Origin: a virus
Lineage: Duplodnaviria; Caudoviricetes
IMG/VR virus record: IMGVR_UViG_2772190672_000001
Coordinates: 47,281 to 111,280 of that record
Reading direction: 5' to 3' (one strand)
Length of the DNA: 64,000 nucleotides
Below are positions 1-64,000 of the stretch, one piece after another. The position numbers were made by a program, and so were the translations under genes. Within the stretch, counting starts at the first letter, position 1, and each line of letters starts with the position of its first letter. Below the pieces are notes generated by a model. The model was not told the origin of the DNA. It made no database searches and saw only the letters and a list, made by a program, of their open reading frames with translations.

Positions 1-46
1 CCGCGGCGTCGTTCAGGTGGCCCAGCTCCGGGGCGAGCGTGGTCAT
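1..46 (-). CDS. 5' end of the next gene (MTTLAPELGHLNDAA...), probably terminase large subunit; truncated by window edge
   Basis: ATGA overlap with the stop of the terminase small subunit; product inferred from position only. Confidence 0.4.
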   Translation of the reverse strand, partial: MTTLAPELGHLNDAA

Positions 47-732
47 GACTCACCGCTGTCTTCGTCCACCGGCTCCGCGCCCCGCTCGCCGGCCGCCTCG
101 CCTGGCTCGTCGTCGTCCTGGTCGTCGCCGGGGTCGTACGTGCCGTCATCCTCGTCGTCGGTGTCGTCCAGGGCGTGCGCGCGGCGGGCGACCGTCGCGG
201 CCAGCTCGGCGAGCCGTACGCGCCGCTGCTCCGGGGGCAGCTTCTGGAACTCCTCGACCTGGACCGTCAGCGGGTCGCCGCCGGGCCCGGTGACCGCGAT
301 CGTCTCCGTCGGGTCGCCGAACAGGTTCCGGCGCAGCCGCATCGTGGTCTCCACGAACCGCGTGAACTCCATGACGGTCATCGAGCCGACCTGCTGCTGG
401 ATGTGGGGCAGCGCCTGGCCGACCATGCCGGTCATGATCCGCAGGATCTTCGCGTCGTCGCGGGCGGACTTGCGGCGCTCCTCTTCCATCTCGGCGGTGT
501 ACTGCTGCTGCTGGTGGGCGTCCCAGGCTGCGGCCCGGTCCTGCCAGCGGTACTGGGCGGCGAGGGCTCGGACGTGGCTGTACGAAAGTGCTAGCTGGTC
601 TGACGCTTTTGCAAGGGTTCTGGTGAGGCCGAGGTCGCGGAAGACGAGGAAGCGGGAGTGCCGCTTGGGGGTCTCGCCGGGCTGTCGCTCCCACGGGTCG
701 AGGGTGGGGTCGAGGGTGATGCGGTCGCTCAT
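43..732 (-). CDS. Probable terminase small subunit
   Basis: WERQPGET..F..FRDLG..RTLAK...RWQDRAAAWD HTH pattern typical of actinophage small terminases; C-terminal VTGPGGDPL. Confidence 0.65.
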   Translation of the reverse strand: MSDRITLDPTLDPWERQPGETPKRHSRFLVFRDLGLTRTLAKASDQLALSYSHVRALAAQYRWQDRAAAWDAHQQQQYTAEMEEERRKSARDDAKILRIMTGMVGQALPHIQQQVGSMTVMEFTRFVETTMRLRRNLFGDPTETIAVTGPGGDPLTVQVEEFQKLPPEQRRVRLAELAATVARRAHALDDTDDEDDGTYDPGDDQDDDEPGEAAGERGAEPVDEDSGES

Positions 733-865
733 GGGTGCTCACGGTCCTTCTGTCCCGGCCCGGGGGGGGTGGGCGGGTGCTCCGGTGGTAGGCGCGAGCC
801 CGCAAAGCCGGTGTGGGGGTGGGGGCTTTGCGGGCTGTGGCCATGCGTGGGTGCGTCGGGCGTGG

Positions 866-1696
866 CTAGGCCGTGGTGTCGGCCTTGGCGGCTTCCTCGG
901 CTTCCTTGGCGGCTTGCTCGACTTCGCGGCGGGCGATGTCGGTGAGGAGGGCGATCATGGTGGTGAAGTTGCGGACGTCTTTGCAGCGGCCGAAGGCGTA
1001 CACCGCGGCGGCGAAGTCCTCGAACATCTCGACGGGGGCGGCGCCGACGAGGTCGGTGCCGTTGGCGATGGCGGTGATGGCGTCCTTGAAGTCCTCCATC
1101 TGGTGCGGGAGGAACATGAGGGTGGCGGAGCGCCAGTCGAACTCGCCGTGTGGGATGGCCAGCTTGGTGTCGTCGGGTTCGACGGTGGGGAGCTGGTTCT
1201 CGTCCAGGCCGGTGGCGATCAGGTCGTCCACGTTGTCGATCATGGAGACGAGCTGTGCGAGGACGTCCTTGTCGGGATCGCCGTGCAGCTCGTTGTGGGC
1301 AATCTGCTTGGCGATGACCTCGGAGCGGCGCATCGTGCGGGTGTCGATGATGGCGGGGATCTGCTGGAGGCCGGCGGCGCGTGCGGCGCGGGAGCGGTGG
1401 TGGCCGGAGATGACCTCGATCGGGCCGGTTCCGCCGGGCTGGTGGCAGTAGGGCAGGGACTCGACCATGCCGCGCTTGCGGATGTTGCCGGTGAGCCGCT
1501 CGAAGTGGCGGGGCTGCATGACCTGGGCGTTGATGTCCTGCTCACGGAGGGAGGCGACGTCGACCCAGCGGATGAACAGGTCCTCCCCGATCTGCATGAC
1601 GTCGCGGGCCGGGTTCTCGGTGCTCCAGGACATGCCGGTCGGGTCGGGGTCCGGGGCCTGGGCCGGCTCCTGGTCCTGGGGGGCCGGGGTGGTCAC
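866..1696 (-). CDS. ParB/Srx N-terminal-domain protein
   Basis: LREQDINAQVM...LTGNIRKRG...IEVISGHHRSRAA...IAHNELHG; GTG start overlaps the upstream stop. The 872-aa track ORF is over-extended. Confidence 0.75.
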   Translation of the reverse strand: MTTPAPQDQEPAQAPDPDPTGMSWSTENPARDVMQIGEDLFIRWVDVASLREQDINAQVMQPRHFERLTGNIRKRGMVESLPYCHQPGGTGPIEVISGHHRSRAARAAGLQQIPAIIDTRTMRRSEVIAKQIAHNELHGDPDKDVLAQLVSMIDNVDDLIATGLDENQLPTVEPDDTKLAIPHGEFDWRSATLMFLPHQMEDFKDAITAIANGTDLVGAAPVEMFEDFAAAVYAFGRCKDVRNFTTMIALLTDIARREVEQAAKEAEEAAKADTTA

Positions 1697-3150
1697 TTCT
1701 TCTTCGCCTTGCTGCGGCTTGCGCGCCATGCCTGCTCCTTGGTGATGAACGCGGTGAGGGTGGTGGGGATGTCGGTGGTGGACCAGTCGGCGCGGTACGA
1801 CAGCTTGTAGCCGTCCGGGTGCTTGGCCCGCGATTCCAGCTGCATGAGCCCGCGCAGGCCCTTGGCCTCGGGGTGGCGGGTGTACTCGACGGTGACGAGG
1901 CCGTTCGATGCTGCCAGCAGGATCTCCGAGGCGCCGGTGAACACGAGCTTGGCGCTGTCGCGGCGCAGCGCGAGCATCGTCGCCAGGCGGGTCAGGCGGA
2001 GCTCGTAGTGGGGGGCGCCGAACGCGAACCGCATCAGCAGGTGCGTCGTGTACTTCGTGGCGCCGGGGTACGGGCGGGTCATCGTCTCCGCGCCGTAGCC
2101 GATGACGCCGGCGACGAAGCCGTCCACGATGACGAGCATGTTGTACGAGCCGGGCGCCGCGGCGAGCCGGTGCATCCACAGGTCGCGGTAGTAGTCCACC
2201 TCGGTGCCCTTGGCGGGGACGACCTCGACGCGGGACTGGTCGGTGACCTGGTGGTCCGGGGGGATGATCGGTAGAGAGGTAGGCGCGGTGGACCGGGACA
2301 TGCCCAGGGCGACCTTGGGCCCTCCGGTGAGCTTGAAGATCTCCTCCGGCCGGTTGCTGATGACGAAGGCGCGGGCGACGTCGCCGAGCGGGTGCGCGAA
2401 CACCGGGGTCTCGTGGGCCGCGATGCCGGAGCGCTCCTCCTGCAGGAACATCAGCAGGGCGGCCTTGTCCCGCATGTGGTCGGCGAGCCGCTGCATGTCG
2501 ACGTCGGGGTCGAACACCGAGTAGGGGGGCTCGTTCCACTCGACGCGGCCGCCGGTGTCGAAGAACTTCTCGAAGCCGGCCTTGTACGTCGGCGGGGCGG
2601 CGATGATGATCGCGTGCGGGTCGTCCTCGGCCTCGGCGATGTGGTCCCACATGCACTTCGGGGTGAACTTGACGCCGGGGAGACGGTCTGCGATCTGCTG
2701 GAGCGAGCCGACCAGGCGGGCCTTGTGCTCGTCTTCCCGCTCGATCATGTCGGTGACGAGGTTCGTCCAGTAGTCCACCTCGGGCTTGGCCTGCATGCGC
2801 GCGAGCCAGTGGACGTACAGGAGGTGCGCGGCCTGCTCCACGATCGGGGCGTCGGGCAGCTCGACCGGCTCGCCGTCCAGGGTCATGCCCAGCGACGTGA
2901 GGTCGCCGCCTGACACGCAGGTGCCGACGATGCCGGTGTAGAGGGTGACGTCGGACGTCTCCATGCACGACGGTGGGATGCCCGCGTTGGCGGCGACGAG
3001 CGCCGCGGCGAACGAGCCCACGCCGACCTCGACGTAGCGGGTGTACTGGTCGCGGGGGAGCCTGTTGAAGACCTGCCGGTAGAAGGCGCGGTCTGGCGCT
3101 GAGGAGTTGCCGGCGAACAGCACTCCGGGTGCGGCGAATCCTGCGGGCAT
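1693..3150 (-). CDS. Divergent adenine-methyltransferase-like DNA modification protein with an extra C-terminal domain
   Basis: YVEVGVGSFA (SAM motif I-like) and AAPPTY (DPPY-like); translationally coupled to the ParB-like gene. Confidence 0.6.
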   Translation of the reverse strand: MPAGFAAPGVLFAGNSSAPDRAFYRQVFNRLPRDQYTRYVEVGVGSFAAALVAANAGIPPSCMETSDVTLYTGIVGTCVSGGDLTSLGMTLDGEPVELPDAPIVEQAAHLLYVHWLARMQAKPEVDYWTNLVTDMIEREDEHKARLVGSLQQIADRLPGVKFTPKCMWDHIAEAEDDPHAIIIAAPPTYKAGFEKFFDTGGRVEWNEPPYSVFDPDVDMQRLADHMRDKAALLMFLQEERSGIAAHETPVFAHPLGDVARAFVISNRPEEIFKLTGGPKVALGMSRSTAPTSLPIIPPDHQVTDQSRVEVVPAKGTEVDYYRDLWMHRLAAAPGSYNMLVIVDGFVAGVIGYGAETMTRPYPGATKYTTHLLMRFAFGAPHYELRLTRLATMLALRRDSAKLVFTGASEILLAASNGLVTVEYTRHPEAKGLRGLMQLESRAKHPDGYKLSYRADWSTTDIPTTLTAFITKEQAWRASRSKAKKK

Positions 3151-3591
3151 GCCTGTCCCTGGGGGAAGGTGGCGGATCGCTCGGCCCACAACCAGCAGCG
3201 TCGGGCAAGGGTAGTCGCTGACCTGCTAGGGGCTGGTGGCCATGGTTCGCGACAATGTTGCACCCGAGCTTCGCCGGAGTGCCCCAGTAGCCGTCGTTGT
3301 TTCGGCTGGTCCAGTCCGTGATGGTTTCCGGGATGAGATCCGCGATGCTGTTCGCAGTCTTCGGTGCAGCAGTTGGATGCAAACTACGCACCCGACCAAC
3401 TGTCTCGTGTCTCCAAGAATTGCGGTAGTCTCGGAAGCACTTCCTGATTACGTCTTCTGAATGCGTAATCCGTGAAACGACCAAGGCCCCGCCCTCCCGT
3501 AGGTTGCGACCCTACGGATCGCGAGGACGAGGCCCTGGCTTGGTGGTGTGAGCCCTGGCCGAGCTGAGTGCTCAGCTGGGGCTCACGCGTT

Positions 3592-3720
3592 TCACGTACG
3601 GTGCTCGATGAGCCACGCGACCACGAGGAAGACCTCGCAGCTCGCGCTCACACGCTCCGAGGAGACGTGCGCACGTACGTGTTTCTCCCACCGATCTTTC
3701 AGCCACCGAAACAGCTTCAA
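3592..3720 (-). CDS. Possible 42-aa peptide (MKLFRWLKDRWEKHVRAHVSSERVSASCEVFLVVAWLIEHRT)
   Basis: AAGGGAG RBS before TTG; hairpin follows at 3548-3586. Confidence 0.3.
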   Translation of the reverse strand: MKLFRWLKDRWEKHVRAHVSSERVSASCEVFLVVAWLIEHRT

Positions 3721-4000
3721 GATCGGCTCCCTTCGGCGAAGCCGGGTTTACCCCGGCACCACAAGGGACGCGGTCGCGCCCCCACGTGTCGGGTGCGGTC
3801 CGTCATCCCCCTGAAGGAGTAAGCAGCAATGTACAGCGCGGCCTGGACGAATCCCCAATCTTCGGTGCTCATCCGGAAGTTGCGGCAACAGCCGTTCCAT
3901 AATCGGATCAAAATCGATCAGAATTGGCTACATATCGAAAGCTCTAGTCTCGGTTGCCGGCTTCCATCGATCCAGGCCGGCTCGTTACCGGGCATGCGAA

Positions 4001-4035
4001 CGCCCCCTGCCCCGGAAGCGGGGTCACAGGGGGCG
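4001..4035 (-). terminator. Stem-loop just downstream of the tRNA
   Basis: CGCCCCCTG-CCCCG-GAAG-CGGGG-TCA-CAGGGGGCG. Confidence 0.55.
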
Positions 4036-4042
4036 AACCATA

Positions 4043-4119
4043 TGGACCGCGAGGGAGGACTCGAACCTCCAACCTTCACCTTCGAGAGGTGATGCTCCAT
4101 CCAATCGAGCTGCTCGCGG
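4043..4119 (-). tRNA. tRNA-Arg(UCG)-like gene with non-canonical positions
   Basis: Cloverleaf: acceptor CCGCGAG/CTCGCGG, D stem GCTC/GAGC, anticodon stem TCACC/GGTGA with loop TCTCGAA, T arm GGAGG-TTCGAGT-CCTCC, encoded CCA. Confidence 0.75.
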
Positions 4120-4251
4120 ACAGTGGGGGGATGGTAGCAGTTCAACCGGTCTGCCGGGTATGCCCTCTTGGCGGCCTCTGGGCGGCGGTGTGACCGAGGG
4201 CCGGGGGAAGGTGATGCTCCCCCGACCCTCGGTCGGTGCGGTGCCCCGCGG

Positions 4252-4764
4252 TCAGAACAGGGTCTGTGGTGGCGTGGCCGTCGGCTTCGGGGCCGTCGGC
4301 CGGCGCGTTCCGCCCGGGTTGGGGAGTTCGAGGACCTCCCAGCCGTAGCGCTGCTGGAACCACTCGGCCGCCCACTGCCGATGGCAGGCTTCCCCGGCGT
4401 TGACGTTCTCGAAGCACATCAGGACGCCGGGCAGGTTCGGGTACGACTGGGCGACCTCGTCCAGCGCGGCCAGGATTTCGGCCTCGTGGCGTACGAGCCG
4501 CTGCCGGTACACCCGGCGCTCGATGGGGATGTTGTCGATGCCCTTGAGGGGCGGTTTCATCAGCTCCCACGGGGCTAGGGCCTTGATCTGGATGAAGTTG
4601 TAGCGGACGAAGCGGGGCCGTCCCACGGTGATCCCGATAGGGATTCCGGCGTCTTCCTGCCAGTTCTGGTAACGGCTGGTCACCAGCTCCAGCGGCTGGG
4701 CGACTTGGATGCGTTCCACGTCCGGTTCGGGCCCGTCGAGGCCGAGGCTCTTGAGGTCGATCAC
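4252..4764 (-). CDS. DUF488-like protein
   Basis: GITVGRPRF..LAP..Y...VLMCFE..CHRQWAAEW; GTG start with AGAAAGG RBS. Confidence 0.65.
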   Translation of the reverse strand: MIDLKSLGLDGPEPDVERIQVAQPLELVTSRYQNWQEDAGIPIGITVGRPRFVRYNFIQIKALAPWELMKPPLKGIDNIPIERRVYRQRLVRHEAEILAALDEVAQSYPNLPGVLMCFENVNAGEACHRQWAAEWFQQRYGWEVLELPNPGGTRRPTAPKPTATPPQTLF

Positions 4765-4804
4765 TGGTCTTGCCTTTCTGTGGTGGTGTGTCCTGCTTTC
4801 ATTC

Positions 4805-4852
4805 TTGACCAACCGGCCGGGTTTACCCTCGTGTCCCGACTGGCTTGGCCCA
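4805..4852 (-). repeat. Palindromic promoter-cassette repeat R1 (degenerate, 48 bp)
   Basis: TTGACC-AACCGG-CCGGGTTTACCCTCGTGTCCCGA-CTGGCTT-GGCCCA. Confidence 0.65.
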
Positions 4853-4889
4853 GGGGCCCCGACTGGTGCGGGGCCCTTGCGCCACTACG

Positions 4890-6053
4890 TCAGGAGGCGC
4901 TGGTCTTGGGGGTGTTGGTGGCCTCCGCCTCGGGGGCGACCCGGAGCGCTCCCGCCAGGACGGTGGCCGCGGTGGCGGCCTTGGCCAGGTTCTGGGCGGC
5001 CTTCGTGGCGACCTGCCGCAGGTGGTCGATCCGCATCTTGTTGCCGGGGATGCCACCGTGCGCCCCGGAGAGGAGGAGCGCCAGCGTGTCGGGATCCAGG
5101 TCGGCGATCTCCTGGAGGATCTTGCCCGCGTCCTCCAGCCTGCCGATCTTGCCGACGAGCTTCTTGCGGTCGGCCACGATCTGCTCGCGCTTGTCGACGT
5201 CCACGGCCAGCTCGGGGAACATGCTGTCGTCGACCTTGTCGGCGCCGGGGGCGTCCTCGGCCAGGACGAACATGACGCTCTGGCTGGCCGCTTCCTGCTC
5301 CTCGTTGCGGACCCTCGTGCAGAACATCTCGGCCTCGCGGGGGCTGTTGAACTGGCCGCGGGTCCAGCGGGCGATGAACGCGTTCTGGTTGGCCGGGCTG
5401 ATCTGCGAGGCGTACCAGGCCAGGCCGACCGGCAGGTGGCCCTTGAGCAGCGCCTCCTGCACGGCGGGCACGAGCTTGAGGAGGGAGAGTCGCAGGTCCA
5501 CGTAGTTCCAGCTCTTGCCGACCCGCTTGGCGACCGCTTCGGGGGTCAGCCCGAAGTCCATCAGCTTCTTGAAGGCCCGCGCCTCCTCCAGCGGGGTCAT
5601 GTTCTCGCGGCTGAGGTTCTCCGCCACCGACCGCTCGAAGCCCTCCAGCGTCTCCGAGCCGCCCTCCAGGCCGTGGGTCACCATCGCCGGGATGTCGGCC
5701 TTGCCTGCGATCTGGGAGGCCCTCCACCGGCGCTCGCCCGCGATCAGCATGTACCGCTTGGTGCCCCGGATGTAGCGGAGGCTGACCGCCTGCTGGACGC
5801 CGATCTCCTTGATGCTGGCGGCCAGCTCCTCCAGCTTCTCCTGGTCGAAGACTTCGCGAGGCTGGTTCGGGTCGCGGTCGATCCGGTCGAGCGGGACCGT
5901 CTTGAACGCCGTCTTGACCGCGGCCGGCGCCGCCGGGGCCGGGGCCGCCGCCTTCTTGGTCGGGGCCTTGCGGGTGGTCGGCTTCTTCGCCGCGTCCTTA
6001 TTGGCGGGGGCCTTCGCGGTGGCCTTCTTGATGGTGGCGGTGGTGGCGGTCAT
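4890..6053 (-). CDS. parB: ParB/Spo0J-family partition protein
   Basis: DPNQPR, LIAGERRWRAS, ENLSRENMTPLEEARAF and HTH; Lys/Ala-rich N-terminus. Confidence 0.9.
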   Translation of the reverse strand: MTATTATIKKATAKAPANKDAAKKPTTRKAPTKKAAAPAPAAPAAVKTAFKTVPLDRIDRDPNQPREVFDQEKLEELAASIKEIGVQQAVSLRYIRGTKRYMLIAGERRWRASQIAGKADIPAMVTHGLEGGSETLEGFERSVAENLSRENMTPLEEARAFKKLMDFGLTPEAVAKRVGKSWNYVDLRLSLLKLVPAVQEALLKGHLPVGLAWYASQISPANQNAFIARWTRGQFNSPREAEMFCTRVRNEEQEAASQSVMFVLAEDAPGADKVDDSMFPELAVDVDKREQIVADRKKLVGKIGRLEDAGKILQEIADLDPDTLALLLSGAHGGIPGNKMRIDHLRQVATKAAQNLAKAATAATVLAGALRVAPEAEATNTPKTSAS

Positions 6054-6100
6054 GGCGCCCTCCGTGGTGAGTGGATGGGTGGTGTGTCGCGCAGTCATCA

Positions 6101-6149
6101 TTGACCAAAGCTCTCGGGGTAACCTCGGTGTGCCAATGGATTTGGCCGT
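6101..6149 (-). repeat. Repeat R2
   Basis: TTGACC-AAAGCTC-TCGGGGTAAC-CTC-GGTGTGCCAA-TGGATTT-GGCCGT. Confidence 0.8.
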
Positions 6150-6221
6150 ACAGTTGGCAAGCGTGCCCAGGTCAGAGCCCTGCCGGAGGCCCACGCCGAG
6201 AGGGCGCGGGCCGGGTGTTCG

Positions 6222-6536
6222 CTAGATGAAGGGGGCCAGCGCCAGGGCCCCGCGGGTGATGACGTCGTCGCCGCCACCCCGGAGGAGGGCGCGGGTGGCA
6301 GCCATCAGGTCGCGGCGGGCCTGCTCGCGGTGCTGGATGACCCTCTGGCGGAGCGTCTCACCGGAGGCGATCAGCTTCTCGTGGTCCAGCTCGCCCTTGC
6401 GGACGCTCCGGCGGATCTCGATCGCCCATTCCACCTGCTCGGTGCGGAGCAGTCGCTTCACGAGGTCGAGTGCGTCACCCGCGTCGCCCGCGCCGGCGAT
6501 CAGCTCGATTTCCTCGGTGAGGGCCGTGATGTCCAT
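6222..6536 (-). CDS. Hypothetical protein
   Basis: GGGAG RBS, MDITALTEEIELIAG; follows R3. Confidence 0.7.
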   Translation of the reverse strand: MDITALTEEIELIAGAGDAGDALDLVKRLLRTEQVEWAIEIRRSVRKGELDHEKLIASGETLRQRVIQHREQARRDLMAATRALLRGGGDDVITRGALALAPFI

Positions 6537-6580
6537 CGCTCGCTCCCTGGGGGGGTTGGTGGTATGTCGTGCATTCATCC

Positions 6581-6629
6581 TTCCGCCAGCCCACCTGGCC
6601 AACCTCGTTGTCCCGGTGGATTTGGTCAA
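6581..6629 (-). repeat. Repeat R3
   Basis: TTCCGC-CAGCCCA-CCTGGCCAAC-CTC-GTTGTCCCGG-TGGATTT-GGTCAA. Confidence 0.85.
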
Positions 6630-6636
6630 AGGATCG

Positions 6637-6981
6637 TCAGGAAACCCGCAGGTCAGCCGGTGGGCGACGGTTGACGTGCACGTGGAGGGTGCCGGGCTCC
6701 AGGACGGGTGACGGGTCCCCGTCGGCCCGCACCAGCTCGGGCCGCAGCTGCTCCAGCCAGGGCCACAGGATGCCGGGGGCGAACGTGACCGCCAGGTGGG
6801 TGGCGCCGCCGAGCCGGGCCGACAGGTCCGCGGCGGTCGTCCTGCGGCGGGGCTCGCGGCGGGGCCTCGCCGTCTGCTGGCGGCCCAGCTCGCCGACCGG
6901 CGCGGGCACGAACCGGGGGGCCAGCGGGGAGACGGGCGCGGCACCGAAGAGGGCGATCTGTCCGGCCGGGGTCTCAGGCAT
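6637..6981 (-). CDS. Hypothetical protein
   Basis: MPETPAGQIALFG; start overlaps the end of the upstream gene. Confidence 0.5.
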   Translation of the reverse strand: MPETPAGQIALFGAAPVSPLAPRFVPAPVGELGRQQTARPRREPRRRTTAADLSARLGGATHLAVTFAPGILWPWLEQLRPELVRADGDPSPVLEPGTLHVHVNRRPPADLRVS

Positions 6982-7705
6982 CGGCGGGCTCCAGCGTGGC
7001 GAACAGCTCGGCCTGTACCGGCTCGGGCGCCGCCGCTGCGGCGGGCCGGGCATGGACCAGGTGCTCGGCGACCGTCCAGTCCACCCACTCCCATCCCGGG
7101 AGCAGTGGGCGGCCGTCCCGGGCGGGGCCGCACAGCGTCGTCATCCCGGCCGCGCGGGCGGCCTGGCGGGCAGCGGTTCCTTCGAGGATGAGGTGATCGG
7201 CCAGCACCTGGTGCACGGTGCCGTCGCAGTGCAGCCAGACCTCGCACTTCGGGGTGCCGAGGGCGGTCACCATGGCGAAGCGGTGGATGTCGCCCCAGCC
7301 GGGGTGTAGGCCACCTGGTTTCACCCAGACCCACGTGCCGGGTGCGATGTCGCCGGGTCCGGCCGGTGTGTACTGGTAGGGCGGCTCCTGCCGACGGCGC
7401 CGACTGGGCTTGGGCGGGTAGAAGTGGCTCGGCGGGTAGCTGGCGGGGCGGGCTGCGCTCAGTTCGGCGGCTTGGGCCATGACAACGTCGGCGGCGGTGT
7501 AGCAGCTGGGGCCGACGTGCCAGTTCCGGGGGCCGCGTTTCTCCCACCAGGTGGGGGCGCCGCACTGGCAGCGGCCTTCGGTGAGGTGCTCGGCGGCGGT
7601 CGCGCAGGGCCAGGCGGTGCCACAGGACCGGCAAGTGGGCCCGTCGTCCAGGCCGCGGGGAAGGTGGGCGTCGGGGAGGCGGATGATGAGCGGCTTCCAG
7701 TCCAT
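6974..7705 (-). CDS. Hypothetical protein with Cys/His (possible Zn-binding) motifs
   Basis: CRSC..WPC..H..CQCG; AAAGGG RBS. Confidence 0.65.
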   Translation of the reverse strand: MDWKPLIIRLPDAHLPRGLDDGPTCRSCGTAWPCATAAEHLTEGRCQCGAPTWWEKRGPRNWHVGPSCYTAADVVMAQAAELSAARPASYPPSHFYPPKPSRRRRQEPPYQYTPAGPGDIAPGTWVWVKPGGLHPGWGDIHRFAMVTALGTPKCEVWLHCDGTVHQVLADHLILEGTAARQAARAAGMTTLCGPARDGRPLLPGWEWVDWTVAEHLVHARPAAAAAPEPVQAELFATLEPADA

Positions 7706-7787
7706 CGGTGCGCCCTTTCTTGGGTGTCGGGTGGAGGATGAGAGCGGGCCGGGGAGCGCTGCCTGCTCCCCGGCCCGCCGGCGGCTG

Positions 7788-9014
7788 CTACTTGGCCAGG
7801 ACGTGGACGTTGCTGCTGGCCGTCTTGGGGCCGGTGCAGATGTACTCGCCCCACTCGTCGTGCAGCCGGTTGCCGGTGCCGTCCCAGATCAGCGGCTTCT
7901 CGCACTGGGCGCACGGGCCGGCGTCCTCCCCCGGCGTCCCGTGCGGCCGGGCCTCGTCTGCGGGGGTGGTGGTGTCGGCGTGCATCTCCTCGAGGAAGTC
8001 GACCGCTGCCGCGAGGTTGTTCGCGCCGACCACGGTGACGTCCTCGTTCTGGCTGGCCTCGTCGAAGTCGTCGGCGGCCACGATGAACTTCCGGTATCCG
8101 GCGGTCTGGGCGGTGCGGATGAGGGCGGTGACGTCCTCCACGTAGCGGACCCGGCCGTCGAGCCCCAGCTCGCCGATCAGGACCACCCCGTTCAGTGCGG
8201 CCGGGTCGAAGGCGCCCGCGGCGGCGAGTGCGGTGCAGGCGAACGCCAGGTCGGAGGCGGAGCCGAAGCGCAGCGCCGGCCACTCGGCTGCGATGTCCAT
8301 CGCGCCGGGCTCCCATCCCAGGTCGCTGTTGACGATGGCCGCGCGGATGCGATCGCGGGTCTCGCGGGCCTGGTCGCGGGTTTCGCGGACGAAGGGGGAG
8401 GCCGGGTTGTCGGTGATCTGGATGGCCGCGGTGGCGCCCCGGTGGTACTCGGCGCGGATCGAGGCCATGCCCCTGGGGGTGGGGAACGAGGTGGCCGCGG
8501 TGCGCCTGCCGGTGACGTCGACCGTGGGCAGGGTCACCGACCGGTACGGCTCGCCTTCGGCTGCGACCTCCCAGCCGGCCGCGAGGAGGCCGCCGAAGGG
8601 GAACGCCTCCGCGAGCAGGTGGTCGATGTCGTCGGCGTAGCTGTCGGTGAGGGGGCTGGTCGAGAGGTACCTGTCGTCGGTGTGGAAGAGGGTCTTGCCG
8701 TTGCCGTCGCGGACCTCGTGCAGCTCGCATGCTTCGGTGTCTGCGGTGATCGTGGTCGCGTCGGGCAGGGCCTCGCGGATGAGGCGGGCGACGTATTCGA
8801 GGGTCCTGCGGTGGAGGACGGTGCGGGCGCGCGCGGCGTTGTCCAGCGCGTTGTTGGCGGCGTGGGAGAGGGCGGCGGTCGTGGAGTCGGTCCGGGTGGT
8901 GTGGGCCGAGTGGTCGGTGGCCAGGACCGGTGGACGGGCGGGGATGCCGGTGATCGACTCGCTCGGCGTGTAGCTCGGCGGCTGGCGGTCGGTCATGCGG
9001 GGCTCGTAGCTCAT
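7788..9014 (-). CDS. Protein with C-terminal ComM/YifB N-terminal (Lon_C/ChlI-like) domain, no AAA+ ATPase
   Basis: ETRDRIRAAIVNS...DLAFACTALAAAG...VLIGELGLDGRVR. Confidence 0.75.
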   Translation of the reverse strand: MSYEPRMTDRQPPSYTPSESITGIPARPPVLATDHSAHTTRTDSTTAALSHAANNALDNAARARTVLHRRTLEYVARLIREALPDATTITADTEACELHEVRDGNGKTLFHTDDRYLSTSPLTDSYADDIDHLLAEAFPFGGLLAAGWEVAAEGEPYRSVTLPTVDVTGRRTAATSFPTPRGMASIRAEYHRGATAAIQITDNPASPFVRETRDQARETRDRIRAAIVNSDLGWEPGAMDIAAEWPALRFGSASDLAFACTALAAAGAFDPAALNGVVLIGELGLDGRVRYVEDVTALIRTAQTAGYRKFIVAADDFDEASQNEDVTVVGANNLAAAVDFLEEMHADTTTPADEARPHGTPGEDAGPCAQCEKPLIWDGTGNRLHDEWGEYICTGPKTASSNVHVLAK

Positions 9015-9047
9015 GGTCGATTCCCTCGGTGGGTTGTGGAGTGCCGG

Positions 9048-9139
9048 GGTGGCGGCTCCGGGGCGGGCGGCGCGCACCGGGCCGAGGCCCGTCGCGCTGC
9101 CCGCTCCGGGGGCGGCCGGCTGGCCGCCCGGCCGGGTCA
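9048..9139 (-). repeat. GC-rich structured intergenic element, copy 1
   Basis: Near-duplicate of 10291-10381; both precede a ComM-like gene. Confidence 0.7.
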
Positions 9140-9355
9140 GAAGCCGAACTCGCAGTACTCGCAGAACGCCGTCCGCACCTCCCCCTTGTTGTTGGTGAGC
9201 GCCACCAGCTCCGACCTGCAGTCCTCGCACTCGCCGAGGCCCGTTGCCGGGATGGGGGTGGTGACCGGCTTTGCGGGGGTGAGGACGGGCGCGGGGCTGG
9301 CGTTGACCGTCGCGGTGACCGAGCCGGTGCTGTTGCTGATGAGGAGGATCGCCAT
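9137..9355 (-). CDS. Small zinc-ribbon protein
   Basis: CEDC...CEYC; GGGAG RBS; follows R4. Confidence 0.65.
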   Translation of the reverse strand: MAILLISNSTGSVTATVNASPAPVLTPAKPVTTPIPATGLGECEDCRSELVALTNNKGEVRTAFCEYCEFGF

Positions 9356-9398
9356 CGTGTGCTCCCTGGAGGTGAGGTGGTGTGTCGCACTTCATTCA

Positions 9399-9447
9399 TT
9401 GACCAAACCTCCCGGTTTACTCTCCCTGCACCGGTGGGTTTGGTCAA
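9399..9447 (-). repeat. Repeat R4
   Basis: TTGACC-AAACCTC-CCGGTTTACT-CTC-CCTGCACCGG-TGGGTTT-GGTCAA. Confidence 0.9.
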
Positions 9448-9470
9448 AGAAGCGGCAGGAAAGCCGCTGG

Positions 9471-10271
9471 TCAGGCCCGGCCCGCCAGCTCCGCCAGGGC
9501 CCGGAGGGCGGTAACCGCCGCAGCGAGGTCTCGGACGGCGATCACGTTGAGATCGAGGCCGAGGGCGCGGACGTCGTGAGCCTGACGGGCGGGGACGAGG
9601 ACGGTGCGGTGGCCGTTGATGTGCGCGGTGCGGGCCGCGTCGGTGACGCCGGGGAGACCGTTGATCGCCCCGTCGAAGCCGCGCAGCTCGCCGAGGAGCA
9701 CGACCTGGCCGAGCACGCGGGAGTCGAGCTGGCCGCTGGCGGCGAGGACGGTGCAGGCTGTCGCGAGGTCGAGCGTGCTGGTCACGTTATGGTGGTCGTT
9801 GATCCGGACCGTCACCGCGCCGTCGGGGAAGGTGAAGCCGCTGCTGACGATCGCGCCGTGGATCCGCCCTTCCGGCGCGGTGTCGAAGGTGTGCCATCCG
9901 GTGATCCGGAAGCTGTCCGGGCCGGGCCAGACCGTGGCCTCGACCAGCACCATCCCGGTGCTGGCGGCGCCGTTGGTGTGGGCGGAGGTGGCGGCCAGGT
10001 TGCTGAGGTTGCTGGTCGGGGCGAGCGCGTAGTCGGGGTTGCCGGATGCCCGCCGCAGGCCGTCGATGAAGCTGTCGAGGGCCTCGGCCCCTGTGGCGCC
10101 CTGGATGATGTCCACCTGGCCGAGGGCGTCGCCCGCTTCGACGTCCAGCTCCTCGACCGCCCTGCGCCTGCGAATGAGGTCGGCCGGCGCGGGGGCGATG
10201 TCCCACAGGGTGTAGCTGGCGGCGTCCCTGCGGCCGACGATGATGAACTCGGGGGTGCGGGTGGTGATCAT
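9471..10271 (-). CDS. Second ComM/YifB N-terminal-domain protein, no ATPase
   Basis: RIHGAIVSSGFTFP...DLATACTVLAASGQLD...VLLGELRGFDG. Confidence 0.7.
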   Translation of the reverse strand: MITTRTPEFIIVGRRDAASYTLWDIAPAPADLIRRRRAVEELDVEAGDALGQVDIIQGATGAEALDSFIDGLRRASGNPDYALAPTSNLSNLAATSAHTNGAASTGMVLVEATVWPGPDSFRITGWHTFDTAPEGRIHGAIVSSGFTFPDGAVTVRINDHHNVTSTLDLATACTVLAASGQLDSRVLGQVVLLGELRGFDGAINGLPGVTDAARTAHINGHRTVLVPARQAHDVRALGLDLNVIAVRDLAAAVTALRALAELAGRA

Positions 10272-10290
10272 GGCTTTCTCCCTGGGGTGA

Positions 10291-10381
10291 GGTGGCGGTT
10301 CCGGGGCGGGCGGCGCGCACCGGGCTCGGGGCCCGTCGCGCCGCCTGCGCCGGAGGCAGCCGCCCGGCCGCCCGGCCGTCA
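10291..10381 (-). repeat. GC-rich structured intergenic element, copy 2
   Basis: GGTGGCGGTTCCGGGGCGGGCGGCGCGCACCGGGC...GCCCGTCGCGC shared with 9048-9139. Confidence 0.7.
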
Positions 10382-10651
10382 GGACTTGCGGCGGTTGATG
10401 GTGTGGAGGGTGACGCCCTCGGCGGCCAGGGCCCGGCAGATGTTGCCGCGCACCCACCCGCCCCAGCCGTCCGACTCGTACTCGGCGAGGAACTGGCGCC
10501 GCTTCGGGTGCGCCGCGTTCGGGCTGAACGTGGCAGCCAGCTCGTAGGCCAGGGTCCGGGTGTTCCACGGGCCCTCGAACAGCCCGTCGGAGATGTCGCT
10601 GTCCTCCAGGTCCCAGTACAGATGGAGGAGGGGGGTCCGGGTCTGGTCCAT
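10379..10651 (-). CDS. Hypothetical protein
   Basis: GGAG RBS; follows R5. Confidence 0.7.
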   Translation of the reverse strand: MDQTRTPLLHLYWDLEDSDISDGLFEGPWNTRTLAYELAATFSPNAAHPKRRQFLAEYESDGWGGWVRGNICRALAAEGVTLHTINRRKS

Positions 10652-10699
10652 GTCTGGCGCTCCGTCCCTGATGGGTGGTGGTGTGTCCTGCCTTCATCT

Positions 10700-10748
10700 T
10701 TCCGCAAACAAGCCGGGATAACCTCGCTATCCCGGCTGAATTGGTCAA
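10700..10748 (-). repeat. Repeat R5
   Basis: TTCCGC-AAACAAG-CCGGGATAAC-CTC-GCTATCCCGG-CTGAATT-GGTCAA. Confidence 0.85.
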
Positions 10749-10770
10749 GGATTGTCAGGAAAGCCGCTGG

Positions 10771-12567
10771 TCAGGCGGCCAGGTCGTAGCGGTCGATCTC
10801 CTCGCCGGTGATGCACTCGGCGAGCATGCAGATCAGGACCTCCGAGACGTTCGGGGTGACCGCGTTGCCCAGCTGGCGCACCCGGTCGCGCTTCGAGCCC
10901 AGCACCACGTAGTCGTCGGCGAAGGCCATCGCGCGCTGGATCTCGTGCGGCTGGAGCATCCGGAACAGGACGTCTTCGATCTTGATGTCCCCCTGGACCA
11001 GGGCGAAGCGGTCACGGGTGGAGATCGCGCCGACGGGCTCGCTGACCGGGCGCGGGGTCCCGTTGCCGTAGTACGGGGCCAGGAAGGGTTCCCAGGTGAC
11101 GAGGGACTGGTGGCCGGTGGTGGTGAGGGTCCGCATCGGCTCGGCCAGGTCGGTGCAGTGCTCGCCGCCGTCGCCGGTGGAGCCGTTGTTCCGCATCATC
11201 ATGCCCGGCATCGGGACCGCGGCCAGGCCGTGGTGATTGCCGCTGGCGCAGACCGTCGCGAGCGGGTCGCTGATCGCGCGGACGTCGCTGCTGCCGCCCC
11301 GGATCTCGGTGATGAACGGCAGCCACGCGAGCCCGGCCTCGGCCCTGGCGGTCTGGGTCTGCATCGGCCCGTAGACCGTGCGGGCGTTCTTGCCTTCGCG
11401 GCCGTCGCACGGGACGAGCAGCGGCGGTACCGCCAGCGCGTCATTCTCGCGGGTGGTGCGGGTCGGCATCGGGTCGAGGAGGTCGGTGGCCGAGTCCCGC
11501 CAGGTGCCGCCGGTGGGCACCATCAGCGGGCGGGCGAACTTGTCCAGCCCGGCCTGGATGCGCCGCATCGTCTTCTCGGCCAGCGGGGTCTTGCGGTCGC
11601 CGATCCGACCGCCCGCGATCGACCAGTCGATGGCCGCCGCCGCGGGGAGCGTCTCGGGTTCCACGATCTGGTGGCCACACTTCGTGTTCGGGCACCGGTA
11701 GTCGTACTGGCTCTTGTACCGGCCCATGTCGACGCCGGGCTTCCGGAAGACCTGCCGGGCCTTGACCATCTGGTCGCAGCCGGTGCAGAACGCTGAGGGG
11801 GCGAGCCACTTCTCGAAGTTCGGGGTGCGGCCGAGGCTCTGGTGCCAGTAGACCAGGTAGAGACGGTCGCGGGACTGCGGGGCGCGGTGCACCGAGCGCG
11901 GCTCGGCGTGCATCGAGTTCAGCGCGACCAGCCGGGTCCGGTAGCCCATCTTGTGGAACTCCGCGATCCAGCGGTCCCACTCGGCCCACTGCCGGACGTC
12001 GACCACGTTCTCGACCACGCCCGCCTTGACCAGGCCGCCGCGCTCGATTACGCCTCGCAGGTAGAGCGGGATCTCTTCCATCAGCGCCCGACTGGCCTCA
12101 TCCTCCGCCGTCGGGCCGCTGTCCCTCTCGTCCTCCGTCTGGAACTTATCCGCCTCCAGGTCTGCGTACAGGTCGAGCAGGTCGCCCTGGACGGCCTTGG
12201 CGAAGTCCCGCTTTTTGCCCTGGGCAATGCTCCACCGAGTGCACTCGGGCGAGCCCCAGTGGATGTCGGTGATCGGCCAGGCCCAGACCGGGGCCTTGCG
12301 GATGTCGCCGATGTAGTGGGCGACGCCGGGGAAGTTCCGCTCGTGACTCTCGATCGCCCGCCGCCAGTGGTTCGCGGCCCGGGTCACCTTGACGTTCGGG
12401 ACGGCGTCCGCGCCCTGGGTGGAGCCACCCGCCCCGCAGAACCAGTCCATGACCGACAGCTCGGTGCCGTCGTGCCTGTACGCCTTGGTTCGCCGGCGCA
12501 GGGCGTAGGTCTGGGCCGAGCTGGAGGCCGAGGCCATCGCGCGGGTGGTGGAGGAGATGTAGGGCAT
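10771..12567 (-). CDS. C5 cytosine DNA methyltransferase (no cognate nuclease seen)
   Basis: Motifs FCGAGG (I), SPEC (IV), ENV (VI), QSRDR (VIII), LGNAV (X). Confidence 0.95.
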   Translation of the reverse strand: MPYISSTTRAMASASSSAQTYALRRRTKAYRHDGTELSVMDWFCGAGGSTQGADAVPNVKVTRAANHWRRAIESHERNFPGVAHYIGDIRKAPVWAWPITDIHWGSPECTRWSIAQGKKRDFAKAVQGDLLDLYADLEADKFQTEDERDSGPTAEDEASRALMEEIPLYLRGVIERGGLVKAGVVENVVDVRQWAEWDRWIAEFHKMGYRTRLVALNSMHAEPRSVHRAPQSRDRLYLVYWHQSLGRTPNFEKWLAPSAFCTGCDQMVKARQVFRKPGVDMGRYKSQYDYRCPNTKCGHQIVEPETLPAAAAIDWSIAGGRIGDRKTPLAEKTMRRIQAGLDKFARPLMVPTGGTWRDSATDLLDPMPTRTTRENDALAVPPLLVPCDGREGKNARTVYGPMQTQTARAEAGLAWLPFITEIRGGSSDVRAISDPLATVCASGNHHGLAAVPMPGMMMRNNGSTGDGGEHCTDLAEPMRTLTTTGHQSLVTWEPFLAPYYGNGTPRPVSEPVGAISTRDRFALVQGDIKIEDVLFRMLQPHEIQRAMAFADDYVVLGSKRDRVRQLGNAVTPNVSEVLICMLAECITGEEIDRYDLAA

Positions 12568-12611
12568 TCGGTCCGTCCCTTCCGGGTGGGTGGGTGTGTC
12601 GTCCTCTTTCA

Positions 12612-12660
12612 TTGACCCCACCCCTCGGGATAACCTCGTTATCCCGATGGGTTTGGTCAA
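12612..12660 (-). repeat. Repeat R6
   Basis: TTGACC-CCACCCC-TCGGGATAAC-CTC-GTTATCCCGA-TGGGTTT-GGTCAA (perfect inner stem). Confidence 0.95.
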
Positions 12661-12683
12661 AGAATCGTCAGTGAAGCCGCGGG

Positions 12684-13568
12684 TCAGATGCCGTCCGGCC
12701 GGAACGGGATCAGGGGGAAAAGGTCCCGGTCGAGCGCGTACCAGCCCCACTCGTGGCCGCCGATGGCGTACCGGCCGTCGGCGTTGGGGTGGAGGACCTC
12801 GACCGCCTGCTCGCGCCGCTCGCCGGCGAGGTGCATCCAGCAGGTGACGATGACGACCGCGTGCCGGGTGCGGTTGACCCTGCCGCTCAGGACGTGAACG
12901 GTGTCGATCGAGCCGTGCCCGTACCTGGCGGCGTCTCGCTGGGTGTCGGCGGCGATCCGGCGGACGGTGCGGAGGTCGAGCCAGGGCCGCACGTAGCCGT
13001 CGCGCTGGTCAGCGGGGTCGATGAGCGCCGGGTAGTGGTCGCGGTCGTTGGCACACACCAGGACTTCGACCATCGAGCCGGGGGCGGCTTCCGGGGCGGC
13101 CGGGCTGGGCGGGTCGAGGGTGAGGGAGGCGGCCCGCATGAGGTCGAGGGTGAAGGCGGGTCGGCCGTAGCGGTCGGGCAGTTCGTCGCACAGTGGGCGC
13201 CAGACACCTCGGGTGTTGTCGTCCAGGTATGCCGTCCAGCCACTGAGGTCGTGCAGGGCGTTCCCGGCCTCGGTCTGGCCGACGTCGTCGGTGAAGGTGC
13301 GCTCGGCGCCGGCCGTCGTCCAGTAGCGGCCGGTGGGAAACAGCGAGTCCTCGCCTGCGACCAGTTCGAGGCGGGCGGCATCGAAGGGGGCGCCGGGCTG
13401 GTGGCCGGTGAGGATGTCGCGGACGGCCGCGGCGGTGACGACGAGCATGACGCGGCCGAGCTGCTCGTGCGCGGTCTGGTTGTCGTTCAGGGCCTGGTCG
13501 ACGGCTGCGCCGAGCGCGCTGCTGGCGGGCAGTTCGTAGGCGGGGCGAGAAGGGGGCTGGCGGTCCAT
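12684..13568 (-). CDS. Hypothetical protein, partial paralog of 14599-15702
   Basis: Shared GYVRP..L..TQ...DTVHV...P.ADGRY.IGG.EW.W domain. Confidence 0.75.
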   Translation of the reverse strand: MDRQPPSRPAYELPASSALGAAVDQALNDNQTAHEQLGRVMLVVTAAAVRDILTGHQPGAPFDAARLELVAGEDSLFPTGRYWTTAGAERTFTDDVGQTEAGNALHDLSGWTAYLDDNTRGVWRPLCDELPDRYGRPAFTLDLMRAASLTLDPPSPAAPEAAPGSMVEVLVCANDRDHYPALIDPADQRDGYVRPWLDLRTVRRIAADTQRDAARYGHGSIDTVHVLSGRVNRTRHAVVIVTCWMHLAGERREQAVEVLHPNADGRYAIGGHEWGWYALDRDLFPLIPFRPDGI

Positions 13569-13611
13569 GCCGGGTCCGTTCTGTGTGTGGTGGGTGTTGC
13601 ATCCTCGATCA

Positions 13612-13660
13612 TTGACCCCACCATCCGGGGTAACCTCGTTACCCCGGCCGATTTGGTCAA
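13612..13660 (-). repeat. Repeat R7
   Basis: TTGACC-CCACCAT-CCGGGGTAAC-CTC-GTTACCCCGG-CCGATTT-GGTCAA (perfect inner stem). Confidence 0.95.
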
Positions 13661-13682
13661 AGAAGCGTCAGGAAGTCGCTGG

Positions 13683-14570
13683 TCAGGCCGTGATGCCGTC
13701 GGCCAGGTACGAGCCACCGTCAGCCACACGCAGGGCGAATACCTCGGCCTTCGGGCCGCGCTCGGCGCGCAGGGCGCCGTGCCAGCGGTATCCGTCGAAG
13801 TCGGGCCGTCGGCCGCCTTCGTTCTGCCAGTGCAGCTGCCATCCGGGCCAACCCGGCTTGCTGGAGTCGCTCAGCCCGCCGGCGAACCCGAGCGAGCAGA
13901 CGAGCAGCCGCAGCCCGACCATGAACGCCTTGGAGTGCATGCGCACCTGGTTCCGCTCACGGTGCGGGGCGCCGTGGACGAGGCCCACGAGGAACGCGAT
14001 CCGCAGCGTCTCGGGCATCGTCAGCGCCCAGGCCGGGAAGCGGCGTCCGGCCCCGTACTGGCCGAAGTGCTCGGCGAGCCAGTCGACCAGCTCGGGCCGC
14101 AGTGCCGCCGCGGCTGAGCCCTTGAGCCGGATCATGGCCCCGGCCGTGCGGAAGACGTCCACGGGGTCGGCGTCGGCGAGGGGGGCGGGCAGGTCGGGGA
14201 TCGCCAGCGGATCCCCGAAGTGGAGGGGTGAGGCCAGCCGGTGTCGGTCGGTCAGGTCGCGGACCCTGGTCCAGCCCGCAGCTGACAGCTCACCGGCCGG
14301 GCCACCGTCCAGCAGGACGGGCGCGGTTCGCGCGTGGAACGGGTGGTCGGCCGTCGTGACGAGGCCGGTGGCGAGCGTGGCGCAGTGGACGCGGACAGTG
14401 TCGGCGATGGCGCTCATAGTCTCGGTGACCGGCTGCCACCGGCGCTCGTGGGTGAACACCTCATCCCCGGCGGTGACGGTTTCGATGGGGGTGAGGCCGC
14501 GCAGAGTCAGGATCATCGTTCCGGCGGCGAAGCCCTCGGGGGCGGGCTCCAGGGGGGTCTGGTTGCTCAT
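13683..14570 (-). CDS. Free-standing Hint/intein-like protein with degenerate LAGLIDADG region
   Basis: GFAAGTMILTLRGLTPIE (block A), LVTTADHPF (block B), AFLVGLVHG, VFALRVADGGSYLADGITA (blocks F/G without HN). Confidence 0.75.
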   Translation of the reverse strand: MSNQTPLEPAPEGFAAGTMILTLRGLTPIETVTAGDEVFTHERRWQPVTETMSAIADTVRVHCATLATGLVTTADHPFHARTAPVLLDGGPAGELSAAGWTRVRDLTDRHRLASPLHFGDPLAIPDLPAPLADADPVDVFRTAGAMIRLKGSAAAALRPELVDWLAEHFGQYGAGRRFPAWALTMPETLRIAFLVGLVHGAPHRERNQVRMHSKAFMVGLRLLVCSLGFAGGLSDSSKPGWPGWQLHWQNEGGRRPDFDGYRWHGALRAERGPKAEVFALRVADGGSYLADGITA

Positions 14571-14598
14571 GTGGCGTCCTTGTCTCGTCGGGCGGGGG

Positions 14599-15702
14599 TC
14601 AGAGGGTGGGGAAGGTGATTCGGTAGACGTTGGCGGACCGCTCGTCCGGGATGTGCTCCCAGCCGGGTGCCGCCGCCAGGTCGGCCGGCTCGCTGCTGTC
14701 GATGGCGTGATGCAGGTAGGCGTCTGCGGCGCCGAGGGTCTCGGTGTCGAAGACGCCGCCGTCGTCGGCCGTGTCGAGCTCCGTGTCTCCGGCGTAGACC
14801 TGGACGATGTGGGGGCGGCCTTCGTGGATGTCGATCAGCGCCGAGGTCGCCGACGGGGCCAGCCGCCGCAGGGCGGCCGCGGCCGTCCAGCGGGCGATCT
14901 CCAGGGGTGCGGTCGGCTGGTGGTCGCGGGTGAGGCCGCACCAGCACCGCTCGTGCCAGTCGGAGTACCGGCCGCACACGCAGTTCCAGTGGGCGTAGCT
15001 CCAGCACCACTCCCAACCGCCGATGCTGTACCGGCCTTCGTCGTCGGGCTCGATGATGAGGGTGGACTGCTCGGCGCCCTCGTCCTCCATGTACGTCCAG
15101 GAGACCCGCAGGACGAACGCCAGCGGCTTGCCGTCGTGGTCCTTCGCGCCGCAGTCGATGACGTGCACGGTGTCGACGCCGTCGCCGTTGAACTCTTCGG
15201 CCAGCTGCTGGGTCTGGGCGGCCAGTTGGAGGGCGGCGTCCAGGGTGAAGCGGGGCGAGACGAAGCCGTTCCAGAGGTTGTGCGGGTCGACCTTGGCGTC
15301 GAGGGGGCCGAGGGTGTCGTCGATGCAGACCTTGGTGTCGACGGTGCGGAGGCGGGAGGCGATCCGGTAAATCTCGGCCTGCCGGTGCTCCCCCTCCCAG
15401 CTGTCGCCGTCGAAGTCGAGTTCGTCGGCCAGGGTCCGGGAGAGCTGCCGGTAGAGCGCTTTGCGGTGCGGGAGGCTGCCGTCCTCGCGGGCGGCCTGCC
15501 ATGCCTTCATCCAGGCGTGCCTGTCGAAGCGGGCGGCGGGCGGCATGCCGGCGGCTGCTTGGAGGCAGACCCTGCGGTCGAGGTGGACGGTGGCGTTGGG
15601 GTCGCCGGTGGCCTGCATGGCGCGGGCCTGGGCGATCCGGGCCACGATGACGAGGGCTGCGGCCAGTTCGGTCTGGGTGACGTCTGGGGTCGTGCTGGTC
15701 AT
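14599..15702 (-). CDS. Hypothetical protein, partial paralog of 12684-13568
   Basis: GFVSPRF..TQ..DTVHV..PDDEGRYSIGGWEWCW. Confidence 0.75.
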   Translation of the reverse strand: MTSTTPDVTQTELAAALVIVARIAQARAMQATGDPNATVHLDRRVCLQAAAGMPPAARFDRHAWMKAWQAAREDGSLPHRKALYRQLSRTLADELDFDGDSWEGEHRQAEIYRIASRLRTVDTKVCIDDTLGPLDAKVDPHNLWNGFVSPRFTLDAALQLAAQTQQLAEEFNGDGVDTVHVIDCGAKDHDGKPLAFVLRVSWTYMEDEGAEQSTLIIEPDDEGRYSIGGWEWCWSYAHWNCVCGRYSDWHERCWCGLTRDHQPTAPLEIARWTAAAALRRLAPSATSALIDIHEGRPHIVQVYAGDTELDTADDGGVFDTETLGAADAYLHHAIDSSEPADLAAAPGWEHIPDERSANVYRITFPTL

Positions 15703-15769
15703 GACGGTGGTACCTCTCGTGGGGTGGATGGTGGGGGCTCCGCCGGGCGGGCGGGGCGCCGTGGGTGGT

Positions 15770-16066
15770 TCAGCCGGTGAAGAGGGCCAGCCACTCGTTC
15801 GCGCGGGCCGGGAGGCGCGTGTCCTTGCCCGCCCAGGCCATCTCGTCGTCGATCTGGCGGGCGAGCAGCTCGAACCGCTCGGGGGTGAAGTGCTCGCCCC
15901 GCTCCAGCGCCTGGGCCAGGGAGTGGGCCTTGATGGCGGCCGCCCGCATCGCTTCCTTCTCGCAGCCGAAGCCGAGGAGGTCGGCGCGGGCGCCGGCGAC
16001 CGTGCCGTAGCCGGTCAGGGCCACGGCCGTTGCCTGGGCCTCGGTGGTGACGGTGATGGTGGCCAT
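15770..16066 (-). CDS. Hypothetical protein
   Basis: GGGAG RBS; follows R8. Confidence 0.7.
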   Translation of the reverse strand: MATITVTTEAQATAVALTGYGTVAGARADLLGFGCEKEAMRAAAIKAHSLAQALERGEHFTPERFELLARQIDDEMAWAGKDTRLPARANEWLALFTG

Positions 16067-16108
16067 GCCGGGCTCCCTGGGTGATGGTGGGTGGTGACAC
16101 CTTCTTCA

Positions 16109-16157
16109 TTGACCCCACCTGCCGGGATAACCTCGATATCCCGGTTGATTTGGTCAG
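16109..16157 (-). repeat. Repeat R8
   Basis: TTGACC-CCACCTG-CCGGGATAAC-CTC-GATATCCCGG-TTGATTT-GGTCAG. Confidence 0.9.
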
Positions 16158-16181
16158 GGAATCGACAATGAAGCCGCTGGT

Positions 16182-17009
16182 TCAGGCCATCGCGAACAGG
16201 TCGAGCTGGAACGGCTGGCGCTGGTGCCAGCCGTGGGTGGGGAGGGTGCCGTCAGGGTCGGCATCCAGGCACAGGAGGACGGTCCTGACGTCCGCCCCGG
16301 ACGGCTTGAACGCGTCGTCGGGCAGCGGGACGATCTCGCCCTCGTTGTCGGCGATCAGCTTGCGGAACTCCTGCGCGGGCCGGTCGAGGTGCCAGGTGAT
16401 CGACTCGGGCATGACGGCCACGAGGGTGCCACCGTCCTTCAGGAAGCCCAGGGCGTGCATGACGTGGGCGGTGGCGTTGCCGAAGGGCGGGTTCATCAGG
16501 ATGCGGTCGTACGGCTCATCGATGGCGAGCGGGTCGAGGTCGAGGAAGTCGCCCTGGACGACCTGGCGGGCGATGCCGAGCTCCCGGAGGACGTGGGCTC
16601 GGCGGGGGTCGATCTCGACGCAGTCCACGATGCCCATCTCCTCGGCGGCCCGCTTGGCGAGCGAGCCGACACCGGCCGACGGTTCCAGCACCGTGTGGCC
16701 GACTCGGATCGAGGCGTGCTCCAGCATGTCAAACACCACGGCGGGCGGGGTCGGGTACCAGCCCTGTTCGAACTTCGACGGCCACTCGCCGGCCGCGAGG
16801 CAGTCGCGCATGAACTGCTCCACCGGGAAGGGGAAGACGTGGGCTCGAACCGCCTTGCGGCCGTCCCACCGGCCGCCAATGTCCTTGAGCATCTGGTTCA
16901 TCCGGCCGTACAGAGCGCGGTCGAGCTCGAAGGGGACGGCTACGCGGTCGCCGCTGATGATCGTGCGGTAGTCGGTGAGGACGGTGAGGACGTCGGCCGG
17001 GATCTGCAT
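16182..17009 (-). CDS. Small N6-adenine-type SAM-dependent methyltransferase
   Basis: WYPTP, VLEPSAGVG, VQGDFL, MNPPF. Confidence 0.9.
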   Translation of the reverse strand: MQIPADVLTVLTDYRTIISGDRVAVPFELDRALYGRMNQMLKDIGGRWDGRKAVRAHVFPFPVEQFMRDCLAAGEWPSKFEQGWYPTPPAVVFDMLEHASIRVGHTVLEPSAGVGSLAKRAAEEMGIVDCVEIDPRRAHVLRELGIARQVVQGDFLDLDPLAIDEPYDRILMNPPFGNATAHVMHALGFLKDGGTLVAVMPESITWHLDRPAQEFRKLIADNEGEIVPLPDDAFKPSGADVRTVLLCLDADPDGTLPTHGWHQRQPFQLDLFAMA

Positions 17010-17086
17010 CGGTGCTCCTTCGCGCGTGCGGGCAGAACTGGGGGCGCCCCGCCACTGAGGGCGGGGCGCTGAGGAGGTGGGGCGGG

Positions 17087-17482
17087 TCAGGCGGGGATGG
17101 CGGCTTCCTCGTCGCCCTGGATGTCGAGCGCCGCGCACTGGAGGTCGTTGTCGGTGGCGAACTCGCCGTTGCGGATTCGGGCGAGCATGCCGGCCTGGCC
17201 CTCGGGGCCGAGCTGGGCGATGTGATAGCCGCTGTCCCCAGAGAGGGCGCCGTGGTCGACCATGGCCTGGGCGCCGGCGGAGAGCTTGCGGAGCGCGAGC
17301 CGGTTGAGGACGCGGGCCCAGTGGACGCGGGTCATGGGGCCGATCTCCTCGGCTGTGTATCCGGCGTCGGCGAGGAGGCCGTAGATCCGGGCCTCGACCA
17401 TGGGGGTGCCGTGGGCCTGGTCGATCTGGTTGGCGATCTGCTGGGCGATCTCGATGGGGATGACCTTGCTACTGGCGTCCAT
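17087..17482 (-). CDS. ParB-central-HTH-like small protein
   Basis: PMVEARIY..L...RLALRKLSAGAQAMVDHGAL...IAQL..EGQ aligns by eye with the HTH region of ParB 4890-6053. Confidence 0.55.
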   Translation of the reverse strand: MDASSKVIPIEIAQQIANQIDQAHGTPMVEARIYGLLADAGYTAEEIGPMTRVHWARVLNRLALRKLSAGAQAMVDHGALSGDSGYHIAQLGPEGQAGMLARIRNGEFATDNDLQCAALDIQGDEEAAIPA

Positions 17483-17530
17483 TACTGCCCCTTTCCGGGG
17501 GATTTGGCGTGTTGTGTCGCATCCTCTTCA

Positions 17531-17579
17531 TTGACCCCGCCCGCCGGGTTAACCTCCGTAACCTGTTGAGTTTGGTCAA
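17531..17579 (-). repeat. Repeat R9
   Basis: TTGACC-CCGCCCG-CCGGGTTAAC-CTC-CGTAACCTGT-TGAGTTT-GGTCAA. Confidence 0.9.
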
Positions 17580-17633
17580 GTAATCGCCAGCGGAACCTCC
17601 CGGCCGGTGGTCCGCTGCGCGGGCCCCGGCCCG

Positions 17634-18659
17634 CTATGCGGTGGTGGCCTCCGCCGCGAGTTGGGCGGCCATCTCGTTGCCGCTCATCCGGCCGGTGACC
17701 TTGTCGTAGGGCAGGGTGCTCGTCTTCTTGCCGAGCTGGTTGGCGCGGTTGTAGACCCGGGCCCTCCAGTCCACCGACTTCGGGACGGTCAGCGACTTCT
17801 TGTTGACCTGGAGGACCAGGTACCAGCGGCCGCCCAGCCCGACGTAGTCACCGGGCGTGAAGTCGTCCGGCCGCCAGACCTTCGCGCCATCGGCCTCGGC
17901 CCGCTCGATGTGGGCCTCCCACGCGGCGATCTGCTCACACAGGTCGAGGTGGTCGGCGTCCAGCCGGGCGAGGTTGTCGGCGAGCGTCTCGGGGTCCACC
18001 GCCTGCCGTGTGCCGCCCACCTGCACGGCGGCCTGGACAGTGGATTCCATCTGCCGCTCGATGCGCCCGAGGTCGGCCCGCAGCCGGTCCAGCCGGCGCA
18101 GCGTCGTGCCCACGTGCTTGCGGCCGTCCTCGAAGGTGGCCGCGGCGTCCGCCAGGTTCCGGCAGCGGTCCGCCTCCTGCTGCTCGGTCACGGACTGGCC
18201 GAACAGCTTCTGCGCCCGCTCCAGGTCACGGATGTGCCGTCCGGCCGAGTAGTGGTCGACCTTGACAGGCTCGCCCTGGTAGCTCGCGCCGATCCGGCGG
18301 CCCTCCGCCCACTTCTCATCCGAGGACTCCTGCAGGCGGTCGGCTCGGGCGCCGAGCCGTTCGGCCCGCTCCCCCGCCCGCCGGTACCGCTCGGACTCAG
18401 CGTCCTGGAAGGAGCGCCGTACGGATTCGTCGATGGAGAGGGTGACCGCGTGTCCGTCGGCCTCCAGGACGGCCTGTGCGCCTCGGAGCCGGCGCATGTC
18501 GGCCGCCCGGTCCCGTGAGCCTCGCAGGTAGATGAATCCGACGCTGCGGGCGTAGCGGAAGCCCCACGGGTTCAGCAGTTCCAGGATGCCGTCGCCGGGC
18601 TCGGAGCCGTGGACGAGGGTGCCATCTGCCCGCGTGTGGGTGATCGTGATGTCTGCCAT
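17634..18659 (-). CDS. DUF3560-like protein
   Basis: ITHTRADGTL...GEPVKVDHYSAGRHIRDLERA...DDFTPGD. Confidence 0.7.
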   Translation of the reverse strand: MADITITHTRADGTLVHGSEPGDGILELLNPWGFRYARSVGFIYLRGSRDRAADMRRLRGAQAVLEADGHAVTLSIDESVRRSFQDAESERYRRAGERAERLGARADRLQESSDEKWAEGRRIGASYQGEPVKVDHYSAGRHIRDLERAQKLFGQSVTEQQEADRCRNLADAAATFEDGRKHVGTTLRRLDRLRADLGRIERQMESTVQAAVQVGGTRQAVDPETLADNLARLDADHLDLCEQIAAWEAHIERAEADGAKVWRPDDFTPGDYVGLGGRWYLVLQVNKKSLTVPKSVDWRARVYNRANQLGKKTSTLPYDKVTGRMSGNEMAAQLAAEATTA

Positions 18660-18677
18660 GCCGGTTTCCCTCCTGGT

Positions 18678-19148
18678 TCAGCGGGCGTCGGTGATGTCGG
18701 CGGGGTCGAGGCCGAGGAATCTGGCCAGTTCGGCGACGGTGCCGAAGCTGCCGCTCAGGCGGTACAGCAGGTCGTCGCCGCCGCCGACGAAATCGATCCA
18801 GCTGGCGTGCATGTCGATGGCGATGTCGCCGCTGCGGACGGCCTTGCGCATCGCTTTCGCGAGGACGCGGTTGCCAAGGGTGCCGCCGGTGCTCGTGGGC
18901 ACCTTGGCCTCCGGCGTGCGGTCGGGCAGGAGTGACTGGCCGGCGGTCGTGAGGCCGAGCGGCTGGCTCTGCGGTCCGGTGGCCTTCACCCAGCCCTCAC
19001 GGAGCAGGACTTCGAGGGTGGTGGTTGCGAGAGGGCCGTCGGGGCTGTCGATTCGGGCGCCGTCGAGTCCGGTCGCCGTGAGGCGAACTCGGCCGCCCGC
19101 GATGAGGGCAAGGCCCCTCGTCTGGGCAGGGGTGGGTCGGGTGGCCAT
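18678..19148 (-). CDS. Hypothetical protein
   Basis: GGAAGGA RBS, MATRPTPAQTRG. Confidence 0.6.
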   Translation of the reverse strand: MATRPTPAQTRGLALIAGGRVRLTATGLDGARIDSPDGPLATTTLEVLLREGWVKATGPQSQPLGLTTAGQSLLPDRTPEAKVPTSTGGTLGNRVLAKAMRKAVRSGDIAIDMHASWIDFVGGGDDLLYRLSGSFGTVAELARFLGLDPADITDAR

Positions 19149-19164
19149 GCTGCGGTTCCTTCCG

Positions 19165-19452
19165 TCAGGCGGTGGCGGCGTGGGCGGCGTTGCGGGCGTC
19201 GGCCCATGCCCGGATGAGGGCGGTTCCGGCCTCGCCGGCGGCCTCGCCGGGGGTCTTGCCGTCGTGGAGTCCGGAGAGGTAGCGGCTGGCGAGGAACGCG
19301 GTGGCGCTGTCCCGGGTGAAGGTCTCCACCAGGCCGTCGAGGCTGAGGTGCGGGAACGACTCATGGAGGGAGAGGGCTGCGAATCCGGCGATCCGGCCGA
19401 CGGCCTCGCCGATCTGGTCGGCGGTCAGGGGCTTGTGGGCGGGGGTGGCCAT
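19165..19452 (-). CDS. Hypothetical protein
   Basis: AGGAG RBS, MATPAHKPLTAD; follows R10. Confidence 0.65.
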   Translation of the reverse strand: MATPAHKPLTADQIGEAVGRIAGFAALSLHESFPHLSLDGLVETFTRDSATAFLASRYLSGLHDGKTPGEAAGEAGTALIRAWADARNAAHAATA

Positions 19453-19496
19453 GTCGGGCTCCTGGGGGTTTGTAGTGGTTGGCATCATCCTCTTCA

Positions 19497-19545
19497 TTGC
19501 CGATACCTTCCGGGGTAACCTCACTACCCTGATTGATTTGGTCAA
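19497..19545 (-). repeat. Repeat R10
   Basis: TTGCCG-ATACCTT-CCGGGGTAAC-CTC-ACTACCCTGA-TTGATTT-GGTCAA. Confidence 0.85.
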
Positions 19546-19568
19546 GAAATCGTCAGGGAAACCGCAGG

Positions 19569-22316
19569 TCAGGCCACTGCGAACAGGTCCAACTGTTCCG
19601 GCGTCTGGTCGTCGGCCTCCAGCGGGGGCAGCTCCGCCATCGGCTTCTGCTTGAGGTCCGGCAGCACCGGCCGCGGCTGCGGGTTCTCGGCGTCCTCCCG
19701 CAGCTCGGCGACTACCGCGGCGTCCAGATCGTGCGTCTCGATCTCCTCGTCGCTCGGCACCCATCCGGCCGGCCGCCGCTGGAGCCGGAAGACGATGCCG
19801 TGCACCTTCGCCCAGGCCGCCCAGAGCCGGTCTTCCCGGTCCTCCCACTCCATCAGCCGCTTGTGGGCCTCCCGGAACTCTGCGCTCGCTGCCTTCCGGT
19901 CGGCCGCGTCCTTGGCGGCCTGTTCGGCGAGCCTGCGGGCCTGGACCCCATGGAGGAGCGGACGCAGCTTCTCGCATTCCTGCTCGCGGTTCTTCTCCAC
20001 CGGGCGCGGCTTCCACCGCTTCCACACGGCCACCGCCCGGCGGCCGTCGACTGTCACCAGCACCGGCCGCTCACGGTTGGCGTCGGCCGCGCCGACGGTG
20101 ACGAACCCGGCCTTCTGCAGGGCGCTCAGCCGGTGGACCGACATCAGGCGGCCAGCGGTGCCGGGGATGTCCCGGCAGTACAGCGAGCCGAACTGATGGA
20201 GGTAGAGCCGTCCGGCAGCCGCGGCGATGACGAATTCGGCCTGGCCGGTCGACCAGCCGAGCGCGGCGGCCTGCTCGCGCTGCAGACGCAGCTCCTTCGG
20301 GTCCTCGGTGGGCGGGGCGGGCTCGTCGATCGGCTGCTCGGGCTCGGGGGCCGGGGGCTCGTCGACCGGCTGCTCGGGCTCGTCGACTGGTGCGGCCACC
20401 TCGGCGGGCGGCTCGGGGGCCGGGGGTTCCTCGGCCGGGGGGTCGACCGGCGCGGCCTGGTCGGCCGAGGGCTGCTCGGGCGCGGCCTCGGTGGGTTCGG
20501 TGGGCTCGATGCCGTGGACGATGCCGCTTCCCACGCTGCCGCTCCAGTTGCTGCCCCGGTACCGGAAGCCCTCCGCCACCAGGAGCCGCCAGACCTCCCG
20601 CTTCAGTGCCGCCGAGTAGACCGCGTCCGTGAACTTCGTGCCCTCGGGCGCCGTGATGGTGACCGGCTGCCTCAGCTTGTGCGGCTGGCCCTTGCCGTCG
20701 AGGAACGTCAGCGTCGCCTCGGTGGCGTCCCACCCGCACTCGACCTTGACCTTCTTCGGGATCTTCGGGTCGCTGCGCTTCTTCGTCTTCGGCTTCGCGG
20801 CCTGCGCGGCGCGGACCTCGCTCGCCGGCTGCGCTAGGTGGGCCTTCTCCGCCGACTTCGTGCCGGGCACCTTGCCGTCCGCGAGGAAGGCCATCATCGC
20901 GGCCTCCGGACAGCGGGCCCGGATCTTCGTGTAGTCCATGCCGAAGGTCCAGGTGCTGCCGCCTTCGGTGGCGTCCTCCAGCGTCATCACCGCTTTCGGC
21001 GCCAGCCTCAAATTCCACGCGATGGACAGCGTCTTGGGGTTGGCCCGCTTGATCTGGTACCAGGTGCCGCTGTAGAGCGCGAAGTCGCCGGGGGCGAAGT
21101 CGTCGGCCTCCCACAGCTTCACGCCGTTCTGGCGGGCCTCCTCGACCACCTTTTCCCAACCGGCGATCTCCTCGGTCAGGTCCTCGATCCGCCGCTCGTA
21201 CCGGCCCGCGTCCCGGCCCGCGGCCAGCTGCTCGTCCCTCCAGCGCTCCTGCTGGCGCAGCTCCGCGTTCAGCTTCTCCAGCCGCCGGCGGGTGCGGTTC
21301 GGGTCGTAGCGGCGGGCCTCGTACTTCGCGGCGGCCTCCGCGCGGTCGCTGTGGTACTGGGCCTTGCCGTGTTCCTCGATCGAGGCCCGCATGTTGTTGT
21401 CGCTGCGCTCGATGGCGCGGCGATGGCGGCGCTCGCTGTGGTGGCCGACGAGGATCGGCTGGCCGGGCTCGATGCCGTCGAGCGCCCCGAGGGCCGCCTT
21501 GTGGCGGGCGTCGGAGCGGGCGGCCGCGCGGCCGGCGTAGTCGCTGTGCCGCTCGGCCCGATTCTCGGCCCGCTCCAGCCGCTCAGCCTCGGCCTCCTTG
21601 AAGCTGCGCCGCTGGGTCTCGTCGATGTCGACGGTCACCTCCCACCCGGCCTCGCGCAGGGCCTTGACCGCCCGGTTGATGCGCAAGCGGTCGGCTTCCC
21701 GGTCGCGGGAGTTGCGGATGTAGAGCGCGCCGAGGTTGCGGGAGGAGCGGAAGCCGATCGGGCGGACGATCTCCCAGACGCCGTCGTGCTTGCGGGAGCC
21801 CTCCAAGAGCGTGCCGTCCGCGCGGGTGTGGGTGATGGTGAGCGAGCCTTTGAAGGACGGCTCCTCAGTCGGGGGCTCCTCAGCCGGGGGCTCGTCGGCC
21901 GGGGGCTGCTCGCCCTCTTCCGGCTGCGCCGGGTCCTCGAGGACCGCCGTCTCACCGGCGGGCTCCTCCGGCTCGGGGGCGGTGGCGGGCTGGGCGGGCG
22001 GTTCCTCGCGGACCTTCTCGACGGCCCCGTTGCTGATCGTGCAGTGCGGGCGGCCCTTGTCGCTGTACCGGACGCACACGGTGAACGACCAGCCGCCGTC
22101 TTCGAGCGCCCAGCGCTCGATGTCGTCTGCGCGGGCCGCGACCGTCTCGTCCGCGTGCCCGGTGAGGGTGAGGACGTAGGTCCGGATGCGCTCGCCGGCG
22201 CCGTTGTAGTCGCCGTCGATGCGGAAGTCCTTGCCCTTGCCCTGGGTGAGGCCGAGGCGCCGCAGGGCGCGGGCGATGGCGATGCTGGGCGTCTTGGCGG
22301 GTGGGGTGGTGGCCAT
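19569..22316 (-). CDS. Large multidomain DUF3560-containing protein with Pro/Glu linkers
   Basis: GQPILVGHHSERRHRRAIER; ITHTRADGTL shared with 17634-18659; AAGGAGG RBS. Confidence 0.8.
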   Translation of the reverse strand: MATTPPAKTPSIAIARALRRLGLTQGKGKDFRIDGDYNGAGERIRTYVLTLTGHADETVAARADDIERWALEDGGWSFTVCVRYSDKGRPHCTISNGAVEKVREEPPAQPATAPEPEEPAGETAVLEDPAQPEEGEQPPADEPPAEEPPTEEPSFKGSLTITHTRADGTLLEGSRKHDGVWEIVRPIGFRSSRNLGALYIRNSRDREADRLRINRAVKALREAGWEVTVDIDETQRRSFKEAEAERLERAENRAERHSDYAGRAAARSDARHKAALGALDGIEPGQPILVGHHSERRHRRAIERSDNNMRASIEEHGKAQYHSDRAEAAAKYEARRYDPNRTRRRLEKLNAELRQQERWRDEQLAAGRDAGRYERRIEDLTEEIAGWEKVVEEARQNGVKLWEADDFAPGDFALYSGTWYQIKRANPKTLSIAWNLRLAPKAVMTLEDATEGGSTWTFGMDYTKIRARCPEAAMMAFLADGKVPGTKSAEKAHLAQPASEVRAAQAAKPKTKKRSDPKIPKKVKVECGWDATEATLTFLDGKGQPHKLRQPVTITAPEGTKFTDAVYSAALKREVWRLLVAEGFRYRGSNWSGSVGSGIVHGIEPTEPTEAAPEQPSADQAAPVDPPAEEPPAPEPPAEVAAPVDEPEQPVDEPPAPEPEQPIDEPAPPTEDPKELRLQREQAAALGWSTGQAEFVIAAAAGRLYLHQFGSLYCRDIPGTAGRLMSVHRLSALQKAGFVTVGAADANRERPVLVTVDGRRAVAVWKRWKPRPVEKNREQECEKLRPLLHGVQARRLAEQAAKDAADRKAASAEFREAHKRLMEWEDREDRLWAAWAKVHGIVFRLQRRPAGWVPSDEEIETHDLDAAVVAELREDAENPQPRPVLPDLKQKPMAELPPLEADDQTPEQLDLFAVA

Positions 22317-22372
22317 GATTCCTCCTTCGGAGATGCGGGCGGCCCGGCCCCCGCGGGGGCCGGGCCGGGCGG

Positions 22373-22630
22373 TCAGTGGACGCGGGTGGCGGCCATCGCG
22401 GCGTCCACGATGAGGCCGGTCTGGGCCCAGCTGGCCTCGGCCTGGGCGAACTCGGAGCCGCCGTAGCCCTCGCGGCCGTCGATGTACGCCTTGCCGTGGC
22501 CCTTGGGGAGGCGGACGGTCCAGGTGTAACCGGCGTGGCTGACGGTGGTGGTCAGGCCGAGGTTGGTGCGCTTCCAGCTGGTGGCGCCGATGGCCAGGGT
22601 GAAGACCATGTCGGTGGTGGTGGTGTCCAT
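22373..22630 (-). CDS. Hypothetical protein
   Basis: GGGAG RBS; follows R11. Confidence 0.7.
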   Translation of the reverse strand: MDTTTTDMVFTLAIGATSWKRTNLGLTTTVSHAGYTWTVRLPKGHGKAYIDGREGYGGSEFAQAEASWAQTGLIVDAAMAATRVH

Positions 22631-22671
22631 GTCCGGCTCCCTGGGGGTGGTGAGTGGTGACACCTTCTTCA

Positions 22672-22720
22672 TTGACCCCATCCATCGGGTTAACCTCGTT
22701 AGCCCGATGGATTTGGTCAA
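22672..22720 (-). repeat. Repeat R11
   Basis: TTGACC-CCATCCA-TCGGGTTAAC-CTC-GTTAGCCCGA-TGGATTT-GGTCAA. Confidence 0.95.
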
Positions 22721-22742
22721 AAGGTCGGCAAGTATAGGCAGG

Positions 22743-23267
22743 TCAGCGGCCGTCGAGACTCGCCAGCTGGCGGACTAGCCCCCAGCCGTCGCGCCAGAAG
22801 GAACGGCGGGTGTTGTCGTACGCCTCCTGCCACTCGGGCGGGACCCGGCCGTCACCTCGGGTGTACGTGCCGGTGAGGCCGTCGTACCGGCCCAACAGCT
22901 CGGTGGCGTCGTCAGCGAGTTCATCGAGGCCGCGCCGCCGTTCATGCTCGGGACGCAGATCGACGTGCCCGAGCTCGTGCTGCCCCTGAGGCAGACCCTC
23001 GTACGACTCGTCGGCGACCACGTAGCAGTCGGGCGTCTCCTCGCCTGCCATGTGCCAGGCGAGCGCTGCCGCCCACGCCTTCTCCGTCGAGCAGGCGTCG
23101 AGCACGTACCGGGTGGCGCTGCCGCTGCGGCCGCTGCAGTCGTGCCGCTCGGGGCCTCGGACGGTCACGGTGAACGGCCGCTCCGCCTGCCGGTAGTCGT
23201 CGGGCAGATTGCCGTACAGGGGCTCGCCGCCGTAGCGCTCGGGCGTCTCCAGGTACTTCCCGGTCAT
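22743..23267 (-). CDS. Hypothetical protein
   Basis: GGAAGGA RBS, MTGKYLETPERYGG. Confidence 0.7.
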   Translation of the reverse strand: MTGKYLETPERYGGEPLYGNLPDDYRQAERPFTVTVRGPERHDCSGRSGSATRYVLDACSTEKAWAAALAWHMAGEETPDCYVVADESYEGLPQGQHELGHVDLRPEHERRRGLDELADDATELLGRYDGLTGTYTRGDGRVPPEWQEAYDNTRRSFWRDGWGLVRQLASLDGR

Positions 23268-23296
23268 CGGGGTCCTTCCTTCGCCGGTGTAGGGGT

Positions 23297-23362
23297 GTCC
23301 GGATGCTGTCCGGACGGAGTCCGGGTGCTGTCCGGACGGAGTCCGGGTGCTGTCCGGACACT
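23297..23362. repeat. Six tandem 11-bp units GTCCGG(A/G)(C/T)NNN; related clusters near 23400-23450, 23953-23985, 34910-35030, 46410-46565, 47048-47070 and 53016-53150
   Basis: gtccggatgct|gtccggacgga|gtccgggtgct|gtccggacgga|gtccgggtgct|gtccggacact. Confidence 0.85.
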
Positions 23363-23371
23363 GCGGGGCCG

Positions 23372-23902
23372 CTACCAGATGAGGGCGGCGTGACCTGCGC
23401 GGACACTGTCCGGACATCCCGTCCGGACGCTGTCCGGCCGGGTGTCCGCGTGCAGAACGATCGGGTTGCGCCGCCAACTGTCGTCCACCCACAGATGCAC
23501 CCAGGGCCGCCCGGAGATCGAGCGCCCGTTCATCGGTGGGACCGGGCGGCCGGGGAGGACCCTGCGCCCGCTCCATGCGCCGTGGAACCAGATCCGGCCG
23601 GCCACGTTGGTGTAGCGCATGCCGACCAGCTCGGAGAGGTCGAGCCCTTCGAGGGAGAGGTCCCGCAGCTCCTCGGCGAGCGAGCGGAGGGTCCAGGTGG
23701 ACGTCCAGCCGAGCCGTTCGGCGCTGGCCTCGCGGAGCTGGCGCAGTTCCAGCGGGGTGAGCGGCTCGTCCTCGTAGCGGCGGTGGATCGCGTCGTCCAG
23801 CGCGCGGAAGAGGTGCCGGGGGGCGGCCTGGGTGTCGGTGTCGGGGAGGTAGGTGGCGGCGGCGGCGTAGACGCCCCGGATGGTGGTTTCGGTGACCTGC
23901 AT
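23372..23902 (-). CDS. Hypothetical protein
   Basis: GAAAGG RBS, MQVTETTIRG. Confidence 0.6.
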   Translation of the reverse strand: MQVTETTIRGVYAAAATYLPDTDTQAAPRHLFRALDDAIHRRYEDEPLTPLELRQLREASAERLGWTSTWTLRSLAEELRDLSLEGLDLSELVGMRYTNVAGRIWFHGAWSGRRVLPGRPVPPMNGRSISGRPWVHLWVDDSWRRNPIVLHADTRPDSVRTGCPDSVRAGHAALIW

Positions 23903-23988
23903 GGCGGCCTTTCGTGGGGGCGGAGGAGGGTCCGGACGGCGGCCGCTGAGCTGGGCGGACACTGTCCGGACGCCGTCCGGACAGTGGG

Positions 23989-24618
23989 TCAGGCGAAGTT
24001 GGTCTGGTCGGTGTGCTCGCCGCCGCGCTTCCAGATGAGCGCGCGGACGTGGGCCGCGGGGACCTCGTAGAAGAGGCGGCCGGGGAGCGGCTGGCCGTTG
24101 AGGCGGGTCAGCTGGAGTTCGCGCTCCTCCTGCTCCCAGGCGTCATCGGCGGGCGGTTCGATCGCCTCGGGCAGGTAGACGTCCACGTAGCCGCCGCCGG
24201 CGTCGGCCTTGATGGCGATGACCTCGCCGTCGGCCAGGCGGATGCGGAGCATCGGGCGGCGGCCGGTGCCGGTGCCGTCGGTGACGGCCTGGTCGAAGCG
24301 GTCGGTGACGGGGGCGCTCTGGTCGGCGTGCTCGCCGCCGTGCTCCTCGATGAGCGTGCGGACTTTGGCCACGGCCACCTCGTAGAAGTAGCGGCCGTCG
24401 ACCGGCTCGTCGCCGGCGGTCAGCCACGCCTCCCACGGGTCTTCCAGCTCCCAGCTCTCGCCGTCGGGGGTGCCGATCTCGTTCGGCAGGTAGACGTCCA
24501 CGGTGGCCGCACAGGAGGCGGCCTTGATGCTGATGACCTGGCCGTCGGCGAGGCGGAGGTTGTAGTGGACGTCGTTGGTGCCGTCGGTGAGGAACTGCTC
24601 GAAGTGGGTGGCGGTCAT
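23989..24618 (-). CDS. Hypothetical protein made of two copies of one ~100-aa domain
   Basis: RLADG.VI.IKA...VDVYLP...WE...FYEV....VR.LI...GGEH.DQ occurs twice. Confidence 0.8.
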   Translation of the reverse strand: MTATHFEQFLTDGTNDVHYNLRLADGQVISIKAASCAATVDVYLPNEIGTPDGESWELEDPWEAWLTAGDEPVDGRYFYEVAVAKVRTLIEEHGGEHADQSAPVTDRFDQAVTDGTGTGRRPMLRIRLADGEVIAIKADAGGGYVDVYLPEAIEPPADDAWEQEERELQLTRLNGQPLPGRLFYEVPAAHVRALIWKRGGEHTDQTNFA

Positions 24619-24663
24619 GGCTGCTGCTCCGATCTGGGGTGGTGGGTGGTGACACCTTCTTCA

Positions 24664-24712
24664 CTGACCCCACCCATCGGGGTAACCTCATTACCCCGAT
24701 GGATTTGGTCAA
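24664..24712 (-). repeat. Repeat R12
   Basis: CTGACC-CCACCCA-TCGGGGTAAC-CTC-ATTACCCCGA-TGGATTT-GGTCAA. Confidence 0.95.
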
Positions 24713-24735
24713 GAAGTCGACAAGGAAGCCGCCGG

Positions 24736-25350
24736 TCAGACCGAGGTGGCGGCGGCGGTGAAGGCGGCGTCCAGGGACTGGACGAAGTCCGCGCCGACGG
24801 CCGCGAGGTGGGCGGCCTGGCGAGCATCGGCCTGCTCGGCATTCTTGGCGTGGGCGGCCAGGCCGCACGAGCACCAGGCGGTCGTGCGGTCGCTGGATTC
24901 CATGCGCTGATGCTTGGCGGCCACCAGGCTGAGGCGAGCAGACAGGGTGAGCCGCAGGTGCTCGTTGTCGCCGTTGAGGAGGAAGCCCTGCGCGAGGAGC
25001 CGGTCGGCCTGGCTGGGCGGAATTTCGTACGAGCCGGCCGCGATGACGGGCATCGTGTACCGCTCGGAGTCGACGAGCCGGACGGCGGGGACGGAGGCGA
25101 TGACCCGCAGGTTGGCCAAGTCGTAGTCGCTGGGGTCGGCGGGGACCCGCGGGGTGAGGGTGATGGAGCGCACGACCCGGGCACGGGTGGCGGGGTCGAT
25201 CCGACGCCAGCGGATGACGGCGCCGCCGGTGCGCTGGGGCTCGATGGCGTAGCCGCGGTTACAGGCCCGGCGCAGGAGGAGCAGGGCGTGGGGCTCACTG
25301 ACGCTGCCGGTGGTGATGCTGCTGCCGCTGTCGACGGTCTCGGTGAACAT
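24736..25350 (-). CDS. Hypothetical protein
   Basis: AAGGAG RBS, MFTETVDSG; C-terminal WCSCG..H. Confidence 0.7.
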   Translation of the reverse strand: MFTETVDSGSSITTGSVSEPHALLLLRRACNRGYAIEPQRTGGAVIRWRRIDPATRARVVRSITLTPRVPADPSDYDLANLRVIASVPAVRLVDSERYTMPVIAAGSYEIPPSQADRLLAQGFLLNGDNEHLRLTLSARLSLVAAKHQRMESSDRTTAWCSCGLAAHAKNAEQADARQAAHLAAVGADFVQSLDAAFTAAATSV

Positions 25351-25428
25351 AGTGGCCGCTCCTTGCTGTCGGGGTGGGCCCGGCCGGGTCCGTGGCCGAG
25401 CCCTGGGTGGTGTGTCGTACATTCATCC

Positions 25429-25477
25429 TTGACCAAGCCCAACCGGTTAACCTCCCTACACCGGCCGATTTGGTCAA
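25429..25477 (-). repeat. Repeat R13
   Basis: TTGACC-AAGCCCA-ACCGGTTAAC-CTC-CCTACACCGG-CCGATTT-GGTCAA. Confidence 0.9.
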
Positions 25478-25500
25478 GGGATCGACAAGGAAGCTGCTGG

Positions 25501-25884
25501 TCAGCGGTCCAGCTTGCCGAACATGACGTCGGCCACGGACGGGCCCGGCCTGCCCGAGCCGGGCAGCTTCCCGTACAGCGCTCCCTCGCCGGGGCCGCGC
25601 TCGTCGTCCGGCTCGGGCTGCCGCTCCGCCTGCTCGGGCCCGGCCTCCTCGACCGGCGCGCCGTGGCGGGCGAACAGGGCCTTCAGCTTGTCGTCGTCCT
25701 CCAGCAGCTCGCGCACGACCTTGCCGGTGGCCTCGCTGTGTTCGTCGCAGGTGGCGAGCCCGTAGCCGCTGCTGGCGTACACCAGCAGGTACGCCTCGAC
25801 GCTCTCACCGCCCAGCAGGTGGCGGACGCACTGCATCGGGGTGCTGATGCGGTGCTCGTAGGTGCGGATCCAGTTGATGTTCAT
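25501..25884 (-). CDS. Hypothetical protein
   Basis: AAGGGA RBS; ORF track. Confidence 0.65.
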   Translation of the reverse strand: MNINWIRTYEHRISTPMQCVRHLLGGESVEAYLLVYASSGYGLATCDEHSEATGKVVRELLEDDDKLKALFARHGAPVEEAGPEQAERQPEPDDERGPGEGALYGKLPGSGRPGPSVADVMFGKLDR

Positions 25885-25920
25885 GGCGGTCCCTTCGGGT
25901 GGGGTGGTGGGGTGGTGGGG

Positions 25921-26847
25921 TCAGGTGCGGAGGTGGCGGTCGGCGTGGGCGTCCAGCCAGATGGCCAGGCGCAGCGCGGCCTCCGCGCACTCGGCGGCCA
26001 GGCTGAGCCCGGACGGGGACTCGAAGACCTCGGCGACGTGGCCGCCGTCGCTGTCGTACAGGTGGCCCGCCCATGGCTCGTCGTGCTCGCCGGCGGCCCG
26101 CATGGCGTGCTCGCCGGAAGAGATCAGCACGCGCGGCCCGGTGTGGGCCTCGCCCTCGTCGGCGCTGCGGTCGACGGCCACCAGGGCGCAGGAGACGCCG
26201 CGGTCCTCGTGCAGGAAGGCCGGGATGCCGAACTCGTTGAGGGCGACCACGAGCTTCCCGCCCTCGTGGGTGCGGGCCCGTGCGGCGGCCTTCTCGGCGT
26301 AACTGCGCTGCGCGGCCAGGTGGTACGGGATCACGCTCTGGTTGCACGGGCGGGCGTTGTCGACGGCGACCACCTTCGCGAGTTGCTCGCGCTTGTAGTG
26401 GATGGCGGTCAGGGCGCGCAGCGCCCAGGCCACGGCCTCGTCGTCGTCCGAGTCGAGCCCGCCGCTGTGGATGACGGTGTTGCGGCGCTTCAGGAGCTCG
26501 AAGTCGTCCCGGGCGAGCTTCTCGCTGACCGCGCCGAGCGGTTTGAGGTCGCCGACCTGGCCGAGGGCGGGGGCGACCGCGTAGTCCAGACCGGCCGGGG
26601 AGAGGTGGAAGTCATGCGCCTCCATGAGGTCGCGGGCCTCCTGCAGAACCTCCAGCGTCTCGACGGGCAGCCGGCGGCCGTCCTCGATCGGGTAGGTCGG
26701 TGCGGTCAGTGAGGCGAAGCGGAGGTGGGCGACGAGGCGGCCGATGTAGGCGCGGTCGGGGTGGTGGGCGCGGTCCTGGACGATCCCGGCGAGGATGCGC
26801 AGCCGTCGGGCGACGGTCTCGGTGGCGGTGGCGGTGGCGGTGGTCAC
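25921..26847 (-). CDS. Hypothetical protein
   Basis: AAGGAG RBS before GTG; GC3-biased codons. Confidence 0.7.
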   Translation of the reverse strand: MTTATATATETVARRLRILAGIVQDRAHHPDRAYIGRLVAHLRFASLTAPTYPIEDGRRLPVETLEVLQEARDLMEAHDFHLSPAGLDYAVAPALGQVGDLKPLGAVSEKLARDDFELLKRRNTVIHSGGLDSDDDEAVAWALRALTAIHYKREQLAKVVAVDNARPCNQSVIPYHLAAQRSYAEKAAARARTHEGGKLVVALNEFGIPAFLHEDRGVSCALVAVDRSADEGEAHTGPRVLISSGEHAMRAAGEHDEPWAGHLYDSDGGHVAEVFESPSGLSLAAECAEAALRLAIWLDAHADRHLRT

Positions 26848-26869
26848 GGTGCTCCTTCCGGTGGTGTGG

Positions 26870-27340
26870 TCAAGCCCAGCGGCGCAGGGCGGACTGGCGG
26901 CGGCCGCGGTAGGGCACCGCGGCATCGGGGTGCTGGCGGGTGATGTGGTCGAAGGCCGCCTGGCGGGCTCCGTCGCGGGTGGTGGAGGAGCGGCCGATGG
27001 TCGGGCAGTCGAAGTTGTAGCCGTCGGCGGCGACGGTCTCGCCGGTGATGACGTGGACCTCGCAGCGCCAGATCCACCGGCCGCGCCGGCTGCCGGGCTC
27101 CTGCCGGTAGGAGACGAGCGCGACGGGGGCCGGGGCGCCCACGGCCTCCAGCAGGCTCTCGGTGAGAGCGCCGTTGCGCTGGTCGAAGTGAAGGAGCTGG
27201 GGGCGGATCTCGTACCAGCGCAGGTTCAGCGGCGGCCATTGGTCGACGGGCACCGGCTGGTCGTCGGGCAGGAAGTCACCGGGGGCGGCCAGGTCGGGCC
27301 AGTCCCGCCGGACGGTGTGGAGGTGGGGCAGCTTGTTCAC
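26870..27340 (-). CDS. Hypothetical protein
   Basis: GAAGGA RBS. Confidence 0.6.
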   Translation of the reverse strand: MNKLPHLHTVRRDWPDLAAPGDFLPDDQPVPVDQWPPLNLRWYEIRPQLLHFDQRNGALTESLLEAVGAPAPVALVSYRQEPGSRRGRWIWRCEVHVITGETVAADGYNFDCPTIGRSSTTRDGARQAAFDHITRQHPDAAVPYRGRRQSALRRWA

Positions 27341-27360
27341 GGGGGTCCTTCCGTGGTCGG

Positions 27361-27516
27361 TCAGTAGGAGGCGAGGCAGGAGCAGACGGTCTTCCAGCCG
27401 AACTGGTCGACCTCGATCTGGTCGCCGCAGCCGTCGCAGCGGGTGGTGCGCCAGCGGGACGGCTCGGGCTGCTCGATGGCGTTTCGGATCTCGGGGGGCT
27501 TGGTCTGATCCGGCAT
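27361..27516 (-). CDS. Small Cys-motif protein
   Basis: MPDQTK...CDGCG...CSC. Confidence 0.5.
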   Translation of the reverse strand: MPDQTKPPEIRNAIEQPEPSRWRTTRCDGCGDQIEVDQFGWKTVCSCLASY

Positions 27517-27527
27517 GGGGAGCCCTC

Positions 27528-27881
27528 TCAGCTGGCCAGCGCGATCATGTGCGCGGCGATTCGGTGCTTGCAGTCGCACTTCGACCGGAGTCCGGCCGGG
27601 CAGGTGCAGGCGGAGTGGGTGGTGCGGTAGGCGGTGCTGCCGTCGCTGCTGACCGCGAGGAACACGCGGTTCTTGCCGGTGTCGCGGAGGTGGATGATCC
27701 CGCCCTGTTCCAGCAACTCGACCGCCCGCTCGACCAGGTGGGTCTTGTAGCGGCGGGTGATCTGCTCGGAGCGTCCGGCCTTGCGCACCATCCGCCTGCA
27801 CTTGGGCCCGAGACCGTCGGGCGAGGTGTTGCGGAGCCGCGTGTGGCATCGCGTGCACCGGGTCTCCGGCTTGTTGTCCAT
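27528..27881 (-). CDS. Zn-finger protein (DUF6011-like N-terminus plus SWIM-like finger)
   Basis: CTRC..L....GLGPKC and CTCPAG...CKH. Confidence 0.65.
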   Translation of the reverse strand: MDNKPETRCTRCHTRLRNTSPDGLGPKCRRMVRKAGRSEQITRRYKTHLVERAVELLEQGGIIHLRDTGKNRVFLAVSSDGSTAYRTTHSACTCPAGLRSKCDCKHRIAAHMIALAS

Positions 27882-27922
27882 GGCGGCTCCCTTGGGGTGG
27901 GTGGTGTGTCGTGCATTCATCA

Positions 27923-27971
27923 TTGACCGAATAATCCGGGATTACCGTGTTATCCTGGTTTATTTGGTCAA
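27923..27971 (-). repeat. Repeat R14
   Basis: TTGACC-GAATAAT-CCGGGATTAC-CGT-GTTATCCTGG-TTTATTT-GGTCAA. Confidence 0.9.
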
Positions 27972-28024
27972 AGAATCTTCAAGGGATGAGTACTCCGCCG
28001 CAGGTCAGCGGCGGGGCGCCCACC

Positions 28025-28789
28025 TCAGTCGGTCAGCTCGGCGATCAGCACCGTGGCGTTGTCCACGTACTTCCACTCGCCCTCCGGCCGGCTCTTGCGG
28101 GACGTCTCCACGGCCAGGTCCACGAAGCCCTGCGCGATGCCCCGCAGGTCACCGTCGTCCAGCTCCACGTACAGGTCATGCCCGGCCTCGTCGTGCGGCT
28201 CGTACGCGCCGTCGCTGGCCAGGACAAGGCGGTCGCCGTCGACCAGCGGGCGGGCGGCGGCCTCGATCGCCGGGTGGCCGTAGATGTCCAGGGCTTCCTG
28301 GTCGGTGTAGACGGCCCCCAGGTAGGAGGTGATGACGTTGCGGCTGCCGCCCTCGGGGTTGGTGGCGGCGGGCGGGAGGACCCGGCGCTCGTTGTGGTCG
28401 TCGGTCAGCCGGTAGGCGATGCCGCGCCGGAGCAGGTAGGCGCGGGAGTCCCCGGCCCAGGCCAGGCCGAGGGAACGGCCGGGGGCGGCGACCGCGACGA
28501 CGGCGGCCGCGCTGGGCATGTACCGCCGGGTGTACGGGTCCTGACGGTCGGGGTCGGCCGCGATCTCCTCGTAGAGGGAGCGCAGGGCGCTCTCGGCGTC
28601 GCCGCGGCGGGCGGCCCGGATGGCGAGGCGGGCGGCCGTCCGGCGGGTCCAGTCGCGGATCGCCTCGGAGGTGCCGATGCCGTCGAGGACCACGTAGGCG
28701 CGGGTGCCGTCGGGGGCGGTACGGACGGCTGCCGCGTCGCACTGGAGGCCCCTGCCGCCGGTGTTCTGGGCGGTCGCGTAACTGCGCAT
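28025..28789 (-). CDS. PP2C/PPM-family Ser/Thr phosphatase
   Basis: GGR..QCD, VLDGIG, AWAGDSRAY, LTDDH, LASDG, DNATV. Confidence 0.85.
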   Translation of the reverse strand: MRSYATAQNTGGRGLQCDAAAVRTAPDGTRAYVVLDGIGTSEAIRDWTRRTAARLAIRAARRGDAESALRSLYEEIAADPDRQDPYTRRYMPSAAAVVAVAAPGRSLGLAWAGDSRAYLLRRGIAYRLTDDHNERRVLPPAATNPEGGSRNVITSYLGAVYTDQEALDIYGHPAIEAAARPLVDGDRLVLASDGAYEPHDEAGHDLYVELDDGDLRGIAQGFVDLAVETSRKSRPEGEWKYVDNATVLIAELTD

Positions 28790-28862
28790 GGATCGTTCTC
28801 CGTTCAGTGAGGGGTGAGGGGGCGCCGCGCGGCCGGGTGGCCGCGCGGCGCCGTCGGCTCGG

Positions 28863-29351
28863 TCAGGCGCGCTCGCCGGCGGGGCGGACGCAGGTCTCGT
28901 GGGTGTGGCAGTTGCACTTCCCGCAGCCCGCGCACATCTGCCCGGCCTCCAACCCGCAAGGGCCGCAGCCGCCGGTCGCGTCCAGCTCGGCGTCGTCGAG
29001 CGCACAGGTCAGGTCGGCGGCTGCGGCCAGACTGAAGCGGGGGCGGGGTTTGCACGAGCCGTCGCAGGTCTCGGGGCCACCGAGGAGCACGCCGTCCTCG
29101 CCGGCGTGACCGTCGCAGCCCGCGGGGTCTCGGACGATCACGGTGACGTCGTGGACCTTGAGCGTGGCCTCGCCACGGATGGCCCAGTCCGAGGCGATGC
29201 CGCCGACGATGGCGATCATCTCGCGGTCGTTGGTGGTGGGCTTGCCCTGAGCGCGGGCGACGCCCCAGACGATGTTCCGCAGCTCGCCCTGGCGGTCGGC
29301 GAAGTAGGTGCGGTCCTCGATGCCGGGGTGCTCGATGGTGACTTCGAACAT
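28863..29351 (-). CDS. Hypothetical Cys-rich protein
   Basis: AAGGAG RBS; CGPC..CAGCGKCNC. Confidence 0.65.
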   Translation of the reverse strand: MFEVTIEHPGIEDRTYFADRQGELRNIVWGVARAQGKPTTNDREMIAIVGGIASDWAIRGEATLKVHDVTVIVRDPAGCDGHAGEDGVLLGGPETCDGSCKPRPRFSLAAAADLTCALDDAELDATGGCGPCGLEAGQMCAGCGKCNCHTHETCVRPAGERA

Positions 29352-29389
29352 GGGCTGCTCCTTCGTGGGTGGGTGTTCCTTGCCCATCT

Positions 29390-29439
29390 TGGACCATGTG
29401 GACCAGGATTGTGGACGTTATCCCAAATAAGTTGGTCGA
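29390..29439 (-). repeat. Repeat R15 (degenerate, 50 bp)
   Basis: TGGACC...CCAGGATT...GTTATCCC...TTGGTCGA; upstream gene's stop begins 23 bp away. Confidence 0.6.
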
Positions 29440-29461
29440 AAAGTGGTGGGTTGACGGCCGT

Positions 29462-29632
29462 TCAGGCGCCCAGGTCGCAGCGCTCGCAGAAGACGATGCC
29501 GCTGCCGTCGATGAGGCAGACCAGTTCGCGCCCGCAGTCGCACATGCCGAGGTCGGGCAGTTCCGGCAGCGGCTGGGTGATCCGGATGGCCGGAATGCTG
29601 ACGGTGGTGGCCGCAATGATGGGGGCGCTCAT
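29462..29632 (-). CDS. Small zinc-ribbon protein, first gene of the repeat-driven region
   Basis: GGAGG RBS; CDCG...CERC, similar pattern to 9137-9355. Confidence 0.6.
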   Translation of the reverse strand: MSAPIIAATTVSIPAIRITQPLPELPDLGMCDCGRELVCLIDGSGIVFCERCDLGA

Positions 29633-29797
29633 CGGTCCCTCCCTGGGGTGTCGTGCTGTTTGTCGTACTTCATTCCTCCCCCACCCACCGTTGTCCACCC
29701 TCATTTGGGCGAGAAAATGCCACGTCAAACCGGGTTTGACCTTGCCTTTGGTCGGTCATCCGTGTTTACCCCGGAGGCCTTGTGCAAGACTCGCGGT

Positions 29798-30409
29798 ATG
29801 GCCACCACCGACAGCCCGCCCCCGAGCGGCTACCAGCCCAGCGACCGGCTCAGGGAACGCCTCGCCGCCTGGCGGACCATCGTGGACGAGACGGAGCCGC
29901 AGGCCCGCGAGGCGCTGCTTGCGGGCATCGCGCGGGAGCTGACGGAGAACGTGCGGCTGAACCTGCCGACGCTCGCCGAGCACCTGCCGTGGTCAGACGA
30001 GAACATTCGCCTCCTGATGGCCGGCCGGGGCGTGCCGCCGCGCGAGCGGCACCGCAAGGAGGAGGGCGACCCGCCGGTCTACACGCCCAGCGAGCAGCTC
30101 CGCGACCTGCTCGCCGACTGGCACCAGGTCCTGGACGGCGAGAAGAAGGCCCGCGCGGCGGTGGACGAGGCCATTGCCGACGACTTGAAGGCGAACCCGA
30201 CCCTGACCAACGCGGAGATGGCGGACCATGTCCCGTGGGCTGAGGAGCAGGTGCGGCTCATCGCTCGCGCGCACAACGTGCCGCGCCGCCGTAAGCGGGG
30301 CTCGGAGCACAAGCTGATCGAGGACAAGGGGCGCCCGAAGTCGGTCGTTGTCCCGTACGACTGGTACGTCCAGCAGCCGGGCGCGGACCCGAGCATCGTG
30401 AAGCGGTAA
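29798..30409 (+). CDS. Tandem-duplicated HTH-like protein with Phd-like C-terminal strand; candidate regulator
   Basis: Y.PS..LR..LA.W...AR.A....IA..L..N..L....A.H.PW..E..RL.....VP.R occurs twice; C-terminal LIEDKGRPKSVVVPYDWY. Confidence 0.75.
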   Translation: MATTDSPPPSGYQPSDRLRERLAAWRTIVDETEPQAREALLAGIARELTENVRLNLPTLAEHLPWSDENIRLLMAGRGVPPRERHRKEEGDPPVYTPSEQLRDLLADWHQVLDGEKKARAAVDEAIADDLKANPTLTNAEMADHVPWAEEQVRLIARAHNVPRRRKRGSEHKLIEDKGRPKSVVVPYDWYVQQPGADPSIVKR

Positions 30410-30418
30410 CGGACACCT

Positions 30419-30471
30419 GCGAACGCCGAAGGGGCCGCACGCGAAATGCGTGCGGCCCCTTCGGCGTTCGC
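30419..30471. terminator. Long perfect hairpin between convergent genes
   Basis: GCGAACGCCGAAGGGGCCGCACGC-GAAAT-GCGTGCGGCCCCTTCGGCGTTCGC. Confidence 0.85.
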
Positions 30472-30475
30472 GCCG

Positions 30476-30727
30476 TCAGACGAGTCCGAGAATCTTCGCG
30501 CCGAATGCGAGGAGCATGATCACGGCGAATGCGACGACGGCTGAACGCTCGCCACCCTGAGGGGCACGGAGTTCACCGGACGTCAGAATGCATTCCCCCA
30601 CCGGGTGCAGACCGCCGTGCCTTTTGTGGCGGTGATCTTCCCCGACGTCGTCCGCCGTGCGCTTCAAGAAGTACGGGTCGGATTCCAGGTTGCACGCCGG
30701 GCAGAAGTAGCGGTACGGGCCGAGCAC
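30476..30727 (-). CDS. Small membrane-anchored Zn-binding protein
   Basis: YFCPAC...H...H plus C-terminal hydrophobic helix; GGAGAAGG RBS. Confidence 0.6.
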   Translation of the reverse strand: MLGPYRYFCPACNLESDPYFLKRTADDVGEDHRHKRHGGLHPVGECILTSGELRAPQGGERSAVVAFAVIMLLAFGAKILGLV

Positions 30728-31041
30728 GGCCTTCTCCTGGTGGACTTGGACGGTTAGGACGTTTTCACGGTAGCGGCAGCGACCTGGCCGACGCATCAAC
30801 TCCGCTTATTTTCGAGGCGTTATCGAACGGACTCGGGCGGCCGCCAACCCCTCCCCTCACCCCGGTAGGGAGGTAGGTAGGCGGTAGTAAGTAGGGGTAC
30901 GGGGCCTCTTCCGGGGCGGGGGAGGGGAGGGGGCCGCACCACTCCCCTACAGCCGGCCGAACGGCACCCATGACGGGCCCCCCGTACGGGCCCGTGTGCG
31001 GGGCCTGGGCGGGGGCCGGAATCCGGGCCGAACGGGGCCGG

Positions 31042-32154
31042 TCAGAGGGTGGATTTCAGCTCTCGGGAGGGGCCCGGCTGAGGGGTGAGATCGGGCACCA
31101 ATTCGGCGGGGAGACGGGGCCGCCTCCCGAGGTCTTCCGCAAGGTCGGCGACGTGGACGCCGGGACGGTTTTTCTGCTTTCCGCCGATCCGGAATTTCAT
31201 CTGCTCGCGCCAACGGATCTCGGCGCTTTCGAGGAGGCCGATGACGGCCTTCCGGTCAGTGGCTTGTGTAACTCCCCTGCGCTGCAATGGGGCTACGAGG
31301 TCATCAACGATGACGCCCCTCCCCTTGGCCTCTTTGAATCCCCCGGCGCCGGCCGCGGCCTCCTGCTCGACGCAATTCCGGATGGCCGCGCGCAGGGTGG
31401 GCCACGCGTCTACTTCGTGGGCCTGCTCCCCCGCCGACATCTCGTGATCGTTTTCGGTGGGGTCCTCGTCGTCAGCGTCTTCTTCGACGTCGGCGGTGGG
31501 CTCCTCGTCGCGGGGGGCGACCATCGCGGCGACCAGGCACCAGACGACGGCCAGACCGAGGATGATCCCGGACTCGTACGGAGCGAGGAGGCCGCCGAGG
31601 GCCCCGAGGGCCATCCCGCCGAAGGTCGCGCCGACGGTGAGGACGAGGAAGCCGATCGCGACCCGTTCGAGGGCGTCCGCCGGGCCGACCTTGGCAGGCG
31701 CCGAGGACGCGGTCGGCGGTGCCTGCTTGCCGGGGGACTGCGCCGCGCCCTTGCGGCGCTTCCAGGGCGGTCCTGCCGGAGCGTCGGCGGTGAACTGCGC
31801 CTCCTCGGTGGGAGCGGGCTCCTGGCATTCTTCGGCGGCGGCCGGGTCCGCCGGCTTCGCTGAGGCAGCCGCTCCCCCGCCCGTGCTGGCGCGGACCGCG
31901 GCCCGGACCCCTCGGGCCAGGGCGCGGACGAGGATCCCGGCGAGGACCGGGGTCCCTCGGAATGCGTCACGGATCAGGGAGACGGTGACGTGCCACAGGG
32001 CGTGCATCTGCTTGAGGGCGAACCGGGCGAGGCTGCCCGGCTGGCGGCGGGTCCAGGCGGTGAGCCGGTGAAGCTCGTCGCGGAGTCCGCCGCGTTCGAC
32101 GCCCGCGCGCCATCCCTCGCGGAACTCCTCGCGCAACTCGTCTACGACGTCCAC
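31042..32154 (-). CDS. Membrane protein with C-terminal domain resembling the TraB winged helix, no FtsK ATPase
   Basis: Two TM helices, acidic linker, then GVIVDDLV..L...LLESAEI....KNRPGVHVADL; no Walker A. Confidence 0.6.
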   Translation of the reverse strand: MDVVDELREEFREGWRAGVERGGLRDELHRLTAWTRRQPGSLARFALKQMHALWHVTVSLIRDAFRGTPVLAGILVRALARGVRAAVRASTGGGAAASAKPADPAAAEECQEPAPTEEAQFTADAPAGPPWKRRKGAAQSPGKQAPPTASSAPAKVGPADALERVAIGFLVLTVGATFGGMALGALGGLLAPYESGIILGLAVVWCLVAAMVAPRDEEPTADVEEDADDEDPTENDHEMSAGEQAHEVDAWPTLRAAIRNCVEQEAAAGAGGFKEAKGRGVIVDDLVAPLQRRGVTQATDRKAVIGLLESAEIRWREQMKFRIGGKQKNRPGVHVADLAEDLGRRPRLPAELVPDLTPQPGPSRELKSTL

Positions 32155-32155
32155 T

Positions 32156-32626
32156 TCACACCACCTTTCCGACGACGGTGGCCAGGAGCATGTGGAACAC
32201 GTTGGCGGCGAGGGACCAGATGCCTCCGGCCTCGGCGGCGCCGATACCGATCGCCAGGCCGCACAGGGCGGGCCAGACGAGGCGCTTCCACCGGAAGGCG
32301 TAGGCGATGGCGAACAGGATGAAGCACACGCCTCCCTGCCCGGGAGAGGAACCCAGCAGCCCGGAGCCGCCGAACACGCTGTTGCTGACCTGGTGGACTC
32401 CCTGGCCCATCTCAGCGAGGGTGCCGCCTGCGGCCGCCCAGAGCTGACCGATGAGGCAGCCCCAGATCAGCGCTTTCTTCTTGTCGTTGATCTTGATGGT
32501 GTCGCTGCCTCGGAGGCCAGCGATGAACATGAGGGTGAGACCGCCGGCGATGCCGACGACGGTGATCGAGCCGAGGAACTGACCCCCGCCGAGTCCGGCC
32601 GCGAGCGTCAGGGCGTGCGCGTGCAC
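32156..32626 (-). CDS. Gly-rich multi-pass membrane protein
   Basis: Several hydrophobic segments; GAAAGG RBS. Confidence 0.7.
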   Translation of the reverse strand: MHAHALTLAAGLGGGQFLGSITVVGIAGGLTLMFIAGLRGSDTIKINDKKKALIWGCLIGQLWAAAGGTLAEMGQGVHQVSNSVFGGSGLLGSSPGQGGVCFILFAIAYAFRWKRLVWPALCGLAIGIGAAEAGGIWSLAANVFHMLLATVVGKVV

Positions 32627-32637
32627 TGCGGTGCCTT

Positions 32638-33576
32638 TCAGTGGATGGGGTTGCCGTAGCGGAGGGTGCAGACGACGGTGGTCGCCAGGGGGATGCGGAA
32701 GAACCAGCGCACGAGCCAGTGGAAGCGGCGGAGGCGGCGGTCGATGCCCCACCACAGGGCGAAGGAGATCCCTCCCGTGGTGATCAGCAGTGAGACCGCG
32801 TCCGGGCCGAGCCCCCACCGCGCGCCGTTCTGGTTGAGCCAGGCGACCGGGACCGGCGCAATACGGCGGCCCACTTCGGCGCACCCGGCGATGACCAGGG
32901 GGCGGGTGACGAGCGCGTACGGCAGGACGAGCCGCACGGCCGGGTGCCGGGTGATCCACCAGGCCCCGAGGGCCGCGGCGGCCGCGAGGACGAACGCGAA
33001 CACGCCGCGCGCTGCATGCTCGGCGCCGCGAAGGTAGGTGTTCACGATCTCTGCGAGCGACAGCATGTAGCCGACCGCCGCGGCGCTCAGGTTGAACACA
33101 GCGATGCGCAGGCTGGGATCGTCCGTCAGGTCCTTGCCGGACTTCCCGGATTTCGTCGCCCCGGCCCGTCGTTGGAGTGTGCTGCGGACGGGCTTGGCGT
33201 TGGCCGGGACCTTCGCGACAGGCTCGGTCGGGGCCGGGGAAGTGGCCGGTGCCTCTTCTTCGGCGACGTCCTCGACGGGGTCCGCGTCGACCTGGTCCTC
33301 GCCGTCGACGGGCACCTCGGGGCCCTGCTCGTCGTCCTCGTCGCCAAGGGTGATCGTCTGTCCCGGGGCGGGCAGACGGCCGCCTCCTGCACTCACGACG
33401 CGGCGCGCGCCGGCCGGGGGCCAGCCCGGGGCGGGCGCCTTCGGCTGAACGGGGACAACCGGGGCGGCCTGGACGGTCGTGTCGTCCTGGTCCTCATCGG
33501 CGGGGTCGGCGTGGCCGACGGGGCGGACACCGCGCGCGTGCAGCATGCGCTGAAGCCAGCGCTCGCGCGGCGTCAC
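32638..33576 (-). CDS. Membrane protein (acidic N-terminus, several TM segments)
   Basis: GTGA coupling; hydrophobic C-terminal half. Confidence 0.7.
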   Translation of the reverse strand: MTPRERWLQRMLHARGVRPVGHADPADEDQDDTTVQAAPVVPVQPKAPAPGWPPAGARRVVSAGGGRLPAPGQTITLGDEDDEQGPEVPVDGEDQVDADPVEDVAEEEAPATSPAPTEPVAKVPANAKPVRSTLQRRAGATKSGKSGKDLTDDPSLRIAVFNLSAAAVGYMLSLAEIVNTYLRGAEHAARGVFAFVLAAAAALGAWWITRHPAVRLVLPYALVTRPLVIAGCAEVGRRIAPVPVAWLNQNGARWGLGPDAVSLLITTGGISFALWWGIDRRLRRFHWLVRWFFRIPLATTVVCTLRYGNPIH

Positions 33577-33752
33577 GGCGTCACTCCGAGCCAGGGCAGC
33601 AGGACTCGGGTGACCAGCATGTAGACGGCGCCGGTGGCGATTCCCGTCGCCAGGGCGGCCAGTACGGCGGTCCAGCAACTGCGGTACCGGCGGGGGTTGA
33701 TGAACAGGCCGCCGAGGATGGTCAGGATCAGCACGTCGAGGTTGGTGAGCAC
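33573..33752 (-). CDS. Small 2-TM protein
   Basis: LDVLILTILGGLFI...AVLAALATGIATGAVYMLV. Confidence 0.6.
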   Translation of the reverse strand: MLTNLDVLILTILGGLFINPRRYRSCWTAVLAALATGIATGAVYMLVTRVLLPWLGVTP

Positions 33753-33754
33753 GG

Positions 33755-34447
33755 TCAGTCTCCGAGGTAGGGGGGCAGCACGCGGGCTGCGGTGTCGGCG
33801 AGCCGGGCGGCACGGTTCGTGCGGAGCTTCTTGCGGTCGGTCGCGCGCAGGACGGCGCAGATGTCGGCGGCCGGGACCAGGCGCAGGCCCTGGAACTGCA
33901 GCCGCTCGCCGCTGCGCATGGGGCCGTCCATGACGGCGATGGCCTCGGGGCGGACGCCGAGGAGGGTTTCCACGGCGCGGGCGCCGCGGTGCAGGCCGCC
34001 CAGCCAGTCGGTCACGTCCTGCAGCTGGCCTCCGGGGCGGCCGCGGTAGAGCCGGCCTGCCCGGATGGACAGCCGTCGGCTGGCGTCCCAGCTCTTGGAG
34101 TCGAGGACGTACAGCCAGCCGCGCGGGCTGACGGCGAGCAGGTCGATGTTCGTGCGCTTGCCGGGGATGCCGCGGTCCGGCAGGAACACCCAGCCTTCGC
34201 GGACGAGATCTTGCAGGAGTTTGAAGACGAGCCGCTCCCCCTGGGCGCCGTGCTCCCAGTTCTTGGCGTCGGCTTCCGCCTGGGTGCGGATGTCGAGTGC
34301 GGTCGCGAGGCGGACCAGCGGGGTGCGTAACTGCCGCGCCCGGGCGGCGGCCGACGCACCGGCGCCAGTGATCTGGCGGCCGGGGCCGCGGTAACGCCAC
34401 CACCAGTAGGCGGCGGCCGCGGCCCCGAGCAGCAGCAGGGGTTTCAC
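33755..34447 (-). CDS. Membrane-anchored NERD (PD-(D/E)xK) nuclease-domain protein
   Basis: N-terminal hydrophobic helix; GAQGERLV...NIDLLAVSPRG.LYVLDSKSW. Confidence 0.85.
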   Translation of the reverse strand: MKPLLLLGAAAAAYWWWRYRGPGRQITGAGASAAARARQLRTPLVRLATALDIRTQAEADAKNWEHGAQGERLVFKLLQDLVREGWVFLPDRGIPGKRTNIDLLAVSPRGWLYVLDSKSWDASRRLSIRAGRLYRGRPGGQLQDVTDWLGGLHRGARAVETLLGVRPEAIAVMDGPMRSGERLQFQGLRLVPAADICAVLRATDRKKLRTNRAARLADTAARVLPPYLGD

Positions 34448-34584
34448 GACGGCCCCACTCCCGACATCTCTGCGACGAGCGCGATGAGCAGCATCAGCAG
34501 CCCGTATGCGCGCACGAGGCCGTTACGGGCCAGCAGAGCCAGGACCAGGCCGACAACGCCTTCGGCCACGAGCAGGCACGTCAT
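34444..34584 (-). CDS. Small hydrophobic protein
   Basis: AAGGAAG RBS; TGATG coupling. Confidence 0.55.
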   Translation of the reverse strand: MTCLLVAEGVVGLVLALLARNGLVRAYGLLMLLIALVAEMSGVGPS

Positions 34585-35741
34585 CAGGCTGTCTTCCTTC
34601 GCTTCTTCAGCTCGCGGTCGCGGGTGCGGCGGGTCGTCTCCTGCAGGCCCTTCCGGTCGCCGTGCGCCTGGCGCACCGCGTCCGTCATCGCCTCCAGCTC
34701 GGCCTCTTCCAGCGGCGCGTCGACGGCCCAGGCCGGGTTCTTGTCGAGCAGGTCGCGGACGGTCGCGGCGATCGACTGGCCGATGGGGTGCGCTCCCCCG
34801 GCCTGTGGCGCGGGCGGCGGCGTGGCCTGGCCGGTCGGCGCGCCCGCGCCCACCGGCGCGGCGGGCGGGACCGGTGCGGCCGGGGGCACCGGCGCCGGCG
34901 GCGCGGGCGGCTGTCCGGTCACCGTCTTGGACAGCGACGGCCCCTGTCCGGACGGCGGCGGCACCGGCGGCTCGGGCGGCGTCTGGACAGCCTGCCCGGA
35001 CACCTCGGCCGCCTGTCCGGACGTGTCCGGCGCGGCGATCTGCCGCGCCTGCCCGGCCTCGTTGAGGATCGCCTCGGCCGCTCGGAACTCCGGTGTCTCC
35101 ACGGCCCGCATCGCGGCGGCCCGCCGGTTCAGGCGGGCCAGGCGCGTGCCGAGCAGGAACCGCCCGGCAAGCGCCTGCTCCTCCTGGGTGACCCAGTGCG
35201 CGACGCCCGGGTCGAGGTTCACGCGGTCCAGGCCCATCACCAGGAACCACAGGCCCTTGGCGAGCAGGTCGAGGCACGAGCCGACGACGCCGGCGGGCAG
35301 CTGGTGCAGCTGGTCGCCGTACGTGATGACCGACCCCATGCTGATGAGCAAGGCCACCCAGCCGCCGGCCCGGGCCCGCTGCGCTCGCTTGGCGTCGACT
35401 CGCTCGATGTGCTCGACCCCGAGGCAGGCCAGCCACGAGGACGTGAAGACGACGCCGACCGCGTACGCGACGGCCGGGTGCAGCATCCGGGACAGCAGCC
35501 CGCCGATGCTGGCGGTCGTACCCGCGGCGGCCAGGACCGTGACGACGATCGCTACGCCCGTGACCCCGCGCCGAATGATCTCGTCCCAGTCGCGCGGCGG
35601 GACCGGGACGTACGCGAGATAGGGCACGCGCCGGGTGGACGGGCGGCCGTCGATGACGGTCGTCTCCTCCCGGTACCGCGTGACCTTCCTGTAGCGCACG
35701 CCGGGCTGCCGGGGCTGCGGCGTCTCGGGTGTCTGGGACAT
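34584..35741 (-). CDS. SpdB/DUF2637-like membrane protein (4 TM, Pro-rich linker, helical C-terminus)
   Basis: Architecture resembles Streptomyces plasmid/AICE spread proteins; GTCCGGAC repeats in the linker. Confidence 0.6.
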   Translation of the reverse strand: MSQTPETPQPRQPGVRYRKVTRYREETTVIDGRPSTRRVPYLAYVPVPPRDWDEIIRRGVTGVAIVVTVLAAAGTTASIGGLLSRMLHPAVAYAVGVVFTSSWLACLGVEHIERVDAKRAQRARAGGWVALLISMGSVITYGDQLHQLPAGVVGSCLDLLAKGLWFLVMGLDRVNLDPGVAHWVTQEEQALAGRFLLGTRLARLNRRAAAMRAVETPEFRAAEAILNEAGQARQIAAPDTSGQAAEVSGQAVQTPPEPPVPPPSGQGPSLSKTVTGQPPAPPAPVPPAAPVPPAAPVGAGAPTGQATPPPAPQAGGAHPIGQSIAATVRDLLDKNPAWAVDAPLEEAELEAMTDAVRQAHGDRKGLQETTRRTRDRELKKRRKTA

Positions 35742-35834
35742 GGCTGTGCCCTTCGGGCTCGTGATCGTTCAGGAGAGAGGCCCGGCGCCCCCGAAGGGGG
35801 ATGACGGGGAGGCCGGGCCGGTCCAGAGCGGCAA

Positions 35835-36026
35835 CTACCTTCTGCGGGTGGCTTCCTGCCGCGTCTTGGCCGCCTGCTTGGCGACCCCCGCGCGGTGCCG
35901 CGCGACGCGGGCCTCGTGGCCCGCCTGGCTCGCGGACTTCTGGCCGGGGTAGTCCCGGTCGGCCAGCGCCTGGTCGTCACCCGGCATGAGGGAGCGGACG
36001 AACCGCCCCACAGCGTCGGCGTCCAT
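35835..36026 (-). CDS. Small hypothetical protein
   Basis: GGAGG RBS; TGATG coupling. Confidence 0.55.
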   Translation of the reverse strand: MDADAVGRFVRSLMPGDDQALADRDYPGQKSASQAGHEARVARHRAGVAKQAAKTRQEATRRR

Positions 36027-36253
36027 CAGCAGCACCTCCCGGTGGCGGCCGGGGCCACGCTGCGCAGGTGGCCGGTGACCCCGGCCGGGGTGCAGGTCAG
36101 GCGCAGGGACCGGCCGCCGGTGCGGCGGGCGATGATCCCGGCGGCGACCAGGCGCCGCGTCGGCGCGACGCCGCCCTGGTCGAAGTAGCTCCCGCACTTC
36201 GTACACACGAACCGCTGGCCCTCGCGGCGCATCGGCTTTCCACAGCAGGTCAT
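36026..36253 (-). CDS. Small zinc-ribbon protein
   Basis: MTCCGKPM...CTKCG; ATGA coupling. Confidence 0.55.
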   Translation of the reverse strand: MTCCGKPMRREGQRFVCTKCGSYFDQGGVAPTRRLVAAGIIARRTGGRSLRLTCTPAGVTGHLRSVAPAATGRCC

Positions 36254-36438
36254 TGGCGACCACCCCAGACGTCGGAGCGCTCCGCAATGGCCTTGCTCGT
36301 GGCCTCGGACTGCCGGGCTGCGGCGTCCGCCCGGTTGGCCCGGTCCTGCGGGCTGCCCAGGTCGCGTTGGCAGGCCGCCACCGTCGCGGGCTCCGCCGCC
36401 ACGCTGTTCGGCGTATGCGTGTCGATGCGGCGCGTCAT
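36250..36438 (-). CDS. Small hypothetical protein
   Basis: GGAGG RBS; ATGA coupling. Confidence 0.5.
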   Translation of the reverse strand: MTRRIDTHTPNSVAAEPATVAACQRDLGSPQDRANRADAAARQSEATSKAIAERSDVWGGRQ

Positions 36439-36674
36439 CGGGCCCACACCTCCCGCACACGCTTGCCGAAGGCCTCGCGCAGCTCACCGGCCGCGATCTT
36501 CGGCATGACGCCCAGCAGCCGCGCCTCAACGCCCGGCTCACCCGTCGGCTCCGCCACCAGCTCCTGCAACCGGCTCTCCAGCAGCGGCACGGACGGCTGG
36601 TCCCGCTCAAGCCGGTCCGCGAGCTCGATCACCTTCGCGCGGATCTCCTCCGCACTACCCGACCGCGCGCTCAC
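36435..36674 (-). CDS. Small hypothetical protein
   Basis: Translationally coupled within the operon. Confidence 0.5.
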   Translation of the reverse strand: MSARSGSAEEIRAKVIELADRLERDQPSVPLLESRLQELVAEPTGEPGVEARLLGVMPKIAAGELREAFGKRVREVWAR

Positions 36675-36816
36675 CGGGCACCCCCGCTCTGGCTTCCTGC
36701 GGTGGCACCGCCGTTGATGCGCGCGTTGTCCTGGGCCCGCTGCACGTTCCCGCTGTCACGCTGCTCCCGGCCCCCGGCGTACGCCTGCCGGGCCCGCGCC
36801 TGCTCGCTCTGCGCGC

Positions 36817-37209
36817 TCACCGGGCGGCCCTCCCCTGCCCCGGACGCGGAGCCGGGATCGTCGGGATGACCCTGCGGTTGTCGTCGGCCGCCCAGTCGTA
36901 ACCCAGCGCCCGCGCGGCCTGCGCGACGGCCACCGAGAACTCCTCACGGGACACGCCCGCGGGGACCCTACCGACCGTCTGCAGCGCCAGGCGCGAGACG
37001 TTCACCCCGCCGCCGTAGCAGGACCGGCCGGCCTGCGCGTACGCCTTCGCGCCGACCAGGACGGCAAACTCGATCGAGTCGACGGCGTCCTTCGGGTCCT
37101 CCGTCGCGAGCACACCCGCGACCGTCGCCAAGACCTCGGCGGCCTTGGACTCGTGTTCACTGGCGACACCCTGGGGAGAACCCAGGCGTCGATCAGTAAT
37201 CTGTGCCAT
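36817..37209 (-). CDS. Hypothetical protein, first gene of the membrane operon
   Basis: GGAG RBS; divergent from a small HTH gene. Confidence 0.6.
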   Translation of the reverse strand: MAQITDRRLGSPQGVASEHESKAAEVLATVAGVLATEDPKDAVDSIEFAVLVGAKAYAQAGRSCYGGGVNVSRLALQTVGRVPAGVSREEFSVAVAQAARALGYDWAADDNRRVIPTIPAPRPGQGRAAR

Positions 37210-37305
37210 GCGTCAGCTCCATCTGACGTGGCCCCCGGTCGGCGTTTCCTAGGCCCCGACCGGGGGCCGACTTGTACGTACGAGACAGCGGGAGGCGGCC
37301 TCGCA

Positions 37306-37358
37306 GACACAAACCCTAGGGCTTGGCTTTCACCAAAGCAAGCCCTAGGGTTTGTGTC
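37306..37358. promoter_or_regulatory. 53-bp inverted repeat, likely operator pair between divergent genes
   Basis: GACACAAACCCTAGGGCTT-G-GCTTT-CACC-AAAGC-AAGCCCTAGGGTTTGTGTC. Confidence 0.75.
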
Positions 37359-37395
37359 GCGCGGTCGCGCCTGCGCGGGAGGAAGGAGCGGGGCG

Positions 37396-37737
37396 TTGGC
37401 CGAAGAGTCGAAGGAGGTGCCCGAGGAGGTGACCAGACTGCGTGAGGCCATCGCGGCGTTCGCCCTGATCGAGGACGACGCCGCCTGCACGGCCGCCGTC
37501 TCCGAGGCCCTGCGAGAGTGGCCCGATCTGCACTCGGAGCTTCGCCAGCTGCGGGAGGATCGCGTGAATGCGCTCCGCCAGAAGCAACGGAAGACCTGGC
37601 CGGAGATTGCGGCCATCATCGGCGAGGTGACGCCGGAGCGTGCCCAGCAGATCAGCAAGGGGCTGCGCGGCACGAAGCGACCCGAGGCGAAGAACCCACG
37701 GAAGAAGCAGGGGACGCCCGAACCGCCCACCGAGTGA
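37396..37737 (+). CDS. Small HTH regulator (Kor-like position)
   Basis: TWPEIAAIIGEVTPERAQQISKG; AAGGAG RBS. Confidence 0.75.
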   Translation: MAEESKEVPEEVTRLREAIAAFALIEDDAACTAAVSEALREWPDLHSELRQLREDRVNALRQKQRKTWPEIAAIIGEVTPERAQQISKGLRGTKRPEAKNPRKKQGTPEPPTE

Positions 37738-37784
37738 GCCCGCCGGCCGGACGGTGACCTGCAAGGAGGAGCCGGCCCAAGCAG

Positions 37785-37821
37785 CAGGAAGCCCCCCGTC
37801 GGTGCAGGCGGGGGGCTTCTG
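37785..37821 (+). terminator. Hairpin after the HTH gene
   Basis: GAAGCCCCCCG...CGGGGGGCTTC. Confidence 0.6.
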
Positions 37822-38973
37822 CGTGGACGCCGATGGTTGCTCGGTCACCGGCTGCGGCGCTTTCCCGAAGGCTGCCAGCACCTACGGTAGCAGTGCGGTC
37901 ACCCTGTGTGCGTCCGCCGTGCAGCGCCCCCGCCTCCCCGCTCTTGGATGCGGGGGCGCTGTGGCGGTGGGGGCGTCCGGGCTCTACGGGGGGAGGTAGA
38001 CGCCCGGCCGCCGGGGGGTCGGGGGACCGTAGCAGCGTCAGTAGTTGTGGCGCTCGCGCTGGAGGCGCTTCGTGAGGATCGTCCCGTTAATTTCCGGTAC
38101 GGGCTGCTGCGGGATGGTCGTCCTCTTTCTGGGGATACGGATGCAGTCGAGGGCAACGGCGGTGGTGAAGGCGCCGGCCGCGATGCGGAGTCCGTAGGAA
38201 TGGAGCAGCAGGGCGGAGACTGCGGCGGCGAGGAAGACGATGGCGGGGGCGGGGGGCCGCCACACGACTCCCAGGGGCCGCCAGGCCTGTGATTGCATAG
38301 ACATGTCCTTCCGGATCACTTCCAGGTTTTTCGATGCAGGACACCGCGGGGGCCGCCGGGCGAGGCGGTCCCCGCTCCTGCGTGGTGGGGCTCAAGCGTT
38401 TGTCGCGCAGAGGGCGCGGTGGCTTGATGTCGTACGACGGTATGCGACGGGATCTGGCCTTGACGTCGTTAGCGTTTTCCGTCGGCCATCTTCGAGGGGC
38501 GAGATCAACCCCGGGCGTCCATCGGCGCGGATCGGTGCCGGGATAACCGCAGGTCAGAGGGCCTAGAACCTACCCTATAGAAACTGACGATCTATCAAAA
38601 CCGCAGGTTGAAAAGGCCGCTGACGGTCTGGCGGACTTTGGCTGAATGCTTTCGCTCAGAGCGTGCGGTGCCGGGTTGGCGGGGCGAGGAGACCAACCTT
38701 CTGCGGGAACGGGGCGCTCGTCACCAGTCTGTGATCGGTCGGGGTCGCGGCCCGGGGGTGGGGCGGGCGAGGACGTCGGCGGGAGACGCCTACACCGCGG
38801 CGGCGACAGGCATCGTGGTGGAGGTGCTGGCGGGGACGACGCGGCACGCGGTGTGCACAGTGACCCGGGTGCGGTGACCGCGTGGCGTAGATTTGTGCGA
38901 GCCGGGCGGGCGGGGCACGCGTAGCCGCTATCGTGGCGTCGTCTGATCTCCCTTTCGCCGAGGAGCGGTCCCG

Positions 38974-40185
38974 ATGCACAGCGCCCCTTTCCGTCTCGTC
39001 GTCACGGGCGGTGGGACCGGTGGACACACGTATCCCGCGCTGACCGCGGTGCGCGCGCTGGAGGCTCGGCTCGCCGCCGAGGGGCGGGCGCTCGAGACTC
39101 TGTGGATCGGAACGGCCGACGGTCTGGAGGCGCGCGTCGCCCCGGCCGAGGGCATCGCCTTCACCACCGTGGCGACCGGCAAGATCCGCCGCTCGAAGAA
39201 CCCGCTCAAGCTGGCTTCGCCGGCGAACGTGCGGGACATGGCCCGGGTGCCGCTCGGCGTGTTGCAGGCGCGGCGGGCCATCGACAGTTTCCGGCCGGAT
39301 GTCGTCCTCGCGACAGGCGGGTACGTGGCGGTTCCGGCCGGGCTGGCGGCGCGGATGTGCCACCGGCCGCTCGTGTTGCACGAGCAGACGGTGCGGCTGG
39401 GGCTGGCGAACCGGAAGCTCGCGTCGGCGGCGGCGCGGATCTGCGTGTCGTCGGAGTCGACGCTCGGGCTGCTGTCGGAGTCGGCGCGCGCGATCGCGGT
39501 GGTGACCGGGAACCCGGTGCGGCCCGAGGTGCTGTCCGGACAGGCGGACAAAGCCGTCCAGGCGCTGGGCCTGTGGGGCTTCGACCAGCGACTGCCGACC
39601 GTGTATGTGACCGGTGGGGCGCAGGGCTCGCAGCAGATCAACGAGCTGGTCGGCGAATCGCTGCCGTGGCTGTTGCAGCGGGCGAACGTGATCCACCAGT
39701 GCGGCCCGGCGAACGAGGCGGGGCTGCGGGCGCGGGCGGCCGGGCTCCCGGCCGAACTGGCGGCCCGCTACCACCTGGCCGGGTTCGTCAGCGGCGAGCT
39801 GCCCGACGTCCTGGCCCTCGCGGACGTCGTGGTGTCACGGAGTGGGGCGGGGACGCTGGCGGAGCTGACCGCGCTGGGCAAGCCGGCCGTGTTCGTGCCG
39901 CTGGCGTCCTCGGCCGGGAACGAGCAGGTGCACAACGCCCGGCACTTGGAGGAGGCCGGGGCGGCGGTCGCGCTGACCGGCGAGGTGACGGCGGCCCAGC
40001 TGCAGACAGCGGTGGGCCCGCTCCTGGCCGATGCCGACGTGCGGCGGCGCATGGCGGAGCGGGCCCGTGCGTACGGCCGCCCGGACGCGGCAGACAGGCT
40101 CGTGGACGAGGTCCTGGCCGCCGCGGCGGGCCGGCCGGTCACGGCTGGGGTCGGCCGACGTGGTGAGCCGTCTCTGCCGCGATGA
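38974..40185 (+). CDS. MurG-like GT28 glycosyltransferase
   Basis: TGGGTGGHTYPAL, TGGYVAVP, HEQ, TGNPVR, TGGAQGS, SRSGAGT, EQVHNA; outside any dcw cluster. Confidence 0.9.
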   Translation: MHSAPFRLVVTGGGTGGHTYPALTAVRALEARLAAEGRALETLWIGTADGLEARVAPAEGIAFTTVATGKIRRSKNPLKLASPANVRDMARVPLGVLQARRAIDSFRPDVVLATGGYVAVPAGLAARMCHRPLVLHEQTVRLGLANRKLASAAARICVSSESTLGLLSESARAIAVVTGNPVRPEVLSGQADKAVQALGLWGFDQRLPTVYVTGGAQGSQQINELVGESLPWLLQRANVIHQCGPANEAGLRARAAGLPAELAARYHLAGFVSGELPDVLALADVVVSRSGAGTLAELTALGKPAVFVPLASSAGNEQVHNARHLEEAGAAVALTGEVTAAQLQTAVGPLLADADVRRRMAERARAYGRPDAADRLVDEVLAAAAGRPVTAGVGRRGEPSLPR

Positions 40186-40247
40186 GGGTCGCGCAGTGCC
40201 GGCGGGCGGCGGTCACCGACTCGTCGGTTTCCCTTGCCGCCTCCCGA

Positions 40248-41405
40248 TCAGGGCCTGGCGCATGATGCGGCTCCCGCGGTCTTGAGGGCCTGCCCGAGGG
40301 CGGTGACGACCTGGTCGATGTCGTTCTCGGAGAGGTGCTGGTGGAACGGCAGCGTCAGGACCTCGCGCCCGACTTGCTCGGTGGCGGGCAAGTCGCGGCG
40401 CCACTGGGCGAACGCGGGTTGCAGGTGGTTCGGCGGGTAGTGGACGCCCACGCCGACACCGCGGGCCTTCATCTGCTTGTGTACCTCGTCCCTGTTCGGG
40501 ATGAGGATCTGGCACAGGTGCGGCACGGAGTGGTCGACATCGACGTCGACCAGGCGCACGCCGTCCAGGGCGGCGAGGGCCCGCCGGTAGGCGCGCCACA
40601 GGATCCGGCGGGTCGTCTCGGCCTTGTCGAAGTGGTCGAGCTGGACGAGGCCGATCGTGGCGTTGATGCCGGACATCTGGTAGCGCAGTCCGAAGCCCTC
40701 CACGCCGTAGCTGGTGGTCTGGCCGCGTTCGGCCTGCGACTGGTCGACGCCGAGCATGCGCAGGCGGCGGAGCGTGGCGGCCTCGGGGAGGCTGCGCGGG
40801 ATGACGACGCCGCCTTGACCGCAGGTGAGGTTCTTGATCGGGCCGAAGCTGAAGCAGGTCAGGTCTCCGGTGGCGCCGACGCGGCGGGCGCCGTTGTGGG
40901 AGCCGAAGGCGTGCGCGGCGTCCTCCACGATGGCGATGTCCCGGCCGGCCAGTTCCTTGCGGACGCCGGAGAGGTTGACGGCCCGGCCGCCGAACAGGAC
41001 CGGCATCACGGCGCGAGTGCGGTCAGTGACGGCCTCCATGACGAGCTGATCGGTGACGCACAGGGTGGCCGGGTCGACGTCCGTGAAGACCGGAGTGGCG
41101 CCGGTGGCCAGGATCGCCTGGACACTCGCGCAGAACGTCATGGACGGCACGACCACCTCGTGGCCGGGACCGACCCCGGCGGCGAGCAGCGCGGTGTGCA
41201 GGGCGGCGGTGCCGGACATGACGGCGATGGCGTCGCGGACGCCGAGGAATTCGGCGACCTTCTGCTCGAACCGCTCGGTGACGTCCGTGTGCCCGTACTG
41301 TCCGCGCTGGAGTACCTCGGCGACCGCGGCGGCCTCTTCCCCGTACAGGTACGGGCTGGCGTTGCGTCCGGCGTCCGGGCTGGGCGAGCTGGTGTGCGTG
41401 GTCAC
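40248..41405 (-). CDS. DegT/DnrJ/EryC1/StrS PLP-dependent sugar aminotransferase
   Basis: SGTAALH, VEDAAHAFGS, FSFGPIKNLTCGQGG, LTLPFH. Confidence 0.95.
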   Translation of the reverse strand: MTTHTSSPSPDAGRNASPYLYGEEAAAVAEVLQRGQYGHTDVTERFEQKVAEFLGVRDAIAVMSGTAALHTALLAAGVGPGHEVVVPSMTFCASVQAILATGATPVFTDVDPATLCVTDQLVMEAVTDRTRAVMPVLFGGRAVNLSGVRKELAGRDIAIVEDAAHAFGSHNGARRVGATGDLTCFSFGPIKNLTCGQGGVVIPRSLPEAATLRRLRMLGVDQSQAERGQTTSYGVEGFGLRYQMSGINATIGLVQLDHFDKAETTRRILWRAYRRALAALDGVRLVDVDVDHSVPHLCQILIPNRDEVHKQMKARGVGVGVHYPPNHLQPAFAQWRRDLPATEQVGREVLTLPFHQHLSENDIDQVVTALGQALKTAGAASCARP

Positions 41406-42628
41406 TTCGCCTCCGTGATCGGCTGGACGATCGGTCGGATCAGCGCGCTGGCCTTCTCCAGGGCCAAAGCGGCGTCCGCAGCCGACGGTCCGGCGGCGAC
41501 GAGCAGGCCGATCTTGTGGGAGCCCTGGTCATGAGGCCGTACGTGGTCGCCTGGCTTGGCATACAGCTCGACATCGGTGACTCCAGGGACGCTGCGGGCT
41601 TCGGCGATGCCCTCCCAGGCGACCAGTTCGCCTTCAGCGGCGAGCGGTGAGCCGATCAGCTCCAGCGCCGCATGCTCGGCGCGCGTTGGCGTCAGGTGGC
41701 CGCCGAACGGCTCACCGAGTACGAGCGCGATGAGCGCACGCACGACGTCCACGCCGTAGGCGGCGGCGAGCAGTCGGGGGATGCCGGCGCCGCCGAGGCG
41801 TGCGTTGGCCTCGATGAAGCGTTCCTTGCCGTCCTCGTCGAGGACGACGTCGAAGTTCGCCGGCCCGTTGACGATGCCGAGTGCACGGCACAGCCGTTCG
41901 GCGGTGGCTTCGAGTCGGGCGCGCGTCGCAGGGGGCAGCTGAGCAGTGCGCAGCCGCCCGAGCACGAGAGTTCCGTCGACGAACTCCTCGTCCTTGACGG
42001 AGGTCATCAGCGCCCTGCCGTCCTGCATGAAGACCTCGATGGTCAGCGGGCGGCCCTGGACGAACTCTTCCGCGATCACCGTCCGGGATGCGGAGTGGGA
42101 GCGGGCGTTGGCGACGGCGGCGGGCAGCTCGTCGGGGCGGGTGACGCGGGTGACGCCCTTGCTGCCTGATCCGTCCGCCGGTTTGACCACGAGGGGGAAG
42201 CGCAGCCCCGCGGCCTCGGCGACGGCCTGCTCCGGGTCGTCCGACGCGACCCATCCGTATCCGGCGACGCCGCAGGACGCGGCGAGCGCGTGGAAGGCAG
42301 CTTTGTCGCAGGCGGCGAGTGCGCTCTTGGGGTACACGTAGGCGGTGCCGTACCGCATGCCCAGGGCGTGCCAGCTGGCCAGCGCGGCGTCGCTCGCACC
42401 GCAGACGAGCCCGGCGGGGTGGACGTCGCCCAGCGCATCGGCGATGGCGTCGGTGTCCCGGGTGGAGATCTGCAGAGCCGTGTCGGCGAACGGAAGCGCG
42501 GGGGCGTCCGACCGCATGTCCACCGCGATGGTCGGGATACCCCGGCGCCGCGCCTCCTGGTACAGCGCGATCTGCTCCTCCGACGCGCCGAGCACGATCA
42601 GCGCGTCCTGCGGCCACTGCTCAGACAT
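41402..42628 (-). CDS. ATP-grasp amide ligase
   Basis: CDK, FPLVVKPADGSGSKGV, AEEFVQG, FIEANARLGG. Confidence 0.9.
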   Translation of the reverse strand: MSEQWPQDALIVLGASEEQIALYQEARRRGIPTIAVDMRSDAPALPFADTALQISTRDTDAIADALGDVHPAGLVCGASDAALASWHALGMRYGTAYVYPKSALAACDKAAFHALAASCGVAGYGWVASDDPEQAVAEAAGLRFPLVVKPADGSGSKGVTRVTRPDELPAAVANARSHSASRTVIAEEFVQGRPLTIEVFMQDGRALMTSVKDEEFVDGTLVLGRLRTAQLPPATRARLEATAERLCRALGIVNGPANFDVVLDEDGKERFIEANARLGGAGIPRLLAAAYGVDVVRALIALVLGEPFGGHLTPTRAEHAALELIGSPLAAEGELVAWEGIAEARSVPGVTDVELYAKPGDHVRPHDQGSHKIGLLVAAGPSAADAALALEKASALIRPIVQPITEAK

Positions 42629-43643
42629 GCTGCGGCTCCAGGGTCGTGTCGGGGGCGACGCGCGGGGAGGGCATGGCCGGGAGGTGGCTGCGCGAGAGCG
42701 GCGCCCACCGGTCCGGATTGCAGCGGTACCAGTCGGCGGTCTCCTCCAGTCCGGCCTCGAAGTCGTGGACCGGCTTGTAGCCGAGGGCGGCGAGCTTGCC
42801 CCAGTTCATGGCGTAGCGGAGGTCGTTGGACAGCCGGTCGGGGATGTAGGTGACGCGGTCCCAGTCGGCGCCGCAGATCCGCAGCAGTTCGCCTGCCAGC
42901 TCCTTGCTGGACAGGTCGGTGCCGCCGCCGATGTTGAAGACCTCGCCCGGCGCGCCCAGGCGCAGAACGAGTTCGACGCCGGCGCAGTTGTCCTCGACGT
43001 GCAGCCAGTTACGGATGTGCTGGCCCTCGCCGTGGAGGGTGACCTGCTCGCCGCGCAGCAGGCGGGTCACGAACAACGGGATGATCTTCTCGGGGTGCTG
43101 GCAGGGCCCGTAGTTGTTCGAGGAGCGGGTGACGCAGACCGGCGCTCCGTACGTGTGCCAGTAGCTGAGGGCGACCAGGTCGCTGGCGGCCTTGGAGGCG
43201 GCGTAGGGGACGGTCGGGCGCAGCGGGTAGTCCTCGGTGGCCGCGCCTTCCAGGAGCGGCCCGTACACCTCGTCCGTGGAGACGTGCACGAACTTGGTGA
43301 TGCCGTGCCGCATGGCGGCGTCGGCGAGGGTCTGCGTGCCGATGACGTTCGTCGTCACGAACGTCCCGGCGGTCGTGAACGAGCGGTCGACGTGGGACTC
43401 GGCGGCGAAGTGGACGACCGCGGTGTGCTGGGCCATGAGGTCTTCGACCAGGGCAGCGTCGCAGATGTTGCCGACGACGAAGTCCAGCTTCGGGTTGAGG
43501 AAGGCCTGTCCGAGGTTGCCCCTGCTGCCTGCGTACGTGAGCGCGTCGAGGACGGTGACCCGCTCGACGTCGTCGGCGCGCAGCATGCGCCGGACGAAGT
43601 GGGAGCCGATGAAACCGGCGCCGCCGGTAACCAACAGCTGCAT
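42621..43643 (-). CDS. rmlB: dTDP-glucose 4,6-dehydratase
   Basis: VTGGAGFIGS, DALTYAG, HFAAESHVDRS, STDEVYG, YAASK, SNNYGP. Confidence 0.95.
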   Translation of the reverse strand: MQLLVTGGAGFIGSHFVRRMLRADDVERVTVLDALTYAGSRGNLGQAFLNPKLDFVVGNICDAALVEDLMAQHTAVVHFAAESHVDRSFTTAGTFVTTNVIGTQTLADAAMRHGITKFVHVSTDEVYGPLLEGAATEDYPLRPTVPYAASKAASDLVALSYWHTYGAPVCVTRSSNNYGPCQHPEKIIPLFVTRLLRGEQVTLHGEGQHIRNWLHVEDNCAGVELVLRLGAPGEVFNIGGGTDLSSKELAGELLRICGADWDRVTYIPDRLSNDLRYAMNWGKLAALGYKPVHDFEAGLEETADWYRCNPDRWAPLSRSHLPAMPSPRVAPDTTLEPQHV

Positions 43644-43895
43644 GTCGTGCCTCCGATGAGGATGACCGGCTGGCGGCATGGGTGTGCCGCAGGTTGGGGG
43701 CCGGTCGAGGAGACGCCCGGCTGCTGCCGGGTGCGGTCCTCACCTTGGCGGCTGCAAGACCGGTGCGGAGCCGGCGGGCGCGCATCGGCAACCGGTGTGC
43801 GGATCCGGCACACGGTGTGCATCCGCACGCCCCTGCCGACACCTTCCGAGTGGCGCTAGGTTCTCCCCCACCCAACCGGGTCCAAGGAGGTGCCC

Positions 43896-45179
43896 ATGGG
43901 CGCGGATGCTCGGATCGGCGCTCTGTTACGCGGGGCGCGCTGTGCCGCGCGCCTGACACAGACACAGGTCGGTGATGCCTGTGGCTATTCGGCGTCGGCG
44001 GTCTCCCGCATCGAGGGCGGGCGGATGAGCGTCGACTATCCGACCCTGCTGAAGTTCGCGGCGTTCCTCGGTATCGCACCGGAGCAGCTGCGTGCGTCTG
44101 CCGTACCCGGCATGACCAATGTCGCTACGGTGGCCGGAGGTTGCCGGTCGGACGAGGAGGACGAGGTGCGTCGTAGGGAGCTGCTGACGGGAGTGGTGGC
44201 AGCGGGGGCGACAGTTGTCGTCGGCGCCGGCCCGGCCTCCGCCGCTGCCACACCGGTCGATGCCGATCTGGAAGTGGCGCTGTTCCGGCTGCCCGAGGCG
44301 GAGCCTGTAGCGCTCCCCCATCTGGTCGGACAGGTCGCCGCCGCGCGGCGCGACTTCTGCGCCACCCAGTACGCGCGGCTCGGGCAGACCTTGCCCAGCC
44401 TGATCGCAACGGCGACCGCCACGCGCGACGCCGCCTCGGGCCGCAGGCGCGAGGAGGCCGACCTGGCGCTGGCCCGCTCCTACGTGCTCGCGGCCGAGCT
44501 GGCGACGAAGCGGCACTCCGATGCGGCGTGGGTGGCGGCCGACCGGGCGTTGGCGGCCGCGCGCTGCAGCGGCATGCCGGTGGCCGTCGGCGAGGCCTCG
44601 CGGCAGCTGGCGATCGCCATGCGCCGCTCGGGCCGCTCCACTGCCGCGGTGCACCTGCTCACGAAGGAGGCCGAGGACCTGGATGCCTCCCGCGACCACA
44701 CCGGTGCTGTGCGGACGACGCTGCTGCTGACCGGGGCGTACTCGGCGGCCACCGGCCGGGACCGGTCCATGGCTCTGTCGCTGCTGGAGGAGGCCGAGCG
44801 TGAGGCTGGGCGGCGACCGGCGGTACAAGGCTTCTTCACGGTGGAGGCGTCGCGGACGCAGGTCGACGTGTACCGGATCGGTGTGCTGAACGCGCTGGGC
44901 ACGCCGGACGAGGCGGTGAGCGTGGCGGCCCGGCTGAACGTGGACCGGATGCCGACGGCGGAGCGGCGGGCGCGGGCGTGGACCGACGTGGCCCGCATGT
45001 GGAACGCGCTCGGTGACGGCAAGCAGACGTTCACCGCGCTGCGCCGGGTGGAGCAGGAGGCTCCGCAGGAGGTGCGGCGGCCCTCGCTGCGGGCGCTGAC
45101 GGCCGGACTGCTGTACGGGCCGACCCGCATCGAGGGCGTCCGCGAGTTCGCGGCCCGCACCGGTGCTCTGGCGGCCTGA
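43896..45179 (+). CDS. XRE-family HTH regulator with helical C-terminal domain
   Basis: LTQTQVGDACGYSASAVSRIEGG; VRRRELL motif; AAGGAGG RBS; divergent from the sugar operon. Confidence 0.85.
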   Translation: MGADARIGALLRGARCAARLTQTQVGDACGYSASAVSRIEGGRMSVDYPTLLKFAAFLGIAPEQLRASAVPGMTNVATVAGGCRSDEEDEVRRRELLTGVVAAGATVVVGAGPASAAATPVDADLEVALFRLPEAEPVALPHLVGQVAAARRDFCATQYARLGQTLPSLIATATATRDAASGRRREEADLALARSYVLAAELATKRHSDAAWVAADRALAAARCSGMPVAVGEASRQLAIAMRRSGRSTAAVHLLTKEAEDLDASRDHTGAVRTTLLLTGAYSAATGRDRSMALSLLEEAEREAGRRPAVQGFFTVEASRTQVDVYRIGVLNALGTPDEAVSVAARLNVDRMPTAERRARAWTDVARMWNALGDGKQTFTALRRVEQEAPQEVRRPSLRALTAGLLYGPTRIEGVREFAARTGALAA

Positions 45180-45215
45180 CCGCTCGGGTGTCCCGCCCGC
45201 TCGACCGCAACGCGG

Positions 45216-45247
45216 CGAGGCCCTTCCCCGTCCAGGGAAGGGCCTCG
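45216..45247. terminator. Hairpin between convergent genes
   Basis: CGAGGCCCTTCCC-CGTCCA-GGGAAGGGCCTCG. Confidence 0.75.
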
Positions 45248-45271
45248 TGGCTGTCCGGGGCCGGCGCCGCA

Positions 45272-46102
45272 TCAGCCGTGCTGGAGCCTGCGCAGATCAG
45301 CGGGGGCCGGGAAGATCGTGCCCGCGATGTCGCCCCAGTTGAAGTTCACCTCGCCGCGGACGTGCTCCTTCACCCAGGTGCGGGTCTCGTCCGCGGTGTC
45401 CTTGCGGATGCGGCGGGAGTGCTCGGCCACCCAGTGGATCAGGGCGCGGCGACGGGTCTCTCCGGGCTCGACGTCGCGGAGCCGGAACAGCTGGTGTGCG
45501 CCGGCCGGGGTGGTGGGGATCATCACTCCGGCTTCGCCCTGTGGCCGCTTGAGGTGGACGTACCACAGGTAGTCACGGTTGAACTGGATGCCGAGCGCGA
45601 TCTGCAGCGCCCGCCACTCCCCCGGATGGGCCTCGGCGAGCGGGCGCCCGGAACCGAGGTCGACCCAGCTTTCAGGGCCTCCGCCGTGGGTGCCGTAGTA
45701 GACGATTGAGGTGTAGCCGACCTGTTCCTTGCGGTCGAGCATGAGCCGCTGTGAGGCGACGATGTGCCGGGTCAGCTTCGGCAGGGGCAAGTGGGGGCGG
45801 CGGACGGTGACGTACCGGCGGACTCCGACCTGGAAGCGGCCCTCGGTGATCGCGCCAAGAACCGTGCAGTCCACACGGTGGTTCAGGTCGGCGAGCGTCG
45901 CGTCGGTGAAGATGTCGACGTTCTCTTCGACGTCGGCGTGAGTGGCGTCGACCAGGCTGAACGCTTCGGCCTTGTCGAAGGCGCGCAGTCGGATCTCCCG
46001 GCCGCCGTACTCGAACGTGTCCTTCTTGATCCGGCTCGTGTTCATCAGGAGCAGCAGGTCATCAACGTGCATCTGGACCTGAGTCGCTCGGGTGTCCGTC
46101 AC
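45272..46102 (-). CDS. Hypothetical protein
   Basis: GAGGAG RBS; C-terminal HWVAEHSRR...WVKEHVRG. Confidence 0.7.
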   Translation of the reverse strand: MTDTRATQVQMHVDDLLLLMNTSRIKKDTFEYGGREIRLRAFDKAEAFSLVDATHADVEENVDIFTDATLADLNHRVDCTVLGAITEGRFQVGVRRYVTVRRPHLPLPKLTRHIVASQRLMLDRKEQVGYTSIVYYGTHGGGPESWVDLGSGRPLAEAHPGEWRALQIALGIQFNRDYLWYVHLKRPQGEAGVMIPTTPAGAHQLFRLRDVEPGETRRRALIHWVAEHSRRIRKDTADETRTWVKEHVRGEVNFNWGDIAGTIFPAPADLRRLQHG

Positions 46103-46232
46103 GGCAGACGTCTCCTCTATGTGTGGCTGGTTGGGGCTTGCAATGCGGCGAAGCCCCCGCCGGGGTGACCCGAAGGGGGCTGTCGTTTGGCTTGTTACGT
46201 TCAGGTGACGGCGTGGAGGGGGCCGGGGTCCT

Positions 46233-47096
46233 TCACCCAGCATGCGAGGGGCCGGTGTCGGGCAGGACGGCGGGCGCGGCGTCCTCGCCGGGTTGCATCT
46301 GGGCGGCGTCGATCTCCTGGCGCAGGGCGGCGAATCCTTCGGCGAACGCGGCGCCGGCGAGGTCGCGGGACACCCGAGCGCGGTACTCGAACCGGAACCC
46401 GGACGAGCCGGTGTCCGGACTGTCCGGACGCGTGCCCCCGGACACTGTCCGGACAGTGTCCGCGCTGGTGAGCTCGCACCCCGTCCCGCCGACGAGCGCC
46501 GTCCCGGTCACGATCCCGCCCACGCCCGGACGGTCGTCCTGGTCTGTCCGGACGCTGTCCGGGCCGGAGCGCAGGGCGGTGTCGAGGGTGGCGCGGGCAC
46601 GTCGTTCGCCGTCGGCGTCGATGGCGTCGCTGAACGTCCACGGTCCGCCGTCGGGGCTTCGGACCAGGCTCCAACCGATGGCGTGGCCGAAGTCGTCGGT
46701 GTGCAGGGTGAGGGCGAGCCCGCTGGGGTGGAGCAGGCTGTGGTTGATCAGCCACAGCAGGCCCGAGCGGGACAGGTCGGAGAACGGCCGGCTGTCGGCG
46801 TCGGCCGCGGCGGTGTCCGGGTCGGCGAGCGCCTGGTCCACGGCGTTGCGGCAGGCTTCCCAACCGCGCGCGTACGCCCCGGCGTCCATCTGGGATTCGG
46901 GTCGGCGGGGCACCTGGCGGACGCGCTGCACGGTGGCCTCGGCGCGCTGCCCTTCGAGGAGGTGCCGGTCGATGCGGTCGCGCAGCGGGATGCCGAGGAG
47001 GGCGCCGAGGGCGTCATCCAGGGGGGCTGTGCGGTTGCCCGCAGTTGTCCGGACGTTGTCCGGACGGCGGTCCGCTGGCGTGGTGGGATCGGTCAT
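46233..47096 (-). CDS. Hypothetical protein containing GTCCGGAC clusters
   Basis: ATGA coupling; SGLLWLINHSLLHPSGLAL. Confidence 0.6.
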   Translation of the reverse strand: MTDPTTPADRRPDNVRTTAGNRTAPLDDALGALLGIPLRDRIDRHLLEGQRAEATVQRVRQVPRRPESQMDAGAYARGWEACRNAVDQALADPDTAAADADSRPFSDLSRSGLLWLINHSLLHPSGLALTLHTDDFGHAIGWSLVRSPDGGPWTFSDAIDADGERRARATLDTALRSGPDSVRTDQDDRPGVGGIVTGTALVGGTGCELTSADTVRTVSGGTRPDSPDTGSSGFRFEYRARVSRDLAGAAFAEGFAALRQEIDAAQMQPGEDAAPAVLPDTGPSHAG

Positions 47097-47590
47097 CGGA
47101 TCTCCGGGGCGGGGTGGATGGCGGTCGTCCGGTTGACGAGGGTGGGCCCGTAGCCGACCCAGCGGGGCAGGCTGACGGGGCCGGTGCGTCCGGTCCGGAC
47201 GGCAGCGAAGTCGAGGACTCGTTGCAGACCGTGCCGGCGGTCTTCGAGGCAGCGCTCACCGGCCTGGACGTCGGCGAGGGCGGCGCGCAGCGGGATCGTC
47301 TCGATGCGGATCCGGCCGCGGTACTCGATGCGGTGGTGCCGGTCCCCGATGTGCAGCCAGTCCGCCGCGTCCAGCCCGCCCGCGAGCGCCAGCTCGTCGA
47401 GCCGGTCGCCGAGGGCGTGGCCGCCTTCGGTCCACGCGTACCAGAGCCGGGCGCCGCCGCCGGGCCGGAAGAACGTGAACGCGACGTACGACTCAGGGTC
47501 TCGGTCGGCGGTGACGCCGACGACGACGGCCAACTCCACTGGCGTGGGGTCGGCGTGGCCGACGATCCGAGGCGGTGCCTGGGTGCTCAT
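47093..47590 (-). CDS. Hypothetical protein
   Basis: GAGGA RBS; coupled. Confidence 0.65.
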   Translation of the reverse strand: MSTQAPPRIVGHADPTPVELAVVVGVTADRDPESYVAFTFFRPGGGARLWYAWTEGGHALGDRLDELALAGGLDAADWLHIGDRHHRIEYRGRIRIETIPLRAALADVQAGERCLEDRRHGLQRVLDFAAVRTGRTGPVSLPRWVGYGPTLVNRTTAIHPAPEIR

Positions 47591-47931
47591 GCGGTCCTCT
47601 CGCTGGTCGGGCGGGTGGGTTCGGTGCGGTCGCGGCGGCGGCGTTCCCGGGGGCCGACCAGTTCGGCGCCCCGCTCGAACGCAGCGAGGATCGGCGCCAT
47701 GCGACGGGCGTAACGGCGGGCCGTGCGGCGGGCCTTCATGCGGGCGAGGACCTGCGCGCGGGTCGGCTGCTCCCACGTGTGCGTCCCGGCCGACGCGATG
47801 TAGCTGCGGCCGTGGGTGCCCTCGGGGATGCCGCACCAGCGGCAGCCGGACGGCACCGGCGGCTGCCCGTCAGGGAAGCGGACCGGGCCCCGCCGCAGTC
47901 CGGTCTTCGGGTCGCGGGTCACCAGGCTCAC
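47587..47931 (-). CDS. Hypothetical protein
   Basis: GCRWCGI..HGRSY...GTHTW.QPT..Q..ARM.ARR. Confidence 0.6.
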   Translation of the reverse strand: MSLVTRDPKTGLRRGPVRFPDGQPPVPSGCRWCGIPEGTHGRSYIASAGTHTWEQPTRAQVLARMKARRTARRYARRMAPILAAFERGAELVGPRERRRRDRTEPTRPTSERTA

Positions 47932-48404
47932 GAGCCGCTCCCCTGCTCGCGCTTGGCCCGCTCCTCCGCGATGACCTCCTCGGAGGTGCACACGGCCATC
48001 TGGAACAGCATCAGCAGCCCGTCGACCATCTCGCTACCGTCCGGCGCCGACCGCTCGTACAGGGCGGTGAACAGGGCCTCGGCGTGTGCCCGGTCGCGGT
48101 TCGCCCACGCGGTTGTGAACTGTGCGGCGAACCGTACGTGCGGCGGCAGAACCTCCGCCGACGCCCACTCGCCGGTCTCGGTGTTCTGGACCGGCATCCC
48201 GAACACCGTGCCGGGCTGCTGGTCGCGGCGGGCGATGTGCGAGGCGGTCTCGGCGAGCATCGCCGCCAGCGCGTACGCGCTGCTCCAGCCGCCCGCGATC
48301 AGCAGCACGAGCAGGTCGACGCCGCCCTCCAAGTCGCCGGCCACTCCCTTGGCGAGCGCGTCGCCGACGATCCGGGGCCCCTCACCCTGTGCAGTCGTTG
48401 TCAC
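47928..48404 (-). CDS. Hypothetical protein, paralog of 51716-52198
   Basis: Shared F...F.TA.AN.D....EALF.A. Confidence 0.65.
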   Translation of the reverse strand: MTTTAQGEGPRIVGDALAKGVAGDLEGGVDLLVLLIAGGWSSAYALAAMLAETASHIARRDQQPGTVFGMPVQNTETGEWASAEVLPPHVRFAAQFTTAWANRDRAHAEALFTALYERSAPDGSEMVDGLLMLFQMAVCTSEEVIAEERAKREQGSGS

Positions 48405-48405
48405 G

Positions 48406-48810
48406 TCAGTCCTCTCGCGGCCACGTCGTGCCATAGCCGTCGTCGTGGTCTTCTTCGTGGTCCGGGTCGAGCTCGCAGAACACCTCGCAGCCGACCGAGT
48501 TGTGGTTCATCTCGTCGCACACCGGGCCGGTGCGCCTCGGCTGGTCGTCCCAGCCGTCGCGGGCCGCGTTTTCGGCCGCGCGGCGCCGGCGGGTCCCCCA
48601 GCCCTTCGTCGCGGCCGCCGATCGGGCGGCGACTGCCTCGGGCCGGTTCCGGCGCTCCGCGCGGGCCGCCACCCGCCGAGCCCGCCGCTCGTCGGCCGCC
48701 GCCTGCGCGGCAGTCGCCAGGCCGGTGAACAGGGCGCTCATCGCGTCCTGTCGGCGGGCCGGGTCGTGCGCCGCCTGGTCGAACAACTCGGCCGCCACGC
48801 TACGCTTCAC
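48406..48810 (-). CDS. Hypothetical protein
   Basis: Coupled; C-terminal FCELDPDHEEDH. Confidence 0.55.
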   Translation of the reverse strand: MKRSVAAELFDQAAHDPARRQDAMSALFTGLATAAQAAADERRARRVAARAERRNRPEAVAARSAAATKGWGTRRRRAAENAARDGWDDQPRRTGPVCDEMNHNSVGCEVFCELDPDHEEDHDDGYGTTWPRED

Positions 48811-49217
48811 GCCGACTCCTGCAGCAGCGCGAGGTCGTTGCGGCAGACCAGCACCGCCCGGGTCACTGTCTGCGCCCCGTACCGGCGTACGGCCTCGTCC
48901 TGGCCCAGCTCGGCGACCGCGCGGGCCACCGTCTGCAGCGGCACCGCCTCGGTGACGTTGGCGGTCTCCCCGCGGCGCCGGTTCGTCGCGCAAAACAGGC
49001 ACTCACCGTCGGCGGTCGGGTCGGCTGGCGCGTTCGGGTGCTGCGGGCACCGGCGGGCCAGCGACGCCCGCGCCACGACGAGGAGCCTCCGGGCTGCGTC
49101 CATCTCCTCCCGGATCTCGTCCAGGTCCTCGGGAGCGGGTTGCAGGGCGATCAGGTGCTCACCTCGCTCGCCCAGGGCGCGCAGCGCCTCGCCCAGCTCG
49201 GTCACTTTCTCGCTCAT
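48807..49217 (-). CDS. Hypothetical protein downstream of the initiator
   Basis: CPQHP...CLFC; ATGA coupling. Confidence 0.65.
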   Translation of the reverse strand: MSEKVTELGEALRALGERGEHLIALQPAPEDLDEIREEMDAARRLLVVARASLARRCPQHPNAPADPTADGECLFCATNRRRGETANVTEAVPLQTVARAVAELGQDEAVRRYGAQTVTRAVLVCRNDLALLQESA

Positions 49218-50251
49218 GCGGTCTCTGCCTCCTGGTGGGCGGCGAACTGGCAGTCCTGGCAGGTCTGGTCCGTCCGCGCCTTGAACTCACGCCCACAGCC
49301 GCAGATCCGGGCTGGGGCTAGCGGATCCTCGGGCTTCCACTGGAACGGCGGCCGCGCAGGTCCGGCGGGCCTGTCACTCGCCGGGGGCACCGAGGCCAGC
49401 AGCGGGGGCTGGATGGCCCGCTGGCGGGACGAGGAGCCCCTGCGGCGCTGGCCGGGCAGCGGCTCGCTGTGCACCGAGCACCGGGGCTTGCCGGGACGTG
49501 TCAGCGGCGTCGTGCAGACCTCGCACCGGCCGTACGGCAGGTGCTCCTCGTGCTGGGGCGAAGGCTGGTCGGTTTCCTCGTCCGCGCCCGCATCCACCTG
49601 AGGTTGAGGAACTACATCAGCCATGTCGTGGGGAACCCCTTGGGTTCCCCCTGGGATATTCGTGCCGCTGTGGCCCGAACCGGTCGTGCCACTGTGGACC
49701 GAACCCGGTCGGTCCACAGTGGACCGAACCGACTCCGCGTCGTCCGAGCCGAGTTCGGACCTCTGTGGACCGAACTGGTTCGTGCCTCCGTGGCCCGAAC
49801 CTTCGCCTTCGAGGTTCGTGCCACTGTGGCCCGAACCGTCGTTGACCTCCTCGTCCTCCTTGCGGCGGCGAGCAGTGCCCTTCAGGTACGCCTCGGCGGC
49901 CTTCCAGTCCGGCCAGTTCGTGTTGGCAATGACGTACAGCGTCGCGGTGCCCCGCCGACGCTCGCCCTCCACGACAACCACGCCAGCACGGATGGCAGCC
50001 TCCAGATAGCGGCGAGCGTCCTGCTCGCGGCATCCGGCAGCCTTGGCGATGTCCTGAATGCGGATGACCTTGCCGTCCCTGAAGCGGAGATAGCCGTTCG
50101 CCGACGCCATAGCGCGCAGGGCGTACAGCAAGGTCAGAAAGCCGCCCTTGAGAGATCGCGGCATCTCGCGTGACCACTTCCAGGCCAGCGCGTTGCCGAA
50201 CGAGTGCGCCGGTCCCCCACCGGTCCGCCCCTCAGGCTCTTCTGCGCTCAC
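49214..50251 (-). CDS. Putative replication initiator (N-terminal winged helix, lambda O-like organisation)
   Basis: IQDIAKAAGCREQDARRYLEAAIRAGVV...TLY; internal repeats; C-terminal Cys motifs. Confidence 0.65.
   Translation of the reverse strand: MSAEEPEGRTGGGPAHSFGNALAWKWSREMPRSLKGGFLTLLYALRAMASANGYLRFRDGKVIRIQDIAKAAGCREQDARRYLEAAIRAGVVVVEGERRRGTATLYVIANTNWPDWKAAEAYLKGTARRRKEDEEVNDGSGHSGTNLEGEGSGHGGTNQFGPQRSELGSDDAESVRSTVDRPGSVHSGTTGSGHSGTNIPGGTQGVPHDMADVVPQPQVDAGADEETDQPSPQHEEHLPYGRCEVCTTPLTRPGKPRCSVHSEPLPGQRRRGSSSRQRAIQPPLLASVPPASDRPAGPARPPFQWKPEDPLAPARICGCGREFKARTDQTCQDCQFAAHQEAETA
49660..49836. repeat. Six 21-bp iteron-like repeats (putative origin) inside the initiator gene
   Basis: Consensus TCGTGCCACTGTGG(A/C)CCGAAC at 49660, 49684, 49709, 49755, 49780, 49816. 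Confidence 0.75.
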
Positions 50252-50289
50252 AGGCTTCTCTCTGGATAGTGCTGGACAGGTAGTCGGGG

Positions 50290-50760
50290 TCAGGCCGGGC
50301 CGAAACACGGCCGAGGTGGCGCTGCTATGCCCGGGAAGCGATCCGGCGTCCGAAGCAACTCGGCCAGTTCTCGAAGGAACTCAGGCTCTGCGTGTTTCAG
50401 CAGGGCGGCGGCAGCGTCCTCGGCGGGCTCATCGAGCAGCACCAGCAGCGATTTGCGGCACAGCGCGGGCGGCTGGTTGAACCGGGGGCGCTCCCAGCGG
50501 ATGGCCGTCCGCTCGGGGACCACAGCGCCGCGCTGCCCCTCGTACAGCGACACGGCGATGAACTCAGTCATGGGCCACCACCGCGCGTAGCGGCGGTGGT
50601 CGTCAAGCCGGAGCCCGAGGCATGCGCTCTGTCCGATGTAGAGGGGCCGCCGTTCTGCGTCGTAGAAGCGGTAGACCGCCGACACCGTGCACGTCCAATC
50701 GGGCAGTTTCAGCGAGCGATACGGGTCGCTCCGATCCAGCTTCTGAGCAGGCAGGTGCAC
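50290..50760 (-). CDS. GIY-YIG nuclease-family protein
   Basis: AVYRFYD...LYIGQS...R...H...E..AI..ERPRFN. Confidence 0.8.
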   Translation of the reverse strand: MHLPAQKLDRSDPYRSLKLPDWTCTVSAVYRFYDAERRPLYIGQSACLGLRLDDHRRYARWWPMTEFIAVSLYEGQRGAVVPERTAIRWERPRFNQPPALCRKSLLVLLDEPAEDAAAALLKHAEPEFLRELAELLRTPDRFPGIAAPPRPCFGPA

Positions 50761-50835
50761 AGGCAGGTCCTGCGCAGTGAGCACAGGAATGCCGCGTGAC
50801 CTCGACGTCTTCTTGATCACGTACCCATCATAGCG

Positions 50836-50892
50836 TTCATGTACACGAAGTACATGAAGTCTGTGATGTACATGAGTGCGGTCCCGTACACT
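50836..50892 (+). promoter_or_regulatory. GTACA-repeat operator and probable leaderless promoter of the Phd gene
   Basis: TGTACA/AGTACA/TGTACA/CGTACA; TACACT 6 nt before ATG. Confidence 0.6.
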
Positions 50893-50898
50893 GACGCC

Positions 50899-51207
50899 AT
50901 GAGCGCTGCTAAGACCGAGCACGTCGAGCGGATCGCGGACGTCCGGAACTCCTTCGCCGACGCCATCGGGCGTGCTCGATACAGCAACGAACCAACGGTT
51001 TTGACGAGCCGCGGTAAGCGGGTGGCCGCCCTTGTCTCCATGGACTTCTACGAGACGGGCCGGACCATCGAGAGGCTTCTCACCGAGGCCTCCGAGCACT
51101 CGGCGGGGGCCCATGCGGACGACGGCGCCGACCTCACGCTGACGCTGCCGAATGGCGACACCCTGCTCGTCGAGTTCAAGAGGTACACGCTGCCGCGGGG
51201 AGACTGA
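50899..51207 (+). CDS. Phd/YefM-family antitoxin-like protein
   Basis: IADVRNSFADAIGRARYSNEPTVLTSRGKRVAALVSMDFYE. Confidence 0.85.
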   Translation: MSAAKTEHVERIADVRNSFADAIGRARYSNEPTVLTSRGKRVAALVSMDFYETGRTIERLLTEASEHSAGAHADDGADLTLTLPNGDTLLVEFKRYTLPRGD

Positions 51208-51284
51208 CCGGTGCGTAGGCACGCCGAGGCGGGGGCAGCCCATCCGGGCTGTCCCCGCCTCGCGCGTGTGCGCTGTTCTTCCGT

Positions 51285-51719
51285 TCATCCGGCCTGCCGC
51301 CCGCCGGCGAGTGCTCCGGCTGTCTCGGTGGCCCGGTTGAGCATGCGCACCCAGGCGTCGAACGACCGGTCGCGGAACAGGACGACCGGGTCGACCACGC
51401 GGACGACGACGGCGGCTGTGCACGCGAACGAGACGCCGGGCACCGTGCAGTCCGGGTCTGCCTCGAGGACGCCTTCGGCGCGGACCTCGTACAGCGACCC
51501 GTCGGGCTTGAACGCGGCGTAGACGCGGGCGACGTCGCGGCCGGTCGTGACGTACACGCGGTCGTCTCGGGCGTGTTCGTGGCTGGCGCCGAGGGCCTGT
51601 GCGGTGCCGGTCAGCGTGTGCTCGACGCCGGTGACGATCGGCGGGAGGACGAGGGCGCCGGGGCGGAGGCCTGCGCCGCCGCCGTGGAACAGGCGGAGGC
51701 CGGGCGGCGGGGTGGTCAC
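51285..51719 (-). CDS. Arr-like ADP-ribosyltransferase-fold protein
   Basis: FHGG..GLRPG..VLP...RVYVTT...A..YA...LYEV..G.LE.DPD...SF. Confidence 0.65.
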   Translation of the reverse strand: MTTPPPGLRLFHGGGAGLRPGALVLPPIVTGVEHTLTGTAQALGASHEHARDDRVYVTTGRDVARVYAAFKPDGSLYEVRAEGVLEADPDCTVPGVSFACTAAVVVRVVDPVVLFRDRSFDAWVRMLNRATETAGALAGGRQAG

Positions 51720-52198
51720 GCGGCTGCTCCGGGGGTGGTGCCGAGGGCGGCGTGTCCGGCGTTGCACAGGCCAGCGGTGTCGGCGACGAGCTGGACGACG
51801 CAGCGGACCAGGTGCTCGCCGCCGATGTACGCGGCGGCCTCGAAGAGGGCTTCGTCGGTGGCGGTGTCGCCGTTGGCGTACGCCGTGATGAACCGTAGCG
51901 AGAAGACCTGCGCCGGGTTGTCCTCGCCGGATCGGGCGCGGTCGGGGCGGAGTTCGGGCTCCAGCTGGCGCAGGACCCACATGTCGCCGCGTTCGGGATG
52001 CGGGGCCTGGTCGCCGAAGAGGACCTGCAAGGAGCGGTGGGCGGCGTGCCCGAGCGCGCAGCAGATCCCGTACACGCGGTTTATGTCGCCGTCGGTGGCG
52101 ACGGCTTCGATGTGCTCGGCGGCGGTGTCGGCGTCGCCGTTCATGGCCGCGGCGAGGGCCGCGTAGACGTGCCGCGCTGCGGCTTCGGTGTCCATCAT
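51716..52198 (-). CDS. Hypothetical protein, paralog of 47928-48404
   Basis: GGAG RBS; FSLRFITAYANGD. Confidence 0.65.
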   Translation of the reverse strand: MMDTEAAARHVYAALAAAMNGDADTAAEHIEAVATDGDINRVYGICCALGHAAHRSLQVLFGDQAPHPERGDMWVLRQLEPELRPDRARSGEDNPAQVFSLRFITAYANGDTATDEALFEAAAYIGGEHLVRCVVQLVADTAGLCNAGHAALGTTPGAAA

Positions 52199-52267
52199 CG
52201 GGTGCTCCGTGGGGTGGAGGCCCGGGGCGCGGTGAGGAGTGGCCGCGCCCCGGGCCGGTCGGTGGGG

Positions 52268-52477
52268 TCAGGACTGCTTCCGCTTGTGCTTGGCGCCCTT
52301 CACTCCGCCGCGGCCGCGCAGCGTGGTGCCGACCGAAAGCAGCAGGCTGTGGACGGTGCCGTACGAGTAGCCGTAGTGGTCGCGCAGGTTGCGGATGGAC
52401 GACCCGGCGTAGTAGCGGGCCTGCATGTCCAGGGCGAGCCGTTCCCGGCCGTCGGCGGGGATCTTCGCGTGCGTCAC
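52268..52477 (-). CDS. Small HTH protein
   Basis: YYAGSSIRNLRDHYGYSYGTVHSLL....TLRGRGG. Confidence 0.7.
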   Translation of the reverse strand: MTHAKIPADGRERLALDMQARYYAGSSIRNLRDHYGYSYGTVHSLLLSVGTTLRGRGGVKGAKHKRKQS

Positions 52478-52713
52478 TGTTCGCGGAGCCTTTCGTTCTC
52501 CCAGGCCTCGGCGTACTCCTCGACCTGGCGGGCGATGGCCTCCTCCGCGCACACCTTGTGTGCGGGCTTCCCGTCGCTGTCTCGCAGCGGGGTGAGGCCG
52601 GGGCAGTAGCGGCACCTCTTCTCGACGCCGGCCCAGTGGCCGCGCGTCCAGTCGAGGACGCCGGTCGGTGGCGGCTCGGGCCGCTTAGGCCGCCGGGGCT
52701 TGCGCGCGGCCAC
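52474..52713 (-). CDS. Hypothetical protein
   Basis: CRYC..T.LRD..GKPAHKVCAE. Confidence 0.6.
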   Translation of the reverse strand: MAARKPRRPKRPEPPPTGVLDWTRGHWAGVEKRCRYCPGLTPLRDSDGKPAHKVCAEEAIARQVEEYAEAWENERLREQ

Positions 52714-52993
52714 GGTCGTTGCTCAGCTGGGTGCGCTCGTCGGGGTCGAGGCCGCCCCAGATACCGACCGGCTCGCGGCGCGCGAGGGCACCTTCCAGGC
52801 ACGGGGTGATGGCCGGGCAGCGGGCACAGACCCGCTTGGCAATGAGCGCGTCGAGCTTGCCGGGGCCGCGCCGCCAGTCCTCGGGGAACCACTGGTCGGG
52901 CTGCTGGTACTCGCCGCCCTTGCGGCACAGGGCGTCGTCACCCCACCATTCGGACCGGCTGTGCGTGGTCGGGGCGTCGTAGCTGGTGCGCAT
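52685..52993 (-). CDS. whiB: WhiB-family Fe-S transcription factor
   Basis: ALC...WFP...AKRVCARCP....CL..AL...GIWGG. Confidence 0.9.
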   Translation of the reverse strand: MRTSYDAPTTHSRSEWWGDDALCRKGGEYQQPDQWFPEDWRRGPGKLDALIAKRVCARCPAITPCLEGALARREPVGIWGGLDPDERTQLSNDRGRAQAPAA

Positions 52994-53277
52994 CAGCGGC
53001 CTCCTCGGGAGTCGTGTCCGGACGGGTCCGGGCCGGTGTCCGCCGACGTGTCCGGACACGTGTCCCGGCAGGTCAGCGGCTTGCAGCGAGTCAGAAGCAG
53101 GAGGGGCGCGGACGGAGTCCGGACGCGTGTCCGGGCACTGTCCGGCAGGACGATCCAGGCGAGGGCGAGCAGGATGATCGAGGCCACGGCGGACGGGCCC
53201 CACACCTGGGCGGCCGACAGGAACGCGTCCACGGCCATCCCCACGTCGAGCAAGGCGATGAACAGGCGCACGGTCAC
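52993..53277 (-). CDS. Small membrane protein with GTCCGGAC-derived tail
   Basis: Two hydrophobic segments; coupled on both sides. Confidence 0.5.
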   Translation of the reverse strand: MTVRLFIALLDVGMAVDAFLSAAQVWGPSAVASIILLALAWIVLPDSARTRVRTPSAPLLLLTRCKPLTCRDTCPDTSADTGPDPSGHDSRGGR

Positions 53278-53906
53278 ACCGGGACCCCCTCGTCGCGCCA
53301 CCGACGGACCGTCTTGTCGACGCAGCCCAGACGCCGCGCCAGCTCGACCACAGGGATCTCCTCGCGGACGACGCCGAGCACGGGGTCGGCGAGCCGGAAC
53401 GCCATCCGCTGCTCGTGCCGCCCCAACGAGGGATACGGCGGCTCGTCGCGCAGCGCGGTCCTGATCGCCACCAGGTCCATGCCGTGCAAGGTGAGCCGGC
53501 CGGGCTGGGCGGCCCGAAGGACGTCGTCCTCCAGGTGCTCGCCGGCCACGCACCGGCCCCGCGTACAGGTGCCCTCGACGCGGCCCACCGGCTCACGGCC
53601 GTGCTGCAGCCGGTAGGACAGCCTCCTGGCCGCGACCTTCCCCGCCATCGGCTTTCGGCCGTCTTCCCACCGGCCGAGCCACAGCCGGTGCCCTCCGGCA
53701 ACCGGCATCGTCGTGGCGTCGAACTTCGCCTGCGTCCAGGTGTTCTGCCGGTACACCGGCATCCCGAGGTCGGCCCGGACCTGACGGACGAAGTCCTTGT
53801 ACAGCCCGAGCCTGCGCGCGGCCTCGCAGTTCGAGATGTTGTGCTCCGCCTTCAGCAGGCGTGCCGCCCGCTCCCACCGCTCGGCGCGGGACTCACAGCC
53901 GGCCAT
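53274..53906 (-). CDS. HTH plus degenerate HNH-like protein
   Basis: RRLSYRLQHGREPVG..EGTC....CV..EHL; C-terminal HTH. Confidence 0.65.
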   Translation of the reverse strand: MAGCESRAERWERAARLLKAEHNISNCEAARRLGLYKDFVRQVRADLGMPVYRQNTWTQAKFDATTMPVAGGHRLWLGRWEDGRKPMAGKVAARRLSYRLQHGREPVGRVEGTCTRGRCVAGEHLEDDVLRAAQPGRLTLHGMDLVAIRTALRDEPPYPSLGRHEQRMAFRLADPVLGVVREEIPVVELARRLGCVDKTVRRWRDEGVPV

Positions 53907-54381
53907 CGAGCGCCTCCATCTCCTGGCGCAGCTCCTTGGCCCGCTCGCGCATCAACTGGTCGGACAGGTGCAGGCCCTCCACGCAGCGCGCGCGCTCGCA
54001 CTCCACCCGGACCTGGCCGACCGGCTCGCGGCGGTGCTGGATACGGAAGGCGACCCGGTAGGCGCTGTCCTTGTGGCTGTACATCGGCACGTTGTCCTTG
54101 GAGAACCGGCCCCGCCAGCGGCGGTGGCCGTCCTCGATGACCACGGCCAGCTCGAAGTAGCGGCGCTCCACCTCGGCGGCCACCTCGCAGTCACCCGGCT
54201 TCACGGACCGCCGCTGCAGCTCCACGCGCACCGGCCACGGCCGCATCCCAAGGTCCTTACGGACCCGCCTCACGAACGCGGGCGCGCAGTGCAGCCGGTC
54301 CGCGATCTCGGCGTCCGGGGCGTTGTCCGTCTTCAGGGTGCGGGCGATGCTCTCCCAGCTCGCCCCGCGGCACCCGCTCAT
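53893..54381 (-). CDS. HTH plus degenerate HNH-like protein (tandem paralog)
   Basis: AYRVAFRIQHRREPVG..RVEC....CV..LHL. Confidence 0.65.
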   Translation of the reverse strand: MSGCRGASWESIARTLKTDNAPDAEIADRLHCAPAFVRRVRKDLGMRPWPVRVELQRRSVKPGDCEVAAEVERRYFELAVVIEDGHRRWRGRFSKDNVPMYSHKDSAYRVAFRIQHRREPVGQVRVECERARCVEGLHLSDQLMRERAKELRQEMEALDGRL

Positions 54382-54950
54382 GACCGCACCGCCTTCCGGC
54401 GGTTGACCCTGTAGCAGTCCGCATCGCAGTACACCTGCGCACCCCGCGACGGCACGAACTCCTCCGTGCAGCCGGGACAGGTACGGGTGTTGTCGGTGCC
54501 CCGACGCATCGTGGAGACGTGCGGGCCGACCACGAGCACTGTGCGGGGGTGCTCGGGGTCGAGCTGGACCTCGACGTACTTCGCGGTGACCTGCGAGTCG
54601 TCCACCCACAAGATGCCGTTACCGGCATCGGCCACGTGTTTGAGCATGTTGTCGCCGTCGATGAGTTGCATGGACGACCGGAAGAAGACACAGCCGAGGG
54701 AGACATTGCCGGTCAGCGGGGCCCTCCGCCACCGCTGCCGCAGCCACCACTTCGTCGTCTCTTCGGCCTGCTTGTCCGCCGGGTCCTTGTACGCGCGGCC
54801 CTCCTTGTCGAAACGCGGCCGCGCCTTGCTGTGAGGCTCGCCGGGGTAGACCGTGCCCCACAGCTCGTCCGTACGGCCGGGGGCCAGGAAGCCCCCGATG
54901 TGCTCAGCCCGCTCGCGGTCCCCCGGCCGCGCCGTTGCCGAAACGGTCAT
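54378..54950 (-). CDS. rusA: RusA-family Holliday junction resolvase
   Basis: PGEPHSKARPR...IDGDNMLKHVADAGNGILWVDDSQV. Confidence 0.85.
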   Translation of the reverse strand: MTVSATARPGDRERAEHIGGFLAPGRTDELWGTVYPGEPHSKARPRFDKEGRAYKDPADKQAEETTKWWLRQRWRRAPLTGNVSLGCVFFRSSMQLIDGDNMLKHVADAGNGILWVDDSQVTAKYVEVQLDPEHPRTVLVVGPHVSTMRRGTDNTRTCPGCTEEFVPSRGAQVYCDADCYRVNRRKAVRS

Positions 54951-55702
54951 CCCTCGCCCCCGGCCGGCTCGGGCCCCACCGGGGCGGCCGGGACGGTGAC
55001 GATGCCGCCCGGCTTGTACAGCGGTGCCGGGACACGCGGGTTGCTGACCCCGAGCAGGACCACGTCCGCGTCGTGCACCGCCGCGGTGTTCGCGTACGCG
55101 TGGAGCGTCACGCCCGGCAGCTCGTCGGCGCCCAGGCCGGTGCTGGAGTTGGCCAGCTGGTACATCGGCACGTCGACCGTCGACTCGCCGCTGCGACGAC
55201 CGAGGACGACCCGCGCCATCCGCGTCTTCTTGTCGACGTCCACGACGGTCACCGCGGTCGCCGCCCACTGCTGGACCCGGGCGTCGAGGTACAGGCGGCC
55301 GAACTGGGTCAGCCGTGGCTGGCCGCCGATCAGCTCGACGTAGCGGCGCAGCGTCAGTTGAGGCAGCAACTCGGCCTCATCGGTGACCGGCTGGTCGGTG
55401 GCGACCGTCCGCAGCAGGTTCTCGGCCGCCGCGTCGAGCGGCTTCATCTTCGCCGCGGTGACCGCGCGGATCCGCGCCATGTGCCAGGCCATCGTGCCGG
55501 GCGTCGTCTCCGCCGAGCACGGGCAGTCGGCGACCGTCGGGCGGGTCTCGTCGCTGGTGTGGCCCTCGCAGCGGCTCACGTCCGCACGGCCGCGCTCGCA
55601 CAGGGCTGCCGAGCAGCACGGGCAGTTGGGGCAGTCGGCCTGCTTCGGCCGCACGTACTCGGGACCGAACGGCTCGTGGAAGGTGCCCTCTTCGTAGGTC
55701 AT
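54947..55702 (-). CDS. Hypothetical protein
   Basis: CPNCPCCSAALC N-terminal motif; AGGA RBS. Confidence 0.7.
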   Translation of the reverse strand: MTYEEGTFHEPFGPEYVRPKQADCPNCPCCSAALCERGRADVSRCEGHTSDETRPTVADCPCSAETTPGTMAWHMARIRAVTAAKMKPLDAAAENLLRTVATDQPVTDEAELLPQLTLRRYVELIGGQPRLTQFGRLYLDARVQQWAATAVTVVDVDKKTRMARVVLGRRSGESTVDVPMYQLANSSTGLGADELPGVTLHAYANTAAVHDADVVLLGVSNPRVPAPLYKPGGIVTVPAAPVGPEPAGGEG

Positions 55703-55777
55703 GGGATGTCCTGCCTGGCGATGGGGAGAGTGGTGGCGGCCGCCGCCCAGGACGCCCGGGCGGCGGCCGGGGGCCTG

Positions 55778-56503
55778 TCAGGCCGTGGAGGCCGAGGCCG
55801 GGAGGAGCGGCCAGTCGAACGGCGAGTCATCGACCTCGCCGCCGATGCTGGCCAGGTACTCGCGGAACTCCGCGTTCTGCTCCCGCGCCCACCGGGCCTG
55901 CAGCTCGTGCAGCTCCCCCAGCTCCTCGCGGGTCAGCCACGAATACCGGCGAGCGATCTTCGTGACGACGCCGCACGCGGCCTTGGCGTCCACCGCCGCG
56001 TTGTGCGCGCCGTCGAGCTTCACGCACCAGAAAGAGCAGAGGTCCTGCAGACGCCGCTTGCCCTTGCGGTACTTCTGGACCTTCTTGTCCAGCACGCGCG
56101 GGTCCAGAACGACCGGCGTCGAGTTCCACAGGCTCTTGACGCCGTGCCGCTCGCACTCGCGCTCCAGCAGCGTCAGGTCGAACGGCGCGTTCATCACCAC
56201 CAGCGGCAGGCCGACGTCGCAGTAGGCGGCCAGGGCCGAGGTGATCTCCTGGATCACATCGGCGGCCGGGCGGCCCTCGGCCTGGGCCTGCGCCGTGGTG
56301 ATGCCGTGGATACGGGTCGCCTCCGCGGGGATCTCCACCCCGTCGAGGTTCGACAGCCACGTCCGCGTCTCGGTCGTCTGCCCGCCGCCGTAGCGGACCA
56401 CGGCGGCCGACACGATCCGGTCCCGGGCGACGTCGACGCCCGTGGTCTCCAGATCGAAGCCGATCAGCGGGAAGTCCAGCCAGGTCTTTCGCATATCGGT
56501 CAC
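55778..56503 (-). CDS. DEDDh 3'-5' exonuclease (DnaQ-like)
   Basis: FDLETTG, HGIT, NAPFDL, AHNAAVDA. Confidence 0.92.
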   Translation of the reverse strand: MTDMRKTWLDFPLIGFDLETTGVDVARDRIVSAAVVRYGGGQTTETRTWLSNLDGVEIPAEATRIHGITTAQAQAEGRPAADVIQEITSALAAYCDVGLPLVVMNAPFDLTLLERECERHGVKSLWNSTPVVLDPRVLDKKVQKYRKGKRRLQDLCSFWCVKLDGAHNAAVDAKAACGVVTKIARRYSWLTREELGELHELQARWAREQNAEFREYLASIGGEVDDSPFDWPLLPASASTA

Positions 56504-57504
56504 TTCCGTCCCTTGCGGGCCGCCCGCGTCGAACGACGGGGCTGCCTGCGCTTCTTGAGAGGCCGCGCCTTCGCGGGGGCCGGGGGAATGTCCTGGGACG
56601 CCTCCGCGGCGGTGTGGGCCCGCTCCGCCTCGACGAGGAGCCGGGCGGCCTCGGTGTCGGGGGCGTGCAGGATCTGCACCTGGCCCCGGTCGCCGGCGTC
56701 GTCGGCGTCGGCCAGCGCCCGCAGCTCGGCGGACTTCGGCACGACCCGGATCAGGCGGCGGATCGCACTCTTCTCCCACATCCGCTGGAAGAAGCGGTGC
56801 CAGTACGAGTCACGAGCCTCGGTCTCCTCGGCCCGCCGGTACGACTCGCTGTACTCGTCGCGGATCTCCTCGGCGTCCTCCCGCGTCAGCAGGATCACCT
56901 GGGAGCGCGCGCCGTTCTTGAGCCACGCGTACGCGTACGCGATGACGACCTCGCCGCGCTCTTTCTGCGACAGCCGCAGGTTCGGCCGGTGCACGAAATC
57001 CTCGGGCGCCTTCGCGGTCGGCACGTAGTCGAACTCGTCTTGCTCGCGGATCACGCCGACGTGCACCGACTCCACCAGGCCCGAGCGGTACATCAACTCG
57101 ATGTAGCCCTGGTACATCGGCACGAAAGCCGCAGTGGTGCCCTGCCGGGTGATGGCGGCCTGGTGACCGTCCGGGATCAGCCCGAACCGCGCGCAGGTCA
57201 ACAGCGTCTGCAGCACACTCGCCGGCTTGCACTTCGCCAGCGTCGGCAGCACCGAGCGGACGGCCGCGAAGAACGCGGCACTGTCCACGCAGGCGGGCAG
57301 GGCCCCCTCGAAGTGGCTGCGGTAGACGTTCAGCCACTCCATCACCGTGGCGGACATGGCGGGCTCAACCTGCTCGTGGCCCTTGATGTCCACGAGCTCG
57401 GCCGGGGAGTCCGGCGCCTGGCCGTGCTCCTCACCCGGCCCCGCCGAGGCCGGGATGCTCGCCTGACGGGCGGCGCGCAGACGGTCCTTCAGTGCGGTGC
57501 TCAT
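56500..57504 (-). CDS. recT: RecT-family single-strand annealing protein
   Basis: CARFGLIP...PMYQGYIELMYRSG...MWEKSAIRRLIRVVPKS. Confidence 0.9.
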   Translation of the reverse strand: MSTALKDRLRAARQASIPASAGPGEEHGQAPDSPAELVDIKGHEQVEPAMSATVMEWLNVYRSHFEGALPACVDSAAFFAAVRSVLPTLAKCKPASVLQTLLTCARFGLIPDGHQAAITRQGTTAAFVPMYQGYIELMYRSGLVESVHVGVIREQDEFDYVPTAKAPEDFVHRPNLRLSQKERGEVVIAYAYAWLKNGARSQVILLTREDAEEIRDEYSESYRRAEETEARDSYWHRFFQRMWEKSAIRRLIRVVPKSAELRALADADDAGDRGQVQILHAPDTEAARLLVEAERAHTAAEASQDIPPAPAKARPLKKRRQPRRSTRAARKGRK

Positions 57505-58586
57505 GCTGATCCCTTCACGGAGGGCCGCAGCTGCCGGGCCCGGAACTCGGTGTAAACGGCCTTGTCAGGACCGGACTTGAGGGCGTCGACGTCGAGGACA
57601 TCGACCGTCTTGCGGTACTTCGCAGCGATGTCGGGACGGGCCTTCTCGAGCCGCTTGGGCGCGAGGGTGCCGTTCTGCTTGTTCGTCCAGACGACCTCGC
57701 CGCTGGCGTTGCGGACGATCTCGTTCGCACCGGCGAGCAGCCGCATCTCGTTCTGAATCGTGCGGCGGGCCTCCTCGGCTGCCTTGACCGCCGCGTCTGC
57801 CGCCTCGAAGCGCTCCAGGATCGCCTTCGCCTGGTCGTCGTCCACCGTGGCGATCGACTCGGGCTTGACCTCCCACAGTTGGGCGAGGAGGTTCGCGGTG
57901 TCCTCCAGGCCGTCAGCGACCGGCGGGAAGCCCTCCACGATGTGCCGCTGGTACCACTGCTCGCAGTGCTCGACCAGCTCGCCGATGATCTCCTCGTCCC
58001 GCTCCAGCCGGAACCAGCGGAGCTTGTTGCCGCCGACCAGACCGGCGACGTAGCCGTGCTTCCAGCCGCCGACCGCCATCGCCCAGTAGCACTGGATCGC
58101 GGGGGCGTCGGGCGGGGTCTCGCCGTCCCAGTCCTTGATCTGGTACTCGCTGCGGTTCTTACACTCCACCGGAGCCACCACGGCGCCGGTGTCGTCCAGG
58201 GCGTACCTGTCGACGTTGACCTGCATCCACGGCCGCTCCAGGTTCTGCAGCGTGCCGGGCGGCATCGCGATCGGCACCCCGGACCGCTTCGAGAACAGGT
58301 GGGCGATGAAGCCCTCGATCTCGCGGCCGACCTCGGCGTACTCGGTGTCCTGATCGACCGTCCGCCCGTGCTTCTCCTCGTACACGCGGCGCGGGGAGTT
58401 GTACTTCCCGGCGAGGCCGAACAGGGCGGCGACGTCAGAGCCGCCGATGCCGTCGCGGCGGGTGGCCAGCCACCTCCGGTAGTACTCGGGGTCGTCCAGC
58501 GAACCGGACGGCAGGATCAGCCGCGCGGCCGGGGCGTCCGGCAGACCCGCGGTGGCGTCCTCGCGCGTGAGGGTTGCTGTAGTCAC
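57501..58586 (-). CDS. YqaJ/lambda-exonuclease-family recombinase partner
   Basis: WLATRRDGIGGSDVAA...VNVDR...VECKN...IQCYWAMAV. Confidence 0.92.
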   Translation of the reverse strand: MTTATLTREDATAGLPDAPAARLILPSGSLDDPEYYRRWLATRRDGIGGSDVAALFGLAGKYNSPRRVYEEKHGRTVDQDTEYAEVGREIEGFIAHLFSKRSGVPIAMPPGTLQNLERPWMQVNVDRYALDDTGAVVAPVECKNRSEYQIKDWDGETPPDAPAIQCYWAMAVGGWKHGYVAGLVGGNKLRWFRLERDEEIIGELVEHCEQWYQRHIVEGFPPVADGLEDTANLLAQLWEVKPESIATVDDDQAKAILERFEAADAAVKAAEEARRTIQNEMRLLAGANEIVRNASGEVVWTNKQNGTLAPKRLEKARPDIAAKYRKTVDVLDVDALKSGPDKAVYTEFRARQLRPSVKGSA

Positions 58587-59446
58587 CTGCGCCGCCCCCT
58601 CTCGTGGTTACCGGGGCGGATCGGACCGTCGACCCACGCGCCGGCCCTGCCGGTCTTCAGCGCCTCCTCGTCCTGGCTGTTGAGGTAGAGCAGGGCCGAC
58701 CGCGCAGACACGTTGGACCGGCCCATGAGGACCCGGTGGAACGCGGCCACCTCGACGGCCGCCGCTTTGTGCCCGGCCTCCTCCAGCAGCTCCACTGCCG
58801 TATGCGCGCTGACCCGGACGTTCTCCTCGACTGCGCGGGCAAGCAGGTTGACGGCGGCTTCGTAACGACCACCCGGCACGCCACGCAGCGACTTCCTGCC
58901 GTCGCCGGCCGCCCTGCGGGTGGAAAGCCGATGGGCCTCAGCGATCACGCCGGGGTAGGTGTCCCGGTGCCCGCACGCGTTGTCCCAGGCGTCACGGACC
59001 AGGTGGACGCCGTCGCGGACGAACCGGTCGTTGCGTAGCTCGCCCCGCGGACCCCCGCACGCCGGGCAGTACGGGTAGATCTCCACCGCCCGGATGCGCA
59101 CGCCCGAGTAGCCAGGCTGGCTGCCGTAGTCCGGCACCCGCACCCACAGGGACTCGGGCATCGGCTTCGTCTCGACGCCGATGATGTAGCGCACCCAGAC
59201 GGCAGCGTTTCCGCCGGCGAGGTGAGCTGCGTATGTCTCGTAGGCCGCCTGGGGCTGGTACGAGCGGATCCGCCCGTCGCGGATCATGCGGACAACGTGC
59301 TCTGCGGCCTGGCCGGTGCGGTAGTCGTTGCAGTGCAGCCATTGACCGGGGTGCGTCTGGGCGTCGGCGGCAACGGCCAGGTGGTCAAGGCCGTTCGGCT
59401 TGCGCGGCGCGTCCTTGCGGGGCCGTGGGGCCCTACTCCTGGTCAC
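58583..59446 (-). CDS. Hypothetical protein
   Basis: CPACGGPRG...WDNACGH.D. Confidence 0.6.
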   Translation of the reverse strand: MTRSRAPRPRKDAPRKPNGLDHLAVAADAQTHPGQWLHCNDYRTGQAAEHVVRMIRDGRIRSYQPQAAYETYAAHLAGGNAAVWVRYIIGVETKPMPESLWVRVPDYGSQPGYSGVRIRAVEIYPYCPACGGPRGELRNDRFVRDGVHLVRDAWDNACGHRDTYPGVIAEAHRLSTRRAAGDGRKSLRGVPGGRYEAAVNLLARAVEENVRVSAHTAVELLEEAGHKAAAVEVAAFHRVLMGRSNVSARSALLYLNSQDEEALKTGRAGAWVDGPIRPGNHERGRRR

Positions 59447-59573
59447 TTCACGTCTCCGTTCTCCGAGCTGACGCGCGGACCGGGCAGCGGATGTGCGGCC
59501 AGTGCCTTGCGGGCCGCCCGCGACGAGGGATGCCGCAGCGGGGCACACAGGGGGCAGAGGTTCGACTTGTGGC

Positions 59574-59717
59574 TCACGACAGATCACCGCCCCTGCGGGG
59601 GTGAGGGACCCGCGCGCCGTGCGCGGATCGGTCGGTGCGCGCCCGGCCGACGACGATGGAGACCACCAGAAGGAGGAAGCACGCAGCCATCAGGCCGAGG
59701 ATCAGCTCGTCCCTCAC
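59574..59717 (-). CDS. Small TM peptide
   Basis: GGAGG RBS; LILGLMAACFLLLVVSIVV. Confidence 0.45.
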   Translation of the reverse strand: MRDELILGLMAACFLLLVVSIVVGRARTDRSAHGARVPHPRRGGDLS

Positions 59718-60106
59718 CGGCCACCTCCGCCTGGGAGGCAGACCAGCTCGCCGAGCGAGCGGGAGGCGAACAGCTCGCGCAGGTCGGCGGAGGTCAGGCC
59801 GTGGTCGTCGGGCAGCGGGTAGCTCGCCCACGCCTCGACGTTCACGCCGTCGAAGGAGGTGACGAGCTGGGCGACGCCCTGACGGTCGTCACCCCGGTTC
59901 AGGACAGAGCGGATGACCGTGCCGCCCATCGCCGCAGCGCAGACGTCGATGATCTCGCCCTGGCCGGACTCGGCGACCTGGCGGGCGCTCAGCACGCCCG
60001 GCGTCTCGCCGACGGTCCACACGAGCCCGGTCAACTGCGGGTGTTGGACGAGGAGGTGAGCGAGCGCCACGGCTGGCGCCTGCTCGGGGCTAACATGCGG
60101 GTTCAC
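59714..60106 (-). CDS. Hypothetical protein
   Basis: ORF track; GAGG RBS. Confidence 0.6.
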   Translation of the reverse strand: MNPHVSPEQAPAVALAHLLVQHPQLTGLVWTVGETPGVLSARQVAESGQGEIIDVCAAAMGGTVIRSVLNRGDDRQGVAQLVTSFDGVNVEAWASYPLPDDHGLTSADLRELFASRSLGELVCLPGGGGR

Positions 60107-60188
60107 GGAAACCTCGATTCAGCGGATTGAGGTGGCCTGGTTCGCGGGGCTGTCGGACCCGGCACGGTCTGGCGGCCCCGCAGCCGCA

Positions 60189-60515
60189 TCACTTCGCGGC
60201 AGTTCTGCGCCCGGACGGCTTGATGGATCGCAGCGTCGGAACGGGCTCGGTCTTCTCGGAGTCGTTGGGCTGCAAGGCGGCCCGCACGGACTCCGGGATG
60301 ACGGTGAACATCTGGAGAATCAGCCGCAGGTCGCAGTCGCAGAAGACCGTCGATTCGCCGATCTTGATGTGCGGCAGCGTGCTGATGTGGCGCTCGAGGT
60401 ACGACTTCTTGCAGCCGAGCTTCTCGGCCGCCTGGTCGTAGTCGAAGCATTGGACCGCCACGCACGTGCAGTGCGGGCGCCGGACGCCGGCCAGAGGTCG
60501 GATCGCCGTCGTCAT
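60189..60515 (-). CDS. Excisionase-like HTH protein
   Basis: FDYDQAAEKLGCKKSYL...LPHIKIG....F...DL. Confidence 0.7.
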   Translation of the reverse strand: MTTAIRPLAGVRRPHCTCVAVQCFDYDQAAEKLGCKKSYLERHISTLPHIKIGESTVFCDCDLRLILQMFTVIPESVRAALQPNDSEKTEPVPTLRSIKPSGRRTAAK

Positions 60516-60775
60516 GCCGGTACCGCCTCGGGGGCGGCCTGGCCGGGCACTCGCAGCGGGGTTCCGTCCGAGCGGATGACCAGGTCCTCGATGCGCAGCC
60601 CGTAGGCGTCGGACAGGGCGATCAGCGTCTCGACCGTCGGCGTCGCGCCGGCGAGCAGCCGGGAGATGGTCGACTCGGCGACACCGATCCGCTGCGCGAT
60701 CTTGCGAGCGGTGTCGTCACCGACCTTTTCCGTCTTCTTCTCCAGAGCTTGCGTGTGAAGGCGGGGCCTGGACAC
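60512..60775 (-). CDS. Cro-like XRE HTH protein
   Basis: KIAQRIGVAESTISRLLAG.TPTVETL..LSDAYG; GAGGAG RBS. Confidence 0.85.
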   Translation of the reverse strand: MSRPRLHTQALEKKTEKVGDDTARKIAQRIGVAESTISRLLAGATPTVETLIALSDAYGLRIEDLVIRSDGTPLRVPGQAAPEAVPA

Positions 60776-60797
60776 GTTCACTCCTCTCACGTTGAGG

Positions 60798-60978
60798 CTT
60801 GCGCGGACGCAAGCCTTGCGTGAGAGACAACCTAGAGCCTGTCTTGCGCGCACGCAAGACAGATCAAAAAATGGATTCCGGGTGTGTCGTTCCGGCGCGA
60901 ACACCCCCGCGCACTACCCCACTGGCCTGCATGTATCCGATTCCCCCGTCTTGACCTGCGGGCTTGCGTGCGCGCAAG
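60798..60978. promoter_or_regulatory. Immunity operators CTTGCG-N4-CGCAAG
   Basis: Perfect copies at 60798-60813, 60843-60858 and 60963-60978, with weaker copies nearby. Confidence 0.8.
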
Positions 60979-61018
60979 CCGTAGACCCTGGCTCGCGCGC
61001 ACGTTAACCTCGGGGGCC

Positions 61019-61501
61019 ATGCGGAGCATGGAAGATCAAACGGATCAGGTAGCAAGGCGCTTCGGCGCCCTGGTTACCGAATACGCACAGCGGGCCGGGT
61101 ACGACGTGAGACCTGGCGGAGGAGGCCGCGCCGCCTTGGCGCGCGACCTCGGCATGAGCCAGTCGGCCGTCGGCCGGTTCCTGGACGGAAAAAGCCTGCC
61201 TCATCCCCAGAAATTTGCATCTATCGCACAAATCCTCAGCATTGATGTGCGCAACCTTTTGGTTGAAGCGGGAGTCATCTCCGCCAATGCATGGCCTGAA
61301 GGCGCCACTCCGGATGTACTCTCGGTTACTCCACAGTCACAACCGCTCACTCCAGAGGCGGCGATGGACGCCTGGGGTATCCGAGACGCGATGATCCGCA
61401 GCATGCTGCTGTCGCAGATCCACACCGCACGACAGCTGCAAGCGAGGCAGGCCGGAGAGGACGGCGACTCCAGCGAGGGAGGCGCCGCAGCAAGGGGGTA
61501 A
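61019..61501 (+). CDS. CI-like XRE repressor
   Basis: AALARDLGMSQSAVGRFLDGKSLP; divergent from Cro. Confidence 0.85.
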   Translation: MRSMEDQTDQVARRFGALVTEYAQRAGYDVRPGGGGRAALARDLGMSQSAVGRFLDGKSLPHPQKFASIAQILSIDVRNLLVEAGVISANAWPEGATPDVLSVTPQSQPLTPEAAMDAWGIRDAMIRSMLLSQIHTARQLQARQAGEDGDSSEGGAAARG

Positions 61502-61506
61502 CGGGG

Positions 61507-62145
61507 ATGCCGGGAAAGACCGCAGCAAGCGCCGTGGGGGGATTCGCCGCCGGTCTGCTACTCGCAGTAGCCGACATTGACGGCATCTCGACCGACGACA
61601 TCTCAGGAAAACTGCTGCTGGTCGGACTCCTGTTTCTCCCAGCCAGCATCGTCACCGCGGTCGCCATGACGGCGCTACGCCGGTGGCTCGCAGCCGAAGA
61701 CGCGCGTCGCAGACGGGACGTCGAGAACCTCACCGAACAACGCCGACTGCTTCGGTGGGACTTCAACCGCCGCTCCAGAGAACTGGACGAGCGCGAGGAC
61801 CGGCTAAATCGTCTCTCCGAGTCTGACCAGGACTCATACCGGCGTCTCGTCATTCGCCTTGATCAGGCATACACCGAGATCGCCGAGCTGCAGCACGCCT
61901 ACAAACTCCTGGAGGAGGAGAACGAGGAGCTGTGCAGCGACTTCACCGGCCTGGTGATGGGCCACATGCAGGAGCGCGCTGACAACTTCTCCCGGCGTCA
62001 GCGCACTTCGTCGCGCCGCCCGGCACTGCCCGAGCGGCAGCGGGCTCGGGCGGAAGGCACCGTGCCGAAGATCCCACGCTCGCGCCGGATCCAACGGCAG
62101 CCGCAGGACGAGCCGCAGCACCACAGCCGGCCCGCCGAAGGCTAA
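61507..62145 (+). CDS. Membrane protein with coiled coil, likely co-transcribed with the repressor
   Basis: Two N-terminal hydrophobic helices and a heptad-rich region. Confidence 0.7.
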   Translation: MPGKTAASAVGGFAAGLLLAVADIDGISTDDISGKLLLVGLLFLPASIVTAVAMTALRRWLAAEDARRRRDVENLTEQRRLLRWDFNRRSRELDEREDRLNRLSESDQDSYRRLVIRLDQAYTEIAELQHAYKLLEEENEELCSDFTGLVMGHMQERADNFSRRQRTSSRRPALPERQRARAEGTVPKIPRSRRIQRQPQDEPQHHSRPAEG

Positions 62146-62194
62146 CGCGAGCAACACCGGAGCCCCCACGGGGGCCCCTTCGGTTTGCCTCAGG

Positions 62195-64000
62195 TCAGGC
62201 GACCGGCTCGCCCGAGCCGCCGCGCGCCGGATGCGCGCTGACCGCACTCAGCGCCTCTTCGCGGACCCTGGCGAAAGCGGCCGTCACCTTCTCTCGGGTG
62301 CAGCCCCACGCCGTGGCCCGGGTCAGCGCCAGCATGCCAGGCTCGTGCGTCACGCTCGTCAGGACATCGCGGCCCGTGAACCGGTCTTCCCATTCCCACG
62401 TCCAGCGGTCGGCGACCGACTCGATGTCCACGCCGGTACTGAAGGGAGAGCCGTCGAGCATGTAGAGCGCGGAACCGATCCAGATGCGCAGACGCTGCGG
62501 CATCTCGGAGCGCACGTCCTTGAGACCGTTGGTCTGCTGTCGCCGCCACCAGTCTGCCGCCATCGTCTCGACGCGGACGAAGTCCTCGGGGTGATCGAGC
62601 TGCCATTGATCGGCAACCGCCGACGCATCGCTGTGGGACCAGAATGCCTGGACGTAGCTCTTGGACTCACCGTCCATGTGCACGACGTGTACGCGGCTGC
62701 GATCGTTGCGATCCTCGGCCTCCATCAGGCCGACTTCCGGCGGCCTGCGCCCGAGCGACCTATCGATGACCACCATGGCCTCGTCATCGGCCTCCGGCAG
62801 CAGGTGGCCGTAGGTGTCGGACGTCGTCTTGATCGACTCGTGGCCGAGGCGCCGCTGCACGTACGTCAGGCCGCGGCCCTCGGAGATGAGGACGGCGGCA
62901 TGCGAGTGCCGCAAGTCGTGCGGGGTCGGGTTCTTGTACTGCGGCAGCAGGCCACGAGCCTTCGCCCGGACCACCGCGCGCATCCACCGGTCGTAGAACG
63001 TCGAGTAGTGCAGCCTCTGGCCAGCCTCGCCTGTGAAGAACAGGCGCTCGCCGTTCTGGAGGTTCTCGCCACCGAGCCTCTGCACCGAATCCACCACGGA
63101 CAGGGACACCCGGATGGTGCGGCGGGACTTCTTGGACTTCGGCGCCCCGATCTTGTACCCGCCGCTGCCGTCCTTCTTCCAGGCCCGCATGACGCGGATT
63201 TTCGGCTTGCCGGTGTTCCAGTCGATCAGCTGCGCGGGACACAGCGCGCTGATCTCGCCCCAGCGCATGCCGGTGCCGTACTTGATGATGCACAACTCCC
63301 GGTCGCTGCGGCGCTCCAGGCATTCGAGGATGCCTTCCACCTCGTCAGGTGTCAGGAACTCGATGTCCTCGCCGTCTGCGCTGTCGTCGTCAGTGCGAGG
63401 CAGCCGGGTCAGCTCGCAGGGGTTGCGGGCCCGCAGAGGCGGCTCCGCTTCGACCGCGCGCTGCAACACCGAGAACAGCAGGCCGTGCAGGTTGCGGATC
63501 GTCTTGGGCGACATCGTCCGCCACTTCGGCTCACCGTTCTTCGGCTTCTGCCCCTTGTGGACCTTCGTCTGCTCCAGCTTCCGCACCCATGCCTGGATGG
63601 TGTCGTGCGAGAAGTGCTCGACCGAGCGGACGTCGCAGTGCTCGAACGTCGGGAAGATCCACCGGGCCAGGTCGCCCTTGCATGCCTCGCGGTAGTGGTC
63701 CTCGACGCCGGTCTTGTTCTCCACGAAGGTGAGGGCGTACTCGCGGAAGCGGTAGCGCCGCTCGTCGGTCTCGCCGGCGTTCGGGTCGACGTAGCCGACG
63801 CCCTTCACCCACCCGGGCGGCCACTGCTGCCCGCAGTCGTTGACGGCCTGGCAGAAGATTTCGGCGGCCTTTCGGCCATCCTCGCCGCCGTCGAAGCGCT
63901 CGGTCTGCCACGGGGCGGTCCTGCCGCCTCCGAGGCGCCACTTCACCTGGTGGCTGACGACCTCGCCGATCTTGTTTGTGCGGGAAATCACGCTCGCCAT
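62195..64000 (-). CDS. int: Tyrosine integrase with long C-terminal extension
   Basis: TGMRWGE (R), PKS (K), HDLRH, LGH, TYGHL (Y); ~200 aa follow the catalytic Tyr. Confidence 0.95.
   Translation of the reverse strand: MASVISRTNKIGEVVSHQVKWRLGGGRTAPWQTERFDGGEDGRKAAEIFCQAVNDCGQQWPPGWVKGVGYVDPNAGETDERRYRFREYALTFVENKTGVEDHYREACKGDLARWIFPTFEHCDVRSVEHFSHDTIQAWVRKLEQTKVHKGQKPKNGEPKWRTMSPKTIRNLHGLLFSVLQRAVEAEPPLRARNPCELTRLPRTDDDSADGEDIEFLTPDEVEGILECLERRSDRELCIIKYGTGMRWGEISALCPAQLIDWNTGKPKIRVMRAWKKDGSGGYKIGAPKSKKSRRTIRVSLSVVDSVQRLGGENLQNGERLFFTGEAGQRLHYSTFYDRWMRAVVRAKARGLLPQYKNPTPHDLRHSHAAVLISEGRGLTYVQRRLGHESIKTTSDTYGHLLPEADDEAMVVIDRSLGRRPPEVGLMEAEDRNDRSRVHVVHMDGESKSYVQAFWSHSDASAVADQWQLDHPEDFVRVETMAADWWRRQQTNGLKDVRSEMPQRLRIWIGSALYMLDGSPFSTGVDIESVADRWTWEWEDRFTGRDVLTSVTHEPGMLALTRATAWGCTREKVTAAFARVREEALSAVSAHPARGGSGEPVA

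Follow-up and report, generated by a model that had tools for sequence, protein, structure and literature searches.

Among known elements, the repeat described here comes closest to the ESAS motifs of cluster K mycobacteriophages and to the PeSL (promoter-early stem-loop) cassettes found in T4-like phages. ESAS are intergenic motifs of 46-47 bp, with an imperfect inverted repeat that encloses SigA-like hexamers at a distance of 17-18 bp; the ESAS of mycobacteriophage Adephagia, which share this design, are read as SigA-like promoters (PMC11373665). The element considered here forms an array in a Streptomyces provirus of 111,280 bp (IMG/VR record IMGVR_UViG_2772190672_000001) and was analysed in a window of 64,000 nucleotides, which corresponds to positions 47,281 to 111,280 of that record and to which all coordinates below refer. 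Compared with the published descriptions (PMC11373665, PMC3203893), it fits the ESAS-like combination of promoter and dyad. The first-pass annotation, which did not recognise the motif as described, was right about its sequence, but the kind of element has already been described as ESAS (PMC11373665).

The window contains 15 copies and one weak additional copy, all intergenic and all reading in the sense of the minus-strand genes, with the coordinates and single orientation of the 15 exactly as first reported. A scan of the whole provirus record with a covariance model built from the 15 copies placed them solely at 4775-29743 and returned no further match beyond these and the weak sixteenth. 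As had been claimed, the dyad measures exactly 49 bp in 13 of the 15 copies, R1 (48 bp) and R15 (50 bp) being the exceptions. The 49-bp repeat is therefore real, but its extent was understated: the conserved unit comprises about 111 nt and reaches from the stop codon of the upstream gene to a CA-rich leader. Similarly, the proposed 49-bp consensus recovers three copies within three mismatches (none expected by chance), but it is idealised and misses the others. The elements have a G+C content of 46-65%, compared with 71% for the genome, and array gaps without an element hold coupled genes or GC-rich hairpins; both observations count in favour of a promoter reading. The copies split a 25-kb accessory region of about 33 genes into gene groups, as first proposed, and units of element plus gene vary among relatives, as described below. 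Pfam confirmed the gene content that had been named from the sequence (ParB, C5- and N6-type methyltransferases, PP2C and ChlI/ComM-like domains), while the label of a host-takeover or anti-defence regulon is a conjecture drawn from gene names.

All copies lie on the minus strand. The weak sixteenth copy (29647..29743; 20.1 bits, E 0.07) has no dyad; it precedes the gene that opens the array (29462-29632) and lies in a region kept in the related prophages G001 and G003. R15 (29360..29470), upstream of a gene for a 162-aa protein (28863-29351), has a degenerate dyad, a covariance-model match of 60.6 bits and no significant DNA fold. R14 (27893..28002; 91.9 bits, fold z -2.7), which has orthologous copies in G001 and G003, heads the genes from 27528-27881 onward, and R13 (25399..25509; 93.3 bits, z -4.3) heads the gene at 24736-25350 and carries an additional GC-rich hairpin inside its leader sequence. 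The highest score in the window belongs to R12 (24634..24744; 113.8 bits, z -6.8), which heads the genes from 23989-24618 onward, and R11 (22642..22751; 104.8 bits, z -6.5) precedes a small gene and the gene for a 915-aa DUF3560 protein (Pfam). The dyad is decayed in R10 (19467..19577; 95.3 bits, z +0.3), which retains both hexamers with GAGGTT at 17 bp, and in R9 (17501..17611; 85.9 bits, z -0.5), which heads a ParB-HTH-like and a methyltransferase-like gene (Pfam). R8 (16079..16189; 103.1 bits) heads the genes from 15770-16066 onward and is missing, together with the next 98-aa gene, from the prophage of Streptomyces sp. DH12. R7 (13582..13691; z -4.8), at the head of gene 12684-13568, matches the proposed 49-bp consensus exactly, and R6 (12582..12692; 106.2 bits, z -7.8), at the head of a C5 DNA methyltransferase gene (Pfam), shows a compensatory T-A/C-G change relative to its orthologues. 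Both R5 (10670..10779; 100.7 bits; Pfam) and R4 (9369..9479; 103 bits, z -6.1; second hexamer GAGAGT) head a gene (10379-10651 and 9137-9355, respectively) and a ChlI-domain gene. In R3 (6551..6661; 99.2 bits; gene 6222-6536), the second TGA of the element is the stop of the upstream gene. R2 (6071..6180; 80.2 bits, z -0.2), with decayed first hexamer and dyad, heads the ParB gene 4890-6053 (Pfam). R1 (4775..4884; 61.6 bits), at the head of gene 4252-4764, is degenerate and its upstream block is replaced by a GC-rich hairpin, a form also seen in G001 and, by eye, in G003. Significant hairpin folding is confined to 10 of the 15 copies.

Related phages, which the first-pass annotation had proposed to search for similar motifs with a covariance model, indeed contain the element: syntenic arrays were found in six related Streptomycetaceae prophages, which brings the total to 54 copies from seven prophages. 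The Streptomyces prophages that carry it are about 111-119 kb long. When two lysogen chromosomes were searched, matches occurred inside the prophages and nowhere else. Orthologous copies are 75% identical and non-orthologous copies 63%, so each site has been kept, which again counts for a promoter reading.

The two arms of the dyad are conserved unequally. The 5' outer arm, TTGACCAA, is almost invariant, its G, C, C, A and A being without exception in 40 copies, and it holds 15.5 bits of information compared with 11.0 bits for its mirror partner. The hexamer TTGACC, which corresponds to a TTGACN-type -35 box, is exact in most of the 54 copies. Of these 54, 41 have a second hexamer 16-17 bp downstream that carries A at its second and T at its sixth position, whereas on the antisense strand the count is 4 of 54. 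Spacer length is 17 bp in 35 copies and 16 bp in six, within the 16-18 bp of a promoter, and indels between the two boxes are almost absent. The second hexamer is mostly GAGGTT, and the early observation that its A and T persist in variants holds across seven prophages (GAGGGT, CAGAGT, GAGATT, TAGGGT and others). It had also been stated that each copy reads TTGACC and GAGGTT, which overstates the case, as each hexamer is exact in 11 of the 15 window copies. Copies with a non-folding dyad keep both boxes, and 37 of 40 copies have a purine 7 nt beyond the second hexamer. The predicted start lies about 55-65 nt before the start codon, and all copies are co-oriented with the genes; the promoter-like architecture and orientation are thus supported.

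Several observations nevertheless speak against a promoter. Position 1 of the second hexamer is G instead of T, far from TAnnnT, and nAnnnT is missing by this test in 13 of 54 copies, one of them owing to a mislocated -35 box and several because C or T replaces the A, as in GCGGTT. The elements themselves fail a stricter E. coli-type scan, although the same scan detected no promoter at all in 20 kb of the array and thus offers no alternative to them, which counts in their favour. The conserved stretch also exceeds a normal promoter by about 27 nt upstream and by about 45 nt downstream. Furthermore, the dyad occupies the place where other gaps have GC-rich hairpins after the stop codon, which hints at a role in RNA, and compensatory changes between its arms are required neither by a promoter nor by a single sequence-specific operator.

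These compensatory changes are documented, with 70 double-change cells compared with 36 expected. The covariation of the inner stem, already pointed out in the first-pass annotation, is statistically confirmed on 15, 40 and 54 copies and recurs when orthologous copies from two prophages are compared. G.T and A.C combinations are equally frequent in the arms (75 vs 75 in 54 copies; 57 vs 52 in 40 copies), so the symmetry points to DNA and not to RNA made on one strand. The conserved part of the arms is their outer 9 bp alone, and the inner arms differ among copies in one phage. Most copies have a conserved, asymmetric centre of 3 nt. Since the inner arms covary and no single sequence is kept, the element fits poorly with one sequence-specific dimer, and the operator part of the earlier promoter-operator reading is weak. 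The copies likewise do not share the half-site of a dimeric-repressor operator. A site common to the immunity switch was also considered: the CI/Cro-type switch at 60512-61501 uses three 16-bp palindromes (60798-60978) that are unrelated in sequence to the element, and none of them occurs in the elements.

We estimate a probability of roughly one half that the copies are promoters for the host RNA polymerase that incorporate the dyad, supply a conserved leader and each head a small accessory transcription unit. The repeat with its conservation, asymmetry and covariation is observed; promoter activity, the start site and any binding protein are our inferences. TTGACC would act as the -35 box for the host enzyme, which is expected because no sigma-70-family domain was found in the phage. 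A weak -10 box of the type nAnnnT, mostly GAGGTT, would follow 17 bp downstream, and transcription would start at the conserved purine about 7 nt past it, within the 3' arm. The resulting mRNA leader of about 55-65 nt would contain an ATGA-rich and then a CA-rich block and end in a GGGAG-type ribosome-binding site. The 49-bp dyad, symmetric at the DNA level, would be the control part around the promoter, either as a binding site or as a cruciform-prone spacer that makes the promoter dependent on a phage factor or on supercoiling. The 15 cassettes would divide the region into small transcription units that are switched together. The best candidate for such a factor is a divergent tandem helix-turn-helix protein of 203 aa, which could read the repeated TGAC boxes and may be the regulator of the array. 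Its gene (29798..30409, plus strand) is the only plus-strand gene at the array head and was found in all seven prophages examined. The protein contains two repeats and has about 36 homologues, the named ones in Streptomyces or Actinacidiphila; its structure model reaches a pLDDT of 86, and a fold search returned no significant match.

It is unlikely, although worth serious attention, that the dyad acts in RNA, where it would fold read-through transcripts into a hairpin of 23 bp through which the upstream message is terminated, processed (for instance by RNase III, as between phage T7 genes) or stabilised; the downstream conserved blocks would then be a translation leader and the TTGACC match incidental or secondary. 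In 10 of 15 copies, the distance from the upstream stop codon to the start of the dyad is about 27 nt, strong GC-rich hairpins directly follow the stop codon in gaps without an element, and R1 and its orthologues combine such an upstream hairpin with a decayed dyad. The compensatory changes would also be explained, as would a 2x2 internal loop that some copies share with RNase III sites. However, the equal numbers of G.U pairs and A.C mismatches reveal no wobble tolerance on the sense strand, and neither the strong conservation of the 5' outer arm relative to its pairing partner nor the asymmetric centre suits a hairpin. The elements are also AT-richer than the GC hairpins used elsewhere. An intrinsic terminator was rejected, as an A/G-rich block, not a U-tract, comes after the stem. 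So was an N4-type hairpin or Frpo-type single-strand promoter, because a 23-bp stem is too short for both hexamers; moreover, no polymerase was named among the large proteins that were scanned. More doubtful than an RNA function is that the copies are non-promoter sites where the tandem-HTH protein or a ParB-like protein silences or organises the region, comparable to KorB on IncP plasmids or the stoperators of mycobacteriophage L5. Each element has three direct and one inverted TGAC-type box, the proximal two 11 bp apart; in the two lysogen genomes (8-10 Mb), every exact match to the outer inverted repeat falls within a prophage; ParB-family genes occur both within the array and next to it, and the conserved HTH gene is divergent at its head. 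Yet an inner dyad that varies within one phage is not one operator sequence, the 17-bp palindrome adjoining the HTH gene is not conserved in relatives, and the conserved nAnnnT hexamer and leader would be left unexplained.

Improbable, too, is a primarily recombinational role, in which the repeats would be cassette boundaries for gene gain, loss and exchange, through homologous recombination, which has been proposed for PeSL, or through a site-specific route resembling integron attC sites. In a gene-by-gene comparison of three prophages, the differences consisted largely of units of element plus gene, with extra cassettes in the Streptomyces sp. Act143 prophage and two units absent from that of DH12. 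The phage encodes RecT and a YqaJ-type exonuclease, and, much as in attC sites, conserved outer repeats flank a variable paired centre. Apart from such differences, however, the seven prophages share a syntenic gene order, with proteins 60-95% identical, and the greater similarity of orthologous than of paralogous elements indicates little conversion or turnover. Stop codons do occupy a fixed position in the element, but a CC directly after the TGA is a general feature of stops in this DNA (34 of 100 other TGA stops). An integron-type integrase is absent beside the array, and the only tyrosine recombinase of the window lies at the prophage end (62195-64000); with the arrays syntenic, an attC-type site was rejected. 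Hardly credible, finally, are selfish MITE- or REP-like miniature elements without function for the phage: although the copies are dispersed, palindromic and similar in length, all share one orientation, lack target-site duplications and occur neither outside one 25-kb region nor in the host chromosome, and their positions are orthologous across prophages, with specific columns under purifying selection.

Among known systems, the temperate Streptomyces phage phiC31 also has many similar early promoters and repeated dyad sites, but its conserved inverted repeats are 17-bp repressor sites. Stoperators likewise repeat one phage-specific site many times, as oriented copies in short intergenic gaps, with a role in lytic-gene control; they are, however, 13-bp asymmetric sites bound by the immunity repressor, whereas the Streptomyces element is a 49-bp dyad with promoter-like boxes in a prophage whose switch has its own operators. 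The 17-bp dyad repeats of cluster O mycobacteriophages, too, are lineage-specific palindromes that recur many times across the non-structural genes, but they are short, unoriented and often intragenic, have invariant arms and lack promoter-like boxes (PMC4351075). PeSL resemble our element as small composite repeats of promoter and stem-loop between accessory genes, where indels between close relatives coincide with the repeats (PMC2839356; PMC4122927). The PeSL stem-loop is a separate terminator beside the promoter, whereas here the promoter-like boxes lie inside the dyad, and PeSL regions are hyperplastic while our arrays are largely syntenic.

The likeness to ESAS goes furthest. Both are conserved intergenic motifs of about 45-50 bp, limited to the non-structural part of an actinophage genome (PMC3203893; PMC11373665), kept in one orientation at orthologous genes and putative in function. 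Both place -35/-10-like hexamers 17-18 bp apart within an imperfect inverted repeat, followed by a conserved ribosome-binding-site motif, which in our element is only GGGAG(C)-like, the longer form not being enriched. They differ in host and, with ESAS compared by description, show no sequence similarity; the 13-bp SAS of cluster K is absent from the Streptomyces elements. The arms measure 23 bp around a 3-nt centre here and 15-17 bp around a 4-14-bp spacer in ESAS. The Streptomyces element is further set apart by its conserved unit of about 111 nt, its upstream TGAC boxes, its long leader and the documented compensatory changes between its arms.

The 111,280-bp provirus record was judged complete, with the window forming its right-hand 64 kb, and nearly all genes of the window are carried by the minus strand. 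Along the direction of transcription, an integrase and a CI/Cro-type switch are followed by recombination genes (YqaJ-type exonuclease, RecT and RusA), sugar-modification genes, a membrane/NERD operon and the 25-kb array of accessory genes; a ParB-like gene and a Dam-like/GNAT gene then lead into terminase, portal, tape measure and amidase genes. The sugar-modification cluster (38974-45179) encodes a family-28 glycosyltransferase, a DegT-type aminotransferase, an ATP-grasp ligase and an NDP-sugar dehydratase, and is adjoined by a 384-aa plus-strand gene that matches a PHROG annotated as transcriptional regulator. The operon at 30476-37737 encodes small, mostly uncharacterized proteins, one of them with a NERD domain. 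In relatives, the neighbouring protein contains SpdB_N, a Streptomyces plasmid-spread family, and an FtsK/SpoIIIE protein is encoded by Saccharomonospora phage PIS 136, the nearest cultured phage by terminase (46% identity); together these suggest that the phage carries transfer genes of a plasmid-like type. The terminase gene is closely preceded, at 866-3150, by two overlapping genes, one for a ParB_N-domain protein and one whose product joins a Dam-like domain to a phage GNAT-like domain. This pair retains 84-94% identity in relatives and is probably a DNA-modification module.

The array is punctuated by a repeated element that the first-pass annotation had described as fifteen 49-bp palindromic promoter/operator cassettes. 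Repeat finding and alignment recovered all 15 copies at the positions proposed there, each intergenic and each in the sense of the genes. A covariance model built from them returned exactly these copies and one weak copy at 29647-29743, with no match in the remaining 86 kb of the phage. The proposed length holds for the dyad, which is exactly 49 bp in 13 of the 15 copies, while the conserved unit is about 111 nt long; the 49-bp consensus is an idealization, matched with at most three mismatches by only three copies. From 5' to 3', the unit consists of a block that starts at the TGA of the upstream gene, a second TG-C-GA box, the 49-bp dyad, an ATGA-rich block and a CA-rich block, which is followed after 5-20 nt by a GGGAG-type ribosome site and a start codon. 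The elements have a G+C content of 46-65%, compared to 71% for the genome. The upstream gene stops at one fixed element column in 10 of 15 copies, and one other stops at the second TGA. The idea that the element supplies the stop codon is nevertheless only partly true, because TGA followed by CC is also found at 34 of 100 other gene ends in the phage. Between genes 38038-38298 and 38974-40185, at 38541-38610, an upstream block (TGACC-TGCGG) is joined directly to a 3' inner arm, an arrangement that resembles a deleted element copy. The upstream block recurs after another 54 nt in the upstream direction of the minus strand, i.e. towards higher window coordinates.

Gaps of the array that lack an element contain either translationally coupled genes or strong GC-rich hairpins just past the stop codon, and no promoter-like sequence was found in them. 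Thus, the elements are the sole candidate starts, each of which would serve one to five genes. A stricter E. coli-type promoter scan, which the elements themselves also fail, predicted zero promoters in 20 kb of the array. Two neighbouring gaps (23267-23372 and 23902-23989), as well as 46526-46563, hold tandem 22-bp repeats and long hairpins with a GTCCGGAC-type motif, and similar motifs occur in the matching gaps of the Streptomyces sp. DH12 prophage. Within gene 23989-24618, two 315-bp tandem copies (24003-24557; 75-81% identical) indicate an internally duplicated protein.

Several features of the element resemble a promoter. In an alignment of 40 copies, the G, C, C, A and A of TTGACCAA are invariant, and the 5' outer arm carries 15.5 bits of information compared to 11.0 bits for its mirror partner; for the inner arms, the 3' side is slightly higher (11.4 versus 9.8 bits). 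An nAnnnT hexamer follows the first hexamer in 41 of the 54 copies pooled from seven prophages, with a raw spacing of 17 bp in 35 copies and 16 bp in six, compared to 4 of 54 when the antisense strand is tested in the same way. The A and T, which the first-pass annotation had seen to survive in variants of GAGGTT, are shared by these 41 copies; the remaining four positions vary (GAGGTT, GAGGGT, CAGAGT, GAGATT, GAAGGT, TAGGGT and others). Seven nucleotides beyond the second hexamer, 37 of 40 copies have a purine, and both hexamers are retained in copies with a decayed dyad. Judged from sequence, this pattern fits a promoter whose -35 box is good and whose -10 box is weak, read by the housekeeping polymerase of the host. 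Alternative promoter registers within the ATGA block downstream, and interpretations of the arms as SigB-like or ECF-like, were dropped because their key positions are not conserved. A search for a phage-encoded sigma factor gave no match to Sigma70_r2 or r4_2. The most likely reading, at about even odds (probability roughly 0.5), is that the element is a repeated promoter with a built-in dyad.

Folded as single-stranded DNA, 10 of the 15 window copies do significantly better than shuffled sequences, and five are decayed. The symmetry of the dyad is maintained by paired changes. Over the 54 copies, 76% of cells pair and both-side changes occur in 14 of 23 pairs; cells with double changes number 70, compared to 35.7 ± 4.9 in shuffles, none of 500 of which reached 70, and controls with a slid register score one third as much. 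Even five spacer positions without sequence conservation pair in 97 of 200 cells (69 ± 5 expected). When orthologous copies from two phages are compared, 12 pairs have changed on both sides and still pair, versus 7 that have lost pairing, and distant copies retain an inner stem of 12 bp that is perfect but differs in sequence. These data substantiate the inner-stem covariation noticed in the first-pass annotation, yet such covarying arms are not what a single sequence-specific dimer would give, which speaks against the operator half of its interpretation.

The main rival to the promoter reading, which we regard as considerably less likely, is that the dyad acts at the RNA level. G.T and A.C mismatches are equally frequent (57 versus 52 in 40 copies, then 75 versus 75 in the 54 copies), which indicates that symmetry is kept at the level of double-stranded DNA, or via template-switch correction of quasi-palindromes, and not as a one-strand RNA hairpin. 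Pairing of the 3' arm with the CA-rich leader was also considered, but mutual information revealed two leader haplotypes instead of pairs. DNA-level compensatory evolution of a promoter-enclosing dyad is the most unusual trait of the element. A far more speculative extension of the promoter reading, to which we give little credence, is a natural family of structure-gated promoters, in which everything from -35 to the start lies in a 49-bp dyad that is prone to cruciform extrusion and whose symmetry compensatory evolution preserves. Promoter output would then be set by DNA supercoiling or by a phage protein that recognizes the extruded or linear form, and one physical signal, e.g. the condition of phage DNA that has just entered the cell or been induced, would switch the accessory genes, in about 15 transcription units, together.

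The region 60512-61501 is a classical immunity switch, in which an XRE-type HTH gene (157 aa; 61028-61501, plus strand) faces a Cro/C1-type gene (87 aa; 60512-60775, minus strand). Three 16-bp palindromes, CTTGCG-N4-CGCAAG, lie between them at 60798, 60843 and 60963, and no other such site exists in the phage. With the switch operators confined to 60798-60978, control of the array must come from elsewhere. A single plus-strand gene stands at the array head (29798-30409) and encodes a 203-aa protein that is confidently modelled as two similar repeats, each with a long helix, a helix-turn-helix and a basic tail. Fold comparison gave no significant match for it, sequence searches found no relative of solved structure, and its sole Pfam hit was a weak one to an HTH family. 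Each element carries three direct TGAC-type boxes, the proximal two 11 bp apart, and one inverted box, and we infer that the 203-aa protein might read these boxes. A 17-bp palindrome at 29724-29740 was rejected as a shared operator because it is not conserved in relatives.

Element-bearing prophages reside in Streptomyces and the related genus Actinacidiphila. The Streptomyces sp. Act143 prophage, also an IMG/VR record, contains 18 copies, and the DH12 prophage seven by the model and at least two more by eye. Homologues of the 203-aa protein led to four further prophages, in S. misionensis, Actinacidiphila reveromycinica, S. niveus and a record with a protein named S. afghaniensis, each with a syntenic array and 3-6 copies in the 20 kb examined. 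Roughly 30 more prophages are marked by homologues of this protein. Model and pattern searches of two lysogen chromosomes gave no match outside the prophages. A sample of 150 other Streptomyces genomes gave no strong model match (25 candidates scored per genome), a blank that partly reflects limited sensitivity, since the protein-guided look-ups later yielded the four additional prophages. Exact-pattern scans of viral, genome and metagenome collections returned mostly single chance matches and were real in two Streptomyces genomes only, and the metagenome and viral loci from these scans contained no strong match. Segments of 8 kb and 20 kb from the window had no megablast match in the phage collection, and the first 50 kb of PIS 136 hold no such repeat. 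PIS 136 has two short arrays (12845-13050 and 15685-15890) of a ~23-28-bp repeat with a 61-bp period in a CRISPR-like layout. Between two phages, same-position copies share 75% identity and other pairs 63%, indicating sites that are old and individually maintained, not homogenised. Prophages differ mostly by whole element-plus-gene units, and the synteny seen overall speaks against a system of the integron type. One free-standing gene (13683-14570), for a 295-aa protein that begins with a Hint domain, occurs together with the element following it in two prophages, whereas the DH12 prophage lacks both. The element is a real, conserved and lineage-specific control element.

If the promoter reading is true, over 50 natural variants of a single Streptomyces-active promoter are available in the seven prophages examined, graded in -10 box, spacer and dyad and presumably answering to one common signal. 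They would give insight into the timing of accessory, possibly anti-defence, genes in large temperate actinophages and provide parts for Streptomyces engineering. The compensatory evolution of a promoter-enclosing dyad at the DNA level also opens a long-standing idea, that promoters may be controlled through cruciforms or symmetry, to direct testing.

Looser parallels to the element are the L5 stoperators (PMC9283540), the 17-bp repeats of cluster O (PMC4351075) and the PeSL cassettes of T4-like phages (PMC4122927), for which element-plus-gene differences like those between the prophages have been described. Its nearest described counterpart is ESAS, an intergenic motif of 46-47 bp in cluster K mycobacteriophages, in which an imperfect inverted repeat encloses SigA-like hexamers separated by 17-18 bp; it occurs in a single orientation and only in the non-structural half of the genome, has a better conserved left arm and is followed by a conserved ribosome-site motif, and its function is still called unclear (PMC3203893, PMC11373665). 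The view that the motif had not been described thus needs qualification: its kind is already known, and the Streptomyces element is a fresh variant of it. The element also suggests that the unexplained ESAS motifs of mycobacteriophages are part of a wider class of actinophage control elements.

Follow-up and report, generated by a model that had tools for sequence, protein, structure and literature searches.

Promoter-early stem-loops (PeSLs) occur in the T4-type phages RB49 and phi1 (Arbiol et al. 2010, PMC2839356; Comeau et al. 2014, PMC4122927). Their layout includes the upstream stop codon and places a stem-loop between the −35 and −10 boxes (PMC2839356), and promoter and terminator activity, as well as mini-circles, have been demonstrated (PMC2839356; PMC4122927). 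SAS/ESAS repeats were described for Cluster K mycobacteriophages (Pope et al. 2011, PMC3203893) and, according to PMC12699233, their function was still unverified in 2025. Stoperators, which are 13-bp asymmetric sites distributed genome-wide, are known from Cluster A mycobacteriophages and Streptomyces phage R4 (PMC9283540; PMC10276819).

The DNA analysed here (64,000 nucleotides, the window) belongs to a temperate Streptomyces siphovirus or provirus with a record length of 111,280 bp. A divergent regulator gene on one side and the terminase on the other bound an accessory region with an array of modules of about 115 nt, which head about 15 accessory gene units, each copy directly 5' of a Shine-Dalgarno (SD) word and ATG. 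Searching with a repeat profile (nhmmer) found 14 copies; a 40-copy profile raised this to 16 copies and one remnant. All are on the minus strand, which is the gene strand, within a 25-kb region (window 4746–29724), and the nhmmer profiles found none in the rest of the 111,280-bp record. The copies are 70–88% alike as direct repeats of about 115 nt and average around 56% GC, against 71% for the array. From the head of the array to its distal end they are:

29616–29724, minus strand: degenerate head-of-array copy, adjoining the divergent HTH regulator gene (40-copy nhmmer profile, E = 7e-4)
29334–29477, minus strand: copy 15, diverged; stop of the upstream 88-aa ORF at 29462–29464 (TGAAC), in register (nhmmer E = 1e-9; ORF list)
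27870–28020, minus strand: copy out of register; PP2C-like gene stop at 28025 (−56), GC-rich hairpin (dG −25.5) with CTGACC in its loop
25867–25913, minus strand: remnant with TGACC and 3' leader/SD only (profile positions 108–154), preceding a 127-aa gene specific to the window
25386–25512, minus strand: copy in register; upstream stop 25501 (TGACC)
24601–24750, minus strand: copy in register; upstream stop 24736 (TGACC)
22613–22755, minus strand: copy in register; upstream stop 22743 (TGACC)
19435–19586, minus strand: chimeric copy in register; stop of a 1038-aa DUF3560 protein at 19569 (TGACC)
17468–17610, minus strand: copy out of register and without TGACC; upstream TAG 17634, then a GC-rich hairpin (dG −32.6)
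16047–16199, minus strand: copy in register; methyltransferase stop 16182 (TGAACC)
13551–13697, minus strand: copy in register; Hint-domain ORF stop 13683 (TGACC)
12549–12700, minus strand: copy in register; upstream stop 12684 (TGACC)
10639–10785, minus strand: copy in register; C5 methyltransferase stop 10771 (TGACC)
9337–9486, minus strand: copy in register; ChlI/ComM-N-like protein stop 9471 (TGACC)
6518–6667, minus strand: copy whose upstream 138-aa ORF ends at the second TGA (CTGACG, −10), the first CTGACC being kept but unused
6035–6184, minus strand: copy out of register; upstream TAG 6222 (−75), then a GC-rich hairpin (dG −32.7), CTGACC kept
4746–4858, minus strand: last copy, partial; ParB-like gene stop 4890 (−40), with a GC-rich hairpin (dG −28.5) in place of the TGACC segment

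From 5' to 3', the module consists of C-TGA-CC, a −35-like TTGACC box, 17 nt, a GAGGTT hexamer central in a 49-nt dyad, a conserved C-rich leader, the SD word (AGGGAGCC-like) and ATG, with TGA words in two or three frames 5' of the −35 box. Among 40 copies from three phages, TTGACC is exact in 30; the hexamer 17 nt past it reads GAGGTT in 23, with A at position 2 in 30 and T at position 6 in 36. The hexamer forms the loop of the dyad, TTGACCAAA...TTTGGTCAA, which lies about 45 nt upstream of the SD word and has a variable inner stem. Most copies contain the dyad, with CG<->TA changes at inner-stem pairs, while in several it is degenerate; this was established by fixed-length pair counting, which replaced RNAalifold on a MAFFT alignment, where the stems were mis-registered and no structure resulted. 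GAGGTT makes a poor −10, its first position being G where T is usual, and a generic sigma-70 scan of the array returned 0 promoters. Readings of the 5' segment or the 3' arm as ECF-sigma, SigB-type or downstream −10 sites misfit in spacing when judged by eye, and a conserved uORF in the leader was ruled out, the frame being lost and indels not being multiples of three. On the sense strand the dyad is not followed by a U-tract, and a terminator scan flags the inner hairpin on the antisense strand only. Sense RNA has a slight folding advantage over antisense in 25 of the 40 copies (p = 0.025 in an MFE comparison, a weak difference), which leaves room for a role at the RNA level, and G:T and A:C mismatches, counted as a test of the strand of function, are tied at 48:48. 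Against Rfam, with E ≤ 1, the array produced just a tRNA and a sub-threshold sRNA match; the module matches no Rfam family.

The preliminary description of this DNA had pointed to stop codons at a fixed distance from the repeats and, from these, to a possible integron-like cassette-shuffling system. The register itself is confirmed: in 10 of 15 copies the upstream TGA lies 24–27 nt before the TTGACC box, against a frame expectation of one third (binomial P = 0.0085). All ten are real stops of minus-strand ORFs with high GC3; eight read TGACC, and those at 16182 and 29462 read TGAAC. The abutting genes are indeed unrelated, with nine tails unlike each other apart from one shared QLDLFA(V/M)A tail. 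Shared gene tails as the cause of the register were tested; this single pair looks like a functional motif, not the spread of a repeat. That TGACC echoes the end of the core holds in so far as the word belongs to the module, since about five copies retain CTGACC without using it as a stop, a conservation suggesting that it has a function of its own beyond packing. The echo is nevertheless weaker evidence than it appears, because 23 of the 81 genes outside the array likewise end in a TGACC context. As for the similar words reported at other intergenic sites, those near 3219 and 60952 are CAGGTCA on the gene strand (TGACCTG on the other), and the one near 38550 is a CTGACCTGCGG word standing alone, with no other part of the module. 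Copies out of register hold a GC-rich hairpin between stop and module (mean dG −28.8 versus −16.8 kcal/mol, p = 3e-5). Fixed register is therefore better explained by packing, the spacer being absent unless a terminator-like hairpin is present, and there are two junction designs, stop fused to module and stop-hairpin-module.

Like PeSLs, the modules are composite cassettes that recur between genes and start at the stop codon of the preceding gene (10 of 15 in the window; 11 of 18 and 3 of 8 in the two relatives carrying the module, where the same register is seen), with −35 and −10 boxes, here predicted, and a stem-loop between or around them. They also stand before accessory genes of a plastic region, in which cassette-plus-gene units distinguish relatives and crossovers fall inside repeats. 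The sequence is unrelated, however, and the host of this temperate siphovirus is a high-GC actinobacterium; the non-canonical −10 is placed in the loop of a far longer dyad, an AT-rich UP region is lacking, and the genes are large, up to 1038 aa, where PeSL genes are small ORFans.

SAS/ESAS repeats are likewise actinophage repeats present in 11–19 copies in one orientation and only in the non-structural half of the genome, with a lineage-specific consensus, as here. They too have an imperfect inverted repeat (arms of 17 bp, spacer variable) and, just ahead of the start codon, a conserved word that contains the SD, GGGATAGGAGCCC there and AGGGAGCC here. The dyad of the present module is longer, of fixed length and set back from the SD word, to which it is adjacent in SAS/ESAS; there is also a clear −35-like box, and the unit extends back to the upstream stop, a register that the consulted parts of PMC3203893 and PMC12699233 do not describe for Cluster K. 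By the SAS definition given there, the 13-bp GGGATAGGAGCCC a few bases from the start with 17-bp inverted repeats directly upstream, the module is not an SAS, and the resemblance is one of layout only. Stoperators, too, are present in many one-orientation copies in the short intergenic spaces of temperate actinophages, and a repressor-type site is putative here, but the present element is about 115 nt long, dyad-symmetric and confined to one 25-kb array.

Integron attC arrays resemble the locus in having hairpin-prone repeats in direct orientation between unrelated genes, with a stop codon that often overlaps the repeat. Integron cassettes are, however, promoterless, with the site 3' of the gene and a common Pc, whereas the modules lie 5' of their genes and contain a −35-like box, hexamer, leader and SD; the IntI and attI/Pc arrangement is absent. 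The attC core sites follow the patterns RYYYAAC/GTTRRRY, with extrahelical bases, and the inner stem GGGATAAC..GTTATCCC matches neither pattern. Integron cassettes also shuffle in order and content among relatives and give rise to excised circles; here the content varies by module-plus-gene units. With no IntI by the array, promoter-like boxes and SD before the genes, and a conserved order, the proposed integron-like system is not upheld.

Three phages share the module: that of the window, the DH12 contig and a Streptomyces sp. Act143 prophage (also in IMG/VR as provirus 2862281513). When IMG/VR, GTDB genomes and metagenomes were scanned for the motif, several copies turned up only in the latter two; all other matches, including three from metagenomes, were single. 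The matches in two host genomes were confined to prophage regions. L005 and L008 each gave one weak partial profile match (E about 1e-6), L014 gave zero with the 40-copy profile, and neither the 20-kb array (megablast) nor one module (blastn) matched any of 50,697 phage records, which would fit a module confined to this lineage. DNA identity is 72–86% among the phages with orthologously placed modules, and the majority of the modules are orthologous by position. The three phages are colinear in gene order except for a 174-aa gene, which in DH12 is on the other side of the regulator; this goes against the suggested reordering of modules, by a yardstick that the preliminary description had itself set for shuffling.

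Its claim that the repeats are crossover points for gain and loss fares better, as content differs mostly by module-plus-gene units. DH12 is without the module at 16047–16199 and the next small gene, an indel flanked by a TGAACCA direct repeat, and without the Hint-domain gene (stop 13683) and the module at 13551–13697; the decayed remnant at 25867–25913 marks a further indel. The module at 19435–19586 matches Act143 module A_28925 in its 5' half and the next module, A_29783, in its 3' half, and these two flank a gene that is extra to Act143. Judged by these matches, the chimera is a footprint of repeat-to-repeat recombination. Indels bounded by units and crossovers inside them, as in PeSLs, are thus represented by the chimera, the unit indels and the remnant, although the events are few because only three genomes carry the module. 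Since the intergenic space is the module itself, a module edge is in any case the unavoidable end point of many whole-gene indels.

Genes for putative DNA-binding and recombination proteins in the window are:

29369–30409, plus strand: tandem-HTH-like regulator at the head of the array (weak HTH match; true start probably later than 29369)
4890–6194, minus strand: ParB/Noc-type DNA-binding protein at the distal array end (ParB_N, HTH_ParB; parB_part 120 bits versus a cutoff of 58)
56500–58586, minus strand: RecT and YqaJ-type exonuclease pair (Pfam RecT 2.7e-34, YqaJ 3e-17)
62195–64000, minus strand: tyrosine integrase, truncated by the window, at the end of the record (Phage_integrase 1.9e-22)

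The HTH regulator is a candidate binder of the dyad, and the ParB-like protein an alternative candidate. Of the agents proposed earlier for recombination, the RecT/YqaJ pair is present and is the likely engine of any homologous exchange between repeats, by a pathway that we infer. The integrase is unlinked to the array, from which it is 33 kb away; it is the only tyrosine recombinase found and scores 44.8 bits on TIGR02249 against a cutoff of 265. By its profile matches it is a prophage integrase, not an integron integrase.

In phage TurkishDelight, a divergent gene (gp102) homologous to the HTH regulator (27% identity, E = 7e-6) heads an equivalent array. Its module, in 8 copies, is a different one: it has a promoter of sigma-70-like type, TTGACW-17-CAGTAT, together with a 16-bp palindrome whose start lies within the −35. 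The TurkishDelight DUF3560 homologue is headed by this other module, so module type follows the phage, not the gene.

We consider it rather probable that the repeat is a lineage-specific expression cassette heading about 15 transcription units, with a predicted promoter in each. Host RNA polymerase would initiate at every cassette, and a phage protein binding the dyad, either the head-of-array HTH protein or the ParB-like one, would switch all units together; on read-through RNA the dyad could fold as a hairpin too. An upstream gene needing no terminator-like hairpin would extend to the cassette and end on its first word, whereas one followed by a GC-rich hairpin would stop ahead of that hairpin. 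Because the cassettes are direct repeats of such length and likeness, homologous recombination between them, by RecT/YqaJ or host enzymes, would occasionally add or remove cassette-plus-gene units. For the anatomy, register, hairpin dichotomy, colinearity, unit indels and single chimeric module observed, the best reading, held with some confidence, is thus a promoter/operator-hairpin cassette with a putative promoter, binder and recombination pathway, in which recombination is a by-product, as with T4 PeSLs, and not a dedicated site-specific system. The array does not reveal a new recombination mechanism. If this reading holds, the PeSL idea of portable cassettes that both regulate and reshuffle extends from Gram-negative T4-type phages to a temperate high-GC Streptomyces siphovirus. 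It would also offer a testable model for the long-unexplained SAS/ESAS-type actinophage repeats, with one trans-acting regulator, about 15 identical operator-promoters and the two junction designs.

The weak candidate −10 would be less troublesome if the module acted between cistrons as RNA. One or a few long RNAs would then start at the head of the array. As in the T7 early region, the 49-nt hairpin (about 21 pairs, interrupted by a 2×2 A.G internal loop) would serve for RNase III-type processing or for stabilisation, and the leader would enhance translation; with stops at a fixed distance, ribosomes would stay off the hairpin. The length of the hairpin, which is long and nearly fixed, the covarying inner-stem pairs, the conservation that continues via the leader to the SD, the slightly more stable sense RNA and a register that puts the terminating ribosome just before the hairpin are all consistent with this. 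The outer stem TTGACC/GGTCAA, however, is conserved in sequence and does not covary, the loop GAGGTTA is conserved although a plain hairpin does not need it, and the tied mismatches give no strand signature. With the equivalent TurkishDelight modules being plain promoters and no Rfam family matching, an RNA element appears doubtful, and the promoter/operator cassette is preferred. A selfish miniature palindromic element of the MITE or REP type, spread beside stop codons with no role for the phage, is barely credible: many copies in one genome and dyad ends formed by the inverted words TTGACC/GGTCAA would suit it, but the copies have one orientation in one region, are coupled to SD and ATG and keep orthologous positions at the above level of divergence. 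The phage yielded neither a transposase nor copies at other places, and the matches in the two host genomes lie only in prophage regions.

A dedicated recombination site, integron-like or nuclease-targeted, would have the integrase, RecT/YqaJ or a ParB-type nuclease act on the hairpin, with the built-in TGA ending any incoming upstream gene. Gene flux in module-plus-gene units, the chimeric module, the TGAACCA repeat flanking one such indel, the TGA words in several frames ahead of the −35 box and the displaced 174-aa gene argue for it; the colinear order with modules as positional orthologues, the lack of an integron integrase or of any recombinase adjoining the array, and the position of the modules 5' of genes with SD and promoter features argue against. 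The module type is moreover lineage-specific while the genes are shared with phages using another module, and unit-sized indels are forced by the lack of other intergenic DNA, so that such a site seems very improbable. It is also improbable, if slightly less so, that the modules are purpose-built junctions of a gene-cassette system based on homologous recombination, in which built-in stops (TGACC and TGAs in other frames) would end upstream genes, promoter and SD would express downstream ones, and the hairpin would be the target through which RecT/YqaJ or ParB-type proteins lift exchange well above background; this would be a phage analogue of the integron without a site-specific recombinase.

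The array encodes methyltransferases and DUF3560, ParB-like, ComM-N-like and PP2C proteins. By their family names, the DNA methyltransferases and the ParB-like, ComM-N-like and DUF3560 proteins look like host-takeover or anti-defence functions, and a single switch for these genes would have practical value, both in the study of Streptomyces phages and for expression tools. Pfam searches with ten more early-region proteins revealed no sigma factor and no RNA polymerase, and the array also contains HTH-only paralogues of the ParB-like protein.

The record (111,280 bp, of which the window is the final 64 kb) is that of a temperate Streptomyces siphovirus or provirus. Within its left 47 kb lie the genes for terminase, portal, major capsid and a 1482-aa tape measure. 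The major capsid protein has 67% identity to its counterpart in the Streptomyces phage TurkishDelight and about 52% to those of the YDN12/TP1604 group. The GC content is about 71% and the minus strand carries almost every gene; RecT, a YqaJ-type exonuclease and a tyrosine integrase, the last interrupted by the end of the record, are all within the window.

The module, a repeat of about 115 nt heading the accessory gene units, was located in 14 copies by repeat finding and an nhmmer profile, and in 16 copies and one remnant by a wider profile built from 40 copies of three phages. All of them share the strand of the genes and fall within window positions 4746-29724, and a profile search of the whole record returned no copy elsewhere in it. 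In gene direction, the consensus starts with C-TGA-CC-nG-cGG .. TGnCgA .. TTGACCAAA and an inner stem (CgGGaTA), and continues with GaGGtTA, the inner stem again, GGtCAAtGAtGAAgG .. CACCa, the SD and the ATG. TTGACC is exact in 30 of the 40 copies; the hexamer 17 nt past it is GAGGTT in 23, with A at position 2 in 30 and T at position 6 in 36. The dyad, bounded by TTGACC...GGTCAA, has a length of 49 nt in the majority of copies and of 50 nt in all others. Watson-Crick or G:T pairs make up about 74% of its cells, an A.G/A.G internal loop recurs, and inner pairs change between CG and TA. Mean GC content is 56% for the modules, against 71% for the array. The array and its end include the following features (window coordinates):

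4046-4119, minus strand: tRNA gene (Rfam, 50.7 bits), directly downstream of the last module
4890-6194, minus strand: ParB/Noc-type protein (parB_part, 120 bits), at the end of the array
7788-9395 and 9471-10748, minus strand: two adjacent proteins with a ComM/YifB N-terminal (ChlI) domain
13683-14570, minus strand: free-standing Hint-domain ORF ending on a module's TGA, also present in the Act143 prophage
23989-24618, minus strand: 209-aa gene with an internal 315-bp tandem duplication (75-81% identity)
28863-29387, minus strand: 174-aa gene behind module copy 15

The preliminary description had listed ten stop codons at a constant distance from the repeats. These are true stops of high-GC3 ORFs, 24-27 nt ahead of TTGACC, and the observation is real: the register is found in 10 of 15 copies against a frame expectation of one third (P = 0.0085), and in 11 of 18 copies in the Act143 prophage and 3 of 8 in the DH12 contig. 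The stop context is TGACC in eight of the ten and TGAAC in two. The idea that TGACC echoes the core is weakened by its presence at stops beyond the array, 23 out of 81 of which also read TGACC. CTGACC is kept in about five copies whose upstream gene stops earlier, so the word is part of the module. The tails of the in-register genes are unrelated, except for one pair ending in QLDLFA(V/M)A. When the 62 nt preceding TTGACC were folded for the 40 copies, strong GC-rich hairpins were obtained for those out of register (mean -28.8 kcal/mol, versus -16.8 kcal/mol in register; Mann-Whitney, p=3e-5). There are thus two junction designs, one running from stop to terminator-like hairpin to module, the other with the stop fused to the module's first word. 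The register therefore amounts to a "zero spacer", not to a measured distance, and is explained mainly by packing.

The module was absent from the 50,697 phage records searched. A degenerate motif scan found it in multiple copies at only two places, the Streptomyces sp. Act143 prophage (18 copies; identical to IMG/VR provirus 2862281513) and a 118-kb Streptomyces sp. DH12 contig (at least 8 copies). The arrays are colinear across all three phages, with modules that are mostly positional orthologues. The single break in colinearity is the 174-aa gene, which is absent from the Act143 prophage and whose sole homologue (51% identity) is located beyond the regulator gene in DH12. The arrays differ by indels, often of whole module-plus-gene units: the Act143 prophage has an extra 230-aa gene with its module and two extra units of a module and a ParB-HTH paralogue, while DH12 is without a module and 98-aa gene, with the direct repeat TGAACCA on either side of that indel, and without the Hint-domain gene and module present in the window. 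Another indel is marked by a module remnant (TGACC and leader only). A chimeric module is seen at 19435-19586. The 5' half has 88% identity with the Act143 module that precedes the extra gene, and the module following that gene is the match for the 3' half and the gene downstream. This is the footprint of homologous repeat-to-repeat exchange. Several further indel ends coincide exactly with the module's TGA. Any indel of a whole gene would be expected to end so in this array, where there is no intergenic sequence other than the module.

The proposal of integron-like cassette shuffling is not supported, given the colinear order, the positionally orthologous modules and an integrase that is far from the array and not of the integron type (44.8 bits on the integron-integrase model, whose cutoff is 265). 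Unit indels and one chimera speak for modules as points of gene flux, the shared gene order of the three phages against shuffling. PeSLs of T4-type phages begin with the upstream stop codon and have a sigma-70 promoter, often with the stem-loop between -35 and -10; recombination at them inserts, deletes and replaces ORFans, and mini-circles have been demonstrated (PMC2839356). The Cluster K SAS/ESAS are similar in actinophage setting, copy number, single orientation and layout of inverted repeat plus SD word (PMC3203893), and their function was unverified as of 2025 (PMC12699233). The module has no sequence in common with either. The account with the best support is that of a PeSL-like regulatory cassette whose repeats occasionally mediate gene flux, and we consider it rather likely. 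GAGGTT is a weak -10, and a generic promoter scan returned no promoter in the array. Alternatively, the hairpin may act at the RNA level, in processing or stabilisation. Folding is slightly more favourable for the sense than for the antisense RNA (p=0.025), but G:T and A:C mismatch counts in the dyad are equal. No Rfam family matches the module. Two proteins are candidate binders of the dyad: the divergent HTH regulator at the head of the array (29369-30409) and the ParB/Noc-type protein, which has HTH-only paralogues among the array genes.

Phage TurkishDelight has a comparable arrangement. A divergent HTH gene, homologous to the regulator in the window (27% identity, E=7e-6), heads an array of the same layout with DUF3560, phosphatase, ParB-like and methyltransferase genes. 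The repeats there differ from the module, each being a sigma-70-like promoter (TTGACW-17 nt-CAGTAT/TTACAT) with a 16-bp palindrome, TGACTTTGCAAAGTCA, that begins at the -35, and its stops, unlike those in register here, lie at variable distances from them.

28478-40790 of L004, the TurkishDelight record (74.5-86.8 kb of the phage): eight-copy module, TAAGCG, then TTGACW, then TTGCAAAGT.., then CAGTAT; array headed by gp102, the HTH gene product

Homologous DUF3560 genes are thus headed by unlike modules: what the module type goes with is the phage and the regulator it carries, rather than the gene, and this speaks for regulation over a recombination system.

The QLDLFA(V/M)A tail ends both the 1038-aa DUF3560 protein (19569-22685, minus strand) and a 318-aa methyltransferase (16182-17138, minus strand). 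It is kept in all three phages, where 23 of 30 nt agree compared with a mean of 12, and resembles the beta-clamp-binding motif QL[SD]LF. The HTH_ParB-only paralogues, one in the window (17087-17482, minus strand) and two in the Act143 prophage, each stand behind their own module, which suggests tandem expansion of module and paralogue together. An AAA+ ATPase domain was not detected in either ChlI-domain protein, and DH12 has a single ChlI-domain gene against two in the window; the Hint-domain ORF is missing from DH12 along with its downstream module. The 209-aa gene gave no family match, and short GTCCGGAC-type tandem repeats are located near it (23294-23986).
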